A stretch of 64,000 nucleotides of DNA, taken from positions 141,050-205,049 of the forward strand of contig CAVZJU010000003.1 of the NCBI GenBank assembly GCA_963775695.1. The letters are read 5' to 3'. The notes below the pieces were generated by a model. The model searched no databases, was not told the DNA's origin, and saw only the letters and a program-made list of their open reading frames with translations. This stretch comes from an uncultured Actinomycetes bacterium (GTDB lineage Bacteria > Actinomycetota > Thermoleophilia > Gaiellales > Gaiellaceae). The position numbers were made by a program, and so were the translations under genes. Below are positions 1 to 64,000 of the stretch, in pieces (the stretch's first letter is position 1; the number at the start of each line of letters is the position of its first letter).

Positions 1-1453
1 CTCCGGCGACGAGCGACTTTTCGACGAGCCGCGCCAGCACGTCGGCGATCTCGCGGCGATCGACGCCGGCGCCCGCGCACACGGCCTCGACAGCGGACAG
101 GTCGAAGCCTCCGGCGAAGACGGCCAGGCGGCGGAGGAGCATCCGCTCGTCGTCCTCGAGCAGTTCGTGGCTCCATTCGAGCGTCGCCTCGAGCGTCTGC
201 TGGCGCGTCGGCGCGGAGGGGCTGCCCGCACGCAGCAGCCGGAAGCGGTCGTCCAGCCTCTCGGCAATCGCGTCCGCTCCGAGCGCTCCCAGCCGGGCTG
301 CCGCGAGCTCGATCGCCAGCGGCATGCCGTCGAGCCGGTAGCAGATGCGCATCACGTCGCGAGCATTCCGCTCGTCGAGGGCGAAGCCGGGGGCCGCCGC
401 CCCGGCCCGCTCGACGAAGAGGCGAATCGACTCGTAGCCGAGGAGGTCGTCGCGGTCGATCGGTCCCTCCGGATCCGGGAGCGCGAGCGATGGCACCCGG
501 AAGATCGTCTCGCCCTGCACCCGCAGCGGCTCGCGGCTCGTCGCGATGATCGAGACGCCGGGGGCCGATCGAAGCAGCGGATCGGCGACCGCGGCTGCGG
601 CGACGAGGACGTGCTCGCAGTTGTCCAGCACGAGCAGGAGCGACCGCCCGGCCAGGAACTCGGCCACGGCGGCGTCCAGGTCCCGGCCGGGCAGCGCCCG
701 CACGTCGAGCGCTGCGGCGACGGCCTCCCCGACGTGCGCCGGCTCGGCCACGGGCGCGAGCTCGACGAGCACCGCTCCGTCTTCGAACGAAGCCTCGACC
801 CCTCGTGCCAGCTCGAGCGCGAGCCGGGTCTTGCCTGCGCCGCCGGCTCCTGTGAGTGTGAGCAGCCGCGTTCCGGTCAGGAGCGTTTCGAGCTGGTCGA
901 GTTCGCGCTCCCGGCCGACGAAGGAGGTCGCATCGATCGGCAGGCCGCGTACGCCCTCGACCACGCCGAGGTCCCCCAGCTCGTCAGCGAGGGCGGCCGC
1001 GAGCTCGGCGAGCTCCTCGCGGCGGCCCTCTACCCAGTCCTCGTAGCGGTTCTCGGGAAGGAGCTCCCCGCCGTACAGCGCCAGCGCCGCCCGGTACGCG
1101 GCCGGCGTTCCCGCCCGGCGGGCGTCGACGGCCGCCCGCTCGAACTCCTCGACGTCGACGGCGACGTCGGCGGAGAGGTGGAGCAGCTCGTCGCGGAGCT
1201 CGATCGCGTCGGCGCCCAGCGCGCGCCGGGCGACGTGCAGGGCCTGGTGGAGGTTGTTCGCGGCCGCATCCGGGCTCTTCTCGCGCCAGAACGCGTCCAT
1301 CGCCTGCTCGCGATGGAGGCGATGCTGTGGGGCGAGCGCCAGCAGCTTCACCAGCTCGCGCGCCTTCCTCAGCCTCCAGGCCGCGTCCGGGACAGTGTGC
1401 CCGTCGACCACGGCGCTGAAGCCTCCGAGCAGCTCGATCCTTGTTTTCGCCAT
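1..1453 (-). CDS. SARP/AfsR-family regulator (winged-helix + BTAD + NB-ARC-type P-loop ATPase); C-terminus runs off the left edge
   Basis: Absent from the ORF track because it is open at the window edge. Hand translation from ATG 1453: MAKTRIELLGGFSAVVDGHTVPDAAWRLRKARELVKLLALAPQHRLHREQAMDAFW..., then FVGRERELDQLETLLTGTRLLTLTGAGGAGKTRLALELA (Walker A encoded at 821-856). The listed 167..1567(+) ORF is its antisense shadow. Confidence 0.8.
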   Translation of the reverse strand, partial: MAKTRIELLGGFSAVVDGHTVPDAAWRLRKARELVKLLALAPQHRLHREQAMDAFWREKSPDAAANNLHQALHVARRALGADAIELRDELLHLSADVAVDVEEFERAAVDARRAGTPAAYRAALALYGGELLPENRYEDWVEGRREELAELAAALADELGDLGVVEGVRGLPIDATSFVGRERELDQLETLLTGTRLLTLTGAGGAGKTRLALELARGVEASFEDGAVLVELAPVAEPAHVGEAVAAALDVRALPGRDLDAAVAEFLAGRSLLLVLDNCEHVLVAAAAVADPLLRSAPGVSIIATSREPLRVQGETIFRVPSLALPDPEGPIDRDDLLGYESIRLFVERAGAAAPGFALDERNARDVMRICYRLDGMPLAIELAAARLGALGADAIAERLDDRFRLLRAGSPSAPTRQQTLEATLEWSHELLEDDERMLLRRLAVFAGGFDLSAVEAVCAGAGVDRREIADVLARLVEKSLVAG

Positions 1454-1563
1454 GCGGATACAAGGATGACTGACTCGTCACCTTCAACGGTTAAGCGGCG
1501 GCAAACGGCGCGCAAAGAGCGCTCTCCTACCGTGGCAGCGACCCATCGACGAGGAGGACTCAT

Positions 1564-2019
1564 GTGATGTGGAAGCTGAAGGTGGTCGCAACGCTCGCGG
1601 CAGCGCTGGTCGTGGCCGGCGTCGCGTCTGCATCGGGAGAGCCGCCGATCAAGGCCCAGGCCCTGGCTGCGGCCAAGCTCGCGCAACCGATCAGCATCAA
1701 GACGTCGAAGCCCGGCAACGTCGTCTTCGTCCAGGTGAAGGTGATGCCGGGTGGAGACTTCGGCTGGCACCTCCATCGCTCGCCGGTGGTCGCCGCCGTC
1801 ACGGCGGGGACGCTGACTCTCTACGACAGCAGCGACCCGAAGTGCGCTCCGCGGCGCATCACCGCGGGGAATGCCTTCACCGAGGCGGCGAACCACGTCC
1901 ACCTGGCGCGCAACGAGGGCACGACGCCGGTGCGCGTCATGGTCGCGTATCTGGGGGCTCCGAGCGGACAGAAGCCGGACGTCCCGGCAAAGGCGCCGTC
2001 GCAGTGTTCCGTGAAGTAG
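1564..2019 (+). CDS. secreted cupin-domain protein
   Basis: 151-aa ORF with signal peptide (KLKVVATLAAALVVAGVASASG) and a cupin-like core (GWHLH...HVHLARNEG). Alternative starts GTG 1564 / ATG 1567. Confidence 0.7.
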   Translation: MMWKLKVVATLAAALVVAGVASASGEPPIKAQALAAAKLAQPISIKTSKPGNVVFVQVKVMPGGDFGWHLHRSPVVAAVTAGTLTLYDSSDPKCAPRRITAGNAFTEAANHVHLARNEGTTPVRVMVAYLGAPSGQKPDVPAKAPSQCSVK

Positions 2020-2033
2020 GCGCCGCCGAAGAG

Positions 2034-2064
2034 GAGGGTCGGGCCCCGACGGGGTCCGGCCCTC
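2034..2064. terminator. GC-rich hairpin between convergent genes
   Basis: GAGGGT-CGGGCCCC-GAC-GGGGTCCG-GCCCTC lies between stop codons at 2019(+) and 2068(-). No clear U-tract. Confidence 0.45.
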
Positions 2065-2067
2065 CCT

Positions 2068-2775
2068 CTAGCTCGTGAAGGTCAGCGGGATCTCGACCTG
2101 GTGGATGTGCGACCCGTCGGCGGCGGAGCGCTCGTACACGACCAGCTTGCCCGTCCCGCCGGGCGGCCCGAACGGGATGGTCACGTCGTATGTGCCGCGC
2201 GTGCCGCTTCCTGAGGTGGCGGTGGCGAAGTGCCGCGCGAGGGCCTTTCCGGCCGAGTCGAGGAGCTCGTACTCGAAGGTCGCCTCGAACGTGTTCGCGG
2301 TCCCCCGCAGGCGGAGCGGCGCGGAGACCGTGGCGAACGGAAGCGGCGCCTCGACCAGGATCGCGGGGGTCAGGTCTTCGAAGTCGGCGCGGGTGTAGCT
2401 CTTCCCGCCGACGTCGACCGGCTGCCTCGGGTCGAACTGCGAGAGCGTGTACACCTCCTCCGCCTTCCGCTCGGTCGCCTCACCCCGGGTGAACCCGATC
2501 GCCCGCTCGGCGTCCGTCGGTCCGGCGTCGAGCGCCCCGAGCAGCGACGAGCGGTCGGCCGTCTCGAGCTCACGGGCGACGGGGCCGACCTTGCCGTCGC
2601 GCATGAAGTAGACCCGCACCGCCTTCTTCGCGGCCGGAGCGGTCGTGGTCACGGTCCGGGTCACGGTGGCCGTCACCGTGACCCGGACCGTCGAACCGCA
2701 TCCGGCCGCGACCGCGGCAACGACTACCACAGCCGGCAGCGCGGCGTACCTCAGCAGGGCCGTCAGCCCAGCCAT
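2068..2775 (-). CDS. lipoprotein with GerMN and Gmad2 Ig-like domains
   Basis: Internal ATG at 2775 gives MAGLTALLRYAALPAVVVVAAVAAGCGS (lipobox AAGC). VRVYFMRDGKVGPVAREL...LDAGPTDAE is GerMN-like. The C-terminal PLRLRGTANTFEATFEYELLD...GTYDVTIPF is Gmad2-like. Confidence 0.65.
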   Translation of the reverse strand: MAGLTALLRYAALPAVVVVAAVAAGCGSTVRVTVTATVTRTVTTTAPAAKKAVRVYFMRDGKVGPVARELETADRSSLLGALDAGPTDAERAIGFTRGEATERKAEEVYTLSQFDPRQPVDVGGKSYTRADFEDLTPAILVEAPLPFATVSAPLRLRGTANTFEATFEYELLDSAGKALARHFATATSGSGTRGTYDVTIPFGPPGGTGKLVVYERSAADGSHIHQVEIPLTFTS

Positions 2776-2977
2776 GTGATCCCGTACTGCTTCGACGCCT
2801 CGGCGTAGGCGTCCGACCCGAGGGCTCCCGCCTCGTGGGTCGCCGCCGGCCGCCGGAAGGCGCTCTCCCACGTCTGGCTCGAGGGCACAACCGACGACAC
2901 CCGCACCACTCGGAGGATAGATGGACGCCCGACCGACTCGACCCGGCGCTCGGGTCGCGCGTCGCTAGAGTCGGACG

Positions 2978-3967
2978 ATGGCGCCCGACACGAACGGGAT
3001 CGCAGTCGAGGGGCTCGTCCGCCGCTTCAAGGACGTCGTCGCGGTCGACGGCATCGACCTGAGCGTCGCTCCCGGCGAGATCTACGGCTTCCTCGGCCCG
3101 AACGGCGCCGGTAAGTCGACGACCGTCCACATGCTGACCACGCTGCTGCCGCCGACCGCCGGGAAGGCGACGGTCGCAGGCTTCGACGTGGTGAAGAACG
3201 GTCCCGACGTTCGACGGGCGATCGGCGCTGCCCTCCAGGAGGCGGCGCTCGACCCGCTCCTCACCGGGCGGGACCACATGCGTCTCCAGACCGCGCTGCA
3301 CGGGATCCCGCGGCACGAGCGCGCGCGGCGCGGGGACGAGCTGCTCGAGCGCGTCGGCCTCTCACTCGCCGCAGACCGCCGCGTGCGCACCTACTCGGGC
3401 GGGATGAAGCGCCGCCTCGACCTCGCGTTGGCGCTCGTCCATCACCCGCGGATCCTCTTCCTCGACGAGCCGACCACCGGCCTCGATCCGCAGAGCCGCA
3501 CCGCGCTCTGGGGCGAGGTCGGCCGGCTCGCGAAGGAGGAGGGCGTGACCGTCTTCCTGACGACGCAGTACCTGGAGGAGGCCGACGTCCTCGCCGACCG
3601 GGTCGGGATCATCGACCACGGGCACATCGTGGCCGAGGGGACGCCGACCGCCCTGAAGGCCGAGATCGGCCGGCCGACGGTCGAGATCACGCCCGCCGAC
3701 CCCGAGCAGCGGATCCACGTCGCGGAGATCCTGCGCAGCTTCGGCGAGCTCGTCCAGGTCTCGTCGGACAGCGTCGCGGTGCGGTGCGCGCACGGCGACC
3801 TCGACCTCGCCGAGATCATCCGTGCGCTCGACGCGGAGAGCCTGCACATCGCGAACCTCCAGCTCCACGCGCCGTCCCTCGACGACGTCTTCCTGGAGAA
3901 GACCGGCCGGACGCTCGAGGGTGCCGCCGCCGAGGCCGACGCTGAAGCGGAGCCCGCCCGGCGGTGA
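2978..3967 (+). CDS. ABC transporter ATP-binding protein (DrrA/ABC-2 type)
   Basis: Walker A GPNGAGKSTT, signature YSGGMKRRLDLA, Walker B ILFLDEPTTGLD. Confidence 0.9.
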   Translation: MAPDTNGIAVEGLVRRFKDVVAVDGIDLSVAPGEIYGFLGPNGAGKSTTVHMLTTLLPPTAGKATVAGFDVVKNGPDVRRAIGAALQEAALDPLLTGRDHMRLQTALHGIPRHERARRGDELLERVGLSLAADRRVRTYSGGMKRRLDLALALVHHPRILFLDEPTTGLDPQSRTALWGEVGRLAKEEGVTVFLTTQYLEEADVLADRVGIIDHGHIVAEGTPTALKAEIGRPTVEITPADPEQRIHVAEILRSFGELVQVSSDSVAVRCAHGDLDLAEIIRALDAESLHIANLQLHAPSLDDVFLEKTGRTLEGAAAEADAEAEPARR

Positions 3968-4740
3968 GGGACACCGCATTCCACGTCTACCACGTCGCCC
4001 GACGCTCGGTCGTGCGGCAGGCCCGGCAGCCTGCGAATGTGGTCGCACCGGTCGTCTTCCCGCTCGCGCTGCTGGCGGTGAACTCCGGCGGCCTGCAGCG
4101 GGCGACGACGATCCCCGGTTTTCCGGCGAACCGCTTCGTCGCGTTCGCCCTGGCGATCCCGTTCATGCAGGGAGCGCTGTTCGCGACGATGAACGCCGGT
4201 ACCGACCTCGCGCGTGACATCCAGACCGGTTTCCTGAACCGCCTCGCCCTCACCCCGGTGCGCGGCGTCGCCCTGATCCTCGGCCAGCTCGCAGGCGTCG
4301 CCTTCGTCGCGTCGATCCAGGCGGTCGTGTACGTCTCGGTCGGCTACGCGGTCGGCGTCCACCCGGCCTCGGGCCCGGCAGGCGTCGTCGTGCTGCTGGG
4401 GCTGGCGATCGCGATCGCGATCGGATTCGGGGCGGTCGGCGTCTTCCTCGCGCTCCGCACCGGCTCGGGCGAGTCGGTCCAGGGCCTGTTTCCCGTGCTG
4501 TTCGTGTTCCTGATCGTCTCTTCGATGAACTTCCCGCGGAACCTGATCGAGGTGAGCTGGTTCCGGTGGGCTGCCACCGTGAACCCGGTCTCGTACCTGA
4601 TCGAGGGCCTTCGCAGTCTCGTGATCGAAGGGTGGAACGGCGAGGCGCTCGGGCTCGCGTTCGTGATCGCCGCCGTCCTGATCACGATCTCCCTCACCGC
4701 CTGCGGGTTCGCCATGAGCTCGAGGATGACCCGCACGTGA
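3964..4740 (+). CDS. ABC-2 type transporter permease
   Basis: 258-aa polytopic membrane ORF. It overlaps the ATPase stop by 4 nt. Confidence 0.85.
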   Translation: MRDTAFHVYHVARRSVVRQARQPANVVAPVVFPLALLAVNSGGLQRATTIPGFPANRFVAFALAIPFMQGALFATMNAGTDLARDIQTGFLNRLALTPVRGVALILGQLAGVAFVASIQAVVYVSVGYAVGVHPASGPAGVVVLLGLAIAIAIGFGAVGVFLALRTGSGESVQGLFPVLFVFLIVSSMNFPRNLIEVSWFRWAATVNPVSYLIEGLRSLVIEGWNGEALGLAFVIAAVLITISLTACGFAMSSRMTRT

Positions 4741-5510
4741 TCCGCGACTTCCGCAACGTCTCACTCGCGGTCGGCTGGCGGACGCTCCACAACGTCCTGC
4801 ACAACCCGTCGCTGCTGATTCCCGGGATCGTCTTCCCGCTGCTGAATTTCGTCGCGTTCTATGGCGGCCTCTCGCGGCTGCGGCACATTCCCGGCTTCGA
4901 CTATCCGCCGGGCTACGCCGGCTTCCAGTACTGCTTCGTGCTCCTCCAGTCGGCGGCGTTCGGTGGCGTGTTCACCGGGTTCGGGATCGCCCGGGACTTC
5001 GAGCACGGCTTCTCGCGCCGGCTGATGCTCGCCGCGTCACGCCGCAGCGGCGTGATCGCCGGGTACGCGATCGGCGCGCTGATCCGCTGGCTGATCAACG
5101 CGGTGATCCTCACCGGCGTCGCATTCGCCGCCGGCATGCGGATCAAGGGCGGCCCGGCGGACATCGCCGGCATGTTCCTGCTCGCGGTGATGGTCAACGT
5201 CGCGTTCCTCTGCTGGGCCTGCGGGATCGCGATGCGCTTCCAGTCGGTGCAGGCCGGGCCGATCATGCAGACGCCCGTGTTCCTGCTCCTGTTCTTCGCG
5301 CCCGTCTACGTGCCGCTGAAGCTGCTGCAGGGCTGGATCCACGGCGTCGCCACGGCGAATCCGATCACGCAGCTGCTGGAGGCGATCCGCGGCCTCCTGG
5401 CCGGCCAGCCGGCCGAGGTCGCGGTCGCCTACCTGGTCGCCGCCGGGCTGATCTTCTTCTTCGGGATGTGGGCGGTGTTCAACCTGCGCCACGCCGAAGG
5501 TGTCGGCTGA
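4737..5510 (+). CDS. ABC-2 type transporter permease (second subunit)
   Basis: In-frame GTG at 4737 overlaps the preceding stop (GTGA). VIRDFRNVSLAVGWRTLHNVLHNPSLLIPGIVFPLL... is polytopic. The part of ORF 4566..5510 upstream of 4737 is a shadow of the previous gene. Confidence 0.8.
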   Translation: MIRDFRNVSLAVGWRTLHNVLHNPSLLIPGIVFPLLNFVAFYGGLSRLRHIPGFDYPPGYAGFQYCFVLLQSAAFGGVFTGFGIARDFEHGFSRRLMLAASRRSGVIAGYAIGALIRWLINAVILTGVAFAAGMRIKGGPADIAGMFLLAVMVNVAFLCWACGIAMRFQSVQAGPIMQTPVFLLLFFAPVYVPLKLLQGWIHGVATANPITQLLEAIRGLLAGQPAEVAVAYLVAAGLIFFFGMWAVFNLRHAEGVG

Positions 5511-5588
5511 GGCGGCGGAGGAGTAAACGGGTTCCCGCGGCCGAGAACGGCCGAACGTCCTGGCCGGCACGTACGATCGCCGGGTCTC

Positions 5589-5635
5589 GGCGATGAGGCC
5601 CGCCGCCAACCGCCCGTGAGGCTGATGGCTTCTAC
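5589..5635 (+). promoter_or_regulatory. fluoride riboswitch (crcB motif), copy 1
   Basis: GGCGATGAGGCCCGCCGCCAACCGCCCGTGAGGCTGATGGCTTCTAC. Contains P1 (GGCG/CGCC), the AACCGCC block and GGCTGATGGCTTCTAC, with pseudoknot GAGGCC:GGCTTC. Closely resembles the Thermotoga petrophila crystallised aptamer as I recall it (GGCGAUGAGGCCCGCCCAAACUGCCCUGAAAAGGGCUGAUGGCCUCUAC). Confidence 0.85.
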
Positions 5636-5651
5636 GAACCAGGAGGTGCCT

Positions 5652-5888
5652 GTGATGCCGGGACGGGTTCGTGAGCCGAGGTACGACGTATCCCTCGAAC
5701 GCAAGATCGCCTGGGGAGCCGCGACGTTTGTCGCCGTCTCCGTCGTCGGGCTCCGGCTGGAGCCTGGTCTGCGCCTCGTGTGGATAGTGGCGCTGGTCTT
5801 CGGCGCGGGCGCGATCGGCACGATCGTGGGCGGCCGACTCGGCCGACCCACGATTCGGGGGCGGCGGTTGCGGCGCGGCTCGCGCTGA
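5652..5888 (+). CDS. small 2-TM membrane protein (unknown function)
   Basis: AGGAGG at 5641-5646, then GTG 5652 / ATG 5655. Product MPGRVREPRYDVSLERKIAWGAATFVAVSVVGLRLEPGLRLVWIVALVFGAGAIGTIVGG... First ORF after riboswitch 1. Confidence 0.5.
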   Translation: MMPGRVREPRYDVSLERKIAWGAATFVAVSVVGLRLEPGLRLVWIVALVFGAGAIGTIVGGRLGRPTIRGRRLRRGSR

Positions 5889-5898
5889 GCGCGTTTCG

Positions 5899-6363
5899 AT
5901 GAGTCTGCAGATCGAGATTCCTGGCAGGCCACCGCTCTCCCTGGACCATGTCGTCCTCGACGTCAACGGCACGCTCACCGATCGTGGGCGTCTCCTGGAC
6001 GGCGTCGGCGTTGCAGTCGAGCGGCTTCGGAGTCACGTCGGCGTCCTGCTCGTCTCCGCCGACACCTTCGGAACGCTGGAGCAGATCGGCGAGGATCTCG
6101 GCGTCGAGACGCGAACCGTTCGCGGTGGCGTGGACAAACGGCGGCTGGTGGAGGAGTTCGGCCCGGAACGCACGGCGGTGATCGGCAACGGGACGAACGA
6201 CGGTCCGGCGCTTGCGGCGGCGGCCGTCGGCTTGGCAGTGCTCGGACCCGAAGGGACGAGCGGAGATGCCGTGCGTGCCGCGGACGTTCTCTGCCGGTCG
6301 GTGGTGGAGGCAGTCGAGCTCCTTCTCGATCCGAACGCTCTGGCCGCCACCCTTCGGCCCTGA
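5899..6363 (+). CDS. HAD-superfamily protein, soluble P-type-ATPase-like (COG4087-like)
   Basis: LDVNGTLT (DKTGT-like phosphorylation motif) and GNGTNDGPAL (GDGxNDxPAL hinge-like). 154 aa, no TM segment. Confidence 0.8.
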   Translation: MSLQIEIPGRPPLSLDHVVLDVNGTLTDRGRLLDGVGVAVERLRSHVGVLLVSADTFGTLEQIGEDLGVETRTVRGGVDKRRLVEEFGPERTAVIGNGTNDGPALAAAAVGLAVLGPEGTSGDAVRAADVLCRSVVEAVELLLDPNALAATLRP

Positions 6364-6505
6364 GTTCGTGAGCTGGCCGGACAGCCCGAAGGAGTGCACC
6401 CGCTGCCGCTTCTCGCGCCCTTCGAGACGCCGTCGCGCGACGACGCCGGGTACGAGATCGTCGGCTGCTGCCGAAACCCCCGCATCGGCATGGACCTGTT
6501 CGCTT

Positions 6506-7768
6506 TCAGACGTCGCGATCCGGATCTGATGGAGCCCTGCCCGTCCTTTCGTCCCGGGACACCGGATTGACTGCCCCGCCGGAGAGCACCGAAACCGCCA
6601 TCCATCCGGCTGCGTAGAAGAAGGCCGCAGTCGGGGAGACCAGAGTCCACAGCAGACCGACCGCCGCCGACGAGCCGAAGTCGCCGAACGACTGCACCCC
6701 CCCGAGCACTCCGAAGCCGCTCCCTCGCAGTCGGTCCGGGAGGAGTCGCGCGACGAGCGCCGACTCGGCGGTCTCGGCGAGCCCGATCCCGCCGCCTGCG
6801 AGGAAGAACGGCACGACCAGAAACGGCCACGACTCGAGTGGCAGGGCGAACAGCGTGTACGCAACGACGTAGAGGAGGCCGCCCGTTGCGAACACGATCC
6901 TGGGCCCGACGCGGTCGAGCCAGTGGCCTCCTCCGTAGGCGGCGAACGTGGCGACCAGGTTGTGGCCGGCGTAGATCAGGACCGCGATCGAGGTCGCGGC
7001 GGTGAGGGAGCGCTCTCCGTGGTGGAGGAGCGTCGTCGCCCGGAGGATCAGGAGAGTCGTCGCCATGTTGCCGAGCTCGAAGGCGGAGATGGGCAGCAGC
7101 GGGCGCATCAGACCGGCTTCGCGGAGACCCGAGAAGTCGAAGCGGGCGCGGCGCGGGACAGCGTGGTGGGCGCGCCGCGCCTCGGCCGCTGCCACCGTGA
7201 TCGCCGCCGCCGCGAAGAACCCCGGAACGGCGGAGAGGTAGAGCGTCGGTCGGATCCCGATCCAGGCCACGAGCCCGGCGGCCAGGAGCGGACCGGCGAC
7301 GGCACCGAGATTGTCCCCGGCCCGCTCGAGGCCGAAGGCCCGCCCGTAGGTGGACGGCGAGGCGAGTGAGGCGAGCATCGCGTCGCGGGCCGGCGAGCGC
7401 ACACCTCGGGCCAGCCACGCGCCTGCGCGGAGGAGGCCGACCTGCCAGACCGTGCTCGCGAGTCCGAGGGCTCCGGTGGCTGCCGCGGTGACGACGTAGC
7501 CGCCTGTGGCCAGCCGCAGTCGGCGCGACTCGTCGTTCGCGAGCGGGCCGCTGATGAGCTTCGCGACCCCCGTGAGACCGTCGCTGATCCCTTCGATCAG
7601 CCCCAGGGCGCCCGCGGAGGAGCGGAGGACCACGGTCACGAAGCTCGGCAGCACCGAGGTCGCGATCTCGTGGCCGAAGTCGCTGAAGAAGCTCGCGACG
7701 CCGATCCCGGCGACGCCGCGGGTCAGCCACGAGCGGCGACCCTCGGCGGTCGTCTCGGTCGTCGTCAT
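6506..7768 (-). CDS. MFS transporter
   Basis: ATG at 7768 gives MTTTETTAEGRRSWLTRGVAGIGVASFFSDFGHEIATSVLPSFV... About 12 TM. Lies 25 nt downstream of the MutS-like pair on the same strand. Confidence 0.85.
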   Translation of the reverse strand: MTTTETTAEGRRSWLTRGVAGIGVASFFSDFGHEIATSVLPSFVTVVLRSSAGALGLIEGISDGLTGVAKLISGPLANDESRRLRLATGGYVVTAAATGALGLASTVWQVGLLRAGAWLARGVRSPARDAMLASLASPSTYGRAFGLERAGDNLGAVAGPLLAAGLVAWIGIRPTLYLSAVPGFFAAAAITVAAAEARRAHHAVPRRARFDFSGLREAGLMRPLLPISAFELGNMATTLLILRATTLLHHGERSLTAATSIAVLIYAGHNLVATFAAYGGGHWLDRVGPRIVFATGGLLYVVAYTLFALPLESWPFLVVPFFLAGGGIGLAETAESALVARLLPDRLRGSGFGVLGGVQSFGDFGSSAAVGLLWTLVSPTAAFFYAAGWMAVSVLSGGAVNPVSRDERTGRAPSDPDRDV

Positions 7769-7793
7769 CGCCCGAGCGAGCCGTTCCGCGCGA

Positions 7794-9320
7794 TCAGCGG
7801 GCCGTCCGTGCCTCTGCGGCGTTCGACTCGATTCCGAAGACCCTGCGGTAGGAGTCCTCGCCGTAGCTCGTCGGGAGCGGCTCGCCCTTGACGATACGGA
7901 ATGTCCTTCGGCCGCCGCTCCCGCGTTCGGCACGCAGGAACAGGGTGGTGTCGAGGCGCTGCGCGTGCAGGGTGTGCGCAAGGTCGTAGAGGTGGGTGAC
8001 GAAGAAGACCTTCACCCCGGAGTCGAGCATCGCGCGGATCACCTGGCGGGCGATCTCGGAGCCTTCCCGCTCGTTGGTCGCGGCGAACGACTCGTTGCAG
8101 AGCAAGAGGCAGCCCGGGGTGATCTCATCGGCGATCGCGCTCATCCTGGCGAGCTCCTCGTCGAGCTTCCCGCTCTCCATCGATTCGTCCTCCTCGCGCT
8201 TGTAATGGGTGAAGACGCCGCTGACGACGCCGGCCCGGAGGAATGCAGCGGGGGCGAACAGCCCGCACTGCATCATCAGCTGCGCGATGCCCGTGCTCCG
8301 CAGGAACGTCGACTTGCCGCCCTGGTTCGCGCCCGTGATCATCACGAGCGACCTGCCGTCCGCGTCGACGTCGTTTCCGACCACGCGTGGATCGAGGTGC
8401 AACGAGAGCGCCGCGTCGTACAGGTTCTCGGCGCTGAAAGCAGTGGCATTCCGGTCGACCGGTTCGGGGAAGCAGATCGGCTCGCCCTTCTCCGTCAGCC
8501 TCGCGTGCAGGTTCAGCGCCCCGAGGTAGAAGGCGATCTCGGCCCGCAGGACGGTGAAGAAGCTGACGATGTGGTCGGTCGACTGGCCCACGGCGTTGGC
8601 GACCAGGTTGGTGCCCTTGCCGCGCAGGTCGTCGAGCGCCTTGAAACCCGCCTCGTCCCGCGGCGGGATCGTGAAGCTGCGGCTCGGCGGCCCCTGCCCG
8701 GGGATGCGCTCGAGCCAGCCTCGCCGGCGGGGACGGCGCAGAACGTGCCCCACGCCCCTGTTGGCCCTTCCCAGACGCGCGCTCATGAGCTCTCCGCGGT
8801 CGAACTTCAGCTCCTTCAGGTAGCGGCGGAGAACGCCGAGGTACTCGTCGTCGAGCTCGGCCCGGAGCATGCCGAAGAACCGCTCGAACGCGTCGGAACG
8901 GAAGCTCGGCGCTTCCTCGTCGGCGAGCTTACGCAGGCGCTCGAGGACGTCGACGAGCGCCTGCAGCACCTGCACCGAGCTGTGCAGGATCATCCCCGGC
9001 GACGCGTGCCTGAGGCCGAAGAACAGGCTTGCCTTCCGCGGCGCGTTGACGGCCTCGACGGCCAGGTCGTAGATCGCCCTGACGGTCGCTTCGTGGGCCA
9101 GGCAGTCGGCCAGGACCTGTTGCCGGTACCGGATCTCTTCCCGCGTTCGCAGGTTCGCGAGCAGACCCTTGCCGGCGATCCCGCGCAGGAAATCGTCGCC
9201 CGCGGCCATCGCCTCGACCAGGGTCTCCAGCTCGAGGTCCTGGATCAGCGCGTCGGCGTTGGCCGGTGGCTCGCGCTCGACGTCGAAGTCGCGGTCGGCG
9301 TGCATGAGGAAGACCCTCAT
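7794..9320 (-). CDS. MutS-domain-V ATPase (MutS-related, no mismatch-binding domain), paralog B
   Basis: ATG 9320 overlaps the upstream stop (ATGA). Walker A GANQGGKST. Walker-B region LLLCNESFAATNEREG (NE instead of DE). Confidence 0.85.
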   Translation of the reverse strand: MRVFLMHADRDFDVEREPPANADALIQDLELETLVEAMAAGDDFLRGIAGKGLLANLRTREEIRYRQQVLADCLAHEATVRAIYDLAVEAVNAPRKASLFFGLRHASPGMILHSSVQVLQALVDVLERLRKLADEEAPSFRSDAFERFFGMLRAELDDEYLGVLRRYLKELKFDRGELMSARLGRANRGVGHVLRRPRRRGWLERIPGQGPPSRSFTIPPRDEAGFKALDDLRGKGTNLVANAVGQSTDHIVSFFTVLRAEIAFYLGALNLHARLTEKGEPICFPEPVDRNATAFSAENLYDAALSLHLDPRVVGNDVDADGRSLVMITGANQGGKSTFLRSTGIAQLMMQCGLFAPAAFLRAGVVSGVFTHYKREEDESMESGKLDEELARMSAIADEITPGCLLLCNESFAATNEREGSEIARQVIRAMLDSGVKVFFVTHLYDLAHTLHAQRLDTTLFLRAERGSGGRRTFRIVKGEPLPTSYGEDSYRRVFGIESNAAEARTAR

Positions 9321-10870
9321 GACGCGACCCGCTCCCGCAGCCGTTCGTACGTGAGACCGTACTTCTCGGCGATCGCCCAGGCGTAGGCGCGTCCGTCGGC
9401 CGGCCGGCGGACGAGCTTGAAGGTCCGAAGGGCGGGATTCCCCGGAACGACGGTGCTGACCATGCTGACCGTCGCATCGCTGAGCGACGCGAGCTCGTCC
9501 ACGAAGGTGACGTAGACACCGAGCAGGTCCAGGTCGAGCAATGCCCTCAGCACCTCGGTCCCGATGAAGAGCGCGTCGCTCAGCGTCGTCGACCCGAAGC
9601 TCTCGTTCATGACGACCACGCTCTCCGGGGTCGCCTGCTCGAGGATCTCGTGGACGCGGACGAGCTCGTCGTCGAGCTTGCCGCGGAGCGTCTCGATGTC
9701 CTCCTCGCGCTCGAAGTGGGTGAAGATGCGGTCGGGCAGGAAGAGCCGTGCCGCACTCCCGGGGACGGGGAGGCCGAGACTGGCCAGATGGTGGAGCTGT
9801 CCGAACATGCGGGCGAAGGTCGTCTTGCCCCCGTTGTTCGGCCCGGTGACGACGATGCACCGTTCCGTCCCCCGAAGCTCGAGGTCGTTGCAGACCACCG
9901 TTCCCCGCTCGGAGACGAGCTTGAGCGCCAGGGCGAGGTCGAAGGTCTCCGACGCGGTGGTGTCCTTCGAGCGTGCCGAGACGTGCGGGAAGCAGAATCG
10001 CAGGCCGACCCGCTCGAGCGGCTCGATCAGCTCGAGATACGCGACGTAGAACTGAATCTCGCGGTCGAAGCGGACGATCGCCGGCTCCAGGAAGTCCGCG
10101 TGGCGGCTGCAGAAGGCGTCGAGGGCGCCGAACGGGTCCGGGTTCAGCTGCGCGACCAGGGCCAGGATCTGCCCTTCGACGTGGCTCATGTGCGGCCACT
10201 CGCGCAGCTCGAGGAGGTAGCTCTTCGCGGCCCCCTGCTTGAACCGGGCAAATGTCTGCTCGACCTCCGCGCTGTAGTCCGGTTCGCCCGCATACCCGGT
10301 GACGGTGACGCGGGGCCCGTTGATCTGGACGGCGTAGACGACCTCGCCGAGAGCCTCCTCGACCGTACGCCCCTCGGTCTCGAGCGAGGCAAAGGCGTCC
10401 GAGGCCACGTAGCTCTCGAGACAGGCGGCGAGGGACCGGAGGCCGCGGGATGTGACGTCGAGCGAGGAGAGCTCGTCGGCGAGGGTGCGGACGCTTGCGC
10501 AGTAGGTGCCGGCGGCGTCCAGGAACCAGCGCTCCCTCTCGAAGTGGTACCGCCGGTCGCCCGCCTGCGCCAGGTACGTCCGTGTCGTCCGCATCCGATC
10601 GGCGAACCGGCGCACCGAGGCCATCACCTGGTCGTTGCGCAGGTCGCGGACGACCTCGTGCCGGTAGCGGACCGTCTCCACGTCCCGTTGCGCTGCCTGG
10701 AAGAACGGCTCGAGCTCGTACTCCTCGCGCCCGGCGGTCAGCCCCGCCAGCACCTGGTCGAGGTTCAGGTCGGCGAAGGAGTCCGGCTCGGCGGTCGCCT
10801 CGCCAGCTGGCCGCCCCGGAAAGAGGACTGTTCGGAACTTCCCAGCTTCCCGCCCGTTGCGATCCGCCAT
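9317..10870 (-). CDS. MutS-domain-V ATPase (MutS-related), paralog A
   Basis: 517 aa. Walker A GPNNGGKTT. Walker-B region VVVMNESFGSTT. Start codon is 25 nt downstream of riboswitch copy 2. Confidence 0.85.
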   Translation of the reverse strand: MADRNGREAGKFRTVLFPGRPAGEATAEPDSFADLNLDQVLAGLTAGREEYELEPFFQAAQRDVETVRYRHEVVRDLRNDQVMASVRRFADRMRTTRTYLAQAGDRRYHFERERWFLDAAGTYCASVRTLADELSSLDVTSRGLRSLAACLESYVASDAFASLETEGRTVEEALGEVVYAVQINGPRVTVTGYAGEPDYSAEVEQTFARFKQGAAKSYLLELREWPHMSHVEGQILALVAQLNPDPFGALDAFCSRHADFLEPAIVRFDREIQFYVAYLELIEPLERVGLRFCFPHVSARSKDTTASETFDLALALKLVSERGTVVCNDLELRGTERCIVVTGPNNGGKTTFARMFGQLHHLASLGLPVPGSAARLFLPDRIFTHFEREEDIETLRGKLDDELVRVHEILEQATPESVVVMNESFGSTTLSDALFIGTEVLRALLDLDLLGVYVTFVDELASLSDATVSMVSTVVPGNPALRTFKLVRRPADGRAYAWAIAEKYGLTYERLRERVAS

Positions 10871-10894
10871 CCGCTTCCACCACCAGTAGGTTCG

Positions 10895-10941
10895 GTAGAA
10901 GCCATCAGCCGCTCTGGCGGTTTCAGGCGGGCTTCATCGCC
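10895..10941 (-). promoter_or_regulatory. fluoride riboswitch (crcB motif), copy 2
   Basis: Minus-strand sense: GGCGATGAAGCCCGCCTGAAACCGCCAGAGCGGCTGATGGCTTCTAC. Pseudoknot GAAGCC:GGCTTC is fully Watson-Crick. Confidence 0.85.
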
Positions 10942-11015
10942 GCTGACATCCTACCGCTGGCGGCCGTTCCCACGCCGGTCGCGGCCGGTTCTGCGTGCGG
11001 CTGGATTTCGTTGCA

Positions 11016-11064
11016 GCGCGATGAGGCTCCGCGCCCAACCGCCGCTCCGGCTGATGGCCTCTAC
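11016..11064 (+). promoter_or_regulatory. fluoride riboswitch (crcB motif), copy 3
   Basis: GCGCGATGAGGCTCCGCGCCCAACCGCCGCTCCGGCTGATGGCCTCTAC. Pseudoknot GAGGC:GCCTC. Divergent from copy 2. Confidence 0.8.
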
Positions 11065-11090
11065 CGACTGGCCCTCGAGGGGGAGTGGTG

Positions 11091-11210
11091 ATGGAGGTCA
11101 AGGTTCGGGCAATCGTCGTCTGCGGGAACCGGCTGCTGGTCACCCGCGAACGCCGCCGGGCAGCCGAGCACTCCTCGCTGCCGGGAGGTCGCGTCAAGCG
11201 CTGGGAGTAG
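11091..11210 (+). pseudogene. 39-codon NUDIX-hydrolase N-terminal stub
   Basis: Hand-found ATG 11091 to TAG 11210: MEVKVRAIVVCGNRLLVTRERRRAAEHSSLPGGRVKRWE. This reads like a NUDIX N-terminus up to LPGG, but the NUDIX box (GxxxxxExxxxxxxREUxEExGU) is absent. Confidence 0.35.
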
Positions 11211-11488
11211 CGGATGTCACCTGTGCGGTCGTAGTCCGCGAGGAGCGCTCGGACGCGCGCCGGCGTCTCCGACGGACCGGTGCAGGAGAACGCCAGCCTG
11301 GCGTCGCGACTGCTCTTTCCTGCTCGCCAGAACGACGACATCCAGCGCTCTTCGTCTTCGAAGATCGTCCGGCGGAGCGGACAGCCACTGCGAGCGAAGG
11401 GCTCGACGAGGTCGAGGGCCAGGAAATCGGCCACCGGAGAGGCCTCCCTCCCGGCTCCGGCCCGAGCCAGGTCGTCTCGTGCCTCCGC

Positions 11489-12001
11489 TCAGCCGCCGAG
11501 ACGCGCTGCGTACCGAGCCTGTGCCTGCTCGATCTCTCGCTCCGCTGCCTCGCGACCGGCCCAGCCCTCGATCGCCGTCAACCGCTCGGGCTCGAGCTCC
11601 TTGTAGACGGAGAAGAAATGTGCGATTTCGTCGCGGACGCGCGCGGAGACGTCGTCGAGCTCGTAGACGTCCCGCCACTCGGCATCGTGCAGCGGGACGC
11701 AGAGCACCTTGTCGTCGACGCCGGATTCGTCCCGCATCTGGAAGATGCCGATCGGCCTGACGTCGATTCTGCAGCCGGGGAACGTCGGCTCGCTGACCAG
11801 CACGAGCGCGTCGAGCTGCGCATCCATCTCGCGCTGACGCTGGCCGTGGTCGACCAGCGTGTCCTCCAGGAAGCCGTAGTCGGCCGGGAACACGACCGAC
11901 GAGAACAGGTGCCGATCGAGCCTGAAGACGCCCCTGCCCACATCCCACTCGTACTTGTTCTGGCTCCCCTTCGGCACTTCGACGAAGCAGACGAGCTCCA
12001 C
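11489..12001 (-). CDS. ppa: inorganic pyrophosphatase, family I (atypical metal-site region)
   Basis: VEVPKGSQNKYEWD, FPADYGFLEDTL, IRPIGIFQMRDESGVDDKVLCVP, IAHFFSVYKELE. An insertion and substitutions occur at the DxDxxD segment (see findings). Confidence 0.9.
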   Translation of the reverse strand: MELVCFVEVPKGSQNKYEWDVGRGVFRLDRHLFSSVVFPADYGFLEDTLVDHGQRQREMDAQLDALVLVSEPTFPGCRIDVRPIGIFQMRDESGVDDKVLCVPLHDAEWRDVYELDDVSARVRDEIAHFFSVYKELEPERLTAIEGWAGREAAEREIEQAQARYAARLGG

Positions 12002-12032
12002 GGCTACTCCTTGATCTCCTCGATACTCCGGA

Positions 12033-12470
12033 TCAATCCGCCGGCTCCTCCGATACGACCAGAACGGGTACCTCCGCCGAGGCGATCAGGCGCTCGGCCA
12101 CGCCGTGGAGGAGGAAGCGTCCGGGGCGGCGGCTGCGGTGATGGCCGACGATCACCAGGTCGAACCCGTGCTCACGCGCATAGTCGAGCAGGTCCTCCAC
12201 CGGATGGTCGCCTTCGATGATCTCCTGGCGGACGTCGACCCCGGCACGGTCGGCGCGGTCGAGGAAGTGGTCGAAGGTCTCCCTCAGGTACCTGGTCGCC
12301 GCATCGACCGATTCGGCGCGGTCGGCCTCGGTCTCCGCGTGGGCGGGGGAATGCGCGACGGACGCGGCGACGATGTCCGCCTGGTAGCGGCGGGCCAGAT
12401 CCAGCGCGAGGTCGAATGCACGCGCCGCGGGGCGTGAGCCGTCCCAGGCGATGAGGATTTCCTGGAACAT
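12033..12470 (-). CDS. universal stress protein (UspA family)
   Basis: ATG 12470 overlaps the upstream stop by 1 nt (TGATG). MFQEILIAWDGSRPAARAFDLALDLARRY...DLVIVGHHRSRRPGRFLLHGVAERLIASAEVPVLVV. Confidence 0.85.
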   Translation of the reverse strand: MFQEILIAWDGSRPAARAFDLALDLARRYQADIVAASVAHSPAHAETEADRAESVDAATRYLRETFDHFLDRADRAGVDVRQEIIEGDHPVEDLLDYAREHGFDLVIVGHHRSRRPGRFLLHGVAERLIASAEVPVLVVSEEPAD

Positions 12471-14440
12471 CAGTGACGGAGGGCTGGGATCATGGCGAGT
12501 GCTCCTAGCAGGACGAGAAGGACATACAGCAGGTAGAAGCCGAGCCGGCCCGACTGCAACCGGCGGGTGAAGCCGGAGAGCCGAAGGCCGGCGGCGACGA
12601 GCGGCTCGTACAGGTAGTGCTCGAAGGCCGGCACCACGCGCGTGGTGAGCATGAAGCGCTCCGGCTGCCTCCCGCCCCCCTCGGCGTGGATCGTCCTGCG
12701 AAATCCGTAGACACCGGCCAGGACGACGCGGATCGGATTGGTGTAGGCCTCTGGCGTGTATTGGACGACCGCGATGTCGGGTGCGGCGCCGGAGAGCCAC
12801 ACCGGCGCACGACGCACCGACGGCTTCAGGAGCACGCGGACGAGAAGGGCGGCCGCGATCAGGAACGTCGGGATCGCCAGCGCCAGCCACGTCGGCGAGA
12901 GGACCGAGAAGTTTCCGTAGACGGGGCCGAGGACCAGCGGGTGGGTGACGGCCGTGCCGGCCGGGTCGAAGCCGAGGACGCCGCTCAGCCCTTCGCCGAG
13001 CCAGCGGATCTCCCACGGCGCGGCCGCCCCGAGGAACAGCAGGGTGACGCCGAACGCGACGAAGCCGATGCCTCCCCGGCGGGCCTCGGGGGCCGGCTCC
13101 TGCGGGTGACGTGGACGCCCGAGGAAAATTCCACCGAAGAGGCGGGCGAAGGCGAGCAGCGCGATGCCGGCGGTGAGCGCGACCATCGCGCCACCGAGCG
13201 CCATGAACAGCTGCGCGTCCGAGTCCTTCAGACGAAACCCTTGCAGGAGCGCCTCCAGGGTGAACCACTCGCTGACGAATCCGCCGAATGGAGGCATCGC
13301 CGCAAGTGTGAGGACCGCGAGTCCGAAGCCCAGAGCCGTCCCCGGAAGCTTTGCCGCGAGGCCTCCGAGCGGCGCGGTCGTCCGCTCCCCGGTGGCCTCG
13401 GCGACGCTTTCCGCGCCCAGGAACGCCCCCGCCTTCGCGATTCCGTGCATGATCACGTGCAGGGTCGCGGCGAGGAGTCCCGCCGCCGCCAGCTCCGGCT
13501 CGTTGCTGCCCTGCCCGATGAGGGCGACTCCGAAGCCGAGGAGCGCGATGCCCCCGTGCTCGACGCTCGAGAAGCCGAGGAACCGCTTCACGTCGTCCTG
13601 CACCACCGCGTAGAGGATCCCGGCGATGGCACCCAGACCGCCCAGCACGATCAGCAGCTCTCCCCACCAGAGCGGCGCAGGTGCGAGCGTGCCGTAGACG
13701 AGGCGCCAGAGCCCGTAGAAGCCGCCGTTGAAGGCGACGGCGATCGTCGCCGCCGTCGCAGCGGGAGCAGCCTGGTACAGACCCGGGAGCGGCACCTGGA
13801 AGGGAAGCAACCCGATCTTGGTGCCGAAGCCGACGAGCAGGAGGACGAACGCGACGTCGCGGGTCGTGCCGAGGCCGGCCGCGGCGTGCTGCCAGGCGCT
13901 GAACTCGAAGCTTCCGGTCTGCCCGTAGAGCAGCCCGAAGGCGGCGAGGATCGCAGCACCGCCGATCTTGTTCACCGCCGAGGCGAAGTAGCCGGCCGCG
14001 AGCGCAGCCGGACGGTCGCGATCCAGGCTGCCGAGGATGTAGAGGCAGACGCTGAGGGTCTCCCAGGCGAGGAGGAAGACGAACCCCTGATTGGCGCCGA
14101 GGACGGCGGCGAGCGCAAGGATGACGAGGCTGTGGAGGGTCGCGGGCGACCGGCGAGTCGGACGCTCGGCGAGAGCGACGGACACTGCAGCGGCCGTCCC
14201 GCCGACCAGCGCGAGGAAGATGCCGCTGAGCCGGTCGGCGACGAGCGCGGAGGGGCCGAATCCGAGCCACGTCCCGAGACCCACGCGAGCTTCCGACCAC
14301 CCCCCCGCGCTGACGACTCCGACTGCGCAGAGGAGCGCGGATGCGACGGCCGCCGCACCCAGGGCCGGGCGAGGCCGGAGCAGGGCGAGTCCGGCTGCCC
14401 CGCAGAGCACGAGGAGGGCTGCTGCGAAGACGCCGTTCAC
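12470..14440 (-). CDS. HyfB/HycC-like (NuoL-like) antiporter-type membrane subunit
   Basis: 656-aa polytopic protein with proton-antiporter-like blocks (GFGTKIGLLPFQVPLPGLY, FLGFSSVEHGG). Confidence 0.85.
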   Translation of the reverse strand: MNGVFAAALLVLCGAAGLALLRPRPALGAAAVASALLCAVGVVSAGGWSEARVGLGTWLGFGPSALVADRLSGIFLALVGGTAAAVSVALAERPTRRSPATLHSLVILALAAVLGANQGFVFLLAWETLSVCLYILGSLDRDRPAALAAGYFASAVNKIGGAAILAAFGLLYGQTGSFEFSAWQHAAAGLGTTRDVAFVLLLVGFGTKIGLLPFQVPLPGLYQAAPAATAATIAVAFNGGFYGLWRLVYGTLAPAPLWWGELLIVLGGLGAIAGILYAVVQDDVKRFLGFSSVEHGGIALLGFGVALIGQGSNEPELAAAGLLAATLHVIMHGIAKAGAFLGAESVAEATGERTTAPLGGLAAKLPGTALGFGLAVLTLAAMPPFGGFVSEWFTLEALLQGFRLKDSDAQLFMALGGAMVALTAGIALLAFARLFGGIFLGRPRHPQEPAPEARRGGIGFVAFGVTLLFLGAAAPWEIRWLGEGLSGVLGFDPAGTAVTHPLVLGPVYGNFSVLSPTWLALAIPTFLIAAALLVRVLLKPSVRRAPVWLSGAAPDIAVVQYTPEAYTNPIRVVLAGVYGFRRTIHAEGGGRQPERFMLTTRVVPAFEHYLYEPLVAAGLRLSGFTRRLQSGRLGFYLLYVLLVLLGALAMIPALRH

Positions 14441-15207
14441 GCTGCTGCCTCCCGGGTGACGACGCCGGACGCCAGAAGCAGTCCGTGCAGGACCGCGATC
14501 GGGCTCGGCGGAGATCCCGGGACGTAGACGTCGACCGGGAGGACCCTGTCGACGCCGCCGGCCACTTCACCTGTCTGGGCTGCGAGACCGCCGGAGCAGG
14601 CGTCGGTACCGGCGGCGACGACCGCCTTGGGGTGCGGCATGACCTCGAATGCGCGAAGGAGGGGTGCCTCCATCGAGGGGGTGACTCCACCGGTGACGAG
14701 GAGGATGTCGGCGTGCCTCGGAGACAGCGTGAAGAAGAGGCCGAGGCGCTGCATGTCGTAGAAGGGGTTCGTCAGCGCGGCGATCTCCCACTCCTCGGCT
14801 CCGTCCGAGCCGGCGTCGACGTGCCTGACGTGGATCGAGCGGCGGAGCGTGCGCGACTGCTGTCCGAGGCTGCGACGCGGCTCGCCGGTCGCGCCTTCGG
14901 GATCGTTCACGACGAGCGCGCCGCGCCGGCGTGCTGCCGTCTCGTACTCGGGCTCGAATTCGAAGCGGCTCGGATCGGCGGCGACGCAGGCGCCGCAGAG
15001 GATGCAGCGGCCGCGGTCGACGGAGACGCGGCCGCCGCTGCTCCTGATCGCTCCGGTCGGGCAGACCGCTTCCAGACCTGCCGGCGCCGGCGTGTCGCTC
15101 CTGAGACCGACCCGGCCGCGAAAGCCGGGAGGGGCCGCCTCAGGACGCCGCGGGTATCGGGTCGTGACGATGCCGCGATGCAGGCCGCGGGGGATCCACT
15201 CCAGCAT
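14437..15207 (-). CDS. fusion of a HycF-like ferredoxin remnant and a HycG/NuoB-like small subunit; most FeS cysteines missing
   Basis: N-terminal part retains VCPTG...CILCGACVAADP. C-terminal part is NuoB-like (LSPRHADILLVTGGVT...PKAVVAAGTDACSGG...LPVDVYVPGSPPSP). It has GSDGAEEWE and PGSPP where the canonical motifs are GSCxxCE and PGCPP. Confidence 0.75.
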   Translation of the reverse strand: MLEWIPRGLHRGIVTTRYPRRPEAAPPGFRGRVGLRSDTPAPAGLEAVCPTGAIRSSGGRVSVDRGRCILCGACVAADPSRFEFEPEYETAARRRGALVVNDPEGATGEPRRSLGQQSRTLRRSIHVRHVDAGSDGAEEWEIAALTNPFYDMQRLGLFFTLSPRHADILLVTGGVTPSMEAPLLRAFEVMPHPKAVVAAGTDACSGGLAAQTGEVAGGVDRVLPVDVYVPGSPPSPIAVLHGLLLASGVVTREAAA

Positions 15208-16700
15208 CAGCGATCCGCTCCTGCCGGCGAGAGCCCGAAGCTGTGCTCGATGAACGAGAAGTCGGTGAGCACGTCGCCGCGGAAGCTGGCTGCGAAGAGC
15301 GGCCAGTTACGAAGCGACGGCGAGGAGATCCGCACCGTTCGCAGCCGACCCTCGTCCACCTCGACCCAGTAGACGAGCTCGCCCATCGGCGCCTCGGCCC
15401 AGCCGAACGCCGCTCCACTCTCGGCGGGAAGCTCGACCGTCAGCTCGCCGTCGTCCTTCTCGTCGCGCTCGAGCGACTGCCGGATCAGGTGGACACTCAC
15501 GCGGATCTCGTCGAGGCGGACCTCGAGACGGGCCATCGCGTCACACTCCTCGGCCGTGACCATCCGGAAGCCCAACCTCCGGTACGCGCCGTAGGGGCGC
15601 TCGAAGCGCGCATCGGTCGGGATCCCCGATCCGCGCGCGACGGGCCCGACGCCCGCATGGGCGTCGACCGTGGCGGGTTCGAGTGTGCCGCTTCCGATCA
15701 GACGGTCGGTGAACGAGGGTGTCCTCAGCAGGAGCCGTCGATCCCGGCGCACGTCGCGCTCGAGCTCGCTGAGAAACCGTCGTATCTCGCGGATCGGAAG
15801 CTGGGGCCCTCCGGCGACACCGCCGGTGACGATGACGCCTCGTCCGAAGCGACTGCCGCAGAGCCGCGCCCGCAGACGCATGACCTGCTCCTTGAGGATC
15901 CCGAATCGGGCGACCGCCACGGACAGGGCGGCGTCCTCTGCGAGCCGGGTGGCAACGTCGAGATGGTTCGCGATCCGCTCGAGCTCCGCGTGTACGACCC
16001 GCCAAAGCTGCGCCTTCGGCGGCGGTTCGACGCCGAGCGCACGCTCGACCGCGTGCGAGAAGGCGCACGCATGCGCGACCGACGCAATGCCGGCTACGCG
16101 CTCGGCGACCGTCGTCCCGTCCCCGGGGGTGCGACCGTTGAAGCGGCTCTCGAGCCCCCGCCGCTTGAAATACGGCCGGACCTCCAGTGCCAGGACGTCT
16201 TCGCCGCCCGTCTCGATCACGTACTGGATCGACTCGAAGACTCCGGAACGGATCGGCCCGTAGGGGATGACGAACGTCCCCTCGCCCTCCACCCGGCGGC
16301 GAAGGTTGTCCGGATCGGGGCGGACGGCCGGGGCCAGGTCCGGATGCCCGAGAGGAATGAGACCGTGGAGGTCGTGCAACTCCCGCTCCGGGAAGCGAAA
16401 TGCCGGTGACATCAGTGCAAGTGACGGAAACGACGACGTCCGGTCGATCGACGCCAGGAGGGCGACCAGCTGTCCGCGCACCGCGAAGGCGACGGCGAGG
16501 GACCGCTCCGGCTCGTCCGTGACGAACATCGCGACGAGCCGGGCGCGACGTTCGAGCAGGAGCGCCGCCGCCCGGTCGATCACTCCGATCGGCAGTCGTA
16601 GGCGCTGCTCGCCGAGCGGAGCCGGTTCGCCGACTGCGCGAAAGCGACCGTCGAGGAACTCGTGTGCGTCGCCTGCGAGCATTGCGTTCTCGGCGGTCAT
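15207..16700 (-). CDS. HycE/HyfG-like (NuoC-NuoD fusion type) 'large subunit' lacking both NiFe CxxC motifs
   Basis: ATG 16700 overlaps the upstream stop (ATGA). AERVAGIASVAHACAF replaces R-x-C-G-x-C-x-x-x-H. The C-terminus ...SFIEHSFGLSPAGADR replaces D-P-C-x-x-C-x-x-R. Only 3 isolated Cys in 497 aa. Confidence 0.85.
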   Translation of the reverse strand: MTAENAMLAGDAHEFLDGRFRAVGEPAPLGEQRLRLPIGVIDRAAALLLERRARLVAMFVTDEPERSLAVAFAVRGQLVALLASIDRTSSFPSLALMSPAFRFPERELHDLHGLIPLGHPDLAPAVRPDPDNLRRRVEGEGTFVIPYGPIRSGVFESIQYVIETGGEDVLALEVRPYFKRRGLESRFNGRTPGDGTTVAERVAGIASVAHACAFSHAVERALGVEPPPKAQLWRVVHAELERIANHLDVATRLAEDAALSVAVARFGILKEQVMRLRARLCGSRFGRGVIVTGGVAGGPQLPIREIRRFLSELERDVRRDRRLLLRTPSFTDRLIGSGTLEPATVDAHAGVGPVARGSGIPTDARFERPYGAYRRLGFRMVTAEECDAMARLEVRLDEIRVSVHLIRQSLERDEKDDGELTVELPAESGAAFGWAEAPMGELVYWVEVDEGRLRTVRISSPSLRNWPLFAASFRGDVLTDFSFIEHSFGLSPAGADR

Positions 16701-18160
16701 CGGGCGGCGAGCTGGTCGGCGGCGTGTCCGAGGAGCGTCGAGAGTCCGCTCGGAACGTGCAGGCCGAGGCCGACGACGACGACGAGGCAGGCTGCCATCC
16801 CGGCGACCATCGTCCAACTCGCCTCGCCGCGAGGGGCCCCGGGCGCTGCAGGCGAGAACACCATCCTGCCGGCGTGCCAGACGACCCCGAGGAACGCCAC
16901 GTTGACGAAGACGAGCAGCATCGTCACCCAGACGTACCCGGGGGTCGCGAAACCCCCGCTGACGATCTGGAACTCGCTTCGGAAGATGCCCGAGACGGGC
17001 AGACCGCTGAGCGCGAGGACTGCCACGAGAAACATCGGGCCGGAGACCGGCAGGGCTTGGGCCGCACCCTGCACGGAGTCGATCTCCTTGCTCCCGAAGC
17101 GTCTCAGGATCGAACCCGTGCCGAAGAAGGCCATCCCCTTCGCGGCGGCGTGGTTGAGCACGTGCAGGAGTGCGCCGGCGACCGCGATGCGCACGCCGAA
17201 GCCGATGCCGACCGCGATCACGCCCATGTGCTCGATCGTCGAGTAGGCGAGGAGCCGCTTGTAGTTCTCCTGCCGGAGAACGAAGAGCGCCGCCACGAGC
17301 AGCGATGCGGTTCCGAACACGAGCAGGACGTGGCGCGGAAAGTCCTGTCCGACTGCGAGGGCGGTCACCTGGTAGAAGCGGAGGATGGCGTAGAGGGCAT
17401 TCGCGAGCAGCGCCCCGGAGAGGAGCGCCGACACGGGGCTCGGTGCCTCGCTGTGCGCGTCCGGGAGCCAGGCGTGGAGCGGGGCGAAGCCCGCCTTGGT
17501 GCCGAATCCGACCACCGCCAGGAGGAACGCGATCTCGACCTCGGTCGCCGGCAGCTGCCCGCCGACCGAGAGATATCGCGTGAACCGCGGGATGTACGCC
17601 TGGCCGAGTGCGTTCGTTCCCGAGGCGTACAGGATGATCACCGCGAGGAGGGCGATGCCGAGCCCCACGGACGCGATCAGGACGTACTTCCACGCCGCCT
17701 CGAGCGCCGCGTCCGTCCGTTCCAGCGCGACCAGGAGAACCGAGACGATCGTGGTCAGCTCGACCGCCACCCACAGCGTGGCGAAGTCGTTCATCAGTGG
17801 GACGAGCAGCATCGTCCAGCCGAAGAGGTTGAGGTAGCCGAAGTACTTGCGGGCGAACGAGTCACGGCCGTGGTGATGCGCTCCCGCCCGCAGGAATCCG
17901 ATCGAGAAGACGCTCCCCGCCGCATACAGGAAGCTGCTTGCGAGAAGGAACACCGCTCCAAGGGAATCGAGGCGGAGCCACCCGCTGGCGGTCGTCAGAG
18001 GCACGTCATTGCGAACAGAGACAGCGGCGCTGAGCGCGAGTGCAAAGCAGGCACCCCCCGCTGCGGCGGTCGCGAGCTCGGCCGCACGCGGTGAGCCGAG
18101 AAAGGCAACCGCTGAGCCGGCCAGCGGTACGAGGACCAGGGCGATGAGGACGGCGCTCAT
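16697..18160 (-). CDS. HyfF/HyfD-like (NuoM/N-like) antiporter-type membrane subunit
   Basis: 487 aa. GFGTKAGFAPLHAWLPDAHSEAPSPVSALLSG and LAYSTIEHMG are typical of NuoM/N/MrpD-type subunits. Confidence 0.85.
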   Translation of the reverse strand: MSAVLIALVLVPLAGSAVAFLGSPRAAELATAAAGGACFALALSAAVSVRNDVPLTTASGWLRLDSLGAVFLLASSFLYAAGSVFSIGFLRAGAHHHGRDSFARKYFGYLNLFGWTMLLVPLMNDFATLWVAVELTTIVSVLLVALERTDAALEAAWKYVLIASVGLGIALLAVIILYASGTNALGQAYIPRFTRYLSVGGQLPATEVEIAFLLAVVGFGTKAGFAPLHAWLPDAHSEAPSPVSALLSGALLANALYAILRFYQVTALAVGQDFPRHVLLVFGTASLLVAALFVLRQENYKRLLAYSTIEHMGVIAVGIGFGVRIAVAGALLHVLNHAAAKGMAFFGTGSILRRFGSKEIDSVQGAAQALPVSGPMFLVAVLALSGLPVSGIFRSEFQIVSGGFATPGYVWVTMLLVFVNVAFLGVVWHAGRMVFSPAAPGAPRGEASWTMVAGMAACLVVVVGLGLHVPSGLSTLLGHAADQLAAR

Positions 18161-18161
18161 C

Positions 18162-19790
18162 TCAGCCGCGAAGCCGGTTCAGCACGTCAGTCGTGACCGA
18201 GGTGCGCTGGACGCTGAAGTACTGGACGAGGAGGACGAAGACCAGGAGCCCGATGAAGACGTCGAAGAGCAGGAGCAGGGCGAGGATCAGGGGAAGGCTG
18301 GGGGCGATGACCAGGGCCGCGAGGGTGACCCCGTTCTCGAGCACGAGGAAGCCGATCACCTGCGACGGCGCGTAGGGCCGGAGGATCATCAGGAGCAGTG
18401 CGACCAGCACGATCGCAACCGCAATGCCGAGCGCCTCCAGCGGGAGCGCTCCCTGGTGATCGAGATGGAGCCGTGAGAGGGCGATGAAGCTGAAGCTGGA
18501 GAGGACGATGCCGAGCAGCGCTGCGCTCGGCACCCGCACCGTCGACGGGACGCGCATGGACACGTCCAGCCTCGTAATGGTCGCCCCGATCGCGAGCGGG
18601 ATGGCGATCGTCTTGAAGGCGATCGTGATCGCCCCGATCACCCACAGATCGGCGTGGTGGAGCTTCGCCGCCGCTGCGAACGCGACGATTGCGACAGCGG
18701 CGGAACCGAGGCCGTACAGCCGCAGCTGCCCCCGGATGTCCTGCGTGCGTAGGAGTGCGAACTCGAGCAACAGGACGGTGACTGCGACGACGCTCGCGAT
18801 GCCGCCGAACACGGTGAGGTGGACGGTCCCGTACTGTCGCTGGAGCACGAACGTGATCACGGCCAGGACGGCGAAGAGAAAGCCGGCCACGGTGAACTCG
18901 GGGATCTTGTAAAGGCGCAGCTTCGCGAACGACGACTCGATGACGACGATCGCGGCTCCGACGACGAGCGCCTTCCCGAACAGAATCGCGATCGCCAGGA
19001 GGACGCTGTCGAGCCGCCGGTCCCCCGCCAGGCCCCACGGCGCGGTGAGGACGTTGGCGAGGATGACGAAGAGGATCATCTGCTTCATCGACGAGCCCCA
19101 CTTGAGCAGGGCGTAGCCGGGGCCGGAGTGCTCGAGCGTCCGGCCTTCCTCGATCATCCCGAACTCCAGGGTGGCCCCGTGGTTCTCCAGTGGGATCCGC
19201 CCGGTCTCGGAGATGACGACCATGAAGAACGCTGCCGCGGCGAGAAGATGAGCGGGCCGGAAGACCTCGACCGCGGACGACTTGAGCGTCGCGGCGAAGG
19301 CGTAGGGGAGGTCGGTGCCCGTGATGAGCGCGACCGAGAAGATGACGAAGATGATCGTCGGCTCGCCGAGCGCGCCGAACGTGCGGAGCCGGCTCGAGCC
19401 GAGCTGGGTATACGGGCTGCCGCTGTCGATAGCGGCCAGCGAGACGGCATAGCTTGCGAGCCCGAGCACGAAGCCGCCGCCGAGGATGTCCCCCATGTAG
19501 GCCGGTTGGGGCGGGAAGTCCGTCAGCACCGGGATCAGGAGCGGGACAACGCAGTAGCAGGCGAAGGCGACGTAGGGAGCGATCCGGAACACCGGCCCTG
19601 CCCCGTCCGGAAGGACCGTCTCCTTCCGGAAGAACTTGGCGATGTCGTGGTAGGGCTGGAGCAGCCTGGGCCCGTGCCGTCCCTGCACCAGGGCCTCGGC
19701 CCGGGCGATGACACCGGTGACCAGCGGCGAGACGAGCAGGATCGTCCCCAGCTGGAAAGCCTGGATCAGTCCGTCGCTCAGCTGCGGCAT
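18162..19790 (-). CDS. HycD/HyfC-like (NuoH-like) subunit fused to a HyfE-like (NuoK-like) membrane module
   Basis: 542 aa. N-terminal ~300 aa: LVSPLVTGVIARAEALVQGRHGPRLLQPYHDIAKFFRKE...EFGMIEEGRTLEHSGPGYALLKW (HycD-like). C-terminal ~220 aa are multi-TM and HyfE-like. First gene after riboswitch copy 4. Confidence 0.8.
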   Translation of the reverse strand: MPQLSDGLIQAFQLGTILLVSPLVTGVIARAEALVQGRHGPRLLQPYHDIAKFFRKETVLPDGAGPVFRIAPYVAFACYCVVPLLIPVLTDFPPQPAYMGDILGGGFVLGLASYAVSLAAIDSGSPYTQLGSSRLRTFGALGEPTIIFVIFSVALITGTDLPYAFAATLKSSAVEVFRPAHLLAAAAFFMVVISETGRIPLENHGATLEFGMIEEGRTLEHSGPGYALLKWGSSMKQMILFVILANVLTAPWGLAGDRRLDSVLLAIAILFGKALVVGAAIVVIESSFAKLRLYKIPEFTVAGFLFAVLAVITFVLQRQYGTVHLTVFGGIASVVAVTVLLLEFALLRTQDIRGQLRLYGLGSAAVAIVAFAAAAKLHHADLWVIGAITIAFKTIAIPLAIGATITRLDVSMRVPSTVRVPSAALLGIVLSSFSFIALSRLHLDHQGALPLEALGIAVAIVLVALLLMILRPYAPSQVIGFLVLENGVTLAALVIAPSLPLILALLLLFDVFIGLLVFVLLVQYFSVQRTSVTTDVLNRLRG

Positions 19791-19823
19791 CCGTCCCGAC
19801 GTCTCCTTGCCCTCGACTACGAG

Positions 19824-19891
19824 CTAGAAGCCATCAGCCGTCGGAACGGCGGTTCGGAGCGGGGGCCGCTCCCGCCAGAGCTTCATCTGGC
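19824..19891 (-). promoter_or_regulatory. fluoride riboswitch (crcB motif), copy 4, with an extra inserted hairpin
   Basis: Minus-strand sense: GCCAGATGAAGCTCTGGC-GGGAGCGGCCCCCGCTCC-GAACCGCCGTTCCGACGGCTGATGGCTTCTAG. Same core blocks. An 18-nt GC hairpin is inserted between P1 and the AACCGCC block. Confidence 0.8.
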
Positions 19892-20034
19892 GTCGCCAGC
19901 GTAGCGAATCGCCGACGCGGTCCGGACGGTACCGGACACGCAGGACGCAGACCTGGAACCCGAACTCCAGGCGCGCCGCCACCGGCCGAGACGGTTGGAC
20001 CGGCCCTGTTCGGCTAGGCTGATTCCACACCGGT

Positions 20035-20080
20035 CGCGATGAGGCCCGCGCTCAACCGCCTTCGGGCTGATGGCTTCTGT
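20035..20080 (+). promoter_or_regulatory. fluoride riboswitch (crcB motif), copy 5
   Basis: CGCGATGAGGCCCGCGCTCAACCGCCTTCGGGCTGATGGCTTCTGT. Divergent from copy 4. Followed by GGGAGG and ATG 20115. Confidence 0.8.
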
Positions 20081-20114
20081 GTCTTCTTCGGGTTCGCTCC
20101 AGGGAGGCGGACGT

Positions 20115-20540
20115 ATGAGTCATCTCGCGCCGGATTCAGCCGGAAGTGCCCAGGTCGAGATCGACGTCGACCCGGCTGGGCTCGACGAGCTTCGCGGCCG
20201 GGCAGGCGACGCAGCACCGACCGCGGACGAGGACCTGCTCCGATACCTCGTGTACCTGGGCGCCGGCTACCTGGAGACCGAGGCAGTCTCTGCGGCTGCC
20301 CCGAGCGTCCACGAGGCCTATGCGCGCCTCGACCGCATGCATGCTGCCGTGGAGGGGCACTCGTCGGTCCTGAGTTTCCACTACGGCGAGTCGGCGCGAG
20401 AGTTCGCCGAAGAGGAGAGGGCACACGCGGCTCACGAGCGAAGCGCCGGAGCCTACGAGGGGCTTGTCGAGAAGCTCGAGGCGGAGATCGCAGCCCGGGA
20501 AAAGCGAGTCGTCAGGCTGAAACGAGCGCTCGAGCAATGA
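20115..20540 (+). CDS. hypothetical protein (acidic, C-terminal coiled-coil-like), first gene after riboswitch 5
   Basis: ATG 20115 is preceded by GGGAGGCGG. Product MSHLAPDSAGSAQVEIDVDPAGLDELRG...LVEKLEAEIAAREKRVVRLKRALEQ. High GC3. No family recognised. Confidence 0.6.
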   Translation: MSHLAPDSAGSAQVEIDVDPAGLDELRGRAGDAAPTADEDLLRYLVYLGAGYLETEAVSAAAPSVHEAYARLDRMHAAVEGHSSVLSFHYGESAREFAEEERAHAAHERSAGAYEGLVEKLEAEIAAREKRVVRLKRALEQ

Positions 20541-21067
20541 GGACATCGCTTCTGACGGCCGATCTCGACGAGTTCGAGCGGACCGGGGCCGACGTCGGAT
20601 CCGCGTTTGCCCGTGGCGCTCGCTCCCTCGGCTGCCGGCAACTCCACGAGCGCCTGCTTGAACCCTTCAGCACGGAGGCGGGGCTGACCGAGTTGGTCGA
20701 TCTCTATGCCGAGGCCTACGCCCGGATGCATCTGCTGCGGTTCGGCTACATGAGCAAGGCCGAGGCGTATGCCGAATCGAAGGAACGGTACGACGCCGTC
20801 GACGACGTGCTCTTCGACCTACGGCGGCACGTCGTCCCTGCTCTTCGAACCCGTCTGGCGGAGGTCAGGCAGCGTGAGGCGCAGCTCGTGGCGGAGGCCG
20901 AGGCGCGCGGCATCCCGACGGCTGAGATAGGCCCGATCGTCCCCGCGGATCGAGCGCAGGTGACGTCGGTTCGCCCAGGCGAAGGCCCTCCACAGCGCCG
21001 GACGCTTACACCCCTCGCTCCACGGCCTACGCGGCTGCAACGGTTGCGGCAACTGTTGCGTCGATGA
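20537..21067 (+). CDS. hypothetical protein
   Basis: ATG 20537 overlaps the upstream stop (ATGA). Product MRTSLLTADLDEFERTGADVGSAFARG...YMSKAEAYAESKERYDAVDDVLFDLRRHVVPALRTRLAEVRQREAQL. The C-terminal Arg/Pro-rich tail is uncertain. No family recognised. Confidence 0.55.
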   Translation: MRTSLLTADLDEFERTGADVGSAFARGARSLGCRQLHERLLEPFSTEAGLTELVDLYAEAYARMHLLRFGYMSKAEAYAESKERYDAVDDVLFDLRRHVVPALRTRLAEVRQREAQLVAEAEARGIPTAEIGPIVPADRAQVTSVRPGEGPPQRRTLTPLAPRPTRLQRLRQLLRR

Positions 21068-22498
<1,431 letters not shown>

Positions 22499-22499
22499 G

Positions 22500-23549
22500 T
22501 GTAGTTCCTGAACACGTTGGTTCATCCGGGCCTCCTTGGAGGCTGAGGGCTGCCAGGCACTCAGACTCAAGGAGGCATCCGGATGAGGCTTCACGGTAAC
22601 GCGGCTCTCAGTTGGAGCGGTCGGCGGCGGCTGGCCGAGCGCGTTGTTGTTCAGGGCTGGACGGTGAGTGCTGCCGCTGAGGCTGCCGGTGTCAGTGTCG
22701 GTTGCGCTCGCAAGTGGGTGAGCCGCTACCGGCTCGAGGGTGAGACGGGCTTGTGCGACCGTTCCTCGGCCCCTCGCCGAGTCTGGAATCGGACAGCGCC
22801 GGAGCGTGTTGAGGCGGTGATCGCGCTTCGGCGGCTGCGGATGACCGCAGCGGAGATCGCCGAGCTGCTTGGGATGGCGCTCTCGACCGTGTCAGGGATC
22901 CTGGCTCGGTGCGGAATCGGTCGTCTCGGTCGGATCGGGCTCGAAGCAGCTCGCCGATATGAGTACTCGCGGCCCGGTGAGCTCGTGCACATCGACGTGA
23001 AGAGACTCGGTCGAATCGAGGGTGCTGCTGGCAAGCGCATCAGCGGACGGCCCCACTCGCAGTACATGCCGAGGCGCACCGATGCCGCCGGCAGCCGGCG
23101 GAACACGGTCGGCTGGGAGTACGTCCACATCGCCGTCGACGACTACAGTCGCCTTGCCTACGCCGAGGTCCTCAACGACGAGAAAGCCGCTACCGCAGCC
23201 GGCTTCCTGCGTCGCGCTCTCCGCTACTACCGCCGCCACGGAATCCAAGTCGAGCGGATCCTGACCGACAACGGCTCCTGCTACCGCGCCGCGATCCACG
23301 CAGTCGCTTGCAGGGCCCTCGGCATCCGCCACAGCCGAACCCGCCCCTACCGGCCACAAACAAACGGCAAGGCCGAGCGCTTCATCCGCACTCTCCTCCA
23401 CGGGTGGGCCTACGGCGCGATCTACCGCTCAAGCCAAGAACGAACCGCGGCACTTGACGGCTGGCTCAGGCACTACAACCATCGCAGACGACACTCAGCC
23501 CTCGGCCACCAACCCCCGGTCAGCAGAACCAACCTGCTCGGGTCCTACA
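22500..23549 (+). mobile_element. IS481-family insertion sequence, apparently intact, with 6-bp target-site duplication ACTAGG
   Basis: IRL TGTAGTTCCTGAACACGTTGGTT (22500-22522) versus the reverse complement of 23527-23549, TGTAGGACCCGAGCAGGTTGGTT (18/23 identical). Flanks are ACTAGG at 22494-22499 and 23550-23555. Confidence 0.85.
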
Positions 23550-23554
23550 ACTAG
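22583..23554 (+). CDS. IS481-family transposase (DDE, rve domain)
   Basis: 323 aa: HTH N-terminus, HIDVKRLG, WEYVHIAVDDYSRLAY, TDNGSCY, RPYRPQTNGKAERF. The ORF reads through IRR and stops at the TAG within the duplicated CTAG. Confidence 0.9.
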   Translation: MRLHGNAALSWSGRRRLAERVVVQGWTVSAAAEAAGVSVGCARKWVSRYRLEGETGLCDRSSAPRRVWNRTAPERVEAVIALRRLRMTAAEIAELLGMALSTVSGILARCGIGRLGRIGLEAARRYEYSRPGELVHIDVKRLGRIEGAAGKRISGRPHSQYMPRRTDAAGSRRNTVGWEYVHIAVDDYSRLAYAEVLNDEKAATAAGFLRRALRYYRRHGIQVERILTDNGSCYRAAIHAVACRALGIRHSRTRPYRPQTNGKAERFIRTLLHGWAYGAIYRSSQERTAALDGWLRHYNHRRRHSALGHQPPVSRTNLLGSYN

Positions 23555-23564
23555 GCCGCCTGGG

Positions 23565-23954
23565 TCAGGACCCGAACGCCCGGCGCCGCTCCAGGTCGCG
23601 GTCCGGATCGACGAGGTGGCCGTCGCGCTCGACGTACCCGTCCTGGCCGCCGATCACGATCACGACCAGGTCGTCGTCGCCCGCGTTCGAGAACTTCCGC
23701 GGAGTCGTCGACTCGACGTGCACGAGGCTGCCCGGGCCGAGCTCACGTGACTCGCCGTCGACCTCGAACCGGGCGGTTCCCCGGTGGACGAAGTAGAGCT
23801 CGTCCTGGGTGTCGTGGAAGTGGAGGAACCCGTCGAACCCGGGCGGCATCACCAGCGCGTTCGCGCCGAAGGCGGTGACGCCGAGCCCTCGACGGATCTT
23901 GCGGAAGCCGTATCCCTCTCCGAGCTCGTCGAGCGAGCTGAACGCGTGTCCCAT
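23565..23954 (-). CDS. cupin-domain protein
   Basis: ATG 23954 gives MGHAFSSLDELGEGYGFRKIRRGLGVTAFGANALVMPPGFDGFLHFHDTQDELYFVHRGTARFEVDG. Confidence 0.7.
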   Translation of the reverse strand: MGHAFSSLDELGEGYGFRKIRRGLGVTAFGANALVMPPGFDGFLHFHDTQDELYFVHRGTARFEVDGESRELGPGSLVHVESTTPRKFSNAGDDDLVVIVIGGQDGYVERDGHLVDPDRDLERRRAFGS

Positions 23955-24022
23955 CGTGCTCCTTTCCTTTCCGGTGTTTGGGGGTAGCATCAGGTCCCGA
24001 AGTGCCGTACCGCAAGGTCAAG

Positions 24023-24418
24023 ATGCGGCCCGTCCGGACGGAGGACGAGGGTGAGCTCTTCGCAGTCGCGAAGCTCGCCTTCGCGGACTGCGACGAGGGA
24101 CGCACGCTCGCGGCCCTCACGCGGGACACCGTCTTCGTCGCCGAGCTGGCAGGAGAGACCGCCGGCTACGTCGCGATCGAGGAATCCACTGCCAGGCTTC
24201 GGATCGAACAACTCTGTGTGCATCCGGCTCACGAGAAGGAGGGGGTCGGCAGGCAGCTGCTCGAGTGGGCCGAGGGGTACGCGATCTCGAACGGTGCGGG
24301 CCGCCTCGAAGTCGTCGTCGAGCGCGGGAACGACCGCGCCGAGTCCTTCTACCGGGGCCGCGGTTTCGTGCCGGCCGGGCCGGAACTGCTCGAGCTCGTC
24401 CTTCCGCAGGGTCAGTAG
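24023..24418 (+). CDS. GNAT-family N-acetyltransferase
   Basis: MRPVRTEDEGELFAV...LCVHPAHEKEGVGRQLLEWAE...FYRGRGF (acetyl-CoA binding R/Q-x-x-G-x-G/A-like segment). Confidence 0.8.
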   Translation: MRPVRTEDEGELFAVAKLAFADCDEGRTLAALTRDTVFVAELAGETAGYVAIEESTARLRIEQLCVHPAHEKEGVGRQLLEWAEGYAISNGAGRLEVVVERGNDRAESFYRGRGFVPAGPELLELVLPQGQ

Positions 24419-26387
24419 CCTCGTCGTTCTCCTGGCCGCGCTCGCCTTTCCGGCGGCGGCCTCGGCCCACGCACGGCTGGTCGGCTCGAAGCCCGCCGAC
24501 GGCGCGGTGCTGGCGAGTCCGCCGCAGGACGTCAAGCTGCTCTTCGACGACGAGATCCGCACGGCGGGAGGCGACCGAGTGGTCGACGCGCGGGGACGCT
24601 CGGTGCTCGCCGGTCCCGCCCACCGGCTGGCCGGCAACGACCGCGCGCTCGTGCTGCCGCTGCGCGCAGGGCTCGTCCGCGGCGCCTACACCGTCCGGTG
24701 GCGGGTCGTCTCGAACGACGGCCATCTGGTCACCGGCGTCCTTGCGTTCGCCGTAGGCGCCGGCTCGCCGCGGCCCGTGCCGACGCTGTCTGCCGACGGT
24801 GGTGTCTCGACCGCATCCGTCGTCTTCCGCTTTCTGTTCATCGCCGGCGTGCTGGTCGCCGGCGGTGCGGCGCTCACGGGGCGCGTCCTGCTCGAGCCCG
24901 GTCGGCGTCGGCTGGAGACCGCGGTCGTCGGCATCGGCCTGATCCTGATCGCGGCCGGCGGGCTGGGACTGCTGGCGCTCGAGCCGGCCGCCGACGCGAC
25001 CCGGTTCGGACGCGTGACCGAGACCGCCGCGATCGTCGCCCTTGTCGGCTCTGCGGCCGCGCTCGCCTCGCTTGCGGTCCCCGCGACGGCCGTCGTCGCC
25101 TCCGTGGCTGCAGCGCTCGAGCTCGCCGCGCCGACGCTGGCCGGCCACGCCCTCGACCCCAGGAACTACCGTCCGCTGATCGCGCTTGCGGACTTCATCC
25201 ATGTGGCCGCGGCGGCGGTCTGGATCGGCGGTCTCGTCCTGCTCGTCACGAGCGGGAGCGCAAGGGCGCGCCGGCGCTTCCCCACGATCGCGATCGGCGC
25301 GGTCCTCGTACTGGGCGCGGCGTCGATTCCCCGCGCAATCGCGGCGTTCCCCACGTTGGCGTCGGTCGTGCACACGTCGTACGGGCAGACGCTGCTCGTG
25401 AAGACCGGCGTGCTCGTCGCCGTGCTCGCCGTCGCCTGGGCGAACCGGTACCGGATTGCGCGCGCCGGCCTCGGCGCCGAGCTCGCGTTGCTCGCCGGCC
25501 TGGTTGTCGCGCTCGCGGTGCTGACAGAGCTGCCCCCGCCGCCGCGGGCGGCCGCGTCGGCGCGGGCCGCACCCGCCGTTCCCCGGCCGCCGCCCGCGGA
25601 CGCGGTCGTCCTCGGCGGCGAGGACGACGACGTCGCCGTCGGGCTCGCCGCTTCGCCGCGCGGGCGGAATGTCGCGGTACGCGTCACCGCGCTCGGCCAG
25701 GACGGCAAGGGCATCGACGGCCTGACCGTGCGGATCGCAGGATCGGGCGCCCGCCCATGCGGGCCGGGCTGCTACGCGGCAACCATCCCGCTGCCGCCGC
25801 CCCCGCGGGCCGTCGCCGTCGCCCTCTCCGGCGCGGGGGCAAAGCCCGCGACCGTCCGCTTCGTCCTGCCGCGACGCTGGCCGGCTCCGGTCGCGACTGC
25901 GCTGGTCACCCGCGCCGACCGCGTCTTCCGCTCACTGCGCACGCTCGTCATCCACGAGCGGCTGGCCTCGAATGCGCGGAACGCGATCACGACCGTCTAC
26001 CGGGTGGCCGCGCCGGACAAGCTCGCCTACTCGATCGCGAACGGGCCGAAGGCCGTGGTCATCGGCGGCACCCGCTGGGACAAGCTCCCCGGCGGGAAGT
26101 GGGAGCGGTCGCAGACGGAGCGGATCGGGCAGCCGGAGCCGTTCTGGGGCCCGGACCGGCGCACGAACGCCCATCTGCTGGGAACCGGGACGGTCGACGG
26201 CCGCCCGGTCCGGATCGCGTCCTTCTACGACCCGCACCTGCCGGCCTGGTTCGTGCTGTCGATCGAGCCGAGGACGGGCCGGCTGCTCGCGTTGCACATG
26301 ACCGCCCAGGCGCACTTCATGCAGCACCGCTACACCGGCTTCGACGAACCGCTCAGGATCGTCCCGCCGACCGCAACGCAGCCTTAA
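24294..26387 (+). CDS. CopC-CopD fusion copper-resistance membrane protein with C-terminal extracytoplasmic domain; start uncertain
   Basis: Signal peptide plus mature N-terminal His (RRVSSLVVLLAALAFPAAASA/HARLVGSKPADGAVL), CopC fold (YTVRWRVVSNDGHLVTG), then about 8 TM CopD-like. The nearest in-frame canonical start upstream of the signal peptide is GTG 24294, giving a 125-nt overlap with the GNAT gene. Confidence 0.75.
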   Translation: MRAASKSSSSAGTTAPSPSTGAAVSCRPGRNCSSSSFRRVSSLVVLLAALAFPAAASAHARLVGSKPADGAVLASPPQDVKLLFDDEIRTAGGDRVVDARGRSVLAGPAHRLAGNDRALVLPLRAGLVRGAYTVRWRVVSNDGHLVTGVLAFAVGAGSPRPVPTLSADGGVSTASVVFRFLFIAGVLVAGGAALTGRVLLEPGRRRLETAVVGIGLILIAAGGLGLLALEPAADATRFGRVTETAAIVALVGSAAALASLAVPATAVVASVAAALELAAPTLAGHALDPRNYRPLIALADFIHVAAAAVWIGGLVLLVTSGSARARRRFPTIAIGAVLVLGAASIPRAIAAFPTLASVVHTSYGQTLLVKTGVLVAVLAVAWANRYRIARAGLGAELALLAGLVVALAVLTELPPPPRAAASARAAPAVPRPPPADAVVLGGEDDDVAVGLAASPRGRNVAVRVTALGQDGKGIDGLTVRIAGSGARPCGPGCYAATIPLPPPPRAVAVALSGAGAKPATVRFVLPRRWPAPVATALVTRADRVFRSLRTLVIHERLASNARNAITTVYRVAAPDKLAYSIANGPKAVVIGGTRWDKLPGGKWERSQTERIGQPEPFWGPDRRTNAHLLGTGTVDGRPVRIASFYDPHLPAWFVLSIEPRTGRLLALHMTAQAHFMQHRYTGFDEPLRIVPPTATQP

Positions 26388-26434
26388 CGGAGGCGCTACC
26401 GAGCCTCAACACGGCCGGGTCTATAACGGCTCTG

Positions 26435-27634
26435 GTGGGACGCACGCGCTTTCTCGCGGGGGCCGGGCTGCTCGCGGCCGCGCTGCTCGGGGCCGGGCTG
26501 GCGCTCGGCGGAGCCGCCGCGCTCGGAGGTCTCGGCCGGAAGACGACCACCGTCCGCGAGATCCAGGCGTCGGTCTCGGCTGCGGCCTCGTCCTCGTCGC
26601 GCTCGGCCCTCTCCATCAACGACATCTACCGCCGGGCCGCGCCAGGGGTCGTGCAGGTGACCTCGACAACGGTCGTCTCCGTCCCGGCCGACCCCTTCTT
26701 CGGCAACCAGTTCTTCCCCCAACGCCAGGAGGAGCGGTCGCTCGGCTCCGGCTTCGTCGTCGACAAGGCCGGGCATGTGGTCACGAACTACCACGTGATC
26801 ACCGGCGCCAAGCAGGTGCGGATCAGCTTCTCGAACGGCGCGAGCACGAAGGCGACGGTCGAGGGCACCGATGCCTCGAGCGACCTGGCGGTGCTGAAGA
26901 TCGACGCCAGCTCTCGCGCTCTGACGCCGCTGCCGCTGGGCAACTCGGACGCCATGCAGGTCGGCGACCCGGTCGTCGCGATCGGGAACCCGTTCGGGCT
27001 CGATCGCACGGTCACCGCAGGCATCGTCAGCGCGATCCAGCGGGCGATCACCGCTCCGAACGGCTACACGATCGACCACGTCATCCAGACCGACGCGGCG
27101 ATCAACCACGGCAACTCGGGCGGGCCGCTCCTGAACCGGCTCGGCCAGGTGATCGGCGTCAACTCGCAGATCGAGACCGGCAGCTCGAGCGACACCAGCG
27201 GCAACGTCGGCATCGGCTTCGCGATCCCGTCGAACACGGTCAAGACGGTGATCGCCCAGCTGATCCGCGAGGGCCACATCGACCGTGCGTTCCTCGGGAT
27301 CAGCGCCACGCCGATCACCCGCGACCTGGCCCGGGTCTTCAGGCTCCCCGCGGCCCGTGGCCTGCTCATACAGAGCGTGCAACCGGGCAGCGGCGCCGCC
27401 AAGGCGGGTCTCGAGGCGGGAACGACCCAGGTGGTGCTCGCGGGCGAGAGCTACAAGCTCGGCGGCGACATCGTCGTCGCGGCGGCGGGCCAGCCGGTCG
27501 CAAGCCTGGACAAGCTCCGCGACATCGTCGCTGCGAAGAAGCCCGGGGACTCGATCCGCGTCGTCGTCTACCGGGAAGGCAAGAGAAAGACCATCGACGT
27601 GAAGCTCGGACGGCAGCCGGCCACGCCAGGCTAG
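26435..27634 (+). CDS. HtrA/DegP-family trypsin-like serine protease with PDZ domain
   Basis: GTG 26435, then an N-terminal TM anchor. Catalytic triad context TNYHV / DLAVLK / GNSGGPL. C-terminal PDZ (GLLIQSVQPGSGAAKAGL). Confidence 0.9.
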   Translation: MGRTRFLAGAGLLAAALLGAGLALGGAAALGGLGRKTTTVREIQASVSAAASSSSRSALSINDIYRRAAPGVVQVTSTTVVSVPADPFFGNQFFPQRQEERSLGSGFVVDKAGHVVTNYHVITGAKQVRISFSNGASTKATVEGTDASSDLAVLKIDASSRALTPLPLGNSDAMQVGDPVVAIGNPFGLDRTVTAGIVSAIQRAITAPNGYTIDHVIQTDAAINHGNSGGPLLNRLGQVIGVNSQIETGSSSDTSGNVGIGFAIPSNTVKTVIAQLIREGHIDRAFLGISATPITRDLARVFRLPAARGLLIQSVQPGSGAAKAGLEAGTTQVVLAGESYKLGGDIVVAAAGQPVASLDKLRDIVAAKKPGDSIRVVVYREGKRKTIDVKLGRQPATPG

Positions 27635-27647
27635 CCGTCCACGAGGA

Positions 27648-27718
27648 GAAGGCCCCCGACCGCCTGCCCGGGGGCCTTCACAGGACGAAGGCCCCCGATC
27701 GCCTGCCCGGGGGCCTTC
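27648..27718 (+). repeat. tandem pair of near-identical GC hairpins (terminator or REP-like doublet)
   Basis: GAAGGCCCCCG-ACCGCCTGC-CGGGGGCCTTC (27648-27679) and GAAGGCCCCCG-ATCGCCTGC-CGGGGGCCTTC (27687-27718). 39-nt period. The second copy is followed by GCTTTATC. Lies just after the htrA-like stop. Confidence 0.6.
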
Positions 27719-27738
27719 GCTTTATCTAGGGTGATCGC

Positions 27739-28101
27739 ATGGCCAGCGAGGAACCGGGCCGCCTCGAGCTGGCGCTCGAGGACGTCGACTTCCTCGAGGA
27801 AGAGGAGGTCTGGACGGACGACGACCAGGCCGACCATTCCGGGTGGTTCTGCGTTGCCACCAACCCGTTCCCGTGCCCCGCGGCAGGCTGTTCCTTCGTC
27901 GCCGAGTTCATGACCGCCGCCCACCTGATCCTGGTCTGGGAGGAGCGCGACGATCCGAACCTGCTTCGCCACGCGGAGCGTGCCAAGCACGTCGGCCGAA
28001 ACCCGCGGGTGACCTCCTACGAGCCCTCGTTCGGGCCGAGCGCGTCGTACTACGCCTGGGAGGCGGCAGGCCGCCCGGTGCACGCCGTTCGCGGCAAGTG
28101 A
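27739..28101 (+). CDS. hypothetical acidic protein
   Basis: 120-aa ORF with good GC3. Its stop overlaps the next gene's start (GTGA). No family recognised. Confidence 0.5.
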   Translation: MASEEPGRLELALEDVDFLEEEEVWTDDDQADHSGWFCVATNPFPCPAAGCSFVAEFMTAAHLILVWEERDDPNLLRHAERAKHVGRNPRVTSYEPSFGPSASYYAWEAAGRPVHAVRGK

Positions 28102-29180
28102 GAGACGAAGCCCGGTACAAAGCCGACGGCGGGGCCGTCGGCATCGGTGCGACGCGAGGTCGTGACGCCGGAGGGGTCATCGAGCACCGATTCGGCCGGG
28201 CCGAGCCCGGGACGCTGGGCGTCGAGGAGGAGCTCTTCTTCGTCGACCCCGGCACGCTCGATGTCGCCGCCGGTTTCTCACGGGTCGTCGGCGACGGAGA
28301 CGACCGCACCAAGGCCGAGGTCTTCGAGAGCCTGGTCGAGCTCGCGACTCCCGTGGTGCCCGCCGCCGCAGCTGTTCTTGCCGACCTCGCCCGGATGCGG
28401 GCCGAGATCGCCGAACGTGCCGCGGCCACCGGGCTGCGTGTCTACGCGGCCGGGGCGCATCCCCTGGCCTCCGGTGACGACCAGGAGATCGTTCCCCTGC
28501 CCAGGTACGAGCAGATGGCCGCGTCGCTGGGCGACGCTCTCCGCAGGCAGCTGGTCTGCGGGCTGCACGTCCACGTCTCCGTTCCCGACCCGGACACGGC
28601 CCTGCTCGTCTTCGAGGCGGTGGTCCCGTGGCTCCCGGTCCTGCTGGCGCTCTCGGCCAACTCGCCTTTCGCCGACGGCGGTGACACGGGCCGGCGGTCG
28701 GAGCGCGCGGAGCGGCTTCTGTCGATGCCGACCGGAGGAACCCCGCCCGTGCTCCGCAGCTGGGACGCCTGGCAGACCGCCACCGGCCGCGACTCGGCCC
28801 GCCGGCACTGGGACGCCTGGCCGCGGCCCGAGTACGGCACGGTCGAGGTGCGGGTGATGGACATGCAGACCGACGTGCGCAGGTCGGCCGGCTTCGCCGC
28901 GATCGTGCGCGCCCTTGTCTCGACGGTGCCGGGCACTGTCGAGACGTACGACCGAGAGCTCTACGCCCGCCGCCGGGAGGAGGCCTCGCGGCTTCCGCCA
29001 GATCCGGCCGAGGTCGAGGCGCTCGCCGCGCAGGTCGAGCCGGTCCTGCACGGAGAGGAGCTCGAGCTTGCGCGTCTCGTCCTCGACGGCCGTCCCGAAG
29101 CCCAGCGCCAGCTGGAGGTCGCAGCCGCAGGCGGGCTCGAAGCCGTCGTCCGGGACGTGGCCGACCGGACGCTAGGCTAG
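28098..29180 (+). CDS. carboxylate-amine ligase, glutamate-cysteine ligase family 2 (YbdK-like)
   Basis: GTLGVEEELFFVDP...ESLVELATP...CGLHVHVSVPD...LLALSANSPF...WDAWPRPEYGTVEVRVMD. Confidence 0.85.
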   Translation: MRDEARYKADGGAVGIGATRGRDAGGVIEHRFGRAEPGTLGVEEELFFVDPGTLDVAAGFSRVVGDGDDRTKAEVFESLVELATPVVPAAAAVLADLARMRAEIAERAAATGLRVYAAGAHPLASGDDQEIVPLPRYEQMAASLGDALRRQLVCGLHVHVSVPDPDTALLVFEAVVPWLPVLLALSANSPFADGGDTGRRSERAERLLSMPTGGTPPVLRSWDAWQTATGRDSARRHWDAWPRPEYGTVEVRVMDMQTDVRRSAGFAAIVRALVSTVPGTVETYDRELYARRREEASRLPPDPAEVEALAAQVEPVLHGEELELARLVLDGRPEAQRQLEVAAAGGLEAVVRDVADRTLG

Positions 29181-29188
29181 GAGCCGGC

Positions 29189-29407
29189 ATGGCGATCCAG
29201 ACCGAGACGATCCACGTCACCGGCATCCGCTGCGAGCGTTGCGTGATGCGCCTGGGCGCGGCGCTCAGCGACCTCGACGGGCTCGAGGCCGCGAACGCGA
29301 GCCTGGTCGGCGAAGTCACCCTCTCCTGGGACGACGACCGCACCGACCGGGAGGCGATTCTCGGCCGGCTGGCCGAGGGCGGCTTCCACCAGACCCTTCC
29401 GGTCTAG
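29189..29407 (+). CDS. HMA (heavy-metal-associated)-like small protein with variant metal motif
   Basis: 72 aa, ferredoxin-like pattern. IHVTGIRCERCVMRLGAAL has CxxC, but GIRCERC replaces GMTCxxC. RBS AGGAG upstream. Confidence 0.6.
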   Translation: MAIQTETIHVTGIRCERCVMRLGAALSDLDGLEAANASLVGEVTLSWDDDRTDREAILGRLAEGGFHQTLPV

Positions 29408-29892
29408 TAGTCGTTCCGCACCCGGCGCAGGCCGATCCTCCGGTCGCCCAGCAGGGCCGGCGAGCTTGCGTGGTGCTCGTCCGGGAACCCGGGCCGCACG
29501 TGCTTGCGCTGCTCGGCCCGTCGGTGCTCGGTCGCCGGCCGTCCGGCGGCGATCGAGTCCCGGTCGGCCCCCCAGGCAGGATCGTGCGCGAGCGACTCGC
29601 CTTCGCCCTCGGTCGGAGGCTGGAGGTTGGACTCCACGAGGCCGAAGTGCCCGGCCGCAGACGCCTGGTCGAAATTCCCATGTGTGTCCACGCGGGGCGC
29701 GTCCATCAGCACGCGCCTCGGCACCGTCACGAACACCTTCGCCGCCTCGTCCACGGCGTGGACGAACTCCAGCGGAACGGGATGCCGCGACTTCCGAAGC
29801 CGGCCCGACTCGACGATCGGGAAGCCGTTCCGGACGTCGACGACCCGGCCGACGACACGGTCGTCGCTGGTCACAACGTCGTACCCACGCAT
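29404..29892 (-). CDS. PRC-barrel-like domain protein
   Basis: MRGYDVVTSDDRVVGRVVDVRNGFPIVESGRL... is a typical PRC-barrel/DUF2171-like N-terminus. Confidence 0.55.
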   Translation of the reverse strand: MRGYDVVTSDDRVVGRVVDVRNGFPIVESGRLRKSRHPVPLEFVHAVDEAAKVFVTVPRRVLMDAPRVDTHGNFDQASAAGHFGLVESNLQPPTEGEGESLAHDPAWGADRDSIAAGRPATEHRRAEQRKHVRPGFPDEHHASSPALLGDRRIGLRRVRNDY

Positions 29893-30012
29893 CCCTGCCT
29901 CCTTCCGGTGGGCTGTCCGGGTCCTACCCCTCGGCCGGCGGGCTCTAACCGGGAATATCCCCGCTCCGGGGCTCGTTGGAGGTCCTCAGGAACGCGTTGC
30001 TAGGGTGGGCGG

Positions 30013-30597
30013 GTGAGCGAGATCACTCCCACCGAGCCGCAGCGACTGGCAACCGACGCGCGCGATCGCGTGCGGTTCGAGGAGGAAGCTCTTGAACTCT
30101 CGGATCAGGTCTACCGGGTGGCGAGAAGGCTCGTCGGCAGTCGCGAGGAGGCGGAGGACCTGGTGCAAGAGACATATGCGCGCGCGTTCCGCAGCTGGCG
30201 CTCGTACACGCCCGGAACCAACCTTCGCGCCTGGCTGCTGCGTATCCTCACCAACCTCAATATCGACCGCGGCCGCCGCAAGCAGCGCTCTCCCGAGATG
30301 CAACCGCTGGAGGAGGGCGACTACTTCCTCTACAACCGCCTCGAGGAATCATCGCGCGAGCCGCGGTCCGACCAGGAGGCCGTCGTCGACCGGCTGTCGC
30401 AGGACGACGTCGTGGCCGCCTTGTCGGCGGTCCCGCACGACTTCCGCGACGTCATCGTCCTCGTCGACATCGGCGACTTCACCTACCAGGACGCCGCCCA
30501 GATCCTCGACATCCCGATCGGCACCGTGATGTCGCGACTGCACCGCGGACGTCGTATCCTGAAGACCGCACTCGCGGACCAGACTGTCGGAGGCTGA
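30013..30597 (+). CDS. ECF (sigma-70 family) RNA polymerase sigma factor, SigR/SigH-like context
   Basis: Region 2 (EDLVQETYARAFRSW...NLRAWLLRILTNLNIDRGR) and region 4 (FTYQDAAQILDIPIGTVMSRLHRGR). Confidence 0.9.
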   Translation: MSEITPTEPQRLATDARDRVRFEEEALELSDQVYRVARRLVGSREEAEDLVQETYARAFRSWRSYTPGTNLRAWLLRILTNLNIDRGRRKQRSPEMQPLEEGDYFLYNRLEESSREPRSDQEAVVDRLSQDDVVAALSAVPHDFRDVIVLVDIGDFTYQDAAQILDIPIGTVMSRLHRGRRILKTALADQTVGG

Positions 30598-30598
30598 G

Positions 30599-30832
30599 AT
30601 GGAATTCGACGAACTCTGCGACAAGTGCGAGGAGTGGATGCAGCCGTATCTCGACCGCGAGCTCGACGATTCCGAGCGCGCCGAGGCCGAGAAGCACCTC
30701 GACGGCTGCGGGTACTGCCGGAAGCGGTACCGCTTCGAGGAGAGCCTGCGGATCTTCGTCCGCGAGGTCTGCTCGGAGGAGATGCCGCCCGCGCTGAAGC
30801 AGAAGCTCGCCGCGCTTCGAACGCCTCTCTGA
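30599..30832 (+). CDS. zinc-binding anti-sigma factor (ZAS family, RsrA-like)
   Basis: 77 aa, starting 2 nt after the sigma gene. ZAS motif H-x3-C-x2-C = HLDGCGYC, plus upstream Cys (CDKCEEW). Confidence 0.8.
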   Translation: MEFDELCDKCEEWMQPYLDRELDDSERAEAEKHLDGCGYCRKRYRFEESLRIFVREVCSEEMPPALKQKLAALRTPL

Positions 30833-30911
30833 TCTGGTCCGGAGCGCCGCCGGGCGGAGCCCGCCGGCGCGCGACGAGCGGCCGGCCGCGCCCCGCGCGG
30901 GGCACGAGCGG

Positions 30912-31457
30912 CTAACGGAAGCGCTCGGGGAGGTCCTCCGGCCGGTCGACGTCGCCCGGCTCGCCCAGGTCGTCGCACGGGACGAGCACCGGGTCGAGCG
31001 CACGCGCGCCCTCGTCCGGCACCGAGGCCCAGACCGTGCGGTCGAGCACGACGGGATGACCGCGCACCCCTCCGTAGGAGGCCGCCACCACGTCGCCCGC
31101 GCCCTGCTGCCAGGCGGTGACGACGCGATCGACGGCCGCCGGCGCGAGGTCGGGGCCGTCGGCGAGGATCACCGCCGCCGCTGGCGTGTGGTCGGCGAGT
31201 TCGCGTAGTCCGCAACGCAGCGAGGCCCCGGGGCCGAGCGCCCAGTCGTTGCAGCGGACGAGGCGCGCATCCGCCTCGAGCTCGTACGCGCCGACGACGA
31301 CGACGATCTCGCCGATCGCGCCGCTCTGCCCCAGTCGGGCCACCACCTGGTCGAGAAGAAGCGCCTGCTTCGGAGCCCCGAAGCGCGTGGCCGCTCCGGC
31401 CGCGAGCACGACCGCGGCGACGGAGCCCGGTTCAGCGTCTCCTCCCAGGTCACGCAT
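30912..31457 (-). CDS. MobA/MocA-like nucleotidyltransferase (NTP_transf_3)
   Basis: VAAVVLAAGAATRFGAPKQ (LAAGxxxRxG motif); ILADGPDL. Confidence 0.75.
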   Translation of the reverse strand: MRDLGGDAEPGSVAAVVLAAGAATRFGAPKQALLLDQVVARLGQSGAIGEIVVVVGAYELEADARLVRCNDWALGPGASLRCGLRELADHTPAAAVILADGPDLAPAAVDRVVTAWQQGAGDVVAASYGGVRGHPVVLDRTVWASVPDEGARALDPVLVPCDDLGEPGDVDRPEDLPERFR

Positions 31458-31514
31458 CCTACGGACGGCTCACGCTCTCATCGGGCTCTCAGGGAGGGTG
31501 GCTACCGTTGTGTC

Positions 31515-32348
31515 GTGCTTCGTCTTGCCGTAGGCCTCCTGTCACTGTCGGCACTCGCATTCGGCGGGCCTACCGCCGACGCGGCGCCGAGTCGGGTCTT
31601 CGCCCCGCGCACCCTCGGCGAGGGCCAGGTGTCGTCGAACTGGGCCGGGTACGCGCTGACGGGAACGAATGCGTCCGGCGCGGCGACCTCCTACTCGAAC
31701 GTGGTCGGCTCCTGGGTGCAGCCGAAGGTGACCTGCACGGCCGGGCAGCCCTCGTACTCCGCCTTCTGGGTCGGGCTCGGCGGCTTCTCCGCCGACGCCA
31801 AGGCGCTCGAGCAGATCGGCACCGAGTCGAACTGCGACGCGCGCGGGCGTCCCGTCTACGCGGCCTGGTACGAGATCGTCCCCGCGCCGTCGATCCCGAT
31901 CGCGATGAAGATGGCGCCCGGCGACCGGATGACTGCGGCCGTGCTGGTGCAGGGAACGCAGGTGACGCTCCAGCTGACGAACTCCACGCGCCACATTCGC
32001 GTCACCCGCCGCGTGACCGTCCAGCAGCCCGATCTGACTTCGGCCGAATGGATTGCCGAGGCGCCGTCGTCGTGCTCGTCGTCCGGCCGGTGCCAGACCC
32101 TGCCGCTCGCCGACTTCGGGACGGTCTCGTTCACACGCGCTGCGACGACCGGCGACGCGCATGCCGGGACGATCAGCGACCCGGCGTGGCAGCCGACGCC
32201 CCTCGAGTTGGCCGAGCTCGGGCCGGACGGCGTCGACCCGAGCTTCGCCGACGTGCGGCCGTCACCGGCCACGTCCGGTGCGTCCCCGGGGCCGCTGTCG
32301 GCCGACGGGCGCGGCTTCGCCGTCGCCTGGCATCCCGCGTCCGGCTAG
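31515..32348 (+). CDS. secreted peptidase G1 (eqolisin / former A4) family protein
   Basis: Signal peptide, then SSNWAGYAL, SAFWVGLGG, AAWYEIVP, SAEWIAEAP. Confidence 0.75.
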   Translation: MLRLAVGLLSLSALAFGGPTADAAPSRVFAPRTLGEGQVSSNWAGYALTGTNASGAATSYSNVVGSWVQPKVTCTAGQPSYSAFWVGLGGFSADAKALEQIGTESNCDARGRPVYAAWYEIVPAPSIPIAMKMAPGDRMTAAVLVQGTQVTLQLTNSTRHIRVTRRVTVQQPDLTSAEWIAEAPSSCSSSGRCQTLPLADFGTVSFTRAATTGDAHAGTISDPAWQPTPLELAELGPDGVDPSFADVRPSPATSGASPGPLSADGRGFAVAWHPASG

Positions 32349-32355
32349 GAAACGA

Positions 32356-32526
32356 CTCGAGGCTTGATGTGAAATTCGGCTCGCGTCGGGGCCGTTCCAG
32401 ACCAAGACGGAGCCCGCGATCGTCCTCGGCGCGTAACAGCGTTACGTGTCGAGGGGGAGCGTACCGCTCCGGCGCCGTGTCTGGGGCGGCATCCGGCACC
32501 GGCTGAATTTCACATCAAGCCTCTAG
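32356..32526. repeat. 171-bp element bounded by 25-bp terminal inverted repeats (MITE-like or long hairpin)
   Basis: CTCGAGGCTTGATGTGAAATTCGGC (32356-32380) versus the reverse complement of 32502-32526, CTAGAGGCTTGATGTGAAATTCAGC (23/25; 19 nt perfect). AT-rich arms in a GC-rich genome. Fills the gap between two convergent genes. Confidence 0.5.
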
Positions 32527-33086
32527 CTGCGTGCGCCGAAGTCCGCGGTCAGGATCGTGACGTCCTGACCCGCGTAGACTCCCGGCGCCGACGAGGCGTG
32601 CACCGCGGCGATCCCGACCTCCCGCCAGGCGGCCGTGAGCAGGTTCTGCCGGTGCGGCGGGCTGTTCAGCCACAGCTCTAGGGCGCGTCGGGCGCTGAGC
32701 CGCGGCGAGCTCCACACGAGGTTCTCGCCGACGCGCCAGGCTCCGTCAGCGGGTTTCGGATACCGCGTCTCCACGCGCTTCCAGAACGGGGCGCCGCTGA
32801 AGGAGTCATGCCCGAAGAAGCCGTGCTCGGCCATCGAGGAGGTCTGCTCGTGCGCGGCCGCGGCCAGCGCCGGGCTGGCGCGCAGGGGGGCGAGCCCCGC
32901 TGCGCGGCGGAGGTCGTTGATCCGGGTCAATAACCGTGCCTCCAACCCCGGGAGCACGGTCACGCGCTCCGTGCCGCTGGCCGCGTTGTTCCAGCCGGCG
33001 GTGTCGCCGGCGGCGGCGGTGGTCGTACCGAAGACGGCCGCGACGAGCATGGCTGCCGCTGCCACCGCGGGCGACCGGCGAATCAC
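32523..33086 (-). CDS. secreted CAP/SCP (PR-1-like) domain protein
   Basis: GTG 33086 gives VIRRSPAVAAAAMLVAAVFGTTTAAAG (signal peptide). LLTRINDLRRAAGLAPL...HGFFGHDS...GENLVW...WLNSPPHRQNLL. Alternative start GTG 33113. Confidence 0.75.
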   Translation of the reverse strand: MIRRSPAVAAAAMLVAAVFGTTTAAAGDTAGWNNAASGTERVTVLPGLEARLLTRINDLRRAAGLAPLRASPALAAAAHEQTSSMAEHGFFGHDSFSGAPFWKRVETRYPKPADGAWRVGENLVWSSPRLSARRALELWLNSPPHRQNLLTAAWREVGIAAVHASSAPGVYAGQDVTILTADFGARS

Positions 33087-33224
33087 GTCTTTCGGTATCG
33101 GCAGCTTGGCCACGTCGGCAAGTCCGTGGTGACACTTCGATACAGCTTTGCTTGCCCCTACCCCGGGGGGCGACGACTGGACGATGGGGATGCGGCATCT
33201 TAATCGCACACCCGGTCGCCACGC

Positions 33225-35207
33225 GTGACAACCGCATGTTCGCTCGTTTCGAGCGGCGATTGTGCTTCGACCGGATTGCCCTACGCTGTGACGGAGATGG
33301 TCGAAGTCACCGCTGCTCGACCCCGGGTGCCCGCGGTCCGGGAGTCGCTCGCGCGCTCGCTCACGTACGCCGGGATACCGATTGGTCTCGCGGCCTGCGT
33401 GGCCGTCGGCGCGTTCGGCTTCGCGAACGGTGGGTACTTTCCCGTCTCCTGGGGCTGGGGCAGCTTGGCGCTGCTCGTGCTCGTGGCGGTTGCGCTCGCA
33501 GTCGGCGTGACCGTCGAGGCCGACGTCCTTGACGTCGTGTTCCTCGCCGGTTTCGCCGCTTTGACCGGCTGGATCGCGCTCTCGCTGCTGTGGACGACGG
33601 TCGTGCCGGACACCGTGCTCGAGGTCGAGCGCGTGCTCGTCTACCTCGCAGCGGCCGCGGCGGGCGTCCTGCTGCTGAGGCGACGATCGGTGGCGGCGAT
33701 CGTTCTGGGGCTCTGGGGCGCGCTGGTGATCCTCACGACGTATGCCCTGCTGACCCGTCTCTTCCCGGACCAGTTCGGAGCATCCGACCCGTTCTCGGGC
33801 TACCGACTCTCCGACCCGCTCGGCTACTGGAACGCGCTCGGCATCCTCTCCGCCATAGGCTGGCTGCTTGCGCTCGGCCTCGCCGCCCGCAGCGGGCCGC
33901 TCGTCCGCTGCCTCGCGGCCGGCTCGACGGTGATCTTCGCGCTCGCGCTCTACTTCACCTACAGCCGCGCGAGCTGGATCGCGCTCGTCGTCGGACTCGC
34001 GGTCGCGGTCGCGCTCGACACTCGACGCCTCCAGCTGATCACCATCGCCCTCGTGCTCGCGCCCTGGTCGATCACGGCAGTCGCCGTCGCCTCGACGTCA
34101 CCCGCGCTGACGCACCAGAGCGCGGCGGTGAGCGCGGCCAGCCGCGACGGACACGGCCTCGCCGCGATCGCGATCGGGCTCGTGGTCGCGGCCTCGCTCA
34201 CGATCCTGCTCGTCGACTGGCTCGCGTCCACGCTCACGGTGTCGTCTGGTCTCCGGCGGATCTACGCCGGCACGCTGCTGTTCCTGCTCATGGCGTTCCT
34301 GATCGTCGTCTTCGGCCGCTACGGCTTTCCGCCGACGCTCGCGCGCAAGGCCTACGACTCCTTCAACGGGACGCTCGCCACGACGGACGATCTCAATAGC
34401 CGCCTACTCAACCTCTCGAGCAACGGGCGGACCGAGACCTGGCACACGGCCTGGCAGGAGGTGACCGAAAATCCGATCCTCGGCGCGGGAGCGGGCAGCT
34501 ACGCCCAGTTCTGGTTCCAGCATCGGCGCGTCGGCTCTACCGTGCACGACGCCCACAACCTCTATCTCGAGACGCTCGCCGAGCTCGGCCCGGCCGGGCT
34601 CGCCCTGCTCCTGCTGATGCTCCTGGCGCCGTTCGCCGCCGTCCGGCGCGCCCGTTCGTCGCCGCTCGCCGTGGTTGCGTGCGGCGCCTACGTCGCGTTT
34701 CTCCTGCACGCTGCGATCGACTGGGACTGGGAGATGCCCGCGGTCACCCTGACGGGCCTGTTCTGCGCGATCGTGCTGCTCGCCGCCGGCCGGCGCGACC
34801 GGAAGCCGCGTCGGTTGCGCTCGGGCACCAGAATCGGTGGGGCCGTGGCCGCCGTCGGGCTCTTCGCGTTCGCGTTGGTCGCGCTGCTCGGGAACAGCGC
34901 TGTCTCCGCGAGCTCGAAGTCCACCGACGGCGGCCACTATGCGCGGGCGGAGTCTCAGGCCCGGCAGGCGATGTCCTTCGTGCCGTGGTCGGCCGAGCCG
35001 TGGCGGCGGCTGGGAGAAGCTCAGCTGCTCTCCGGAGACTCCGCCGCCGCGCGGGTCAGCTTCCGCCGGGCGATCGAGAAGGACCGCCGCGACTGGACGC
35101 TCTGGTTCGAGCTGGCCGGGGCGAGCCGCGGCGTCGAACGCCGGCAGGCGCTGGCCGAAGCCTCCCGCCTCAACCCGCTCGACGGTCGCCTCCGACCCCA
35201 GGCCTGA
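33225..35207 (+). CDS. O-antigen ligase-like (Wzy_C) polytopic membrane protein with C-terminal TPR-like repeats
   Basis: About 12 TM. YFTYSRASWIALVVGLAV (Wzy_C core). C-terminal soluble AESQARQAMSFVPWSAEPWRRLGEAQLLSGDSAAARVSFRRAIEKD. Exact start uncertain. Confidence 0.8.
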   Translation: MTTACSLVSSGDCASTGLPYAVTEMVEVTAARPRVPAVRESLARSLTYAGIPIGLAACVAVGAFGFANGGYFPVSWGWGSLALLVLVAVALAVGVTVEADVLDVVFLAGFAALTGWIALSLLWTTVVPDTVLEVERVLVYLAAAAAGVLLLRRRSVAAIVLGLWGALVILTTYALLTRLFPDQFGASDPFSGYRLSDPLGYWNALGILSAIGWLLALGLAARSGPLVRCLAAGSTVIFALALYFTYSRASWIALVVGLAVAVALDTRRLQLITIALVLAPWSITAVAVASTSPALTHQSAAVSAASRDGHGLAAIAIGLVVAASLTILLVDWLASTLTVSSGLRRIYAGTLLFLLMAFLIVVFGRYGFPPTLARKAYDSFNGTLATTDDLNSRLLNLSSNGRTETWHTAWQEVTENPILGAGAGSYAQFWFQHRRVGSTVHDAHNLYLETLAELGPAGLALLLLMLLAPFAAVRRARSSPLAVVACGAYVAFLLHAAIDWDWEMPAVTLTGLFCAIVLLAAGRRDRKPRRLRSGTRIGGAVAAVGLFAFALVALLGNSAVSASSKSTDGGHYARAESQARQAMSFVPWSAEPWRRLGEAQLLSGDSAAARVSFRRAIEKDRRDWTLWFELAGASRGVERRQALAEASRLNPLDGRLRPQA

Positions 35208-35728
35208 TGAAGGGCTTTCGCAGAGATCCGCTCGCCGATCCCGAGGATCTGATCCGTCACGTCTACGCGTACGCGGCCTACCGTCTCGGCGACGGCCACG
35301 ACGCCGAGGACGTCACGAGCGAGGTCTTCGAGCGCGCGATCCGGTACCACGGGAGCTACAACCGTTCGAAGGGCGCACCGCTCGCGTGGCTGCTCGGCAT
35401 CGCCCGACGCTGCGCCGACGACGCGCTGGCGAAGCGTCCGCGTGAGGAGCCGGAGCCGGAGGAGATCGCAGCGGTCGGAAGCGTCGAGGAGGACACCGTT
35501 CGTCGCGTGACGCTGGCCGCCGCGGTGGCGCAGCTGAGCGCGCGCGACCAGGAGTTGATCGCGCTTCGCTACGGCGCCGAGCTGACCGCAGCTCAGATCG
35601 CCCAGGTCCTGGACGCGCAGACCAATGCGATCGAGGTGGCGCTCCATCGCGCGCTCGCCCGGCTCCGCCGCATCCTGGAAGCCGAGGAGGCGGAGACGGC
35701 GGGGATGTCCGGCTCCGGCAGGGTGTAA
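35207..35728 (+). CDS. ECF sigma-70 family sigma factor
   Basis: ATG 35207 overlaps the upstream stop (TGATG). DAEDVTSEVFERAIRYHGSY...PLAWLLGIARR and LTAAQIAQVLDAQTNAIEVALHRALARLR. Confidence 0.8.
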   Translation: MKGFRRDPLADPEDLIRHVYAYAAYRLGDGHDAEDVTSEVFERAIRYHGSYNRSKGAPLAWLLGIARRCADDALAKRPREEPEPEEIAAVGSVEEDTVRRVTLAAAVAQLSARDQELIALRYGAELTAAQIAQVLDAQTNAIEVALHRALARLRRILEAEEAETAGMSGSGRV

Positions 35729-35795
35729 GGATCGCGGCCCCCGGCCGGTATTTATCTATGTAGGCACGAAACGGACACTGGGAGAGGGGAGTTAC

Positions 35796-36374
35796 ATGAA
35801 GGACGAAAGATTCGATCTCGAGGGTGAGCTCAACGCGGGCCGTTCCCGGCCACGCGCCGAGTTCGTCACGTCGCTCGCAGGCGACGTGCAGGGGCGCGTG
35901 CGCCGCAGCCGGATCGGTCTGATGCTCGCGCTCTGCGGCCTGATGATCGTCTCCGTCGCGTCGTTCGGGGGCATCGGCTACGCGGCAGGGAACGAGCCTT
36001 CGCAGAGCAACTCGAGCGCGGCGGCGCAGTACGTGCCGTCCCCAACGCCGCCGTTCGTGCCGGAGACGCCGACCACACCGGAGACGCCGACCACACCGGA
36101 GGCGCCGCCCGCGCCGGAGCCGCAGGCGTCCACGCCGCAGCAGGCGGCGACGTTCGTGCCGAAGGTCGTGAAGCCGAAGGTCGTCAAGAAGGCTGCAGTG
36201 AAGGCCGAGGCGACGGCTGCCGCTCCCAAGGCCGCTGCCCCCGCGCACACCTCCTCGCAGCTGCCGTTCACCGGCCTCGCGCTGTGGGTCCCGCTGGCGA
36301 TCGGCCTGCTGCTGATCGCGTCCGGCGTGCTCCTCAGGACGCGGGCCAGGCGGCACGGCTCGAGCACTCACTAG
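35796..36374 (+). CDS. Pro/Thr-rich surface protein with N-terminal TM and C-terminal LPFTG sortase signal
   Basis: ATG 35796. TM IGLMLALCGLMIVSVASFGG, repeats PETPTTPETPTTPEAPPAPEP and PKVVKPKVVKK, then LPFTG + hydrophobic segment + RTRARRHG tail. Confidence 0.65.
   Translation: MKDERFDLEGELNAGRSRPRAEFVTSLAGDVQGRVRRSRIGLMLALCGLMIVSVASFGGIGYAAGNEPSQSNSSAAAQYVPSPTPPFVPETPTTPETPTTPEAPPAPEPQASTPQQAATFVPKVVKPKVVKKAAVKAEATAAAPKAAAPAHTSSQLPFTGLALWVPLAIGLLLIASGVLLRTRARRHGSSTH
36060..36107 (+). repeat. 18-bp in-frame tandem repeat (about 2.7 copies)
   Basis: CCGGAGACGCCGACCACA x2, then CCGGAGGCGCCG. Encodes PETPTT repeats inside the LPFTG protein. Confidence 0.8.
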
Positions 36375-36397
36375 CGAGCGTCGACACCGAGGATCCG

Positions 36398-36422
36398 ACG
36401 GGGGCTGTTCGCAGCCCCCGTC
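36398..36422. terminator. perfect GC hairpin between convergent genes
   Basis: GACGGGGGCTG-TTCG-CAGCCCCCGTC lies between stops at 36374(+) and 36438(-). Confidence 0.6.
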
Positions 36423-36437
36423 GTCGTTCGGCGTCGT

Positions 36438-37679
36438 TCAGTCGGCGCCGGGCGTGACCGTGACGATGTCGGCCAGGTGGATCAGCCGGAACGTGCTGCG
36501 GATGGTGCGCATCCGGTCGCGTTCGTCCTCGATCTCCGGGGCGACCCGCCAGAGGTCACGCGCGCAGAGCAGCAGCTCGCGGATGCGGTCGAGGTCCGGG
36601 CCGGGATGGCCGTTCTCCTCGCAGGCGTTCAGGGCGAGCCCGAGCACGCCGACCGTGTCCGGCTGGCGCGTCCAGAGCAGCGGGCTGGCCATCGACAGGT
36701 ACTGGTGGATGCGCGCCAGCACCATCGGCTGGCTGAAGGTGTCGCTCCCCTTCGCCGGCGTCGGCTCGAGCGGCGGCTGTCCCTCCGCGATCCGCATCGC
36801 ATTGCCGGAGAGCATCCCGCGCACCTGCGCGTCGTCCAGCCCGGACACCCGTGCTGTGCGGAGCGCGATCAAGAGCGACGACGGCTGCTGGCCGTAGGGA
36901 TAGTCCGAGGCGTACAGCACTTGCTCGGGCGAGACCTGGCGGAAGAAGTCGAGCAGGTCGATCGGGCTCCAGGCGGAGGTGTCGAAGAAGACGCCGGGCT
37001 TGCCCGCGAAGTGGCGCATCAGGGCGCCCAGATCGGCGATCCCGGCGTGGGCGATGATCAGCTGCGCGTCGGGATAGGTCTCGACGAGCCGCGCGAGGTC
37101 GTCGGCGATCGGCGGCAGGCCCCGCCCCCCGTGGATCAGGATCGGCACCTTCCGTTCGGCGGCGATCGCGAAGACGGGGGCGAGGCGTTCGTCGTTCAGC
37201 AGGAACTTCTGCGCTCTGGGGTGGAGCTTGATTCCTTTCGCACCGAGGCCGAGGCAGCGCTCGGCCTCTTCGATCGGCCGCTCACCCAGGTCGAGGCGGA
37301 CGAACGGGATGAGCCGTCCCTCGCTGCGGGCCGCGTGCTCGAGCGTCCGGTCGTTCGGAGCCCGGAACGCCGGATGCCGATCGGGCTCGTCCATGCAGAA
37401 CATGAACGCGCGCGCGATCCGGTACCGCTCCATCAAGAGCTGGAGCTCGTCGTAGTCGCCCACCATCCCGTCGATGTCGTGACCCAGGTGGAGGTGGACG
37501 TCGAAGATGTCCGCCCCACCGGCTGCACCGGCGGCGCCGGGAAGTTCCGGCCGGGCGTCGTCGGCCTGGCCGCCGACGCTTTCAGCCCCCGAGAGCTCGC
37601 GGCGCAGCTCCGCGTCCCACTCCTCGATCAACCGCTGCGCGCGCACGACCGCTTCGTCCACGTCTCTGAGTCTAGGCAT
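36438..37679 (-). CDS. amidohydrolase-family (Amidohydro_2/TIM-barrel metal hydrolase) protein
   Basis: DIFDVHLHLGHD (HxH metal motif), GIKLHPRAQKF, PILIHGGRG, IIAHAGIAD, ASDYPYG. Confidence 0.8.
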   Translation of the reverse strand: MPRLRDVDEAVVRAQRLIEEWDAELRRELSGAESVGGQADDARPELPGAAGAAGGADIFDVHLHLGHDIDGMVGDYDELQLLMERYRIARAFMFCMDEPDRHPAFRAPNDRTLEHAARSEGRLIPFVRLDLGERPIEEAERCLGLGAKGIKLHPRAQKFLLNDERLAPVFAIAAERKVPILIHGGRGLPPIADDLARLVETYPDAQLIIAHAGIADLGALMRHFAGKPGVFFDTSAWSPIDLLDFFRQVSPEQVLYASDYPYGQQPSSLLIALRTARVSGLDDAQVRGMLSGNAMRIAEGQPPLEPTPAKGSDTFSQPMVLARIHQYLSMASPLLWTRQPDTVGVLGLALNACEENGHPGPDLDRIRELLLCARDLWRVAPEIEDERDRMRTIRSTFRLIHLADIVTVTPGAD

Positions 37680-37695
37680 TTACGATCCCGATGCC

Positions 37696-38832
37696 GTGCC
37701 GGACGTCCTGATCTACGCCGACACCATCCGCTCGCCGGAGCTCAGGCACGAGCTGCCGCTCGGCATCCCCGACCCCTTCCTCTACGTCGAGCGCAAGGGG
37801 GAGCGCCACGTCGTCCTGACGTCGTTCGAGATCGACCGCGTCCTGGAGGTCGCCGGCGCGCCGGAGCCGCACGCGCACGAGGAGTTCGGCTACGACGACC
37901 TGATCGCGAAGGGGCTGCCGCGCGACGAGGTGCTGCTCGAGGTCGCGGTCAACGCCTGCGAAGCGCTCGGTGTGACCGACGCGCTGGTGCCCTGGACCTT
38001 CCCGGCCAAGTTCGCCGACCGGCTGCGCGAGGCCGGGGTCGAGCTGACCCCGGAGCTCGACTTCTTCCAGGACCGCCGCCGGGTCAAGAGCGAGGCCGAG
38101 CTGGCCGGCATCCGGCGGGCACAGCGCGCGGCCGAAGCGGGGATGGACGCGGCGCGCGCGTTGTTGCGGCGCGCCGAGCCCAACGGAGCCGGTCTCGGCG
38201 TGGACGGTGAGCCGCTCACCTCCGAGCGGATCAAGCGCGCGATCCTGGAGGCGTTCACCGCTCGCGGGACTGTCGCCGACGAGTTCATCGTCGCGCACGG
38301 CCCCCAGAGCGCGGTGGGGCACGACATGGGCTCCGGGCCGATCTCCGCGGGCGAGCCGGTCGTGATCGACCTGTGGCCGCGTGACCTCGAAACGGCGTGC
38401 TACGCAGACATGACCCGAACGTACGTGGTCGGTGAGCCGGCGGAAGAGATCGTGCGCTACCACACGCTCTGCAAGGAGGCGCTCGACCGGTCGCTGGCCG
38501 CCATCCGGGCCGGCGTGCCGGGCGCCGACGTCTTCACGCTCGTGTGCGAGCTCTTCCACGAGGCCGGCCAGCCGACGCAGCTCTCGAAGCGACCGGGCGA
38601 GGTGCTCGAGGACGGCTTCTACCACGGCCTCGGGCACGGAGTGGGGCTCGAGGTGCACGAGGCGCCGTCACTCGGCCGCGCGCCCGGCGCGATGGTCGCC
38701 GGCGACGTCGTCACGGTCGAGCCGGGCCTCTACCGGCACGGCTACGGCGGCGTCCGGCTCGAGGACCTCGTCCTCGTCACCGAGGACGGAGCGGAGAACC
38801 TGACCGAGTACCCCTACGACCTCGAGCCGTGA
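37696..38832 (+). CDS. Xaa-Pro aminopeptidase / M24-family metallopeptidase
   Basis: GTG 37696. HGPQSAVGHD, VVIDLWPRD...YADMTRT, HGLGHGVGLEVHE, VVTVEPGLY...GGVRLED. Confidence 0.85.
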   Translation: MPDVLIYADTIRSPELRHELPLGIPDPFLYVERKGERHVVLTSFEIDRVLEVAGAPEPHAHEEFGYDDLIAKGLPRDEVLLEVAVNACEALGVTDALVPWTFPAKFADRLREAGVELTPELDFFQDRRRVKSEAELAGIRRAQRAAEAGMDAARALLRRAEPNGAGLGVDGEPLTSERIKRAILEAFTARGTVADEFIVAHGPQSAVGHDMGSGPISAGEPVVIDLWPRDLETACYADMTRTYVVGEPAEEIVRYHTLCKEALDRSLAAIRAGVPGADVFTLVCELFHEAGQPTQLSKRPGEVLEDGFYHGLGHGVGLEVHEAPSLGRAPGAMVAGDVVTVEPGLYRHGYGGVRLEDLVLVTEDGAENLTEYPYDLEP

Positions 38833-38839
38833 CCGAGCC

Positions 38840-40786
38840 TTGAGCGACGCGGCGATCGAGACCCTGCTTGCGGAAGAACGCCGTTACCCGCCGCCCGACG
38901 ACTTCGCGGCCCAGGCGAACGCCCAGCCAGATCTCCACGAGCTCTCGTTCGAGGAGCTGTGGGAACGGGAGGGGCGCGAGCGCGTCACCTGGTTCGAACC
39001 GTTCACCGAGCTCTACGAATGGGAGCTGCCCTACGCGAAGTGGTACCTAGGCGGGAAGCTGAACGCGTGCTTCAACTGCGTCGACCGCCACGTCGACGCG
39101 GGGCGCGGCTCGAAGGTCGCGTACTACTGGGAGGGCGAGCCTGACGACGACCGGCGGATCGTCACGTTCGACGATCTCCTGCGCGAGACCACGCGACTGG
39201 CCAACGCGCTGCGGGAGCTGGGCGTCGTCAAGGGAACGCCGGTGGCGATCTACATGGGCATGATCCCGGAGCTACCGATCGCGATGCTCGCCTGCGCGCG
39301 GATCGGCGCCCCGCATACGGTCGTCTTCGGCGGCTTCTCGGCCGAGTCGCTCTCGGCCCGGATGAACGACATGGAGTGCGAGGTGCTGATCACGCAGGAC
39401 GAGGCCTGGCGGCGTGGCACGACCGTGCCGCTGAAGGCGATCGCCGACGAGGCCCTCGCCGAGGTGCCCGGCGCTCGGTCGTGTGTGGTGCTGCGTCGGA
39501 CGGGCGGCGATGTCCCGATGGACGAGGACCGCGACGTCTGGTGGCACGAGGTCGCGGTCTCCGACGAGGCCTGCCCGTGCGAGCCGATGGACTCGGAGGA
39601 CCTGCTGTTCCTGATGTACACGAGCGGGACGACCGCGAAGCCCAAGGGAATCGCGCACACGACCGCCGGCTACCTGGTCGGCAGCGTCTCGACGCACCAC
39701 TACGTCCACGACGTGAAGCCCGACGCCGACGTCTACTGGTGCGCGGCCGACGTCGGCTGGATCACCGGCCACTCGTACATCGTCTACGGGCCGCTGGCGA
39801 ACGGGACGACTGGGGTGCTGTATGAGGGCACGCCCGACTTCCCGGACAAGGACCGGTGGTGGGCGATCGTCGAGCGGTATGGCGTGACGATCCTCTACAC
39901 GGCGCCGACCGCGATCCGCGCGCACATGAAGTGGGGAACGGAGTACGCCGGGCGGCACGACCTCTCGTCGCTGCGGCTGCTCGGCTCGGTCGGCGAGCCG
40001 ATCAACCCCGAGGCCTGGATCTGGTACCGGCGGCACATCGGCGGCGACCGGACGCCGGTCGTCGACACGTGGTGGCAGACGGAGACGGGGATGGCGATGA
40101 TCACGCCGCTGCCGGGCGTGACGACCCTGAAGCCGGGATCGGCGACCAAGCCCTTCCCCGGGATCGACGCCGCCGTGGTCGACGAGTCGGGCCGCGAGGT
40201 CGAACCCGGCGGCGGCGGTTACCTGGTTCTGCGCAAGCCGTGGCCGGCAATGCTGCGCGGCATCTACAAGGATCCCGACCGGTACGCGGAGACGTACTGG
40301 TCGCGCTTCCCGGGCATGTACTTCGCGGGGGACGGCGCGCGGCGCGACCGCGACGGCGACTTCTGGCTCCTCGGGCGCGTGGACGACGTGATGAACGTGT
40401 CAGGGCACCGGATCTCGACGATCGAGGTCGAGTCGGCGCTGGTCGACCACCAGGCGGTGGCCGAAGCGGCCGTGTGCGGCCGGAACGACGCACTGACCGG
40501 GCAGGCGATCGTCGCGTACGTGACCCTGAAGGGTAGCCAGGAGGGGTCGGTGGAGATGATGGACGAGCTCCGCGACCACGTGGCCCATGTGATCGGGCCG
40601 ATTGCGAAGCCGGCCAACGTCGTGTTCACGCCTGAGCTGCCGAAGACACGCTCAGGGAAGATCATGCGCAGGCTGCTGCGGGACGTCGCCGAGAATCGGC
40701 CGCTGGGCGACACGACGACGCTGGCCGACCCGGCGGTCGTTTCGGAGATCAAGGCGCGGGCCGAGGCCGAGCCCGCCGAGGAGTGA
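38840..40786 (+). CDS. acs: acetyl-CoA synthetase (AMP-forming)
   Basis: 648 aa. FWEREGRERVTWFEPF, YTSGTTAKPKGI, WWQTETG, TLPKTRSGKIMRR. Confidence 0.95.
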   Translation: MSDAAIETLLAEERRYPPPDDFAAQANAQPDLHELSFEELWEREGRERVTWFEPFTELYEWELPYAKWYLGGKLNACFNCVDRHVDAGRGSKVAYYWEGEPDDDRRIVTFDDLLRETTRLANALRELGVVKGTPVAIYMGMIPELPIAMLACARIGAPHTVVFGGFSAESLSARMNDMECEVLITQDEAWRRGTTVPLKAIADEALAEVPGARSCVVLRRTGGDVPMDEDRDVWWHEVAVSDEACPCEPMDSEDLLFLMYTSGTTAKPKGIAHTTAGYLVGSVSTHHYVHDVKPDADVYWCAADVGWITGHSYIVYGPLANGTTGVLYEGTPDFPDKDRWWAIVERYGVTILYTAPTAIRAHMKWGTEYAGRHDLSSLRLLGSVGEPINPEAWIWYRRHIGGDRTPVVDTWWQTETGMAMITPLPGVTTLKPGSATKPFPGIDAAVVDESGREVEPGGGGYLVLRKPWPAMLRGIYKDPDRYAETYWSRFPGMYFAGDGARRDRDGDFWLLGRVDDVMNVSGHRISTIEVESALVDHQAVAEAAVCGRNDALTGQAIVAYVTLKGSQEGSVEMMDELRDHVAHVIGPIAKPANVVFTPELPKTRSGKIMRRLLRDVAENRPLGDTTTLADPAVVSEIKARAEAEPAEE

Positions 40787-41224
40787 GCACCGAGTCGCAC
40801 TCGGAGGAGCGGCAGCGGGGCGTCGCACTGTTCAACGGGACGTGGGAGCTGAGCGAGTCGCGTCGTGACGACGATCGCATGCTCCACATGGCGCACGCTT
40901 CGCGGTATCACTGGGGCGAGGCGCCCGAGTGCCGCGCCGGAGAGCCTCGCGCGCGGCGAGTGGCTGATCTCGCGCGTGTACTGCGTGCTGGGCCGGTCTG
41001 ACCCGGCCCTCTGGCACGCGAGGCTGTGCCTGGAGCGAGTCGAGGAGGCGGGGGTCGGCGACCTGGATCTCGCGTACGCCTACGAGGCGCTCGCGCGTGC
41101 GTCCGCGGTCGCGGGGGACCCGGCCGCAGCGGGCGAGTGGCGTGCGCGTGCGCGACAGGCAGGCGATGCGATCGGCGATCCCGAGGACCGGGAGCATTTC
41201 GACGAGGACTTCGCGACGCTCTAG
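40783..41224 (+). pseudogene. conserved-hypothetical gene split over two frames (frameshift near 40921-40950)
   Basis: ORF 40783..41001 (...ALFNGTWELSESRRDDDRMLHMAHASRYHWGEAPE...) and ORF 40865..41224 (...ESLARGEWLISRVYCVLGRSDPALWHARLCLERVEE...) read as one polypeptide if a frame change occurs. GC3 switches frame at the same place. Confidence 0.55.
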
Positions 41225-41664
41225 TAGACGCCGGCGCGGAGCCGGCTGTACGACCAGGGCCAGTCCTCGACCCGATCACAGAGCCCGGCCTTCACCGGAT
41301 TCCAGAGCACGTATCCGCACCGGTCGAAGACGCCGTCCTCGTCGACTGTCCGGCACTGGTAGCGCTCGGCGAAGACGCTGCCGAACCGTCCGTAGCGCCG
41401 GTTGAACTCACGCGCATAGCGCGAATGGAACCACTGCAGCGCCGGCGAGAGGGTCGCGCGGGTCCCGACGACGACGGCGTGGTAGTGCGTGGTCATGACG
41501 CACGCAGCCTCGACCCGGAGCTCGAACCGGGCGGCAGCCTTCATGAGCATCCCGAGCGCGGCGGTCCGATCCTGAGGTGCGGGGAAGGGCGGAATGCCGC
41601 AGACCCCGCGGATCCAGACGTGGAAGCACCCGTCGGGTAGCGAGCTGCGTAGCACGTATCCCAT
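41221..41664 (-). CDS. REP-associated tyrosine transposase (RAYT) / IS200-like Y1 (HUH) transposase
   Basis: 147 aa. HUH motif in MTTHYHAVVVG. C-terminal CGYVLWNPVKAGL (Y-x3-NP). Confidence 0.8.
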   Translation of the reverse strand: MGYVLRSSLPDGCFHVWIRGVCGIPPFPAPQDRTAALGMLMKAAARFELRVEAACVMTTHYHAVVVGTRATLSPALQWFHSRYAREFNRRYGRFGSVFAERYQCRTVDEDGVFDRCGYVLWNPVKAGLCDRVEDWPWSYSRLRAGVY

Positions 41665-41728
41665 ACAGGCGACGCTATCGCCGCCGACCGGTCTCCAGCA
41701 CCCCTGTGGACGAATCGTGACCCAATCG

Positions 41729-41759
41729 TTTCAACCCTGTCTCAGAGACTGGGTTGAAA
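41729..41759. repeat. AT-rich near-perfect palindrome next to the RAYT gene
   Basis: TTTCAACCCTGTCTC-A-GAGACTGGGTTGAAA (14/15 arm pairing). Lies 65 nt upstream of the RAYT start and 123 nt downstream of the M16 peptidase stop. Confidence 0.5.
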
Positions 41760-41881
41760 ACGTCACGAGGTTCGCCATGGCTGCTGGGGACCCGGCCAAC
41801 CCGGGGCGTCGGGACCGATCGACCGGGCCTTCCACGCTTCGAGCGCGCCCTCGTCGGGGTGGGGACGCAGTGGTGCGGGCG

Positions 41882-43147
41882 TTAGCCGAGCAGCTGCTCG
41901 AACCGATCGGCGTCGTCGAACGGGCCGATCACAGCGAGCCGGAGAGCGCCGCCGTCGATCAGGTTGCGCGCCACGCGCTGGACGTCCCCTGCCGTCACGG
42001 CTTCGATTCCGGCCACCACCTCGTCCGGCTCCGGTGCCTGGCCTTCCAGCACTTCCCGCCTTAGGCCGAACATGATCAGCCCGTGCGGGCTCTCGATCTG
42101 GAGGGCGAACCGGCCTTTGGAGAAGCTCTTCGCCTTCAGGAGCTCCGCCTCGGGAACCGCTTCCGCCGCGATCTTGCGCAGCTCGGCCGCGACCGTCTCG
42201 ACTGCGTCGTCGATTCGCTCGATGTCGACACCGGCCTGCGCGTACAGAGAACCCGCGTCGGTGTATGCGTGGTTCGTAGCGAAGACGTAGTAGGCGAGAC
42301 CACGGCGTTCGCGGACCTCCGTGAAGAGCCGCGACGACATTCCGCCGCCCAGCACGGTCGAGAGCACCATCAGCACGTACCGGTCGGGATCGACGATCGG
42401 CCGGCTGCGGACGCCGAGGCAGATATGAGCCTGGTCGGACGCCTTCGTGTGCACCTTGACCCGCGACCCGTTCGGCGCGGCAAGCGCCGGCAGCGGCGCG
42501 CCGCTCGGTGCGTCCTCGAGGTCGCCGAGGAGCCCGGCGACCCGCTCGACCAGGTCGTCGCCGAGTCGTCCGCCGACGCCGACCACCATCCGCGACGGCT
42601 TGTACCAGTGGCCGATGTAGTCGAGGAACGAGTCGCGGGTCGCTCCCTGCACCGTCTCCTTCCGGCCGATGATGTCCCAGCCGAGAGGGTGGTCGCCGTA
42701 GACGAGCTCCTCGTACACGCCGTCGACGAAGTCGCGGGGCGTATCGAAGTACATGTTCATCTCCTCGATGATCACGCCCTTCTCGCGGTCGATCTCGCCG
42801 GCGTCGAATTTCGAGTTGCGGAGCATGTCCACGATCACGTCCAGAGCGATGTCGCGGTGCTCGGCCGCGCACCTGACGTAGTACGCCGTGTACTCCTTGC
42901 CGGTGAACGCGTTGAACTCGCCGCCGATCGAGTCGACCTCGCCGGCGATGTCCCGTGCGGTCGGCCGCCGTTCCGTGCCCTTGAAGAACATGTGCTCGGC
43001 GAAGTGCGCGATCCCGCTCGACTCCCGCGTCTCGTAGCGCGAGCCGGCCGCGAGCATGACGAAGCAGGAGACGGACTGGGCGGCGGGCATCGGCGCTGTC
43101 AGCACGCGCAGCCCGTTGCCCAGGGTGTGGCGCTCGAAGACGGACAT
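41882..43147 (-). CDS. M16-family (pitrilysin/insulinase) zinc peptidase
   Basis: Inverted zinc motif HxxEH in GIAHFAEHMFFKGT. 421 aa. Confidence 0.9.
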   Translation of the reverse strand: MSVFERHTLGNGLRVLTAPMPAAQSVSCFVMLAAGSRYETRESSGIAHFAEHMFFKGTERRPTARDIAGEVDSIGGEFNAFTGKEYTAYYVRCAAEHRDIALDVIVDMLRNSKFDAGEIDREKGVIIEEMNMYFDTPRDFVDGVYEELVYGDHPLGWDIIGRKETVQGATRDSFLDYIGHWYKPSRMVVGVGGRLGDDLVERVAGLLGDLEDAPSGAPLPALAAPNGSRVKVHTKASDQAHICLGVRSRPIVDPDRYVLMVLSTVLGGGMSSRLFTEVRERRGLAYYVFATNHAYTDAGSLYAQAGVDIERIDDAVETVAAELRKIAAEAVPEAELLKAKSFSKGRFALQIESPHGLIMFGLRREVLEGQAPEPDEVVAGIEAVTAGDVQRVARNLIDGGALRLAVIGPFDDADRFEQLLG

Positions 43148-43175
43148 GTCCCGGATCGTAGCCGCGGCCGGCCGC

Positions 43176-45167
43176 TCAGCCGCGGTGGAACTCGAACACG
43201 GTCGTGCCGGCCAGGCCGGTTGGCTTGACCGACAGCGTGCATGTTCCGCCCGCCCGCTCCGGAACCGGCAGGTCGCCGTGCCAGGTCGTCGGCCCCGGGA
43301 ACTCGAGGTGGCGGACGGGCTTGCCGTCGATCGAGATGTCCACGGCCTCCGCCTGCTTGATCAGCAGCGTGACGCTGAACGTCCCCGACTTGCAGTTGAA
43401 GGCGACCAGCCGACCCTCACCTGAGATGTCGCCGTTCGGCTCCAGGCCGGAGATCCACGAACGCAGCCGAAGCGGCTGCTCGAGCTTCCAGAGGACGAGC
43501 CCGGTCTGGTTGAGGCCCTGCTGGGTCACGTCGCCCTTCCGCTCGCCGTGCAGCTTGATCCAGTTCGACACGATCGCGTACCTCGTCCTGGCCAGGTGCG
43601 ACGGCGGTCCCACCACCATCCCGTCCGGGCGAACCGACACGTCGTCCTGCGGCAGCGGCCCGGGCACGGTCGCGACGTTCAGGTCGTAGACGCGGTCGAT
43701 CCTGGCGTTGAAGAACACCGTCTCCCACACGCCCGGCCACGACGGCTCGCCGTCGTAGATGTAGGCGATGCGCGAGCCGCCGGCGTGATCGGCCCACGAC
43801 GGGTCGTCTCCGAGGAACGTGCGCTGCTGGGCCCTCGCCTCGTCGACGACGAAGCGGCTGGAGACGACCGACGCCGCGACCAGCGCCACGATCAGTGCGA
43901 ACGGAACCCACTGCAGCCCGCGTCGTGGCACGAACGCGAACACGGCCGCCGCCGCCACCGCCACCGCCCGGTAGACCCAGGCCATCGTCGAGAGCGACGT
44001 CGACGTCGAGAGCTTGAACATCGGGATCAGCGTCAGCGCGTCGTGCATCCCGTAGATGTCGACGTAGCGGCGGACCGGCAGGAGCAGGAGCACGGCCAGC
44101 GCGCCTGCCGCGACCGCGCCGCGAACCACGTACCCGCCGTCCGGGCCGCGGGCGAGCCACAGTACTAGGCCGATGAACAACACCGGGGCCAGCCCGATCA
44201 GGTTCCGCTCGACGATCCGGTCCGAGTAGCGCGAGGCGAAGGCACCGACCTCGACGACCACCCAGACGCACAGCGAGGCCGTGACCGCCAGATAGGCGCG
44301 CACCCCCTCGTCCTGCTCTCCCCGCCGAAGTCCCTCGACCAGCTTGACGGCGACGGCGGCGAGCGGGAAGAGACCGCAGAGGATCAGCAGCGAGGCGCCG
44401 TGGTAGAGGACGAAGCGGGCTGCCGCGCCGACGCTGTACGAGGTGCTGGCGACCACGTCGTAGCCGCCGAGCGCCCCTTTTCCGGTTGCCAGACGCCAGA
44501 CAACCCACCCGGCCAACAGGACGGCGAGGCCGACCGCAGCGGGCAGCTGGTGCCTGAGGCGCCCCCACGAGCGGGCGAGCCAGGCGTCGAGCAGCGCCGC
44601 CGTGACGAGCGCCGGCACGAGCACGATCGCCTGGATGCGGGTCGCGCAGACTGCGACGAACGCTGCCAGGAGCAGGATGTGGGTGGCGCGGGTCGGGCGC
44701 GCGATCGCCGCCGCCCCCGCCCACGCGGCCGTGACCAGCAGCGGATAGAAGAGCACCTCCGTCATCACCAGACCCGAGTAGGCGAGCACCGGCGTCGCGA
44801 CCGTGAGAGCGGCCGCCGTCAGCGCGCTCCGGCGCGGGACGAGCGTTCGCGCCCAGAGGTAGACCGGCACCGCCGCCAGCGACATCACGAACGCCTGGAG
44901 CCCCTGCAGCAGGTCGTAGCCGGTGCCGAGCCCGAACGCGGCCAGCGGGAAGCCGGCGAGCAGCGGTGTCAGCAGCGAGTAGTACGGCGTCGGGCCGCCG
45001 AGGATCGCCAGCGAACCGTGCAGCCACAGGCTGCGGCCGAGCATCCCGTACACCATCTCGTCCGGGGCGATCCAGGGGACGGGCACCTCGACCGCCGCCC
45101 ACGCCCGGAACGCGGTCGAGAGGAGTACGATCGCGACCAGCGCCGCCCATTCGCTCCGGCGGGTCAC
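43176..45167 (-). CDS. ArnT/PMT-like (GT39/GT83-type) membrane glycosyltransferase with C-terminal extracytoplasmic domain
   Basis: GTG 45167 overlaps the upstream stop (GTGA). VTRRSEWAALVAIVLLSTAFRAWAA...IAPDEMVYGMLGRSLW..., about 12 TM, then a ~230-aa soluble tail. The part of ORF 43176..46100 upstream of 45167 is a shadow. Confidence 0.65.
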   Translation of the reverse strand: MTRRSEWAALVAIVLLSTAFRAWAAVEVPVPWIAPDEMVYGMLGRSLWLHGSLAILGGPTPYYSLLTPLLAGFPLAAFGLGTGYDLLQGLQAFVMSLAAVPVYLWARTLVPRRSALTAAALTVATPVLAYSGLVMTEVLFYPLLVTAAWAGAAAIARPTRATHILLLAAFVAVCATRIQAIVLVPALVTAALLDAWLARSWGRLRHQLPAAVGLAVLLAGWVVWRLATGKGALGGYDVVASTSYSVGAAARFVLYHGASLLILCGLFPLAAVAVKLVEGLRRGEQDEGVRAYLAVTASLCVWVVVEVGAFASRYSDRIVERNLIGLAPVLFIGLVLWLARGPDGGYVVRGAVAAGALAVLLLLPVRRYVDIYGMHDALTLIPMFKLSTSTSLSTMAWVYRAVAVAAAAVFAFVPRRGLQWVPFALIVALVAASVVSSRFVVDEARAQQRTFLGDDPSWADHAGGSRIAYIYDGEPSWPGVWETVFFNARIDRVYDLNVATVPGPLPQDDVSVRPDGMVVGPPSHLARTRYAIVSNWIKLHGERKGDVTQQGLNQTGLVLWKLEQPLRLRSWISGLEPNGDISGEGRLVAFNCKSGTFSVTLLIKQAEAVDISIDGKPVRHLEFPGPTTWHGDLPVPERAGGTCTLSVKPTGLAGTTVFEFHRG

Positions 45168-46342
45168 TCCAGCCGGGCGAGCTCCGCGAGGAGCCGGTCG
45201 ACCTCGTCGGCCGTGTTGTAGTGGACGAAGCCGACCCGGACGGCGCCGCCGTCGTCCTCGAGACCGAGTCGCTTCATCACCTCGAGCGCGTAGTAATTGC
45301 CGTGCCACACGGCAAATCCGCGCTCGCCGAGCCTCGCCGCCGCCTCCTCGGCGGAGATGCCGTCGACCGAGAAGGCGAACGTCGGCACGCGACCGTCCAT
45401 CCCGGGCAGCCCGTGGAGCCTGATCGCAGGCGGAAGGCCGGCCAGGAACCGCTCGCCCAGCACACGCTCCCATGCGGCGATCTCCTTCCAGCCGAGCGAC
45501 TCGACGTATTCGACCGCCGCGACGAAGCCGGCGAGCAGCTCGTACGCCAGCGTGCCGGTCTCGAAGCGCTTGCCCACCGGCTCGACCGGCGCGGGACGCA
45601 CCTTGTACGGGCGCCACGACTCGAGCAGGTCGCGGCGGCCGAAGGCGATCCCCAGATGCGGCCCGAAGAACTTGTACGGCGAGCAGATGAGCACGTCGAC
45701 GCCGAACGCACCGACGTCGATCGGCCCGTGCGGCGCGTAGTGGACGGCGTCGGCCCAGGCGATCGCGCCGGCACCGTGGGCGAGCTCGGCGATGCGGCGG
45801 ACCTCGGTGAGCGTCCCCACCGCGTTGGACGCGACCGGGAAGGCGACCACGCGCGTCCGGTCGGTGAGCCGCCGCTCGAGGTCGTCGAGGTCGAGCGTCG
45901 TGTCGTCGTGGATGTCGACGAAGCGGACGGTCAGGTCGCGGTCGTGCGCGAGCTCGAGCCACGGCGAGACGTTCGCGTCGTGATCGAGCTTCGTGCACAG
46001 GATCTCGTCGCCCGGCCGAAACTCCCGGCCGGCCGTGCGCGAGAGCGCGAAGCTGAGCGTCGTCATGTTCGGGCCGAAGACGGTCTCCTCGGCCGCACAC
46101 CCCAGGAAGCGGGCCGCCGTGGCCCGGGCGCGCTCCTCCAGGGCCCCGGTGCGGCGGCTCGTCTCGTAGGGCCCGCTGACGTTCGCGTTCGACTCGCGCA
46201 GGTAGGTTGCGATCGCGTCGATCACGACGTCCGGCACCTGCGAGCCGCCGGGCGCGTCGAACAGGACGAGATCGCGCCGAAGGGCGCTGAAGCCTGCCCG
46301 CACCCGCTCGATGTCGATTCCGCTCGTACTCACGGCCGCCAA
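45164..46342 (-). CDS. class-V aminotransferase, cysteine desulfurase-like protein
   Basis: 392 aa. FDAPGGSQVP, VAFPVASNAVGT, DAVHYAPHGPIDV, CSPYKFFGPHLG (PLP-Lys context). Confidence 0.85.
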   Translation of the reverse strand: MAAVSTSGIDIERVRAGFSALRRDLVLFDAPGGSQVPDVVIDAIATYLRESNANVSGPYETSRRTGALEERARATAARFLGCAAEETVFGPNMTTLSFALSRTAGREFRPGDEILCTKLDHDANVSPWLELAHDRDLTVRFVDIHDDTTLDLDDLERRLTDRTRVVAFPVASNAVGTLTEVRRIAELAHGAGAIAWADAVHYAPHGPIDVGAFGVDVLICSPYKFFGPHLGIAFGRRDLLESWRPYKVRPAPVEPVGKRFETGTLAYELLAGFVAAVEYVESLGWKEIAAWERVLGERFLAGLPPAIRLHGLPGMDGRVPTFAFSVDGISAEEAAARLGERGFAVWHGNYYALEVMKRLGLEDDGGAVRVGFVHYNTADEVDRLLAELARLE

Positions 46343-46366
46343 CCCTACAACGACCGCGGCCGGGCC

Positions 46367-46567
46367 CTACTCGAGGACGAACGTGATCCTCAGCGTGACG
46401 CGGAAGGCGACGATCTCGCCGTTCTCGACCTCCACCTTCTGCTCCGCCACCCAGGCGCCCTTGATGTCTCGCAGCGTCTCGCCGCTCTTGGCGAGCCCCT
46501 CGCGGATCGCCGCCTCGAAGCTCTCGCTCGAGCTGGCCGTTACCTCGATCACCTTCGCGACCGACAT
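46367..46567 (-). CDS. dodecin-family flavin-binding protein
   Basis: ATG 46567 gives MSVAKVIEVTASSSESFEAAIREGLAKSGETLRDIKGAWVAEQKVEVENGEIVAFRVTLRITFVLE. Confidence 0.75.
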   Translation of the reverse strand: MSVAKVIEVTASSSESFEAAIREGLAKSGETLRDIKGAWVAEQKVEVENGEIVAFRVTLRITFVLE

Positions 46568-46622
46568 CTCGCTCCTTTCGTCGACGGCCACGGATCCTTA
46601 CACGCGAAACGCTCTTCTGCAG

Positions 46623-47660
46623 TCACGCTCCCGCCTTCCCCCAGGCTTCGAGCAGCTCGCGCTCCCGCTCGGCAGAGAGCCCCGCCTTGCCCGTCCACTC
46701 GGGCACGTCGCGGGCGGTCTCGGCGAGCGGGCGGAAGGTCAGGCCGGCCTCGACAGCCCGGTCGACGGGCGCGAGCTGGAAGGCGGCGAAATCGGCATCG
46801 TTCGGCGGGATCCAGCACGGGAGGTCGCTCCAGCCCTCGGCTCCCTGGTCGGCCAGGAACTCCTCGGTCACACGCACGACGTCGACGGCACCGCAGGCCT
46901 CGAGCATCGAGTCGAAGGTGATTGCACGGGGCGGGGAGGTCGCGTTGTACGGGCCCGAGCCGCCGTCCTCGGCGAGCTGGATCATCCAGTCGGCCAGGTC
47001 GCGGACGTCGATCATCTGCACGGGCTGATCGGGAGGGGCGAGGATCGGCCCGCCGCGCTCGGCCCGGCGCGGCCAGTAGGTGAAGCGGTCCGTGGGGTCG
47101 TTCGGGCCGACGATCAGCCCCGGGCGCACCAGGATCGCGCGGTCGCCGAAGGCGCGCTCCGCCTCCTGCTCGCAGAGCGCCTTCAGCGCGCCGTAGTTGG
47201 AGTAGTCCGCGAGCAGGCGGTCGTCCGGCTTGTCCCCGAGCTGCTCCGGCGGGTCGGTCTCGGCCCGCGGCTCCCGGTAGTCGGCGTAGTAGGAGATCGA
47301 GGAGACGAACACGTACCGGTCCGCCGCTTCGGCCAGCAGAGTGGCCGAGTCGTGCACATGCCGCGGGACGTAGCCGGAGGTGTCGAGCACGGCGTCCCAC
47401 GTGCGGCCTTCGAGCGGCGCCAGCCCGCCGTCGCGGTCTCCGTGCAGCTTCTCGAGCTGCGAAAAGAGCCCGGGGTTCGTCTGGCCGCGGTTGAACGTGG
47501 TCACCTCGTGCCCTCTGCTCAGCGCGGCCTCGATCAGCGCATAGCCGACGAACTTCGGGCCGCCGATCAGGAGCAGCTTGAGGCCTCCGGCCTCACGACG
47601 TCGCCTCACACCAAGGCTGACAGCTCCGCTGTCGCCTTTGTGCTCGGCTTCGTCTCTCAC
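46623..47660 (-). CDS. NAD-dependent epimerase/dehydratase (SDR) family protein
   Basis: Rossmann motif LLLIGGPKFVGYAL. GTG 47660 overlaps the OsmC stop (GTGA). Alternative start GTG 47609. Confidence 0.8.
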   Translation of the reverse strand: MRDEAEHKGDSGAVSLGVRRRREAGGLKLLLIGGPKFVGYALIEAALSRGHEVTTFNRGQTNPGLFSQLEKLHGDRDGGLAPLEGRTWDAVLDTSGYVPRHVHDSATLLAEAADRYVFVSSISYYADYREPRAETDPPEQLGDKPDDRLLADYSNYGALKALCEQEAERAFGDRAILVRPGLIVGPNDPTDRFTYWPRRAERGGPILAPPDQPVQMIDVRDLADWMIQLAEDGGSGPYNATSPPRAITFDSMLEACGAVDVVRVTEEFLADQGAEGWSDLPCWIPPNDADFAAFQLAPVDRAVEAGLTFRPLAETARDVPEWTGKAGLSAERERELLEAWGKAGA

Positions 47661-48049
47661 GCGACCTTCCAGACGTAGCGCGGCGGGGCGGTGAGCGATG
47701 CGCCGACGAAACAGTCTCGCTCCGCCTTCTCGAGCAGAAGGCCCTGGTCCGCCGGCGCGGGGTCGAAGCGCACGTCGAGGCGCGCCTCGACGTCGACGAA
47801 TGCGAAGCGGTCGTCCTCCTCACGGCGGGTCACTGTCCCCGACGCCCCGCCGCTCGCCGTCACGGCCACGCCCTCCCGCCGGGCGTGGTGGCGGAGGCTA
47901 GTCAGCGAGCAGTCGAGCAGGGCCGCGAGGACGAGGTGCTCGGGCGACCAGTTCTCGGGCACCTGGACGGTCGTGCCCTCCGCTGTGGCGACGGCGGTCC
48001 CGTCGTAGGCGACCTCGTACTCGAGCACCCTCGCTCTTGGCTCAGCCAT
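47657..48049 (-). CDS. OsmC/Ohr-family protein
   Basis: ATG 48049 gives MAEPRARVLEYEVAYDG...WSPEHLVLAALLDCSLTSL...AERDCFVGASL (two conserved Cys contexts). Confidence 0.8.
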   Translation of the reverse strand: MAEPRARVLEYEVAYDGTAVATAEGTTVQVPENWSPEHLVLAALLDCSLTSLRHHARREGVAVTASGGASGTVTRREEDDRFAFVDVEARLDVRFDPAPADQGLLLEKAERDCFVGASLTAPPRYVWKVA

Positions 48050-48328
48050 GCGGAAGAACCTAGCGGGTCCGTCCGGTCCGGAAGCTACGTTCGGACCGTG
48101 ACGAGGCTCCGGCCCCTGAGCGAGTCCGAGTGCTACACCCGCCTCTACGGTGACCGCGAATCGACGGTCGCGGTGATCAGGGAGTTCGATCCCGAACGCC
48201 CGAGCGGTGGGCTCCTCGGCGAGCAGCTGCTCCGGCTCTTCGAGAAGCATCAGCAGGAGAGCTCGGACGGCGGGCTGACCGAGGTCGAAGCCGCGTAAGG
48301 CACGGGGGAAGCGGCCGGGTCGCGTAGC

Positions 48329-48832
48329 GTGGGCAGCGCGGTTCCCGACGTACTCGCGGGCGACCTGGACTTGATCTTCTGCGGGATCAACCCGGGCCGC
48401 GTGTCCGCGGCGGCGGCGGCCCACTTCGCCAACCCCCGGAACGACTTCTGGCGGCTCCTCCACGACGCGGGGTTCACGCCGCGGCTGGTCGAGCCGCAGG
48501 AGCAGTTCGAGGTGCTGCGCTGGGGGATCGGCCTGACGAACGCCGCTCCGCGCACCACGCCGGGGTCGAGCGACCTGCGCGCGGCCGACTTCGAGGGCGC
48601 CGGCGCGCGGCTCGAGCGGCTGGCGACGGAGCTGCGTCCGCGGGCGATCGGGTTCGTCGGCAAGGAGGCGTACCGTGGCCCGTTCCGGGAGCGGCCGGAC
48701 CACGGACTGCAGAAGCGCAAGCTGGGGGAGACGATGCTGTTCGTGCTTCCGTCGACGTCTCCGGCGAACGCCGCCGTCCCCTACGCCGAGCGGCTGCGCT
48801 GGTTCGTCGCACTGCGGAAGCTGCTCGACTGA
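48329..48832 (+). CDS. mug: G/U mismatch-specific uracil-DNA glycosylase (family 2 UDG)
   Basis: DLIFCGINPG, NPRNDFWRLL, GIGLTN, LPSTSPAN. Confidence 0.85.
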   Translation: MGSAVPDVLAGDLDLIFCGINPGRVSAAAAAHFANPRNDFWRLLHDAGFTPRLVEPQEQFEVLRWGIGLTNAAPRTTPGSSDLRAADFEGAGARLERLATELRPRAIGFVGKEAYRGPFRERPDHGLQKRKLGETMLFVLPSTSPANAAVPYAERLRWFVALRKLLD

Positions 48833-48834
48833 GA

Positions 48835-50508
48835 CTACCGGCCGGCCGCGTAGCCTTGCATGCCGCGCGGGTTGGCTCCCGCCTTGAGCAGGCCGTCCTC
48901 GCGCGCGACGGCGCTGACCCGTCCGAGCGACCACGGATCGGTGACGGTGACGTCGTGGCCGCGCCGGCGGAGCTCGTCGGCAACGTCCTCGCCCCAGCGC
49001 GCCTCCAGCGCCAGCGAGCGCGGCGCGCTCTCGCGCGGGAAGAACGAGGACGGGAAGTGGTCGGTGTGGAACGACGGCGCGTCGATCGCGGCCTGAAGGT
49101 CGTCGCCGAAGACGACGTGGCGGAGGAACGCGTGCAGCGACCACTGGTCCTGCTGGTCGCCGCCGGGCGTCCCGATCGCGAGCGCCGCCCCGCCGTCGCG
49201 CAGCGCGATCGTCGGCGACAGCGTCGTCCGCGGCCTGCGCCCCGGCACGAGCGACGACGGCAGCCCTTCCTCGAGCCAGAACATCTGCGCTCTCGTTCCG
49301 AGCGGCCACCCGAGCGCCGGGATCACCGGCGACGACTGGAGCCAGCCGCCGCTCGGCGTTGCGGAGACGAGGTTGCCGAAGCGGTCGGCGACGTCGAGAT
49401 GAACGGTGTCGCCCCGGGTCGGCTCGCCGACGCCGATCGTCGCAGCCGCCGCGACCGGGCTGGGCAGCCGGCCGCCGTCGCCGGGCCGCAGCTCGTTCGA
49501 CGCCGCGTCGCCCACGAGCCGCCGCCGCTCGTCGGCGTACGCCTGCGACAGGAGCCGGTCGAGCGGGACGTCGGCGTCGCCGTAGAACGCGTCGCGGTCG
49601 GCGAAGGCGAGCTTCGCGCACTCGACCACCAGGTGGACGTACTCGGCATCCGACAGCTCCGGGAGGTCGAAGCCGTCGAGGAGCGCGAGCTGCTGGAGGA
49701 AGACCGGGCCCTGGCCCCACGGGCCTGTCTTGCACACCGTGAACCCGCGGAAGTCGAGCGTCGCGGGCGATTCGAGTGTCGGCTCCCAGACGGCGAGGTC
49801 GGACCCGGTCAGCAACCCGCCCTGCTCGGCGGAGAAGCCGTCGATCTTCTCGGCGACGAAGCCCTCGTAGAACAGGTCGCGCGCACGCTCGAGCTCCTGT
49901 TCGCGCGACCCCCCGCGTGACTCCTCGACGATCCGCCGGTACGTCGCCGCGAGCGCGTGGTTGCAGAAGAGCGTTCCGGGACGCGGGGCGGGGAGGTACA
50001 GCGTCGCCGATCCCTCCCAGGTGCGCAGCAGCTCCTCGGTGCGCTCGATCGTCTGCGTGATCCCGGGCACCACCGGATACCCCTCGTCGGCGTAGCCGAT
50101 CGCGAACGCGAGGACGTCCTCGAGCCGCCAGGTGCCGAACTCGCCGAGCAGCCGCAACCAGCCGCCGAAGGCCCCCGGCACGCAGGCGGCCAGGAGGCCG
50201 GTGCCGGGCACGAGCTCGTGCCCGAGCTGCCGGTAGCGCTCGATCGTCGCGGCGGCGGGCGCGACCCCCTGCGCGCAGAGCACGAGCGGCTCGCCGCGCT
50301 CGGCCGACCAGAAGACGACGGGCAGATCGCCGCCCGGGCCGTTGAGGTGCGGCTCGACCACCTGGAGCGTGAACCCGGTCGCCACCGCCGCGTCGAAGGC
50401 GTTGCCCCCGCGCTCGAGCACGGCCATCCCGGCGGCTGTGCCCAGCCAGTGGGTGGAGGCGACCATCCCGAACGTCCCATGCAGCTCCGGCCTGGTGGTG
50501 AAGGTCAT
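48835..50508 (-). CDS. ggt: gamma-glutamyltransferase family protein
   Basis: 557 aa. GMVASTHWLGTAAGMAVLERGGNAFDAAVA, LNGPGGD, PRTTLSPTIAL, GTPGGDQQ. Confidence 0.9.
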   Translation of the reverse strand: MTFTTRPELHGTFGMVASTHWLGTAAGMAVLERGGNAFDAAVATGFTLQVVEPHLNGPGGDLPVVFWSAERGEPLVLCAQGVAPAAATIERYRQLGHELVPGTGLLAACVPGAFGGWLRLLGEFGTWRLEDVLAFAIGYADEGYPVVPGITQTIERTEELLRTWEGSATLYLPAPRPGTLFCNHALAATYRRIVEESRGGSREQELERARDLFYEGFVAEKIDGFSAEQGGLLTGSDLAVWEPTLESPATLDFRGFTVCKTGPWGQGPVFLQQLALLDGFDLPELSDAEYVHLVVECAKLAFADRDAFYGDADVPLDRLLSQAYADERRRLVGDAASNELRPGDGGRLPSPVAAAATIGVGEPTRGDTVHLDVADRFGNLVSATPSGGWLQSSPVIPALGWPLGTRAQMFWLEEGLPSSLVPGRRPRTTLSPTIALRDGGAALAIGTPGGDQQDQWSLHAFLRHVVFGDDLQAAIDAPSFHTDHFPSSFFPRESAPRSLALEARWGEDVADELRRRGHDVTVTDPWSLGRVSAVAREDGLLKAGANPRGMQGYAAGR

Positions 50509-50714
50509 GCCGGCTCACTGGCGAGGTCGACCAGACCGGACTCGCCGACCGGGCCGACAACTTCGCCCGGGCCGATCGTCAGCGACACGCCGTCGACCGC
50601 CAGCACGATCCTGCCGCCGCCCATGGGCTGCGGGCCGACGTGGAAGTGCTCTACGAGGCCTTCGACCTCGAGAATCGGCGCTGGTGTCGTCATTCGCTCC
50701 CTGGATGGAAGCAC
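50505..50714 (-). pseudogene. N-terminal stub of a peptide-type ABC transporter ATPase
   Basis: PILEVEGLVEHFHVG...VLAVDGVSLTIGPGEVVGPVGESG, then the sequence diverges and stops where the Walker A GSGKST should follow. Overlaps the ggt start by 4 nt. Confidence 0.5.
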
Positions 50715-50781
50715 GCGACGAGGTGGGAGGGCCGCACCTCGCGTAGCTGCGGGACGTCCGAACGCGACCTGACCTAGACCT

Positions 50782-52506
50782 CTAGCCCCGCCAGCGGTTC
50801 GTGATCGGCGTGCGCCGGTCGCGACCGAACGCCTTCGGGCGCAGCTTCACGCCGGGCGGCGCCTGCCGGCGCTTGTACTCCGCCCGGTCGATCATCGCCA
50901 GCGCGCGGTCGACGACCCCCGGATCGAACCCGTCGGCGAGCAGTTCCTCGCGCGAGCGGTCGAGCTCGACATAGGCCTCGAGCACCCGGTCGAGCTCGGG
51001 ATAGGGCGGCAGCGAGTCCTGGTCGAGCTGACCCTCGCGCAGTTCGGCGCTCGGCGGACGCTCGATGATCGACCGGGGGATCAACTCGTGGCCGGCGCGC
51101 TCGTTCAGGTGCGCGGCCAGCCGGAAGACGTCCGTCTTGAAGACGTCCTTGAGCAGCGCGAACCCGCCGGCCATGTCCCCGTAGAGCGTCGCGTAGCCGA
51201 CCGAGAGCTCCGACTTGTTGCCGGTGGCGACGACGAGCCAGCCGAACTTGTTCGACAACGCCATCAGCAGAACGCCGCGGGCCCGGGCCTGGAGGTTCTC
51301 CTCGGTCAGGTCGCGTTCGAGGTCGCCGAAGCTCGGCGCGAGCGACTGCTCGAAGGCGGCGACGATCTCGTCGATCGGCAGCTCGCGGAAGTCGATGCCG
51401 AGGCTCTCCGCGAGCCGCCTCGCATCGCCGCGGGTGTCCTTCGACGAGAACCGGGACGGCATCGAGACGCCGTGCACCCGGTCGGGGCCGAGCGCCTCGA
51501 CGGCCAGCGCCGCGGTCAGCGCCGAGTCGATTCCGCCGGACAGGCCGACGACGACGTCGCGGAACCCGTTCTTCTCCACGTAGTCGCGCAGCCCGAGCCC
51601 GAGCGCGAGCCGCATCTGCTCGAGGTCGTCGCCGAGCGGCGCAACCGCTTCTCCAGCGACGGGCCCCGCCGGGGTCTGTCCCTGCCCATCGCCGAGCACG
51701 ATGGTCTCGACCCGGGGCGGCTCCTCGCGCTCCCGCGCCAGGGCCCGCCGCCTCGTCTCGCTCAGCCGCCGCCCCATCGCCGCGGTCGGGTCGACGTCGA
51801 CGACCAGCAGCGCCTCTTCGAAGCCCGGCGCCCGGGCGAGCACCTCGCCCTCGTCGTCGAGGACGACGGAGTGGCCGTCGAAGATCAGCTCGTCCTGCCC
51901 GCCGACCGCGTTGACGAACGCGACGAAGCTGGACGTGTCCCGCGCGCGCTGCTGGAACATCTCCTCGCGTTCGCGCTCCTTGCCCACGTGGAACGGCGAC
52001 GCCGAGACGTTCACCAGCAGCTGTGCGCCGGCGAGCGCGAGGTCAGTCGCCGGCGGTCCCGGCTGCCACATGTCCTCGCAGATCGTCACGCCGACCAGCG
52101 ACTCGCCCAGGCGGAGGACGACGAGGTCTCGGCCCGACGCGAAGTATCGCTCCTCGTCGAAGACGCCGTAGTTCGGCAGGAACCGCTTCCGGTAGGCGGC
52201 CCGGACGGCACCGTCCGCGCAGACCGCGCACGCGTTGTAGAGGTCGCCGTCGAAAGACGGAAAGCCGACGAGGGCCGCGATTCCGCTCGTCGCCGCCGCG
52301 ATCTCGTCGAGCGAGCGCCGGGCCGCGCGCACGAACGCCGGGCGCAGGAGCAGATCCTCGGGCGGATAGCCGGTGACCGCGAGCTCGGGAAAGAGGACGA
52401 GATCTGCACCCGCCTCGCGCGCCTGCTCGAGGCGCGACAGGATCAGCGACCGGTTCCCGTCCAGGTCGCCGACGACCGTGTTGATCTGCGCGAGCGCGAG
52501 TCTCAT
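50782..52506 (-). CDS. nadE: glutamine-dependent NAD+ synthetase
   Basis: N-terminal nitrilase/CN-hydrolase domain (LVLFPELAVTGYPPEDL, CEDMW) plus C-terminal synthetase (GLSGGIDSALTA, ATGNKSE). Confidence 0.95.
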   Translation of the reverse strand: MRLALAQINTVVGDLDGNRSLILSRLEQAREAGADLVLFPELAVTGYPPEDLLLRPAFVRAARRSLDEIAAATSGIAALVGFPSFDGDLYNACAVCADGAVRAAYRKRFLPNYGVFDEERYFASGRDLVVLRLGESLVGVTICEDMWQPGPPATDLALAGAQLLVNVSASPFHVGKEREREEMFQQRARDTSSFVAFVNAVGGQDELIFDGHSVVLDDEGEVLARAPGFEEALLVVDVDPTAAMGRRLSETRRRALAREREEPPRVETIVLGDGQGQTPAGPVAGEAVAPLGDDLEQMRLALGLGLRDYVEKNGFRDVVVGLSGGIDSALTAALAVEALGPDRVHGVSMPSRFSSKDTRGDARRLAESLGIDFRELPIDEIVAAFEQSLAPSFGDLERDLTEENLQARARGVLLMALSNKFGWLVVATGNKSELSVGYATLYGDMAGGFALLKDVFKTDVFRLAAHLNERAGHELIPRSIIERPPSAELREGQLDQDSLPPYPELDRVLEAYVELDRSREELLADGFDPGVVDRALAMIDRAEYKRRQAPPGVKLRPKAFGRDRRTPITNRWRG

Positions 52507-52523
52507 GGTTTTCGCCTATTAGT

Positions 52524-54398
52524 CTAAAACCCTGGACCGAGCGCCGTCGAGATCGCCTCGAGCGCCTCGGGGTTCTCGACCGACGAGAGATCGCCGGGAT
52601 CGTCCCCGAGCGCGGTCGCCCGCACCGCCCGCCGCACGATCTTGGCCGAGCGCGTCTTCGGCAGCGCGGGCACGAAGACGACGCGGTCGGGTGCGAACGC
52701 CTTGCCCAGGTCGGCGGAGATCAGGTCGGCCACCTCCTCGGCCGAGGCCGACCTGTTCGGTGCGAGCACGCAGAAGACCCACGCCACCTCGCCCTTGATC
52801 TCGTGCGGGACTCCGACGGCGGCCGCCTCGATCACGGCCGGATGCGCGACCGCGGCCGACTCGATCTCGGCCGGCCCGATCCGCTTGCCGGCGATGTTCA
52901 GCGTGTCGTCCGAGCGGCCGTGCAGGAACCAGTAGCCGTCCGCGTCGACGGAGGCCCAGTCTCCGTGGGTCCAGATCCCCGGAAAGCGGCGCCAGTACGT
53001 ATCGAGGTAGCGCTCCGGGTCGCCCCAGAACCCCCGTGTCATCCCCGGGAAGGGCTTGCGGCACACGAGTTCGCCCACCTCGCCCGTCCCGACGAGGGAC
53101 TTCCCGTCTGGATCGACCACGTCCATCGCCATGCCGAGAGCGGGGCCGCCGACGGAGCACGCCTCGATCGGCTCGGCGATGGACGAGCCCAGGAACACCG
53201 CGCCGACCTCGGTGCCGCCGGTGATGTTGACGATGGGGACGCGCGACCCTCCGATGCGCTCGAACAGCCAGTGGTACGGGCCGGGATTCCACGGCTCGCC
53301 CGTGGTCACGAACACGCGCAGCGACGACAGGTCCGCCTCCGGCTCGCCGTGCGGGATCAGCGCACGCACCAGCGTCGGCGAGCACCCGAGGATCGTCACG
53401 CGCTCCTCCTCCACCAGGCGCCACAGCCGGTCGGACGGCCAGTCGGGCGCCCCTTCCGCGAACACGAGGGTCGCGCCCATGGCGCCACAGCCGACCACGG
53501 TCCAGGGACCCATGATCCAGCCCATGTCGGTGGAGAAGTGGACGACGTCGTCGGGTCGCGCGTCCGCCAGGTAGCAGGCCTCGCGCGCGATCGAGATCAG
53601 GAAGCCACCCTGGACGTGGAGCACGCCCTTGGGTTTCCCGGTCGTCCCGGACGTGTACGTGAGGAGGTACGGATGCTCAGCTTCGACCGGGAGCGGCTCG
53701 AGCGTGCCGGGGCAGCCGGCGACCTCCTCGTCCCACGGCGCGACGATCACGTGCTCGAGCGCCGGCGAGTGCCGACGTGCCTCCTCGAGGATCTCGAGCA
53801 TCGGCACGGACCTGCCGCGCCGCAACGACGTCCGGGCGGTGATCGCCGCGCGCGCCCCGGAGTCGACCAGGCGCTGCGCGACCGCCGGCGCCGCGAAGCC
53901 CGAGAAGACCGGCACCTGGACCGCTCCGACGTGCGCGCAGGCGTGCGAGGCGATCGCCGCCTCGGGCGACATCGGCAGGTAGGTCGCGACGCGGTCCCCC
54001 GGCCGGACGCCGAGCTCGACCAGCCGCTCCGCGAGCCGCGTGATCGAGTCCGAGAGCTCGGCGAAGGTCAGCTCGCGCCGCGCCCCGTCCTCGCCGCGGA
54101 AGACGGCCGCTACCCGGTCACTCCGCCAGCGGTGGACGCAGTTCCAGGCGATGTTCAGCTTCGCGCCCTCGAACCAGGTCGCCCACTCGGGGCCGCGCGA
54201 CAGGTCGACGACCTCGGACCAGGGTTCGTACAGCTCGATCCCGGTGTCCTCCACTGCCGCCGGCCAGAACCATTCCGGATCCTCGATCGAGCGGGCGACG
54301 AGCTCGCGGTAGGAGGAGAAGCCGTGCCTGCGCATCAGCCGGACGACGTTCGCGCGCTCGAGCACGTCCTCGGAGGGCGTCCAGACCACCTCTGCCAC
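52524..54398 (-). CDS. AMP-forming acyl-CoA synthetase (acetyl-/acetoacetyl-CoA synthetase-like)
   Basis: 624 aa. EDPEWFWP, TYTSGTTGKPKGV, TGGTE, PKTRSAKIVRR. Confidence 0.9.
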   Translation of the reverse strand: MAEVVWTPSEDVLERANVVRLMRRHGFSSYRELVARSIEDPEWFWPAAVEDTGIELYEPWSEVVDLSRGPEWATWFEGAKLNIAWNCVHRWRSDRVAAVFRGEDGARRELTFAELSDSITRLAERLVELGVRPGDRVATYLPMSPEAAIASHACAHVGAVQVPVFSGFAAPAVAQRLVDSGARAAITARTSLRRGRSVPMLEILEEARRHSPALEHVIVAPWDEEVAGCPGTLEPLPVEAEHPYLLTYTSGTTGKPKGVLHVQGGFLISIAREACYLADARPDDVVHFSTDMGWIMGPWTVVGCGAMGATLVFAEGAPDWPSDRLWRLVEEERVTILGCSPTLVRALIPHGEPEADLSSLRVFVTTGEPWNPGPYHWLFERIGGSRVPIVNITGGTEVGAVFLGSSIAEPIEACSVGGPALGMAMDVVDPDGKSLVGTGEVGELVCRKPFPGMTRGFWGDPERYLDTYWRRFPGIWTHGDWASVDADGYWFLHGRSDDTLNIAGKRIGPAEIESAAVAHPAVIEAAAVGVPHEIKGEVAWVFCVLAPNRSASAEEVADLISADLGKAFAPDRVVFVPALPKTRSAKIVRRAVRATALGDDPGDLSSVENPEALEAISTALGPGF

Positions 54399-54581
54399 GG
54401 GCGCAACCCTAGACGGTCGCCCGGCAATTCAACATCGCTGCGGATGGGGGCCCGCACGGTGCGCATTGCGTCCGCCTCGCCCGGCGCCAAGGCTCACAGC
54501 CTTGCCACCGGTCGAGTCGGACACACTGCTTGGCGCAGACCCTCCCCGCAGCGACGCGAATCACCGGCCGACCGTCACTCT

Positions 54582-54597
54582 GTTAGTATCCACTAAC
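54582..54597. promoter_or_regulatory. candidate TetR operator (6-4-6 perfect inverted repeat) with embedded -10-like TAGTAT
   Basis: GTTAGT-ATCC-ACTAAC ends 2 nt before the GTG start (54599) of the MFS gene that is followed by a TetR gene. It is the only AT-rich palindrome in the 200-nt intergenic region. Confidence 0.5.
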
Positions 54598-54598
54598 C

Positions 54599-56041
54599 GT
54601 GCGCGCGAAGGTTCTCGCCAGCATCGTCGACGAGGAGCACCGGAAGTGGTGGACCCTCGCGGCCGTCTCCTTCGGCCTGTTCATGATCATGCTCGACAAC
54701 ACGATCGTGAACGTGGCGCTCCCGACGATCCAGAGCTCGCTCGACCTGAAGATCTCGGAGCTCGAATGGGTCGTGACGGGGTACGCGCTCACGTTCGGCG
54801 CCTTCATGCTGACCGGCGGCAAGCTGGCCGACCTGCTCGGTCGTCGCCGGGTCTTCGTGATCGGGCTCATCATCTTCACGGTCTCGTCGCTCGCCTGCGG
54901 GCTCGCGGGCGGGGCGACCGTGCTGATTGGCGCGCGAGTCGTCCAGGGTGTCGGCGCCGCCCTGATGAACCCCGCAACGCTCTCGATCATCGTCGCCACC
55001 TTCCCGGCGCGCCAGCGCGGGACGGCGATCGGGGTCTGGGCGGGAGTCTCCGCGCTCGCGCTCGCGATCGGCCCGCTCGTGGGCGGCATCATCACCGAGC
55101 GGATCAGCTGGAACTGGATCTTCTTCATCAACGTCCCGGTCGGCGTGCTCGGCATCTTCGCCGCCTACATCTTCATCGACGAGTCGCGGGACACCTCGCA
55201 CGAGCAACGTCCGGACGTCCCCGGGTTGGTCACGTCCACGGTCGGCCTCTTTGCGCTGATCTACGGCCTGATCGAGGCGAACAACTACGGCTGGACGTCC
55301 ACGCGGATCCTCACCGCGTTCGCCATCGCGGTGGTCGCGCTCGTCGCCTTCCTTCTGCTCGAGCACTTCCAGCGCCTGCCGATGCTCGAGCTCGACCTCT
55401 TTCGCAACAAGGGCTTCTCGGGAGCGAACGCCGTGATGCTGTTGACGGGACTCGCGATGTTCGGCGTCTTCTTCTACGTCTCGCTGTACGTCCAGCAGGT
55501 GCTCGGCTACTCGGCGATCGAGGCCGGTGCCTCGTTCCTGCCCTGGACGGTCCTGATCATCCTGCTCGCGCCGCTGGCCGGCCGCCTGTCCGACCGGATC
55601 GGGGCAAGGCCGCTCGTCGTGGGCGGGATGATCGTGCTCACCGGGTCGCTGATCCTGTTCGCGCGGATGGGCGTGCACGAGACCTTCTGGGATCTCCTCC
55701 CCGCGATGCTGCTCGGCGGCGTCGGCATGTCCGCTGCGATGGCCCCCACCACGGCCGCGGCGATGCAGTCCGTTCGCGCGGACAAGGCTGGCGTCGGCTC
55801 GGCCGTCCTGAACAGCATGCGCCAGGTGGGCGGTTCGCTCGGCATCGCGGTCATGGGTGCGATCGTCGCCGCGTCGGCGACGCCCGGCATTCGGAATCCG
55901 TCGGGGTTCATCAACGGGTTCCACCACGCGCTCCTGACCGCGGCCGGGCTGACCGTCGCCGGCGCCCTGGTCGCCGCCCTGACCCTCGGGGGCAGGACGC
56001 GCCATGAGCCCGAGCGTGCCGTGGCCTTCGAAGCAGGATGA
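54599..56041 (+). CDS. MFS transporter, DHA2 (EmrB/QacA, 14-TMS) family
   Basis: 480 aa. FMIMLDNTIVNVALPTI, GKLADLLGRRRVF, about 14 TM. Confidence 0.9.
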   Translation: MRAKVLASIVDEEHRKWWTLAAVSFGLFMIMLDNTIVNVALPTIQSSLDLKISELEWVVTGYALTFGAFMLTGGKLADLLGRRRVFVIGLIIFTVSSLACGLAGGATVLIGARVVQGVGAALMNPATLSIIVATFPARQRGTAIGVWAGVSALALAIGPLVGGIITERISWNWIFFINVPVGVLGIFAAYIFIDESRDTSHEQRPDVPGLVTSTVGLFALIYGLIEANNYGWTSTRILTAFAIAVVALVAFLLLEHFQRLPMLELDLFRNKGFSGANAVMLLTGLAMFGVFFYVSLYVQQVLGYSAIEAGASFLPWTVLIILLAPLAGRLSDRIGARPLVVGGMIVLTGSLILFARMGVHETFWDLLPAMLLGGVGMSAAMAPTTAAAMQSVRADKAGVGSAVLNSMRQVGGSLGIAVMGAIVAASATPGIRNPSGFINGFHHALLTAAGLTVAGALVAALTLGGRTRHEPERAVAFEAG

Positions 56042-56634
56042 GCGGCGGGCCGAGGCTTCCGGCCGAGGAACGGCGGGCCGCCGTCCTCGACACTGCGTGC
56101 CGAGTCTTCGCGCGCTGCTCGTACCGCGGCGCGACGACGGCCGAGATCGCCCGCGAGGCGGGCGTGACCGAGCCGATCCTCTACCGGCACTTCGCCTCGA
56201 AGCAGGCGCTCTACCTGGCCTGCATCGAGACGGCCTGGCAGCGGGTCCGCGCCGCGTGGGACGAGGCGGTGGCGAACGAGCCCGACCCGCGCGCCTGGAC
56301 GCAGGCGATGGCGGAGGCGTTCTTCGAGTTCAAGGAGCAGCGCTCGGCGGTCGCGCAGCTCTGGCTGCAGGCGCTGACAGAGTCCGGGGAAGACCCGGAG
56401 ATCCGGCGCTACCTGCGTCGCCACCTGCGCGACGTGCACGCGTTCGTCGCCGAGGTCGTGACGCGCTGCCAGGCGGCCGGAGCGATCCCGGCCGAGCGCG
56501 ATCCGCGGGCCGAGGCGTGGATCTTCGTCGCGGTCGGCCTGCTGACCGCGGTCGCAGGCCGCCTCGGCGGCCTGCCGGCGAACGATCTCGAGCGGATCCG
56601 CGCCGCCCGTCGTGCCTGGCTGACCGGCGCGTAG
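56038..56634 (+). CDS. TetR-family transcriptional regulator
   Basis: HTH region YRGATTAEIAREAGVTEPILYRHFASKQALY. Overlaps the MFS stop by 4 nt. Confidence 0.9.
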   Translation: MSGGPRLPAEERRAAVLDTACRVFARCSYRGATTAEIAREAGVTEPILYRHFASKQALYLACIETAWQRVRAAWDEAVANEPDPRAWTQAMAEAFFEFKEQRSAVAQLWLQALTESGEDPEIRRYLRRHLRDVHAFVAEVVTRCQAAGAIPAERDPRAEAWIFVAVGLLTAVAGRLGGLPANDLERIRAARRAWLTGA

Positions 56635-56834
56635 GCGCTGACGCAGCGAGAGCCGAAATCCGCCCAGCCGACGGCGACCAGCCGACCGCCCGCCCGACAG
56701 CGGAGAGATATGGGCGGGCCACGCAGTGCCTCGCAGCAGGGAGAGGCAATAGCCGCGACGCCGCAGGCCCGCCCACTTGCGATTTCCATGCAGGCAACGA
56801 AACTCCTCTGCTTGGACGGACCCCGGAAAGGCCG

Positions 56835-56885
56835 AGAGCCCCGGCTGCGGCCAACGGCGCGTAGTCGGGGCTCTTTTCCTTTGTT
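56835..56885 (+). terminator. possible intrinsic terminator
   Basis: AGAGCCCCG ...22-nt loop... CGGGGCTCT followed by TTTCCTTTGTT. Lies 200 nt after the TetR stop. The large loop lowers confidence. Confidence 0.4.
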
Positions 56886-56939
56886 CGAGAGGGTTCGCGG
56901 GCCGAGGGTGCGCTCGACCGGCCCGAGCTTGACCCTCCT

Positions 56940-57012
56940 GTTTACGCAGGTTCCTGGTGGATTAAGGCGCAGGATCGATGGCTGCGCCCAAATGGGTGCC
57001 TACGCTCGACGC
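56940..57012 (+). repeat. ~70-nt intergenic motif, copy A
   Basis: GTTTACGCAGGTTCCTGGTGGATTAAGGCGCAGGATCGATGGCTGCGCCCAAATGGGTGCC... shares the blocks GTTTACGC/GGTT/GTGGATTA/GGCGC/CGCC/AAATGGGT with copy B. Confidence 0.55.
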
Positions 57013-57095
57013 ACGAAATAGATGATCAGCACGACGAGAAGGATGATCACAAGTAGCCCGATCAGTCCGTACCCGGTTCCAGCGATGGCGAGCAT
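57000..57095 (-). CDS. 31-aa hydrophobic peptide (below ORF-track threshold)
   Basis: Hand-found: GGGAGAG RBS, ATG 57095. Product MLAIAGTGYGLIGLLVIILLVVLIIYFVRRA, then TAG. Single TM plus a basic tail. Confidence 0.3.
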   Translation of the reverse strand: MLAIAGTGYGLIGLLVIILLVVLIIYFVRRA

Positions 57096-57252
57096 TGGCT
57101 CTCTCCCTTTCTTGTGGGACGCGCTGTATATCCAGGCAACTGGAGAGAGAAACTCATGGGAGCGCCCGAGCGCGGCCGCGAAGGCTCGTGTTCACACGTG
57201 GGGTTGCGTTCTTGCAGTTCTTGGACTCAATGGAGGAGGGAGCTGCGGCGAA

Positions 57253-57444
57253 ATGGGCATCGGAATCGGCACGATCGCGATCGCGGACGGAGCGATCCTC
57301 GCCTGGGCGGTGGACGCGTCTGCCGGGCCGAGCGCGCAGACGATCGGGTACGTCCTGCTCGCGCTCGGCGGGATCACCGTCTTGCTCTCGCTCGTCCGGT
57401 CGAGTCTGGCGGGTCGCGGCGAACGCCTCCATCGCCGCTGGTAG
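57253..57444 (+). CDS. small 2-TM membrane protein
   Basis: GGAGGAGGG at 57232-57240, ATG 57253. Product MGIGIGTIAIADGAILAWAVDASAGPSAQTIGYVLLALGGITVLLSLVRSSLAGRG... Confidence 0.45.
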   Translation: MGIGIGTIAIADGAILAWAVDASAGPSAQTIGYVLLALGGITVLLSLVRSSLAGRGERLHRRW

Positions 57445-57555
57445 CAAGCGTCCGTTCGCCCCGGCGGCTCCTCCGGGGCCGGTGTCCTGGCTCCGCGCTG
57501 GACGCGGCTTGCAGCATGATCCGGGTTGTTCCCCGGAGCCAACTTTCACCCGTTC

Positions 57556-57626
57556 GTTTACGCGGGTTAACGTGGATTAGGGCGCGGGTTTCGTGTTCAC
57601 GCCGAAATGGGTCAGAAGGCTGACGC
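57556..57626 (+). repeat. ~70-nt intergenic motif, copy B
   Basis: GTTTACGCGGGTTAACGTGGATTAGGGCGCGGGTTTCGTGTTCACGCCGAAATGGGTCAG... (see copy A). Confidence 0.55.
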
Positions 57627-57772
57627 GCTGAGGGGTTTCTAGAACAGCAACTTCGGGGTCGGCAAGCGGTTTTGGCAAGCGGTGTCCCGCTTGGCGCAGG
57701 GCTCTCCCGCCGCCGACGTTCAGGTCGAGCGGCGGGAAAGCCTAGATGTCAGAGCACTGAGCGAGGGGTCGG

Positions 57773-58051
57773 CTAGAAGCTGACGACGACCTCGCCGGTC
57801 ATCACTTGCGGAGCACCGAACGAAGCATCTGGAAGGTTCTCGGAGATCCAGCCCGCCGCCGCGCTGGTTGACGCCTCAGCGCCCGCCTGGTCACCGAAGA
57901 CGCTGATCGTCGTGGTTCCGTCGGCGGTGCGTACAGCGTGGTAAGAGCGGAAGCCGTCGATCGCCCCGATGACTTCTTTGATCTCGTCCTCACGTGCGGC
58001 GAGGACATCGGCGAGGTCGCCTCCCGAGTAGCTGCGGATGGTCGCGTACAT
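57773..58051 (-). CDS. ABM/Dabb-like (antibiotic biosynthesis monooxygenase fold) small protein
   Basis: AAGGAGG 5 nt upstream of ATG 58051. Product MYATIRSYSGGDLADVLAAREDEIKEVIGAIDGFRSYHAVRTADGTTTISVFGDQAGAE. Confidence 0.6.
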   Translation of the reverse strand: MYATIRSYSGGDLADVLAAREDEIKEVIGAIDGFRSYHAVRTADGTTTISVFGDQAGAEASTSAAAGWISENLPDASFGAPQVMTGEVVVSF

Positions 58052-58244
58052 GTCTGCCTCCTTCATGACCCCTGGCTTGGACAGCGGAGTCTCACAGGTG
58101 CGAAGGTAATACGCGGGCCACTGCTCTTCGACGTCGGTCGTCGCGGGACAGAGACTAAGCGCAGATCGTGAGACACCGCGCCGACGTTCTTCCGCCGAAC
58201 AGCGGGGAAGCGAGTCCTATACCGGCCCTCAAAGATCCGACCGC

Positions 58245-58484
58245 GTGTCTTTACAGCCCCGGGTCCGGATGGCTAACGTCGTGTCCATGACACAGGACAT
58301 GAATTGCGAGCGTTGCGGCGAGCCAATCGCGCCTCCGGACCAGCCGGTGAAGATGGCGAAGCAAGTGGACGTGACCGGCTTCAACGCGGCGGGGACGCGT
58401 GAGTACTTGGACGGTATCCCCTCGATCTTCCACGAGTGGTGCGCTCCGTCCCCGCAAGTGGGGCGCTGGCGACGAGTTGACTAG
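58245..58484 (+). CDS. hypothetical protein with CxxC...HxxC pattern
   Basis: 79-aa ORF, possibly starting at the internal MTQDMNCERCGEP. CERC ... HEWC could form a Zn site. Weak support. Confidence 0.3.
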   Translation: MSLQPRVRMANVVSMTQDMNCERCGEPIAPPDQPVKMAKQVDVTGFNAAGTREYLDGIPSIFHEWCAPSPQVGRWRRVD

Positions 58485-58677
58485 CTCGTCCCTCGGAACC
58501 TACTTCGCGCACGTTCGGGACTGAGCGAAGCCGTCCGCGCCGGGCGAGATTCCCCACCCCTTCAACACCGACGGACTCACGTCCACGCCGTAGGTCGAGA
58601 CTTGACCTGACCCCCTGAATCTGGTCCAGCCGTTGTGAGAGTCACGATCGCCCGGATGGGCGAAGGAGGTGGCTCTT

Positions 58678-58956
58678 GTGAAGGGGAGGAGGCACACGCC
58701 GGAGCAGGTGGTGCGGAAGCTTCGGGAGGCTGATCGGCTGCTCGCTGAGGGGAGCGATCTGCAGGATGTTTGCCGGCAGCTGGAGGTGTCGGTGCAGACG
58801 TATCAGCGGTGGCGGTCGCAGTACAAGGCGATGCGGCCAGAGGACGTGGTGCGGTTGAAGCAGCTGGAGAAGGAGAATGCGCGTTTGAAGCGGCTGCTGG
58901 CGGAGAGGGAACTCGATCTCGACATGCTGCGGGAGGTGGCTCGGGGAAACTGGTGA
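58678..58956 (+). CDS. IS3-family transposase OrfA (HTH)
   Basis: GAAGGAGG RBS then GTG 58678. VKGRRHTPEQVVRKLREADRLLAEG...VSVQTYQRWRSQY...LKQLEKENARLKRLLAE (leucine zipper). Confidence 0.85.
   Translation: MKGRRHTPEQVVRKLREADRLLAEGSDLQDVCRQLEVSVQTYQRWRSQYKAMRPEDVVRLKQLEKENARLKRLLAERELDLDMLREVARGNW
58944..58950 (+). promoter_or_regulatory. candidate -1 programmed frameshift heptamer G_GGA_AAC
   Basis: An X_XXY_YYZ heptamer correctly phased in the orfA frame, 4 nt before the orfA stop. A -1 slip enters the orfB frame (GGG AAA CTG GTG AGC ...). Confidence 0.55.
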
Positions 58957-59801
58957 GCCCGGAGCGGCGGCGCAGGGCGGTCGTGCACCTGCAAAGCCGT
59001 TTCCGGGTATCGGAGCGGAGGGCCTGTCGGGCGGCGAGGCAGCATCGCTCCTCACAGCGCTACGGGCGGAGGTGCCTCGCCGATGAGGCAGTGTTGCGGG
59101 AGCGTCTGCGGCTGCTGGCCAGGCGTCATCCCCGCTACGGCTACCGGCGGATGCACGCGCTGCTACGACGGGAAGGCTGGGCGTGTAACCGCAAGCGGGT
59201 GCAGCGGCTCTGGCGGGACGAGGGCTTGCGCCTGCCGCCCAAGGTGCGTCGGCGCAGACGCAAACGGCGGATGCCCGGCCACGTGACCGCGGCCTGCCCC
59301 GATCAGGTCTGGGCGCTCGACTTCCTCGTCGACCGCACCGCCGATGGTCGGCCAATCAAGATCCTGGCGATCACCGACGAGCACACCCGCGAAGCACTGG
59401 CCATCCCAGCGGCTCGTCGCATCACCTCGGACGACACTGTCGAGGCGCTCGAACGAGTCGTCGAACGGCGGGGCAGCGCCCCCTCCTACATCCGCTGCGA
59501 CAACGGCCCCGAGCTGACCGCCGAGGCGCTGAAGGACTGGTGCCGCTTCAGCGGAATCGCCGTCTCCTACATCGAGCCCGGGGCTCCCTGGCAGAACCCG
59601 TACGTCGAGTCGTTCAACGGGCACCTCCGCAACGAGCTCCTCGACATGGAGTCCTTCAACACCCTGCTCGAGGCCCAGCTCCTCCTCGAAGACTGGCGGC
59701 AGGAGTACAACCACCACCGGCCTCACCAATCACTCAACTACGAAACCCCGGCAGCATTCGCCCGCCAATGGCATGCTGACCACGACCACAGACCCTCATA
59801 A
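58953..59801 (+). CDS. IS3-family transposase OrfB (integrase core, DDE)
   Basis: HPRYGYRRMHALLRREGW, VWALDFLVDRT, RCDNGPELTA, PGAPWQNPYVESFNGHLRNELL, YNHHRPHQSL. Probably expressed as an OrfAB fusion. Confidence 0.85.
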   Translation: MSPERRRRAVVHLQSRFRVSERRACRAARQHRSSQRYGRRCLADEAVLRERLRLLARRHPRYGYRRMHALLRREGWACNRKRVQRLWRDEGLRLPPKVRRRRRKRRMPGHVTAACPDQVWALDFLVDRTADGRPIKILAITDEHTREALAIPAARRITSDDTVEALERVVERRGSAPSYIRCDNGPELTAEALKDWCRFSGIAVSYIEPGAPWQNPYVESFNGHLRNELLDMESFNTLLEAQLLLEDWRQEYNHHRPHQSLNYETPAAFARQWHADHDHRPS

Positions 59802-59833
59802 CAAGTGGACCAGAAAACGGGGTCAGGTCAACG

Positions 59834-60742
59834 GCGCTGGCGACCCTGCACAGTGCGAACCTGAAGTTCTTCTGGATCGCAGGCGCCTGCTTCCTCGCCT
59901 CCCTGATCGCCGGCGCCAACGAATGGAGAACGACGCTCGAAGGGTGCGGCGCACAGCTTGGAACACGGAGCGCATGCGCCCGCTACGGGGTCGGCTCGCT
60001 CGTGAACACGTTCGCGCCGATGCGGCTCGGCGATGCCGTGCGCGTCGCCCTCTTCTCCCGCACCCTTCCACAGGACGAGGGACGGACGCTCACGACCGGC
60101 GGTGCGCTGGGCACGGTCGAGGTTGCGCGCGCGATCGTTCAGGCCCTCCTCCTGGCCACGGCAGCCGCCGCGGGAACGCTGCCGCTGTGGCCGGTCGCGA
60201 TGCTCGGCGGGCTCGCGTCGTTCATGCTGGCAACGGTCTACCCCCTCCGCCGCCGTCACCCCTGGCGACGAATGGAGCACCTTCTCGACGCGTTCCGAGG
60301 ACTCACCCAATCGCCCCGCAGAGCCGCCGCGTTACTCGGCTGGACGGCGGTAGCGTCAGTCGCGCGTGTGATCGCGGCAACGGCGATCGCGAGCTCGCTT
60401 GGAGTGCCGTGGTCGCTCCAAACCGGTCTGATCATCACTGTCGCCATCGACACGGCGACGATCGTCCCGCTCATGCCGGGCAACCTCGGCATCGCGAGCG
60501 GAGCCGTCGCGCTCGCCCTGCACTCGAACGGCGTTCCGCTCTCGACAGCTCTCGCCGCGGGCCTCTCCTTCCAAGCCGTCGAGGCGGCCACCAGCATCGC
60601 GTTCGGAGGCGCGGGCGCGCTCATGCTGGCACGGTTCCCCACTCCCGCAGCCCGGCAACTCGTGCTCGGACTCACCGCCGGGATCTTCGCCACGCTCGTC
60701 ACCGGCGGTCTCGGTTTCTCTGTTCTACCGTCGATCGTTTGA
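59834..60742 (+). pseudogene. flippase-like / lysylphosphatidylglycerol-synthase-TM (UPF0104) family gene, 5' end cut off by the IS3
   Basis: The frame is open from the IS3 right end: ALATLHSANLKFFWIAGACFLASLIAGANEWRTTLEG...GVGSLVNTFAPMRLGDAVRVALF... through 60742. No start codon or first TM helix remains. The listed ORF 60002..60742 is only its internal-Met part. Confidence 0.65.
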
Positions 60743-61126
60743 TCACGCGGCCGGGAACACCCTCGGCTTCTGGACACCGTCGCCGGAGTTGACGTCTGGC
60801 GGAGCCCAGCCGCTGAGCGGCCCGTCACCGTGCCGCGCCACCGTGAGACCCGCGCGCCGCCGATCAGCAGGATCGGGCTCCCCCGTCGTCGCCCACCGAC
60901 GGTACGCGACCAGCGTGTCGCCGACTCTAACGAACGGCCCCGGGTACAGCTGCTGCGCCGGGCGAGAGTCGCCGGCGGTCACGAAGTCGAACGCGATCGC
61001 CGCCAGCGTCAGCGCGACCAGCAATCCCAGCAGCAGGAGCCCGAGGAGGCGCAGCCACCGCCACACGCGTCCTCGCTTCCCCCGACGCTCGAGCTCGTCG
61101 TCGACTGGAGACGCCTCGGCAACCAC
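60743..61126 (-). pseudogene. N-terminal remnant of a membrane-anchored alpha/beta-hydrolase-like gene
   Basis: GTG 61126: ...RVWRWLRLLGLLLLGLLVALTLAAIAFDF (TM), then YPGPFVRVGDTLVAYRRWATTG. The expected P-x-LL-x-G motif appears only in another frame (SPILLIGGA). The reading frame ends against the convergent gene at 60742. Confidence 0.35.
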
Positions 61127-61137
61127 AGCATCCGACT

Positions 61138-62112
61138 CTAGGGATGGACCGATATGACCCCGCCCACCAGGTCGGCAGACTCGCCCACCAGCCAGTGGGC
61201 CTCGATGAACCGCCGGGCACCGTCCGGGAGCCGGCAGCGCGCGGTGAAGCTCACGCTGTGGACCCTCGTCACAGTGCCGGAGCAACGGCTGGCACTCGGC
61301 AGGTACTCCATCTGGAATGCTGTTTTCAGGAGCTTCCGCGGCGCGATCAGGAGGTCGGCGCGGACGAGCACACGCTGTTCGCCGTGCCCTTCTCCAGCCA
61401 TCGACACGATGCCTCGGCTGACGCCGTTGAGTTGCGCGATATGACCGGTGAGCGGCTCGGTGAAGCGTGTGGCGTTCCATGGCTTGGGCCTGAAGTGAAG
61501 CGGTCCGATGCCAAGGCCGACGATCAGGAGCAGGCCGAGAGCAGCGGACAGCCCGGATAATCCCGCTCCATACCGCATGCCCCGCACGCGTGCGAGACGC
61601 CAGACGACGGCGGCTGTCACCGCGGAGGCGCTGAGTGCGTAGAGGCCGATCGCCCAGGGGGCGCTCCGGTCGGTGCCGCTCCCCAGCCCGTGGAGGGTCG
61701 CGGCGCCCCAGACGGCGAAATTGAGATAATGGGCCCGCCGCCAGAAGGAGTACTGCAGTCGGTCGCGGTAGTGGTTTGTGATCGCAAGGGCGACGAGGAG
61801 CTCCATGGCGGCCGCGCCAAGCCCGACCCACAGCGGTCGGTAGCGCGAGACGAAAGGCACGAGGAGGGATTGCAGGGAGAACGGCAGCCAGGAGTCGATC
61901 GCGATCGTGATCACGTGGATTGCAACGAAGCTGCCGACGAGGAGGCCTCCGAAACGGTGTACATCCTCAACGGTGAAGCGAGGGAAGCCGCCGAACGTCC
62001 TCTTCGCCGCCATGGTCAACCCGGCGAGCACGACCCCGGTTAGGAGCAGATAGGCGGTCAGGCCTGCGGCCCGCGCGGCGTACCAGTCGATCGGCGCCGA
62101 GGTCAGGTGCAT
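61138..62112 (-). CDS. ferric-reductase-like transmembrane (MsrQ/YedZ-like, di-heme b) protein with C-terminal soluble extension
   Basis: 324 aa, 6 TM. His pairs in VHRFGG...FVAIHV and RAHYLNFAVWGAATLHG. Confidence 0.75.
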   Translation of the reverse strand: MHLTSAPIDWYAARAAGLTAYLLLTGVVLAGLTMAAKRTFGGFPRFTVEDVHRFGGLLVGSFVAIHVITIAIDSWLPFSLQSLLVPFVSRYRPLWVGLGAAAMELLVALAITNHYRDRLQYSFWRRAHYLNFAVWGAATLHGLGSGTDRSAPWAIGLYALSASAVTAAVVWRLARVRGMRYGAGLSGLSAALGLLLIVGLGIGPLHFRPKPWNATRFTEPLTGHIAQLNGVSRGIVSMAGEGHGEQRVLVRADLLIAPRKLLKTAFQMEYLPSASRCSGTVTRVHSVSFTARCRLPDGARRFIEAHWLVGESADLVGGVISVHP

Positions 62113-62972
62113 ACGACCGAGGCGGTGACCGCGGCCTGCGCCATGCTGGTCTGCCAGGATCGATTCGGGAGAACGTCACCGGCGGTGGTGACGAAGCGGG
62201 CAGGCAGGCCGCGCGTGTCCAGCCAGGCCGGCCCGTGCGCACCGAGTAGAAACGCAGCTTTCGCGGCGATGTCGGCGCCAACGCAGGAGCGGCCGCACAC
62301 GGTCACCTGTTCCCACGGCGACTCGCAAGGCTGACCGGTACGCGGATCGATCAGGTGATGCTGTGGGCGGCCGCCGCGCGACCAGCGCCGCCGGTCGGTC
62401 CCGCTCGTCGCCAGTGCCCCACGCACAAGGGAAACCGTGCCGCCGCCCGGGAGCGCCACCACGACCGGCCCCCGGGCCGCGAGATCGCCGCCTGCCGAGA
62501 CAAACCCGTCGCCGCACATGACCGCAAGCGCATCGTCGACGGTTTGCCCCTTGACGACGCCGTTGAGATCGAGGCGGACGCCCTCGGGGACGATGACCCA
62601 CCTTCCGGAGAGGAACACCGTGCTCTCCTGCAACCCGGCTTCCACGGGTGGCGACGGGTCGTCGTCCAGCGCCGAGAAGTCGCGGTCGTAGCCTGCAGCC
62701 TCGAGCGCCCCTCCCAGAGTCGGGGCGACCAGCCCGTCCGTCTCGCGCTCGGCGTCCATGGCGAGCGCGAGCATGCCGGCGAACGTCGGTGAGACGCGCA
62801 CAGGTCGTCCGGCAGCGGCGTTGACGCGACTGAGCTCGCTCCCGAGCAGGAAGCGGCTGAAGATCCTCTCCCGCAAGGCGAAGAGCTGGTAGATCGCGTG
62901 TCGCTCATGCGCCGACGCGCCTTCGACGACGACCGAACAGCCCATCGACCGGAACTCGTGCGGCTCGGCCAT
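62103..62972 (-). CDS. apbE: FAD:protein FMN transferase (ApbE family)
   Basis: ATG 62972 gives MAEPHEFRSMGCSVVV...SELSRVNAAAG...DGLVAPTLGGALEAAGYD...LDLNGVVKG...ATSGTDRRRW...HHLIDPRTG. Confidence 0.85.
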   Translation of the reverse strand: MAEPHEFRSMGCSVVVEGASAHERHAIYQLFALRERIFSRFLLGSELSRVNAAAGRPVRVSPTFAGMLALAMDAERETDGLVAPTLGGALEAAGYDRDFSALDDDPSPPVEAGLQESTVFLSGRWVIVPEGVRLDLNGVVKGQTVDDALAVMCGDGFVSAGGDLAARGPVVVALPGGGTVSLVRGALATSGTDRRRWSRGGRPQHHLIDPRTGQPCESPWEQVTVCGRSCVGADIAAKAAFLLGAHGPAWLDTRGLPARFVTTAGDVLPNRSWQTSMAQAAVTASVVCT

Positions 62973-62976
62973 CAGC

Positions 62977-63174
62977 TCACGACGTGCTCGTGGAGGCATC
63001 TGGCGGCGCGGTTGCGGGCGCGACGATCCCGGCCTGCAAGAGGTTCCGTCGAACGACCGCGTATAGCGGCGGCGGGATCGCGAGCGGCTCAACCCGATGC
63101 TTCTTGTGCCCGGGGTAGTTGACGCGGGCAAGGCCCATCCAGGCGCCGACGCTCACCACCGCGGCGGCGCCCAC
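62977..63174 (-). CDS. small membrane-anchored protein upstream of apbE; true start uncertain
   Basis: High-GC3 frame ...RRRAAAVKIGVGAAAVVSVGAWMGLARVNYPGHKKHRVEPLAIPPPLY... The stop lies 4 nt before the apbE ATG. The coding-looking frame continues upstream to 63339 without any start codon (see findings). Confidence 0.35.
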   Translation of the reverse strand: MGAAAVVSVGAWMGLARVNYPGHKKHRVEPLAIPPPLYAVVRRNLLQAGIVAPATAPPDASTSTS

Positions 63175-63657
63175 TCCGATCTTGACCGCAGCCGCCCGAC
63201 GCCTCGCGCGAGCAAGGCGCGAAGGCTCGTCTGCCGCCCCAGGCGGCAGCGCCTCCCTGCGGCTCGTTCGCCTTTCCGCGATCTGTCGGCGGGCCTTGGC
63301 GCGGGCCCGCTTCGAGCGGCTCAGCTCGCCCCGCCTTGATCAGTCGGCGTCGCATCTGCGCCGTGCATTCTCGAAGGTGGTATCCGGCACAGATGAGAGC
63401 CGGATGAATGTCCCCGTTGACGTCTACGGAGCGGGGAGATGCTTTCGTCAAGCCAAGTGGGCGCTCTGACGCCAGATGCCGAGACTCAGGAGCAAACAGC
63501 CCAGCGGGATCGAGCCGCCCGGACGGAAGCCCACCCTGCAGCCTCCTCGCCTGCGAGGGTGGCGTCCGGCCTGCGAGGAACTCGTATGCCTCGTCGCCGG
63601 TCAGTGTCTTCTATCGAACTCGGACAGTGGCGCGCATCGCAGTGGCCGCAGACGAAT

Positions 63658-64000
63658 TCAATCCGATGCGAGCAGCGTGAGTCGGGCGAAGCCGGGGCCT
63701 GGCCAGGAGATCGCACGGTCAGCGCCTTCCGTCCGGTCGGCGGGCGAGGCGGGGAGCGCCGCCCCGACCGCGACGCCGGCGAATGCGAGCGCTCGCAGCA
63801 CGCCCAGGACGCCCTCCGGGAGCCGCTCGTGGAAGAGCACCGTCCAGGCGAGGATCGGCAGCGCATTCGTGAAGAGGGTCGACACGCCGGCGGTGGCGAG
63901 CGCGCTCTCGCTGGAAACCGAGCTGGAGGGCGACGAGGGCGAGCCCGTGGCAGGCGAGCACGGCGACGTCGAACGCGAGCGCGAGCCCTCCTCCCACGGC
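63658..64000 (-). pseudogene. 3' end of a DMT/EamA-like transporter gene, apparently split between two frames; runs off the right edge
   Basis: Frame 1 gives GGGLALAFDVAVLACHGLALVALQLGFQRE. Frame 2 continues SALATAGVSTLFTNALPILAWTVLFHERLPEGVLGVLRALAFAGVAVGAAL. Both are EamA-like in composition. Junction near 63895-63905. Confidence 0.3.

Follow-up and report, generated by a model that had tools for sequence, protein, structure and literature searches.

A predicted fluoride-response gene island with five fluoride riboswitches in an uncultured Gaiellaceae bacterium

Fluoride riboswitches have been published in association with genes for MutS, formate-hydrogenlyase-type complexes, enolase, pyrophosphatase and HAD proteins (PMC2864571; PMC11139923; PMC5533749), pyrophosphatase being a classic fluoride-inhibited enzyme as well as a known riboswitch-associated gene (PMC11139923). 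In Enterobacter cloacae, a single riboswitch-controlled operon holds universal stress protein (Usp), pyrophosphatase and enolase genes (PMC5533749). At least 10 fluoride riboswitches per genome are given for Methylobacterium extorquens DM4 in a passage that cites Baker 2012 (PMC6785547). The crcB RNA of Acidothermus cellulolyticus is a proposed translational ON switch in which the Shine-Dalgarno (SD) sequence is sequestered without ligand, according to Fig. 6 of PMC3023696; the same source gives an optional hairpin for 31% of crcB-motif members, allowed only between the P1 stem and the AACCGCC linker.

The locus described here belongs to an uncultured Gaiellaceae bacterium, a soil actinobacterium of the class Thermoleophilia, and was analysed as a stretch of 64 kb (the window). 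Five fluoride riboswitch copies (RS1 to RS5) are packed into 14.5 kb (about 15 kb) of this window, and the region is very probably a fluoride-response gene island, with five riboswitches of this known class at the 5′ ends of five transcription units. Homology suggests fluoride binding and regulation at all five loci. Two pairs of units stand back to back, with RS2 and RS3 70 nt apart and RS4 and RS5 138 nt apart. The gene sets behind the aptamers differ from copy to copy, and the same aptamer-gene pairings are seen again in related genomes. They comprise MutS-related, hydrogenase-4-like, Usp, pyrophosphatase, enolase, HAD and Nudix genes, most of which are published associations. No crcB or CLC-F gene was found anywhere in the 64-kb window. 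Four of the units (RS1, RS2, RS4 and RS5) look functional.

Fluoride aptamers in the window

At the Rfam gathering score (34 bits for the fluoride/crcB family, RF01734), cmscan matched RF01734 at 5580–5641 (+; RS1, 47.1 bits), 10889–10950 (−; RS2, 50.2 bits), 11008–11070 (+; RS3, 38.0 bits) and 20026–20086 (+; RS5, 36.4 bits), with E-values from 6e-11 to 2e-6. When the whole window was scanned permissively (E ≤ 1, all 4227 Rfam families), there were five matches in total, every one of them Fluoride, and none to any other RNA family. The fifth match is RS4, at 19818–19885 (−) with 21.4 bits and an E-value of 0.16 (0.0018 with a 700-nt search). The five loci and strands proposed in the initial annotation were thereby borne out, its coordinates being right to within 2–3 nt, and its expectation that all five would exceed the gathering threshold held for RS1, RS2, RS3 and RS5 but failed for RS4 (21.4 versus 34 bits). 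For a second covariance model (R1), 29 orthologous leaders from other genomes served as input, the window and its two closest relatives being excluded. R1 places RS4 at 19824–19893 (−) with 77.3 bits (E 7e-20) and also recovers RS1 (30.0 bits), RS2 (30.9 bits), RS3 (33.7 bits) and RS5 (27.4 bits). No further convincing R1 match is found in the window, the only other one being partial (6.5 bits, E 2.9).

The conserved core of the family is kept in all five copies: P1 with a GAUGRRG loop, AACCGCC, P2, GGCUGAUGGCYUCU, and a pseudoknot of 5–6 bp between the P1 loop and the 3′ tail. This agrees with the block order already noted at the outset (P1, GAUGA(G/A)GC loop, AACCGCC, P2, GGCUGAUGGC(U/C)UCU). 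In each copy, P1 closes a loop of 8–9 nt that begins with AUG and bears the 5′ pseudoknot strand, and the AACCGCC linker, the short P2 hairpin and the 3′ segment GGCUGAUGRCYYCU are invariant across the five. All five pseudoknot pairs form in every copy, as GAAGC:GCUUC in RS2 and RS4, as GAGGC:GCCUC in RS3 and with one G-U pair in RS1 and RS5, just as first described. At one pseudoknot position, 52 of 97 distinct aptamers taken from related genomes have A:U and 44 have G:C, with a mismatch in the remaining one; on alignment A1, the pseudoknot position is AU in 20, GC in 9 and unpaired in 0.

P1 likewise covaries: its versions in the window are GGCG/CGCC, GCGC-type and CCAG/CUGG, and relatives show CG, UA and GC pair changes. 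The earlier statement that both helices change in sequence with pairing kept is true of P1, but not of the first three P2 pairs (GCC/GGC), which are invariant and thus limit P2 covariation within the window to the fourth pair and the loop; at this fourth pair, 19 relatives have G-C and 8 have C-G. In the 29-sequence alignment, 90.2% of the cells are paired, versus 83.3% in shuffled alignments and at most 56% with the partners slid, while double-change cells number 48 versus 15.5 after shuffling, a count that 0 of 500 shuffles reach. Covariance-model scores, conserved nucleotides, pseudoknot covariation, orthology and gene context together support the assignment of all five loci as fluoride (crcB-motif) aptamers, the identity originally proposed for them.

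Five similar sequences of about 50 nt within 15 kb, adjoined by an IS481 transposase (22583–23554), could also recall a dispersed repeat, whether a small mobile element or recent local duplications, or could be chance matches without a regulatory role. Such an origin is scarcely credible here. The resemblance among the copies is restricted to the aptamer and ends at its borders, the flanks being unrelated; the copies each lie between a −10-like box (RS3 is considered below) and the SD and start of a different operon; RF01734 E-values reach 6e-11; and orthologous positions are occupied across species that have diverged to about 62% protein identity.

The RS4 leader and its operon

The RS4 aptamer (19824–19893, −) has the P1 helix CGCCAG/CUGGCG and the loop AUGAAGCU, and it represents a "hyf-leader" subclass. 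A hairpin, GGAGCGG-CCC-CCGCUCC in the predicted MFE fold, lies between P1 and GAACCGCC (19856–19872, −). The low Rfam score of RS4 is explained by its CCAG/CUGG P1 and by this 17-nt hairpin between P1 and AACCGCC. That score and the poor Rfam alignment of P1 might be read as signs of a decayed, non-functional aptamer disrupted by an insertion, but this is highly improbable, since every conserved nucleotide and the pseudoknot are intact and the orthologous operon has this architecture in front of it at each of the 80 related Thermoleophilia loci, with R1 scores of 43–79 bits. The insert itself argues against decay, as it folds as a hairpin with compensatory changes at four of five pairs and sits at the exact site of the documented optional hairpin of the crcB motif. 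Inserts in relatives (69 of them, 14–60 nt long) have terminal stems of 6.1 bp on average, compared with 3.2 bp after shuffling, and comprise 59 distinct stem sequences. The original crcB alignment has a hairpin at the same site, for example in NC_008578.1, NC_005125.1 and NC_008611.1. The RS4 subclass is lineage-wide and is under-scored by Rfam in every genome checked (about 21–24 bits, below the gathering score), so that RS4-type leaders of Thermoleophilia are missed by automatic annotation.

The first gene behind RS4 (18162–19790, −; 542 aa) encodes a NuoH/HyfC-like membrane subunit (Pfam PF00146) fused with a HyfE-like subunit, residues 333–542 of which match the NCBIfam hydrogenase 4 membrane subunit. 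Four more hydrogenase-4-like or complex-I-like subunits follow at 12470–18160 (−), as judged from Pfam and NCBIfam matches: an antiporter-like subunit (16697–18160), a NuoC+D-like subunit (15207–16700), a ferredoxin+NuoB-like subunit (14437–15207) and a HyfB-like subunit (12470–14440). The genes of this membrane complex abut or overlap. The operon continues with a Usp of 145 aa (12033–12470, −; Pfam PF00582, E 3e-28) and ends with an inorganic pyrophosphatase of 170 aa (11489–12001, −; Pfam PF00719, E 4e-46).

In the large subunit of group 4 [NiFe]-hydrogenases, the NiFe site is held by four cysteine ligands, in an RxCGxC motif near the N-terminus and a DPCxxC motif at the C-terminus. These cysteines are absent from the large subunit of the RS4 operon, in which no CxxC occurs anywhere in the protein. 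The window protein reads RVAGIASVAH versus RVCGICGFAH in E. coli HycE and RMCGICSFSH in the P. furiosus MBH, and the cysteine replacements hold in 73 orthologues. Identification as a group 4 [NiFe]-hydrogenase or formate hydrogenlyase does not agree with the missing NiFe cysteines; the predicted RS4 complex is like hydrogenase 4 in subunit make-up, yet should not be classed as a hydrogenase.

The RS1, RS2, RS5 and RS3 units

Of 98 related leaders, 94 have a TANNNT hexamer that ends 6–14 nt 5′ of P1, and none of the 98 has one at a control position. It is this hexamer pattern that suggests a promoter −10 box; a strict sigma-70 scan found nothing. In the RS1 unit, the corresponding −10-like hexamer is TACGAT (5572–5577, +), 11 nt 5′ of the P1 helix. 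The RS1 aptamer (5586–5635, +) consists of P1 GGCG/CGCC, the loop AUGAGGCC, AACCGCC, P2 and GGCUGAUGGCUUCUAC, and is followed after 6 nt by the SD AGGAGG and a GTG/ATG start (5641–5657, +). Its first gene (5655–5888, +) encodes a small predicted membrane protein of 77 aa, recognised by its high GC3 and by the gene call on the twin contig L001; it has no significant Pfam or NCBIfam family, its sole Pfam match being below the cut-off. The second gene (5899–6363, +) encodes a phosphatase-type HAD-superfamily protein of 154 aa (Pfam PF00702, E 6e-6) that resembles the phosphorylation domain of P-type ATPases (region ~380–480 of NCBIfam P-type ATPase subfamily models), and its homologue is likewise preceded by an aptamer in two related genomes.

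RS2 (10895–10943, −) leads an operon that begins with a MutS-related ATPase of 517 aa (9317–10870, −), which contains MutS domain V only (Pfam PF00488, E 4e-16) and scores far under the NCBIfam cut-offs for MutS. Its orthologue is aptamer-led in 16 scored leaders, the window and the twin contig included. A paralogous second MutS-related ATPase follows (7794–9305, −; Pfam PF00488, E 1.5e-18; start position taken from the L001 gene call), and the last gene encodes an MFS transporter of 420 aa (6506–7767, −; Pfam PF07690, E 6e-29; L001 gene call).

Divergent from RS4, RS5 (20032–20080, +) precedes two overlapping genes of unknown function, encoding proteins of 141 aa (20115–20540, +) and 176 aa (20537–21067, +), neither of which matched any Pfam or NCBIfam family. 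Their 35 homologues are all unnamed or "hypothetical", and the pair recurs in four related genomes behind fluoride aptamers or beside other fluoride genes. About 100 nt 3′ of the second gene lies an enolase gene (21164–22498, +; Pfam Enolase_N + Enolase_C, E 1e-110). The enolase is probably co-transcribed with the RS5 unit, an assignment made uncertain by this gap and by the absence of the gene here in the closest genome, L002, which lacks the whole enolase-plus-IS481 segment (21082–23561).

RS3 (11014–11064, +) stands before a 41-codon open reading frame (11085–11210, +) that, in alignment with full-length homologues, is an N-terminal fragment of a Nudix hydrolase gene. It aligns with residues 6–42 of aptamer-led Nudix proteins (136–147 aa) of two related genomes, and the equivalent aptamer-led protein of a third is a member of Pfam NUDIX. 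An association of Nudix genes with fluoride riboswitches was reportedly noted by Baker in 2012. RS3 is probably a recent relic, an intact aptamer before a Nudix remnant. That all five copies, RS3 included, are working switches and that the 41-codon frame is a real small gene is possible but rather doubtful. The RS3 aptamer is indeed intact, its GAGGC:GCCUC pseudoknot being fully Watson-Crick, it is followed by an SD (GGGGGAG) and a start codon, and the segment is found in the second assembly, L001, too. Against a working RS3, the frame stops exactly where the Nudix box of the full-length homologues is expected to start, the TANNNT box present in 94 of the 98 related leaders is absent, and the entire 0.5-kb segment (10985–11482) is missing from the closest genome.

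Likely switching mechanism and comparison with known systems

In all five copies, the start codon lies 19–45 nt downstream of the aptamer 3′ end and is preceded by an SD, and no terminator (a stem followed by a U-run) was found at any of the five aptamers or behind it, which makes a translational ON switch the likely mechanism. The conserved core would enclose F− via three Mg2+ ions, as is reportedly the case in the Thermotoga petrophila aptamer solved by Ren and colleagues in 2012. In the absence of fluoride, the ribosome-binding region would be paired with the 3′ tail or the P2 strand; when fluoride is present, the pseudoknot would keep the nucleotides of the tail or P2 strand within the aptamer, and translation would begin. 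Control of transcription termination, as in the Bacillus cereus crcB riboswitch, is improbable at these loci. Transcriptional control is found in many characterised fluoride riboswitches, and many members of the motif have a terminator that overlaps it (PMC2864571), but no stem and U-run accompany the five aptamers, the start codons are just 19–45 nt away with the SD inside or beside the alternative pairing, and a translational platform is proposed for the actinobacterial Acidothermus crcB RNA in the legend to Fig. 6 of PMC3023696. Rho-dependent effects may also occur at the five switches.

Competing alternative structures are convincing, as predictions, for RS2 and RS4. RS2, in its predicted free fold, has the 3′ tail GCUUCUACC base-paired to the SD region GGUGGUGGAAGC. 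In RS4, the P2 region CCGUUCCGACG is predicted to form an 11-bp helix with CGUCGGGACGG, the latter abutting the AUG, and the two segments co-change in relatives (GUCCCGAC/GUCGGGAC, GUUCCGAC/GUCGGAAC and GCCGG/CCGGC). The OFF-state duplexes of RS1, RS3 and RS5 (z-scores of 0.0, +0.5 and −0.5) are not better than shuffled. On average, the predicted accessibility of the SD goes from 0.09 in the free ensemble to 0.42 with the aptamer locked, and it rises in 46 of 54 leaders. This shift is only suggestive because locking any upstream segment tends to increase downstream accessibility. On aptamer locking, the predicted value for RS1 goes from 0.44 to 0.66, and the RS5 SD is predicted to remain paired.

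The local density of the five copies, initially called unusually high for a riboswitch class, is so only against textbook organisms: 13 of the 80 related Thermoleophilia loci hold 4–6 aptamers per 21.6 kb, and judging from the related loci such clustering is common to this whole class of soil actinobacteria. No publication describing such physical clustering in soil actinobacteria was found. M. extorquens DM4 and Streptomyces cattleya are alike in having many riboswitches of the same class and a broad regulon in one genome, but the passages concerning them (PMC6785547; PMC11139923) give genome-wide counts, whereas here five copies are clustered in 14.5 kb, often in divergent pairs. The genomic island GI3 of E. 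cloacae FRM similarly places fluoride-inhibited enzymes (pyrophosphatase, enolase) and a Usp under a fluoride riboswitch, with one riboswitch and six genes including the exporter crcB, compared with five riboswitches and five units here (PMC5533749). Unlike GI3, the present island adds the membrane complex and the MutS-like ATPases. The A. cellulolyticus crcB RNA (NC_008578.1) is also an actinobacterial aptamer with the optional hairpin; its model, as presented in PMC3023696, is likewise a prediction, and the alternative helices predicted here (RS4 P2 with the pre-AUG segment, RS2 tail with the SD) are lineage-specific.

With the RF01734 crcB motif (Weinberg et al., 2010, PMC2864571), the five copies share the core, helices, pseudoknot and 5′-UTR position, together with mutS-related, formate-hydrogenlyase-like, enolase, pyrophosphatase and HAD gene classes, so that the larger gene classes behind these aptamers are already known associations. 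Nothing differs in kind, the RS4-type leaders of Thermoleophilia combining a CCAG/CUGG P1 with the hairpin. Given the similar clusters in relatives, the island clearly illustrates biology that is already known and is not a new kind of element.

Identity and structure of the five aptamers

Four aptamers exceed the gathering score (34 bits) of RF01734, the Rfam fluoride riboswitch family, in a scan at that threshold: RS1 at 5580–5641(+) with 47.1 bits, RS2 at 10889–10950(−) with 50.2 bits, RS3 at 11008–11070(+) with 38.0 bits and RS5 at 20026–20086(+) with 36.4 bits. RS4, at 19818–19885(−), was matched when the whole window (70% G+C) was scanned permissively, with 21.4 bits and an E-value of 0.16, or 0.0018 when the search was limited to 700 nt. 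This permissive scan, which covered both strands and 4227 families at E ≤ 1, returned five matches in total, all to RF01734, and no other RNA family in the window. The initial annotation was thus right to read these loci, on their respective strands, as fluoride riboswitches, whereas its expectation that all five would pass the gathering score holds for RS1, RS2, RS3 and RS5 but not for RS4. The Thermotoga petrophila aptamer sequence with which it compared them had no match in a full-text literature search and is made dispensable by the Rfam model. Fluoride binding by the five aptamers would follow from their family membership.

When the five copies were aligned with 40-nt flanks, their likeness was restricted to the aptamer, and so the loci do not represent copies of a longer repeat. 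The pairings previously assigned to the loop/3′-tail pseudoknot are correct. Among 97 distinct aptamers of related genomes, pseudoknot pair 2 is A:U in 52, G:C in 44 and mismatched in one, while pair 3 is A:U in 67, G:U in 16 and G:C in six. Both P1 and P2 had been described as varying in sequence while remaining complementary. The P1 helices do differ within the window (GGCG/CGCC, GCGC-type, CCAG/CUGG and CGCG/CGCG), but P2 pairs 1–3 do not vary, which confines P2 covariation in the window to the fourth pair.

A lineage covariance model (R1) was trained on 29 orthologous leaders (alignment A1), from which the window was excluded along with its twin contig (L001) and the closest genome (L002). 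It recovered RS4 at full length with 77.3 bits (E 7e-20) and the other four aptamers with 27–34 bits. No further convincing R1 match was found in the window, the sole extra being partial (6.5 bits, E 2.9).

The RS4 leader subclass and aptamer clustering in Thermoleophilia

On the minus strand, RS4 reads ACGCCAG-AUGAAGCU-CUGGCG, followed by the hairpin GGAGCGG-CCC-CCGCUCC (19856–19872), inserted after P1, and then by GAACCGCC-GUUCCGAC-GGCUGAUGGCUUCUAG. The P1 sequence and the hairpin insert cause the Rfam model to misalign RS4 P1. Relatives of the first gene behind RS4 were fetched from 185,579 species genomes, yielding 80 loci, all from Thermoleophilia metagenome-assembled genomes (MAGs) or isolates. 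The best orthologue (96% protein identity) is from a Gaiellaceae MAG, and one locus (L056) belongs to Conexibacter sp. S30A1. In most of these loci the aptamer core lies 70–80 nt upstream of the gene, and GAUG and AACCGCC are 28–56 nt apart, compared with 15–17 nt otherwise. The 69 distinct inserts (14–60 nt) have complementary end stems with a mean length of 6.1 bp (3.2 bp in shuffled sequence), 59 different stem sequences and a mean fold z-score of −2.7; by this complementarity, the RS4-type insert is a hairpin. With the pseudoknot counted as one of four helices, 90.2% of cells in A1 are paired; shuffles reach 83.3%, and sliding the partners leaves no more than 56%. Doubly changed cells number 48, against 15.5 in shuffles, and none of 500 shuffles reached the observed value.

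The RS4 hairpin is not new, as it is already documented in the crcB family. A hairpin was reported for 31% of crcB RNAs in the R2R paper (PMC3023696), and in the original crcB alignment it is what separates P1 from the GAA/AAA-CCGCC linker, in sequences that include Acidothermus NC_008578.1 and Gloeobacter NC_005125.1. RS4 is a normal member of the family and falls in a subclass under-scored by Rfam. The R1 scan found an RS4-type leader in all 80 loci. In L002–L081, where it sits about 70–110 nt upstream of the gene at 10001, it scores 43–79 bits with the lineage model. With RF01734, such leaders score about 21–24 bits, above the gathering score in none of nine loci checked, and hence are not annotated by pipelines. 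This is a blind spot of Rfam, in that an orthologous leader subclass of the hydrogenase-4-like operon would go unrecognised by standard annotation in every Thermoleophilia genome.

The same R1 scan (1.48 Mb, each locus up to 21.6 kb) found 156 aptamers, with one in 46 loci, two in 12, three in nine, four in eight, five in three and six in two. Five or six are present in each of L051, L024, L060, L081 and L011 (21.6 kb each); for each of the first three, the Rfam model independently returned six matches, all of them Fluoride. Divergent back-to-back pairs 21–120 nt apart, like RS2/RS3 and RS4/RS5, occur in at least 15 loci and so place two promoters and two riboswitches in one short intergenic region. 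The local density had been singled out as unusual. Five copies in 14.5 kb are indeed at the upper end for the clade, yet with four to six aptamers in 13 of 80 loci, such clustering is a habit of the clade, not a singular event.

Predicted promoter placement and switching

A strict sigma-70 promoter scan gave no sites, which is uninformative for an actinobacterium of 70% G+C, and a positional TANNNT test was used in its place. Of 98 leaders, 94 have a −10-like TANNNT whose end lies 6–14 nt (mode 8) ahead of P1, and none has one at the control position. The hexamers in the window are at 5572–5577, 10948–10953, 19898–19903 and 20015–20020. Such sharp placement suggests that transcripts probably start no more than a few nucleotides from P1, so that the mRNA would open with the aptamer itself.

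None of the aptamers is overlapped by a terminator-like site, and start codons lie 19–45 nt downstream. In the proposed mechanism, the Shine-Dalgarno (SD) sequence would be mostly paired in the free state and become accessible once the aptamer is locked, giving a translational ON switch. Predicted SD accessibility increases from a mean of 0.09 in the free ensemble to 0.42 with the aptamer locked, an increase seen in 46 of 54 leaders. In RS2, the pseudoknot 3′ strand GCUUCUACC is predicted to pair with GGUGGUGGAAGC. In RS4, an 11-bp helix is predicted between the P2 region and the segment separating SD and AUG (proposed anti-RBS strands CCGUUCCGACG/CGUCGGGACGG), and both of its strands change together in relatives. 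Solirubrobacterales leaders are predicted to have the tail GCUCC-UUUCGCG opposite CGCGARAGGAGC. Duplex-energy z-scores between aptamer and ribosome-binding region (mean −1.1 over 101 leaders; 0.08 in a narrower design) do not suffice to demonstrate an expression platform in any single leader, and this analysis contributes only the co-variation seen in Gaiellales RS4-type leaders. Alternative pairing in RS1, RS3 and RS5 was no better than in shuffled sequence. A translational ON switch is predicted with good support for RS2 and RS4, and may extend by analogy to RS1 and RS5.

RS3 is one of only four of the 98 leaders without a TANNNT hexamer 6–14 nt upstream of P1. Its 41-codon ORF is a Nudix N-terminal fragment that matches residues 6–42 of the full-length (136–147 aa), aptamer-led Nudix proteins of relatives and ends at the start of the Nudix box. 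In the closest genome, 28 bp stand in place of the 0.5-kb segment containing RS3 (10985–11482). RS3 is probably a relic, a recently stranded riboswitch, although the 41-codon ORF may instead be a working small ORF. If RS3 is a relic, its loss would be recent, since the aptamer is intact. An inverted Nudix C-terminus at 11210–11434(−), with a 9-residue match (E 0.004, single comparison) as its sole support, was not relied on.

Gene content and comparison with known fluoride regulons

Genes were assigned by GC3 frame analysis, Pfam and NCBIfam. RS1 precedes a 77-aa membrane protein and a 154-aa HAD-type protein resembling the P-type ATPase phosphorylation domain, while RS2 precedes two MutS-domain-V ATPases and an MFS transporter, and RS3 only its truncated ORF. 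Seven tightly packed genes follow RS4, encoding a NuoH/HyfC-HyfE fusion, antiporter-like, NuoC+D-like large, ferredoxin+NuoB-like and HyfB-like subunits, a universal stress protein (Usp) and an inorganic pyrophosphatase. RS5 is followed by two overlapping genes without a known family, and about 100 nt further on by enolase. Among 106 leaders, window and twin contig included, 69 precede the membrane complex, 16 the MutS pair, four a Nudix gene (in L008 with enolase directly after it) and two a HAD gene; crcB, PAP2, IclR, DUF190 and DUF6062 genes are also aptamer-led in relatives. The twin contig from ENA is 99.5% identical to the window over the 1.3 kb compared. Its NuoH-like and second MutS-like genes are split into several short called genes, probably an artefact of frameshift errors in the assembly and not a biological feature.

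The two-gene module behind RS5 (20115–21067(+); about 142 and 176 aa, overlapping by 4 nt) recurs in fluoride gene neighbourhoods of other metagenomic contigs (L082–L085), where it follows either a fluoride aptamer or a Na+/H+ exchanger, is divergent from MutS-like genes, or lies beside MutS-like genes and enolase. Neither the 141-aa nor the 176-aa protein matched a Pfam or NCBIfam family. The AlphaFold model of the former is all-helical (pLDDT 88, pTM 0.50) and had no match among PDB folds (best E 8). The 2.5-kb segment at 21082–23561, comprising enolase and an IS481-family transposase (22583–23554), is absent from the closest genome; in L083, enolase follows the same two genes without the transposase.

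The large subunit (15207–16700) of the RS4-operon complex (12470–19790(−)) is without all four NiFe-ligating cysteines, reading RVAGIASVAH where HycE has RVCGICGFAH and ending in ...GLSPAGADR, with no CxxC motif anywhere. The same replacements occur in 73 orthologues. Judged by these residues, the RS4 "hydrogenase" is a complex-I-like module, not a formate hydrogenlyase, and in this clade the "formate hydrogenlyase" long tied to fluoride riboswitches is a complex-I-like module without a NiFe site. A literature search found nothing relevant linking NiFe-less hydrogenase-related complexes to fluoride. No crcB exporter gene was detected in the 64-kb window by tblastn with a CrcB from L008 (best E 0.13), and Pfam scans of its remaining larger ORFs with high GC3 revealed neither CrcB nor CLC. 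The hydrogenase-4-like operon is directly followed by one or two crcB genes in 17 related loci (L023–L074, about 17800–18600), whereas in the window Usp and pyrophosphatase occupy their place. A speculative and rather doubtful reading is that this riboswitch-run module, not an exporter, is the fixed centre of the Thermoleophilia fluoride regulon, acting as a redox-driven or antiporter-type ion pump that offsets the fall in cytoplasmic pH and in proton-motive force brought about by HF influx. As many as six units, each with its own switch, would be gathered round it, including MutS-like ATPases, the conserved pair behind RS5, Nudix, HAD, pyrophosphatase and enolase. If true, this would account for a gene association unexplained since 2010.

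Most gene classes behind RS1–RS5 are published fluoride-riboswitch companions. PMC2864571 reports mutS and formate hydrogen lyase, and PMC11139923 reports pyrophosphatase, HAD, enolase, formate hydrogen lyase and Na+/H+ antiporters; a ppaC-uspA-eno-gpmA-crcB operon is described in PMC5533749. The window elements belong to a thoroughly characterised family whose variant feature is already documented, and for riboswitch biology generally they bring nothing new, as the class, optional hairpin, mode of action and larger gene associations have all been described before. What they still offer is the Rfam blind spot, the clade-wide clustering in soil Thermoleophilia and compact, testable candidates for unexplained fluoride-defence functions, namely the NiFe-less complex-I-like module, the paired MutS-like ATPases with their MFS transporter and the conserved two-gene module. 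Clustered sets of four to six switches with a broad regulon in abundant soil actinobacteria (Gaiellales, Solirubrobacterales) should be useful to studies of fluoride and organofluorine stress in soils. Elsewhere, genome-wide counts are high in S. cattleya (PMC11139923) and reportedly reach at least 10 in M. extorquens DM4 (PMC6785547).

Follow-up and report, generated by a model that had tools for sequence, protein, structure and literature searches.

A probable MutS4A/MutS4B gene pair with an Asn-Glu Walker B motif downstream of a fluoride riboswitch

Overview

Two tandem genes encoding MutS-like ATPases lie directly downstream of a fluoride riboswitch in the DNA analyzed here (a 64,000-nucleotide stretch from an uncultured Gaiellaceae bacterium, referred to as the window), and they very probably represent the MutS4A/MutS4B subfamily. 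Comparison of the 80 closest-relative loci shows that MutS4A/B pairs are almost always linked to a fluoride aptamer, across phyla as well as on Enterobacteriaceae conjugative plasmids. With modest confidence, somewhat better than even, we interpret the locus as a fluoride-inducible mutS4A-mutS4B operon within a multi-riboswitch fluoride-response island, the products of which form an A/B heterodimeric clamp with a weak Mg2+ site. The study of cellular responses to fluoride is guided mainly by fluoride riboswitch regulons, in which the exporters and duplicated target enzymes are understood. Our analysis joins two literatures, one on MutS4 evolution and recombination and the other on fluoride biology, between which the available papers show no cross-citation; it adds counts for gene pairing, overlap and aptamer linkage, the invariance of the N-E motif, a T-F/T-H asymmetry between the subunits, a MutS2-core structural model, and a conserved hairpin that sequesters the Shine-Dalgarno (SD) tract.

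The gene pair: domain content and active-site motifs

The pair, designated A and B, comprises the following features:

9317..10870, minus strand: mutS4A-type gene (A), 517 aa, encoding the MutS core/lever and the domain V ATPase; its ATG is the first in-frame start codon
7794..9320, minus strand: mutS4B-type gene (B), 508 aa, a paralog of A with an architecture identical in kind
9317..9320, minus strand: ATGA stop/start overlap of A and B (translational coupling), read directly from the sequence

At the junction, the minus strand reads ...GTCGCGTCATGAGGGTC..., where the ATG of B (9320-9318) overlaps the TGA of A (9319-9317). The first-pass annotation had described two coupled genes of these lengths, confined to the clamp/ATPase-type region without mismatch-binding domain I or Smr, and carrying intact Walker A motifs together with N-E in Walker B; each of these points was borne out. 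The sole Pfam domain in either protein is MutS_V (A 339-471, E 4e-16; B 327-486, E 1.5e-18), and there were zero Pfam matches to MutS_I, II, III, IV or Smr in A or B, even at a lenient threshold of E<=10. The cut-offs of three NCBIfam models were not reached: A and B scored 55-60 bits against 642 for the mutS1 model TIGR01070, 47-62 bits against 400 for the mutS2 model TIGR01069, and 37-59 bits against 300 for the KamC model. Canonical MutS1 or MutS2 identity was therefore rejected, because domain content and equivalog scores both fail; a domain check by HMM search, proposed in the annotation, thus found no canonical MutS1/MutS2 architecture. No kam genes, which would place the pair in a lysine-fermentation context, were seen near it, and the PADLOC models of anti-phage defence gave no significant match.

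The AlphaFold2 model of A (pLDDT 89.6, pTM 0.86) aligns over its full length to the MutS2 core of T. thermophilus (domains III-V, i.e., lever and ATPase) and is without domain I, domain II or Smr. The top Foldseek match of this model is the MutS2 core (7vuk/7vuf; E 1e-17, ~525 aligned columns), and MutS and MutSbeta are matched as well. Given the MutS2-core alignment, lengths of 517 and 508 aa leave no space for MutS-I, MutS-II or Smr. The model was made of A; the architecture of B was judged by profile-profile comparison, in which hhalign aligned positions 23-501 of the A-family profile with 16-490 of the B-family profile (probability 100%, E 5.6e-45). By BLASTP, A and B share 34% identity across the ATPase. 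A 1026-aa protein, P0143, that looked like an A-B fusion and thus like Rosetta-stone evidence for a heterodimer was rejected, its middle part being a frameshifted read-through in the B frame. A shadow ORF of 1029 aa at 7794..10883 in the window resembles this apparent fusion.

The Walker A motifs read GPNNGGKTT (A 343-351) and GANQGGKST (B 330-338), and the Walker B motifs read VVVMNESF (A 418-425; N422-E423) and LLLCNESF (B 405-412; N409-E410). In HMMER alignments to solved MutS and MutS2 chains, N-E falls exactly on the canonical D-E, and it occurs without exception in 150 diverse A-type sequences and in 74 B-type sequences. The MutS "TH" motif is kept in B (T442-H443) and reads T455-F456 in A, an asymmetry that extends to the families: T-F in 79/79 A sequences, T-H in 74/74 B sequences. 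In both subunits, GK[LF]xxEL replaces the MutS "STFxxE" signature. The Asp-to-Asn change at the Walker B position is also that of E. coli MutS D693N; however, D693N is an engineered, repair-defective protein, whereas the MutS4 Asn is the invariant natural state of both paralogs. The D693N protein has an empty metal site, binds ATP ~15-fold more weakly, and has a strongly Mg2+-dependent ATPase (Lebbink 2010, PMC2857095; PDB 3k0s). The invariant active-site change is thus a natural equivalent of D693N that can be interpreted experimentally, and it provides a concrete biochemical hypothesis.

The riboswitch and its expression platform

Upstream of A, two RNA elements were delineated:

10889..10950, minus strand: fluoride riboswitch aptamer RF01734 (cmscan 50.2 bits, gathering score 34; E 6e-11; full-length, model positions 1-64, with every conserved position present)
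10873..10902, minus strand: alternative (OFF) hairpin of the expression platform, from the MFE fold of the leader

The conserved CUAC end of the aptamer is at 10895 and the ATG start is at 10870, with 24 nt between them, in agreement with the 25 nt given in the first-pass annotation. The span in that annotation closes at 10941, whereas the Rfam aptamer match reaches 10950. In the OFF hairpin, the 3' pseudoknot strand of the aptamer, GCUUCUACC (10902-10894), pairs with GGUGGAAGC (10881-10873), which is the SD tract and ends 2 nt ahead of the ATG; the helix comprises 9-10 bp in this leader. A per-sequence helix search against shuffles found a helix of at least 9 bp in 18 of 24 short orthologous leaders, among which compensatory variants occur (GCUCCUGUU/AACAGGAGC, CUCCUACUG/CGGUAGGAG and GCCUCUACUC/GAGUAGAGGC). 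The observed helix length was attained by at most 1% of shuffles for 17 of the 18 leaders and by 3.5% for the remaining one (L029). This search was used in place of RNAalifold, which recovered 5 pairs only from the MAFFT leader alignment, where divergent leaders were misaligned. No terminator was found in the 24-nt spacer between the aptamer and the ATG of A.

The conserved SD-sequestering hairpin supports a translational ON switch, and we hold with good confidence that fluoride turns on the pair at the level of translation; the translational gating suggested in the annotation is plausible on the same grounds. In the absence of fluoride, the 3' pseudoknot strand would pair with the SD tract and block initiation at the start of A. 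With fluoride bound, this strand would be held in the aptamer, leaving the SD tract free and A open to translation. Translation of B would then follow that of A by termination-reinitiation at the ATGA, giving ~1:1 synthesis of the two proteins.

Conservation of the arrangement

The 80 loci surveyed are the closest relatives among >596 candidates. B lies directly after A in all 80, and the 4-nt overlap ([AGT]TGA) is present in 70 of 76 related loci. With our own CM, a same-strand aptamer was detected upstream of the pair in 72/80 loci (within 400 nt in 52 and farther upstream in 20), and at least one aptamer in any placement was detected in 73/80; 7/80 loci have no aptamer within 4 kb. The Rfam model placed an aptamer just 5' of the A ortholog in 13 of 15 loci. 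The linkage spans >10 phyla, with representatives in Thermoanaerobacter, Chloroflexota, Spirochaetes, Verrucomicrobia, Proteobacteria, Saccharimonadales and a Woesearchaeote, and it also occurs on Klebsiella and Rubrobacter plasmids. In total, homologs were found on 45 plasmids, 21 of them conjugative. The co-occurrence of the pair with RF01734 in other genomes, which the annotation had proposed as a check, is thus a very strong linkage.

The probable operon and the surrounding island

A third gene follows the pair on the same strand:

6509..7768, minus strand: MFS transporter gene (Pfam MFS_1, E 2e-29), 25 nt 3' of B

The MFS gene is probably the third gene of the riboswitch-controlled operon. 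No terminator-like site was found between B and this gene, and the A-B-MFS order is also present on a plasmid of Rubrobacter radiotolerans; MFS genes flank the pair in a few other loci.

Near the pair, the window contains genes for enolase, pyrophosphatase (PPase), USP and a HAD-like protein and an FHL/complex-I-like operon; an IS481-type transposase flanks this island, and four aptamers in the window score above the Rfam threshold. The locus resembles the fluoride (crcB-motif) regulon in having RF01734 upstream and in its neighbors, which in that regulon include enolase, pyrophosphatase, USP, formate-hydrogenlyase-like proteins, antiporters and HAD-like proteins. It differs from the characterized members of the regulon, which either act as exporters (CrcB, CLC-F) or provide additional copies of enzymes that are sensitive to fluoride.

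Relation to previously described MutS4 and fluoride-linked genes

The pair is not as novel as the first-pass annotation implied. The MutS4A/MutS4B subfamily was defined by Lin, Nei and Ma in 2007 (PMC2190696), and its organization as a tandem pair with overlapping stop and start codons has already been published (PMC2190696; Kim et al. 2017, PMC5742357). In the available text of these two papers, MutS4A/B, like the proteins described here, consist of the MutS ATPase-type region only, and nothing structural sets the two apart; their distribution over bacteria and archaea, including Thermoanaerobacter, is described there as patchy and prone to horizontal transfer. Our comparison drew on the Thermoanaerobacter locus L010 (A ortholog, 52%; B ortholog, 51%; layout as here), from the genus of one of the MutS4 founding species, rather than on the published MutS4 sequences themselves.

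The location of crcB-motif (fluoride) RNAs upstream of "mutS" genes has likewise been known since 2010 (Weinberg, PMC2864571). Our analysis indicates that the "mutS" genes found with this riboswitch are very probably MutS4A/B pairs. The text "mutS" is absent from the first 200 supplementary files of that paper. The arrangement of a riboswitch with MutS4A/B is no new kind of system. Neither fluoride nor riboswitches are mentioned in the available text of the MutS4 papers (PMC2190696, PMC5742357), and MutS is not mentioned in a 2024 review of fluoride resistance or in a paper on the fluoride operon of E. cloacae (PMC5533749). The statement in the annotation that a function of such pairs in fluoride stress has not been established appears correct. 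A six-gene operon that lacks MutS is enough to give E. cloacae FRM high fluoride resistance (PMC5533749).

Proposed function and alternative explanations

A and B likely form a heterodimer, the evidence for which is their co-inheritance and translational coupling. The product would be an asymmetric assembly resembling the core of MutS2 or MSH4-MSH5. Lever/clamp arms would be present together with a pair of composite ATPase sites, and mismatch-binding, connector and nuclease domains would be absent. The MutS2 core (T. thermophilus 7vuf/7vuk; B. subtilis MutS2/RqcU 7qv3) is the best whole-protein structural match and has the same lever/clamp and ATPase without domains I and II. However, MutS2 is a homodimer that has D-E in Walker B, keeps the STF and TH motifs, and carries a KOW domain and, at its C-terminus, an Smr nuclease, whereas MutS4 is a two-gene pair with N-E and without Smr, so that only the core fold is common to both. 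MSH4-MSH5 is a heterodimer of MutS paralogs without mismatch-binding domain I that clamps branched DNA in an ATP-driven manner and promotes recombination. Unlike MutS4, this eukaryotic complex still has the connector (domain II) along with canonical ATPase motifs, and it is not known to be stress-regulated. MutS-fold ATPases act on ribosomes too (MutS2, PDB 7qv3), and probably on enzymes, as the KamC model indicates.

If they behave like E. coli MutS D693N, the Asn-containing Walker B sites would hold Mg2+ weakly, making nucleotide binding and hydrolysis strongly dependent on free Mg2+. Speculatively, an ATP-operated clamp on DNA or branched DNA would maintain or remodel the genome while fluoride poisons Mg-dependent phosphoryl-transfer enzymes; that DNA is the substrate of A/B is a tentative proposal, to which we assign slightly less than even chances. 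In its favor is the rise in homeologous recombination on expression of a MutS4 operon, described below. The weak Mg site may also prevent trapping of the protein as ADP-Mg-fluoride, although an origin of the Asn as an adaptation to Mg-fluoride chemistry seems to us unlikely. The same doubt applies to a bolder proposal, in which MutS4A/B is a dedicated fluoride-stress machine rather than a DNA-repair factor and the Asn in Walker B, together with the Phe that replaces the switch His in A, evolved so that the site binds Mg2+ with low affinity. The site would then evade Mg-fluoride poisoning or signal it, and the clamp could act on a stalled nucleoprotein or enzyme while ordinary P-loop NTPases are trapped. 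If true, this would define a new functional class in the MutS superfamily and account for an arm of the fluoride regulon.

An alternative target is the translation machinery: MutS4A/B might clamp and split ribosomes, or complexes of translational GTPases, that have stalled through metal-fluoride trapping (GDP-MgF3-type), as MutS2/RqcU does on collided disomes. On the one hand, the nearest structural match is the MutS2 core, the B. subtilis MutS2-disome structure 7qv3 is among the top matches, and in ~9/80 loci the operon also holds dynamin-family P-loop GTPases. Metal-fluoride complexes are also classical mimics of NTPase transition states (compare the MutS-ADP-BeF3 entry 1nne, itself among the Foldseek matches). 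On the other hand, the KOW and Smr domains of MutS2 take part in its binding to the ribosome, and neither Smr nor any extra domain is detectable in A or B; moreover, the neighborhoods of the pair yielded no ribosomal or RQC genes. We consider this target quite unlikely.

Very unlikely, in our judgment, is a role as an ATP-driven reactivase or chaperone for fluoride-poisoned metalloenzymes (enolase-Mg-F-Pi, pyrophosphatase), in parallel to the MutS-like KamC. KamC is annotated as a lysine 5,6-aminomutase reactivase. The NCBIfam KamC model matches B at E 3e-16, on par with the MutS1 and MutS2 models, and the pair sits among extra copies of enolase and PPase, the classical fluoride targets. However, the likeness to KamC is restricted to the ATPase domain (59 bits against a cut-off of 300), neighboring genes differ between loci with no fixed client enzyme evident, and the long lever arms are typical of nucleic-acid clamps.

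Another possibility, put forward for M. yongonense, is that the pair mainly promotes recombination as a passenger on a mobile island. It would then be incidental to island structure that the pair is under fluoride control. In the available text of PMC5742357, the M. yongonense island, which carries enolase, NADH-dehydrogenase/hydrogenase genes and MutS4A/B, is described as horizontally acquired and pro-recombinogenic; the enolase and NADH-dehydrogenase/hydrogenase genes are common to it and the island described here. According to the same source, heterologous expression of a MutS4 operon in M. smegmatis raised homeologous recombination ~2.5-fold in a small assay in which the operon kept its native upstream region, and with it presumably the riboswitch, and no fluoride was added. 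The IS481-type transposase beside the window island and the carriage of homologs on plasmids, many of them conjugative, point in the same direction. Nevertheless, dozens of unrelated lineages have the aptamer directly 5' of the pair together with an SD-sequestering platform dedicated to it, which argues for selection for fluoride control of these genes specifically, and we give the passenger explanation little credence.

Finally, it is highly improbable that the N-E sites are catalytically dead, with the proteins serving as scaffolds or sensors that bind nucleotide but are not ATPases: both paralogs have lost the Walker B Asp and have STF replaced, and A has lost the switch His, but B keeps this His, neither family varies at the catalytic Glu or the Walker A Lys, and E. 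coli MutS D693N still hydrolyzes ATP, at high Mg2+ faster than the wild type (PMC2857095).

A MutS4A/MutS4B pair behind a fluoride riboswitch

The arrangement is a MutS4A/MutS4B pair (genes A and B) under a fluoride riboswitch, in a window of ~70% G+C:

10950..10889, minus: fluoride aptamer RF01734 (Rfam, full-length, 50.2 bits; gathering score 34)
10870..9317, minus: gene A, 517 aa; its ATG is the first start codon of the frame
9320..7794, minus: gene B, a 508-aa ORF

The two genes are coupled, the TGA of A overlapping the ATG of B by 4 nt (ATGA at 9317-9320, read in ...GTCGCGTCATGAGGGTC...). As quoted in the first-pass annotation, the Walker A motifs are GPNNGGKTT (A) and GANQGGKST (B), and the Walker B motifs VVVMNESF and LLLCNESF, respectively; in HMMER alignments the Asn-Glu (N-E) of both sits exactly on the canonical D-E of solved MutS and MutS2 chains. 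That annotation also held that only the MutS clamp/ATPase region is present, with neither domain I nor Smr. Pfam searches reaching to E<=10 gave MutS_V and no other domain in either protein, and scores against the NCBIfam models mutS1, mutS2 and KamC fell 5- to 10-fold under the cut-offs; a canonical MutS1/MutS2 architecture was not found in these HMM searches. An AlphaFold2 model of A, computed with 53 diverse homologs as input, was confident (mean pLDDT 89.6, pTM 0.86). Long helices and a single small beta-hairpin (179-192), followed by a less confident stretch, account for residues 30-290; the P-loop domain takes up residues 296-517. The best Foldseek match in the PDB was the T. thermophilus MutS2 core (7vuk/7vuf; E 1e-17, TM ~0.6), in an alignment of ~525 columns that takes in essentially the whole A chain; E. 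coli MutS, human MutSbeta and B. subtilis MutS2 on collided ribosomes came next. This whole-chain match argues that A has the predicted build of a MutS lever/clamp (domains III-IV) plus ATPase (domain V), without domains I, II or Smr. B is 34% identical to A over the ATPase, and since the A- and B-family profiles align end to end (23-501 against 16-490; probability 100%, E 5.6e-45), B has the same predicted build.

In these high-G+C genomes the reading frame of B continues without a stop far back across gene A; in the window this gives a 1029-aa shadow ORF (7794-10883, minus). We rejected database "fusion" proteins such as P0143 (1026 aa) as true A-B fusions; they are frameshift read-throughs. 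The exact 508-aa B sequence is missing from the protein collection, where its start may have been called differently.

Asymmetric active sites

Each of 150 sequences representing 50%-identity clusters, with 42-61% identity to A, has the Walker B motif hhhh-N-E-x-F-x-S-T, and the motif reads hhL[FC]-N-E-S-F-A-[AS]-T-N in 74/74 aligned B orthologs. In both families G-K-[LF]-x-x-E-L stands in place of the MutS "S-T-F-x-x-E" signature. At the MutS "T-H" switch motif A has T-F (Phe in 79/79), but B keeps T-H (74/74). Thus, the invariant motifs and the T-F/T-H split make A and B a conserved asymmetric couple. Some heterodimeric MutS proteins and ABC ATPases have one degenerate site, and the A/B asymmetry appears to resemble theirs. 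The engineered counterpart of the MutS4 Asn is E. coli MutS D693N, in which the metal site is empty in the crystal, ATP binding is ~15-fold weaker and the ATPase is steeply Mg2+-dependent (at high Mg2+, kcat 18 vs 1.9 per min; PMC2857095). From this mutant we infer that the MutS4 sites may hold Mg2+ weakly.

A conserved leader helix

The first-pass annotation had counted 25 nt from the aptamer to the first gene and suggested translational gating. The conserved CUAC of the aptamer ends 24 nt from the A start codon, and no terminator-like element was found between the aptamer and the A ATG. In the MFE fold of the leader, GCUUCUACC (10902-10894), the strand that makes the aptamer pseudoknot, is paired with GGUGGAAGC (10881-10873), the purine-rich Shine-Dalgarno (SD) tract that ends 2 nt ahead of the ATG. 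Across 30 orthologous leaders, 9-36 nt separate the aptamer core from the start codon. The helix was examined in 24 leaders, namely the 23 orthologous ones with 20-36 nt spacing and that of the window. A contiguous pseudoknot-strand/SD helix of at least 9 bp is present in 18 of them, many from related Actinomycetota and not independent events; at most 1% of shuffles reached the observed helix length in 17 of the 18 (3.5% in the other, L029). The SD-side strand co-varies with the differing aptamer strand (GCUCCUGUU/AACAGGAGC, CUCCUACUG/CGGUAGGAG, GCCUCUACUC/GAGUAGAGGC). At the sequence level this pattern fits an SD-sequestering OFF state relieved by fluoride: without the ligand the pseudoknot strand would sequester the SD and keep translation of A off, fluoride binding would free it, and B would then be translated by coupling at the ATGA. 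With no terminator and a conserved SD-pairing helix, gating at translation is supported. Sequence, motifs, domains and the Rfam match all agree, so every element of the first-pass observation is confirmed and its interpretation is supported.

Distribution and linkage to fluoride aptamers

The family comprises thousands of 90%-identity clusters and ~1,100 50%-identity clusters at E<=1e-30, with members annotated "DNA mismatch repair protein MutS" or "MutS-related protein". Scanning one genome per GTDB species gave >596 relatives, and the best 80 loci (49-66% identity) were examined. These lie in Actinomycetota, Chloroflexota, Bacillota (Thermoanaerobacter), Alpha- and Deltaproteobacteria, Spirochaetes, Verrucomicrobia, Planctomycetes, Dormibacterota and Saccharimonadales, and also in Thaumarchaeota and Woesearchaeota. 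Among these best 80 of >596, a B ortholog directly follows A in all 80, and the 4-nt overlap is identical in 70 of 76 loci. In 13 of the first 15 loci, the Rfam model placed a fluoride aptamer immediately upstream of A. A covariance model made from these aptamers and run on the best 80 of >596 found 145 aptamers: on the same strand <=400 nt upstream of A in 52 loci, farther upstream in another 20, and at least one in 73, so linkage to RF01734 clearly extends to other genomes. In the farther-upstream cases examined, the genes ahead of A encode a dynamin-family GTPase (6 loci), MFS transporters, a universal stress protein (USP) or an antiporter.

Plasmids carry homologs too, 45 in all, and 21 of these are conjugative. 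A Klebsiella IncFIB/HI1B plasmid has aptamer, cation:proton antiporter, USP, MutS4A and MutS4B in that order, and this module adjoins a crcB-gpmA-eno-usp-ppaC cluster as characterised in E. cloacae FRM. A Rubrobacter radiotolerans plasmid has the order aptamer-A-B-MFS, matching the window. In the record of plasmid 2 of that species (L082), two overlapping CDSs named "hypothetical protein" cover the MutS4A ortholog (6255-7890); this is a frameshift or else an error in the sequencing. Downstream of the first A-B pair in an Actinomycetes MAG (L001:7334-9087), a second fluoride aptamer (7334-7394) precedes another MutS_V protein (526 aa), so the module may be present there in a tandem second copy.

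The dynamin-family GTPase of the MutS4 operon (~560-620 aa; Dynamin_N, sometimes with DUF6062) stands between the aptamer and A, directly upstream of A, in L044, L047, L048, L052, L078 and L019, and downstream of B in three loci. It may be a functional partner of the pair. We know of no discussion of dynamin-like proteins within the fluoride regulon.

Relation to published work and possible function

Both halves of the finding are already published. The MutS4A/MutS4B subfamily was defined by Lin, Nei and Ma (2007) as proteins with the MutSac region alone; its members were known from a handful of distantly related bacteria, Thermoanaerobacter tengcongensis among them, and from Thermoplasma and Ferroplasma (PMC2190696). 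Kim et al. (2017) located MutS4A/B in an M. yongonense island acquired by horizontal transfer, which also carries enolase, NADH-dehydrogenase and hydrogenase genes, the same gene content as in the window. They reported that the MutS4 operon raised homeologous recombination in M. smegmatis ~2.5-fold, in a small assay without fluoride whose construct kept the native upstream region, and they mention neither fluoride nor a riboswitch (PMC5742357). Weinberg et al. (2010) reported crcB-motif RNAs upstream of genes "involved in DNA repair (mutS)" (PMC2864571). MutS is not mentioned in a 2024 fluoride-resistance review or in the E. cloacae operon paper (PMC5533749), and no functional link between crcB/fluoride and mismatch repair was found in the searchable literature. 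We have not seen in the accessible open literature the explicit identification of the riboswitch-linked "mutS" genes as the MutS4A/B pair, its near-obligate aptamer linkage, its invariant N-E, its T-F/T-H asymmetry or the conserved SD-sequestering platform. The arrangement would not surprise a specialist; it sharpens a long-standing question and yields a specific, testable active-site hypothesis.

In the best-supported reading, fluoride induces the coupled synthesis of MutS4A and MutS4B at 1:1, and the two form an asymmetric heterodimer. This would be a MutS-core ATP switch or clamp with weak Mg2+ sites and without mismatch recognition or nuclease. Its target during fluoride stress would most likely be DNA or branched DNA, judging from the fold, the analogies with MSH4-MSH5 and MutS2, and one recombination assay. 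Action on stalled ribosomes or GTPases, for which MutS2/RqcU offers a precedent and the dynamin-like GTPases are suggestive neighbours, seems unlikely. It is quite improbable that the pair is a KamC-like enzyme reactivase, and we give just as little credence to a recombination-promoting passenger of a mobile island or to a non-hydrolysing scaffold.

The fluoride island

The MutS4 pair lies in a multi-operon fluoride island marked by four aptamers above the Rfam threshold and one 21-bit candidate inside 15 kb, arranged as two divergent pairs. Besides the MutS4 pair with its MFS transporter, the genes behind or beside them encode a HAD-like phosphatase, a formate-hydrogenlyase (FHL)/complex-I-like operon with USP and inorganic pyrophosphatase (PPase), and enolase:

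5580-5641, plus: aptamer above the Rfam threshold
5616-6363, plus: 90-codon ORF with hydrophobic segments, then a 154-aa protein of HAD-like hydrolase fragment type, after aptamer 5580-5641
11008-11070, plus: aptamer above the Rfam threshold, 38 bits
11085-11210, plus: 41-codon ORF (MVMEVKVRAIVVCGNRLLV...LPGGRVKRWE), the only ORF after aptamer 11008-11070
11489-12001, minus: ppa (PPase), convergent to aptamer 11008-11070
12033-19790, minus: FHL/complex-I-like operon, then USP and PPase
19818-19885, minus: sub-threshold aptamer candidate, 21 bits
20026-20086, plus: aptamer above the Rfam threshold
20039-21067, plus: 342-aa ORF without Pfam match, between aptamer 20026-20086 and enolase
21098-22498, plus: enolase
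22583-23554, plus: IS481-family transposase (rve, LZ_Tnp_IS481), at the island edge

The 41-codon ORF begins like a Nudix hydrolase before running into stop codons; Pfam gave no match for this fragment, and no intact gene was found between aptamer 11008-11070 and ppa. This aptamer may be an orphan riboswitch ahead of a decayed gene. The FHL/complex-I-like operon encodes NADHdh, two Proton_antipo_M proteins, a 49-kDa/NiFe-type subunit and a 20-kDa + Fer4 subunit, and the weak 19818-19885 element is the sole aptamer candidate upstream of it. Because the listed start of the 342-aa ORF overlaps the aptamer, the true start, if the gene is real, lies later. The IS481 transposase is consistent with the horizontal acquisition of the same island content in M. 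yongonense and its presence on plasmids elsewhere.

Follow-up and report, generated by a model that had tools for sequence, protein, structure and literature searches.

Organization of the fluoride-riboswitch island

The window, i.e. the whole stretch of 64,000 nt that was analysed, comes from a soil metagenome-assembled genome (MAG) of the Gaiellaceae (Thermoleophilia) with a G+C content of 70%. Fluoride aptamers were called with the Rfam covariance model RF01734, for which the gathering cut-off (GA) is 34 bits. Five were found in the whole 4.0-Mb genome, RS1 to RS5, and all of them lie inside a single 15-kb island, so the closeness of the copies is not a matter of chance. RS2 and RS3 form one head-to-head pair, RS4 and RS5 a second one; both pairs, proposed in an earlier note on this DNA, are confirmed by the Rfam search and by direct reading of the aptamer cores. 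The spacers measured from P1 to P1 are 75 nt for the RS2-RS3 pair (10942-11016) and 144 nt for the RS4-RS5 pair (19891-20034), close to the 74 and 143 nt given in that note.

The features of the island are listed in Table 1. RS1 is followed by a small membrane ORF and a HAD-like gene, which were recognized from frame plots and, for the HAD-like gene, by a Pfam match; its -10 box, TACGAT, ends 11 nt before P1. RS2, RS4 and RS5 each lie 5′ to fluoride-associated genes on the same strand, and RS3 faces a NUDIX stub only. The 316-residue protein that opens the RS5 cargo has no Pfam match. MutS-like and NUDIX genes belong to the functions associated with fluoride riboswitches. The gene list given in PMC11139923 comprises pyrophosphatase, enolase, HAD-like proteins, a 'formate hydrogen lyase'-type complex and Na+/H+ antiporters, and the island cargo agrees with this list, the antiporters being found in relatives. 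No CrcB gene (PF02537) was found in the 95%-complete genome, despite the five fluoride riboswitches. In the genome of a sister species (G005), no enolase gene lies within 1.6 kb after the orthologous RS5 cargo; the enolase of the RS5 operon may be a recent addition.

Table 1. Coordinates of the island features, in window positions (blank, not given).
Feature	Position	Strand	Evidence and remarks
RS1 fluoride aptamer	5580-5641	+	RF01734, 47.1 bits; first module of the island
MFS transporter	from 6506	-	Pfam MFS_1, 5.9e-29; RS2 operon, after MutS-like B
MutS-like B	7794-9299	-	Pfam MutS_V, 1.4e-18; RS2 operon
MutS-domain-V protein A (MutS-like A)	9317-10870	-	Pfam MutS_V, 4.1e-16; first gene of the RS2 operon
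RS2 fluoride aptamer	10889-10950, core 10897-10941	-	RF01734, 50.2 bits
RS2 promoter block	10942-10984	-	43 nt conserved with sister genome G005; homology ends at 10984
RS2 -10 box TAGGAT	10948-10953	-	ends 6 nt before P1
Block missing from G005	10985-11482		about 500 nt; contains RS3, the NUDIX stub and a possible decayed minus-strand fragment
RS3 fluoride aptamer	11008-11070, core 11017-11062	+	RF01734, 38.0 bits
NUDIX hydrolase stub behind RS3	11091-11210	+	39 codons; reads MEVKVRAIVVCGNRLLVTRERRRAAEHSSLPGGRVKRWE, end ...LPGGRVKRWE
Pyrophosphatase gene	11489-12001	-	Pfam; far end of the RS4 operon
USP gene	12033-12470	-	Pfam; RS4 operon
NuoH-like gene	18162-19790	-	Pfam; first gene of the hydrogenase-related membrane-complex operon under RS4
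RS4 variant fluoride aptamer	19818-19890 (Rfam match 19818-19885), core 19826-19890	-	RF01734, 21.4 bits, E 0.16
RS4 -10 box TACGCT	19898-19903	-	ends 7 nt before P1; identical in G005
RS5 -10 box TAGGCT	20015-20020	+	ends 14 nt before P1; TACGCT at the same place in G005
RS5 fluoride aptamer	20026-20086, core 20035-20078	+	RF01734, 36.4 bits
316-aa protein	20117-21067	+	first RS5 cargo; 70% identity in G005, same aptamer upstream there
Enolase	21098-22498	+	Pfam; second RS5 cargo gene, RS5 cargo spanning 20117-22498
IS481-family transposase	22583-23554		downstream of the RS5 cargo, after the enolase gene

Aptamer cores and the RS4 variant

RS2, RS3 and RS5 score above the gathering cut-off and RS4 below it. 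Read directly, RS2 to RS5 all contain P1 with a GAUGnnGn loop, AACCGCC, P2 and CUGAUGRCYYCU, and in each of them the P1 loop forms a pseudoknot with the 3′ strand. The pseudoknot pairs covary: they are GAAGC/GCUUC in RS2 and RS4, GAGGC/GCUUC with one G-U pair in RS5, and GAGGCU/GGCCUC in RS3.

The core of RS4 is complete on direct reading, with P1 formed by CCAG/CUGG, the loop AUGAAGCU, AACCGCC, P2 and CUGAUGGCUUCU, the GCUUC of the latter pairing with GAAGC of the loop. A hairpin of 20 nt (19855-19874, minus strand) is inserted between P1 and AACCGCC, and it is this hairpin that the Rfam match takes for P1. RS4 thus falls under the cut-off because its P1 is changed and a hairpin is inserted. 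The variant is found ahead of the same hydrogenase-related operon in G005, in two other genomes of relatives (G001 and G019) and at two further loci (L024 and L033). The pairing of the hairpin is maintained by double changes, GGAGCGG/CCGCUCC in the window being replaced by GGAGGGA/UCCCUCC in G001; in G019, too, double changes keep the pairing. Since the core is complete and the hairpin covaries in relatives, we still read RS4 as a putative working variant of the fluoride aptamer.

Hairpins of the RS4 type were located in relatives at L001 13353-13374, L002 7183-7202 and L003 16215-16234. Aptamers that combine a CCAG/CUGG P1, in place of GGCG/CGCC, with the covarying hairpin score 20-29 bits in four genomes of the genus, and related forms are present in Solirubrobacterales MAGs.

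Predicted expression platforms

In the minimum-energy folds of RS2 to RS5, the 3′ pseudoknot strand of the aptamer pairs with the ribosome-binding or start-codon region. For RS2, the pairing predicted in the absence of ligand joins the 3′ strand GGCUUCUACC to the ribosome-binding region GGUGGAAGC; for RS3, the predicted partner is the start-codon region. The fold of RS1 leaves the Shine-Dalgarno sequence free. No terminator-like sites were found downstream of RS1 to RS5, and the sole such site that came up, a weak one (10985-11004), lies upstream of RS3. From these folds we infer translational ON switching.

A -10 hexamer next to P1

A consensus promoter scan of the window returned no promoters; such a scan demands a -35 element of the TTGACA type, which is wanting in these high-GC promoters. 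The upstream regions were therefore compared across relatives, using about 100 aptamers (102) from 84 related loci, four of which came from genomes of the same genus and order and 80 from a search with MutS-like A. In 61 of the 102 aptamers a TANNNT hexamer ends 6-9 nt before P1, the background being 0-3 per position at 16-69 nt upstream, and for the high-GC loci the distance is 5-15 nt in 71 of 84 aptamers. When the upstream regions are aligned on the hexamer, the one further position that carries information is a G, two bases 5′ of the box, and no -35 signal is seen in this alignment. The resulting motif, GnTAnnnT without a -35 element, is what we take to be the sigma-A promoter type of mycobacterial and Streptomyces transcription start site maps. 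The motif is the same as that of the actinobacterial promoters, and here it is placed in such a way that the predicted transcript begins at P1. Given a GnTAnnnT box that ends 6-9 nt before P1, and no -35 element, the aptamer should be the place where transcripts start, and 47-75 nt would then be enough room for a divergent pair. The position of the hexamer implies that transcripts would start at, or a few bases from, P1. Ahead of P1, the Rfam consensus itself has an A/U-rich flank ('auaauaaaa'), which may be a trace of similar promoter placement in other bacteria. All promoter assignments given here are motif-based predictions.

RS2-RS3: one predicted promoter and a probable remnant

The -10 box of RS2 occupies the family-wide peak position. 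Comparison of window positions 10850-11560 with G005 by blastn gave homology over 10857-10984 and again from 11483, where the pyrophosphatase gene has its 3′ end. The intervening block of about 500 nt is unique in the genome, and G005 carries 28 unrelated bases in its place. Since the homology with G005 ends at 10984, the RS2 promoter is self-contained in the 43-nt block between this position and P1.

On the RS3 side, neither TANNNT nor nAnnnT occurs on the plus strand across 10942-11016, so that of the two outward -10 elements expected for a divergent pair only TAGGAT of RS2 is present. RS3 is among the very few aptamers of the 102-aptamer survey that have no -10 box. An ECF-type promoter for RS3 (GGTTC...CGTT) was considered and dismissed as unconvincing. 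The gene behind RS3 is interrupted as well: the stub ends within the Nudix box and matches the N-terminus of a riboswitch-led NUDIX protein of 136 residues from a Solirubrobacter MAG (50% identity over 36 residues, E 2e-10); this protein itself matches Pfam NUDIX with 1.8e-10. An assembly error in the MAG is a conceivable source of the stub. Most likely, RS3 is a decaying module, the remnant of a riboswitch-NUDIX unit. The RS3 aptamer and its pseudoknot complement (GAGGCU/GGCCUC) are intact and the predicted platform is plausible; therefore the decay must be recent, or some residual activity, or transcription from a non-canonical promoter, may remain. That RS3 is still a working switch is quite doubtful. 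The claim that each spacer feeds two fluoride-gated leaders thus holds for the RS2 half of this pair, which has its promoter, and not for the RS3 half, where the box is wanting, the gene is a stub and the whole block is missing in G005.

The minus-strand fragment at 11212-11437 may be the decayed N-terminus of a Cys-motif protein, VADFLALDLVEPFARSGCPLRR..., and is not firmly named. It matches the start of a riboswitch-led ORF at locus L059 (47% over 30 residues, E 5e-5, a weak match from a small set) and, also weakly, a DUF6062 protein (E 0.004); the second Cys of its CxxC motif is replaced. A deletion that took the 3′ parts of two convergent genes would fit both the NUDIX stub and this fragment.

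RS4-RS5: two separate predicted promoters

The RS4-RS5 spacer carries an outward -10 element on each side, and the two boxes are 111 nt apart. That of RS5 lies, at 14 nt, outside the main 6-9 nt peak. Both aptamers and both boxes are kept in the sister species G005, where the spacer measures 124 nt and the RS5 orthologue scores 36 bits. As 111 nt separate the boxes and each is conserved on its own, the spacer would contain two promoters and no shared compact region. The earlier note had described both spacers as compact bidirectional promoter regions; the divergent -10 boxes of RS4-RS5, conserved in G005, bear out the bidirectional part of this description, but nothing is shared between them.

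Head-to-head pairs in related genomes

Besides the MAG of the window, at least 12 Thermoleophilia MAGs carry head-to-head pairs of fluoride aptamers, and so does a MAG that is labelled Alphaproteobacteria (L072), where the spacer is 149 nt and both aptamers are above the cut-off. Two such pairs, spaced 47 and 286 nt, are present in G019, and one each in G001 (74 nt) and G005 (124 nt). Among the loci centred on the MutS-like gene, the spacers are 60 nt in L007, 92 nt in L009, 133 nt in L018, 64 nt in L020, 54 nt in L023 and 59 nt in both L029 and L059. A class-level sample adds pairs in G096, G146 and G190. The weaker partners in L007, L009, L020, L029 and L059 were rechecked with Rfam and score 24.8-33.3 bits (E 2e-5 to 0.013). 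In most of the compact pairs a -10 box lies 6-10 nt from P1 on both aptamers, and full-length cargo is present on both sides in L007, L009 and L029. The cargos of the relatives' pairs include a Na+/H+ antiporter, DUF6062 and DUF4129 proteins, a pyrophosphatase-like protein and the hydrogenase-related complex. In every pair examined the -10 hexamers are separate, with gaps of 17-111 nt, and no single shared -10 occurs. Very compact divergent fluoride-switch promoters are thus the right idea for the lineage, and the pairs of the window are less compact ones. The footprint of RNA polymerase extends from about -55 to +20. On spacers of 47-64 nt, two such footprints would overlap.

In G019 (L001 6523-6740), the riboswitch that diverges from that of the MutS-like gene heads only a short ORF (about 46 codons), which adjoins a tRNA gene (6450-6523) and may be another truncated module beside a possible integration site. 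In another genome, G040 (L004 6839-6904, minus strand), a fluoride aptamer scoring 43.5 bits sits shortly ahead of a MutS-like gene of the plus strand; on its own strand it has no obvious cargo.

Origin of the arrangement

The partners of the pairs vary within the genus: RS2 with RS3 and RS4 with RS5 in the window, RS4 with RS2 in G001, and RSx with RS2 and RSppa with RS4 in G019. The aptamer type, for its part, tracks the cargo across orders. MutS-like A genes have a leader of the type GGCGAUGARGCCCGCC-UGAA(A)CCGCC (RS2 type; about 25 related loci), and the hydrogenase-related operon is led by the aptamer type with the CCAG P1 and the hairpin. Since the partners differ while the aptamer stays with its cargo, the modules would be old and reshuffled, not recently duplicated. 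This points to the head-to-head layout as a recurrent product of the reshuffling of old aptamer-cargo modules, with breakpoints between divergent promoters. Reshuffling by inversion is suggested by the three gene orders available within the genus; one inversion between spacers would turn a G001-like RS4-RS2 arrangement into that of the window. The RS5 cargo was sought in G001 and G019 and is absent from both; it was found in G005 only. No inverted repeat of the island is longer than that made up by the RS1 and RS2 aptamers (5588-5635 and 10895-10942), which spans 48 nt with 85% complementarity, and inverted aptamer repeats could mediate inversions. The RS1/RS2 repeat brackets two convergent operons; the gene order of G019 differs, the MFS and HAD genes being in one operon with Ppa.

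A different origin had been suggested in the earlier note, namely that the island was built by duplication of a promoter-aptamer module, and alignment of the spacers and of orthologous loci was proposed as a check. Recent duplication would make the spacers and aptamers paralogous. The alignment gives this reading some ground. The region upstream of RS2 (10946-11016) aligns with that upstream of RS5 (19953-20022) with a local score of 22, above the genomic background of 12.5 ± 2.3 obtained with random genomic 75-mers; the score was reached by two of 3000 random genomic segments. However, the corrected p is about 0.01-0.02 after some 20 comparisons, and G005 shows no comparable similarity between the two regions. 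The other upstream pairs are not clearly similar, the best being RS3/RS4 with an uncorrected p of about 0.02 among ten pairs. Taken together, homology of the regions upstream of RS2 and RS5 is weakly supported. Moreover, the variable positions of the aptamers (J1/2, P2 loop, P1 and the extra hairpin) match those of same-cargo orthologues in other orders and not those of the island neighbours; RS3 is of the GAGGCU/GGCCUC type of Solirubrobacterales, unlike RS1, RS2, RS4 and RS5. The aptamer types are cargo-specific across orders, hence old, and growth of the island by recent duplication appears unlikely.

Interpretation

The explanation that we consider probable is that of a five-module island of ordinary neighbouring promoters, in which RS4 and RS5 would be independent, RS3 would be a relic, and the layout would stem from reshuffling and not from a shared promoter. 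Each of the five modules would consist of a -10-only actinobacterial promoter, an aptamer at the transcription start, a translational platform and the cargo. Promoters of this kind need only about 20 nt (GnTAnnnT, no -35), and modules placed side by side would bring divergent aptamers to within tens of nucleotides of each other. At RS4-RS5, two independent promoters would drive the operon of the hydrogenase-related complex, USP and pyrophosphatase and that of the 316-residue protein and enolase. At RS2-RS3, the RS2 unit with the MutS-like/MFS operon would be the sole working one, RS3 being a riboswitch-NUDIX remnant that has presumably lost its -10 box and whose gene is cut to 39 codons. Fluoride would act after transcription: its binding is predicted to lock the pseudoknot and so to free the ribosome-binding or start-codon region from the 3′ strand of the aptamer. 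Repeated reshuffling of modules, with breakpoints between divergent promoters, would produce the recurring head-to-head layout.

Two other explanations were weighed against this one. If both spacers were compact shared bidirectional promoters, each would feed two functional fluoride-gated leaders, RS3 included. Both pairs are real, the RS3 aptamer and platform look intact, and relatives do have pairs of 47-64 nt with two -10 boxes and two full-length cargos, all of which agrees with a shared promoter. In the window, however, RS3 has no TANNNT and is followed by a 39-codon stub of a 136-residue NUDIX protein within a block missing in G005, and the RS4 and RS5 boxes, 111 nt apart and separately conserved, have nothing in common; we regard a shared promoter as very improbable here. 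The layout might instead be selected for a function of its own, either the coupling or balancing of two operons through polymerase footprints or the use of inverted aptamers as recombination sites for partner swapping. Its recurrence in many genomes with differing partners, the overlap of footprints that spacers of 47-64 nt would impose and the RS1/RS2 inverted repeat speak for such a function. However, clustering of regulon genes together with a normal frequency of divergent pairs could yield the same picture, and the pairs of the window are less compact, one of them being half dead, which leaves selection of the layout as such rather improbable. A further reading, in which the fluoride modules of Thermoleophilia form a recombining 'cassette' system, is also unlikely. 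In such a system, -10-only promoters would allow joining at 47-75 nt, inverted aptamers (perhaps with the RS2/RS5 upstream repeat) would swap partners without breaking operons, and the two promoters of the tightest pairs would be mutually exclusive and so set the expression ratio of the two operons.

Comparison with known systems

The aptamer architecture and the common cargo of the island are those of the RF01734 (crcB motif) fluoride riboswitch (Baker et al. 2012, via PMC11139923). The island differs from the typical case in that five copies are packed into 15 kb and the genome has no CrcB gene; unlike those of terminator-based fluoride switches, its platforms look translational in the predicted folds. 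The fluoride-resistance operon of Enterobacter cloacae FRM (PMC5533749) is likewise a riboswitch-led cluster, but one with a single riboswitch and a single operon that includes crcB, whereas five separately switched modules with two divergent pairs are found here. Within the window, the close spacing of two aptamers of the same class also invites comparison with tandem riboswitches. In tandem riboswitches (e.g. glycine), two aptamers in one transcript act jointly on one gene. Here, in contrast, the two aptamers lie on opposite strands and would belong to different transcripts, each with its own operon. Divergent transcription from a short region is also the hallmark of the bidirectional promoters of Warman et al. 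(2021, Nature Microbiology), which reportedly share one symmetrical -10 element, with starts about 18 bp apart. In the pairs examined here, by contrast, the aptamers have hexamers of their own, 17-111 nt from those of their partners.

The author of the earlier note had not seen the arrangement described, and a literature search of partial coverage likewise found no description of head-to-head riboswitch pairs, which is weak evidence of absence; among public Thermoleophilia genomes the layout as such is frequent. The 'divergent fluoride riboswitch' of bioRxiv 2026.10.21.760802 refers to a sequence-divergent candidate upstream of crcB and not to orientation. The layout is real, recurrent in Thermoleophilia and mechanistically ordinary, and has apparently gone unremarked so far.

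The head-to-head layout is a result of module packing and leaves the understanding of riboswitches unchanged. What the island offers is a clean and testable view of the wiring of a riboswitch regulon that spans several operons, in a class of actinobacteria that has been little studied and is for the most part uncultured. In this view, transcripts appear to start at the aptamer, a -10 box would suffice and control looks translational. Compact fluoride-responsive parts with two outputs could be made from the short natural spacers. Finally, the Rfam cut-off overlooks many genuine fluoride aptamers of Thermoleophilia, with scores of 21-33 bits, of the CCAG-P1/hairpin and AGCG...ACCGCGG types. Solirubrobacterales aptamers of the form AGCGAUGAGGCUCGCU...ACCGCGG...CCGCUGAUGGCCUCU occur in L009, L018, L020 (e.g. 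5724-5769), L023, L029 and L059 with 25-33 bits; annotation at the gathering threshold passes over them, and those that were rechecked gave E values of 2e-5 to 0.013.
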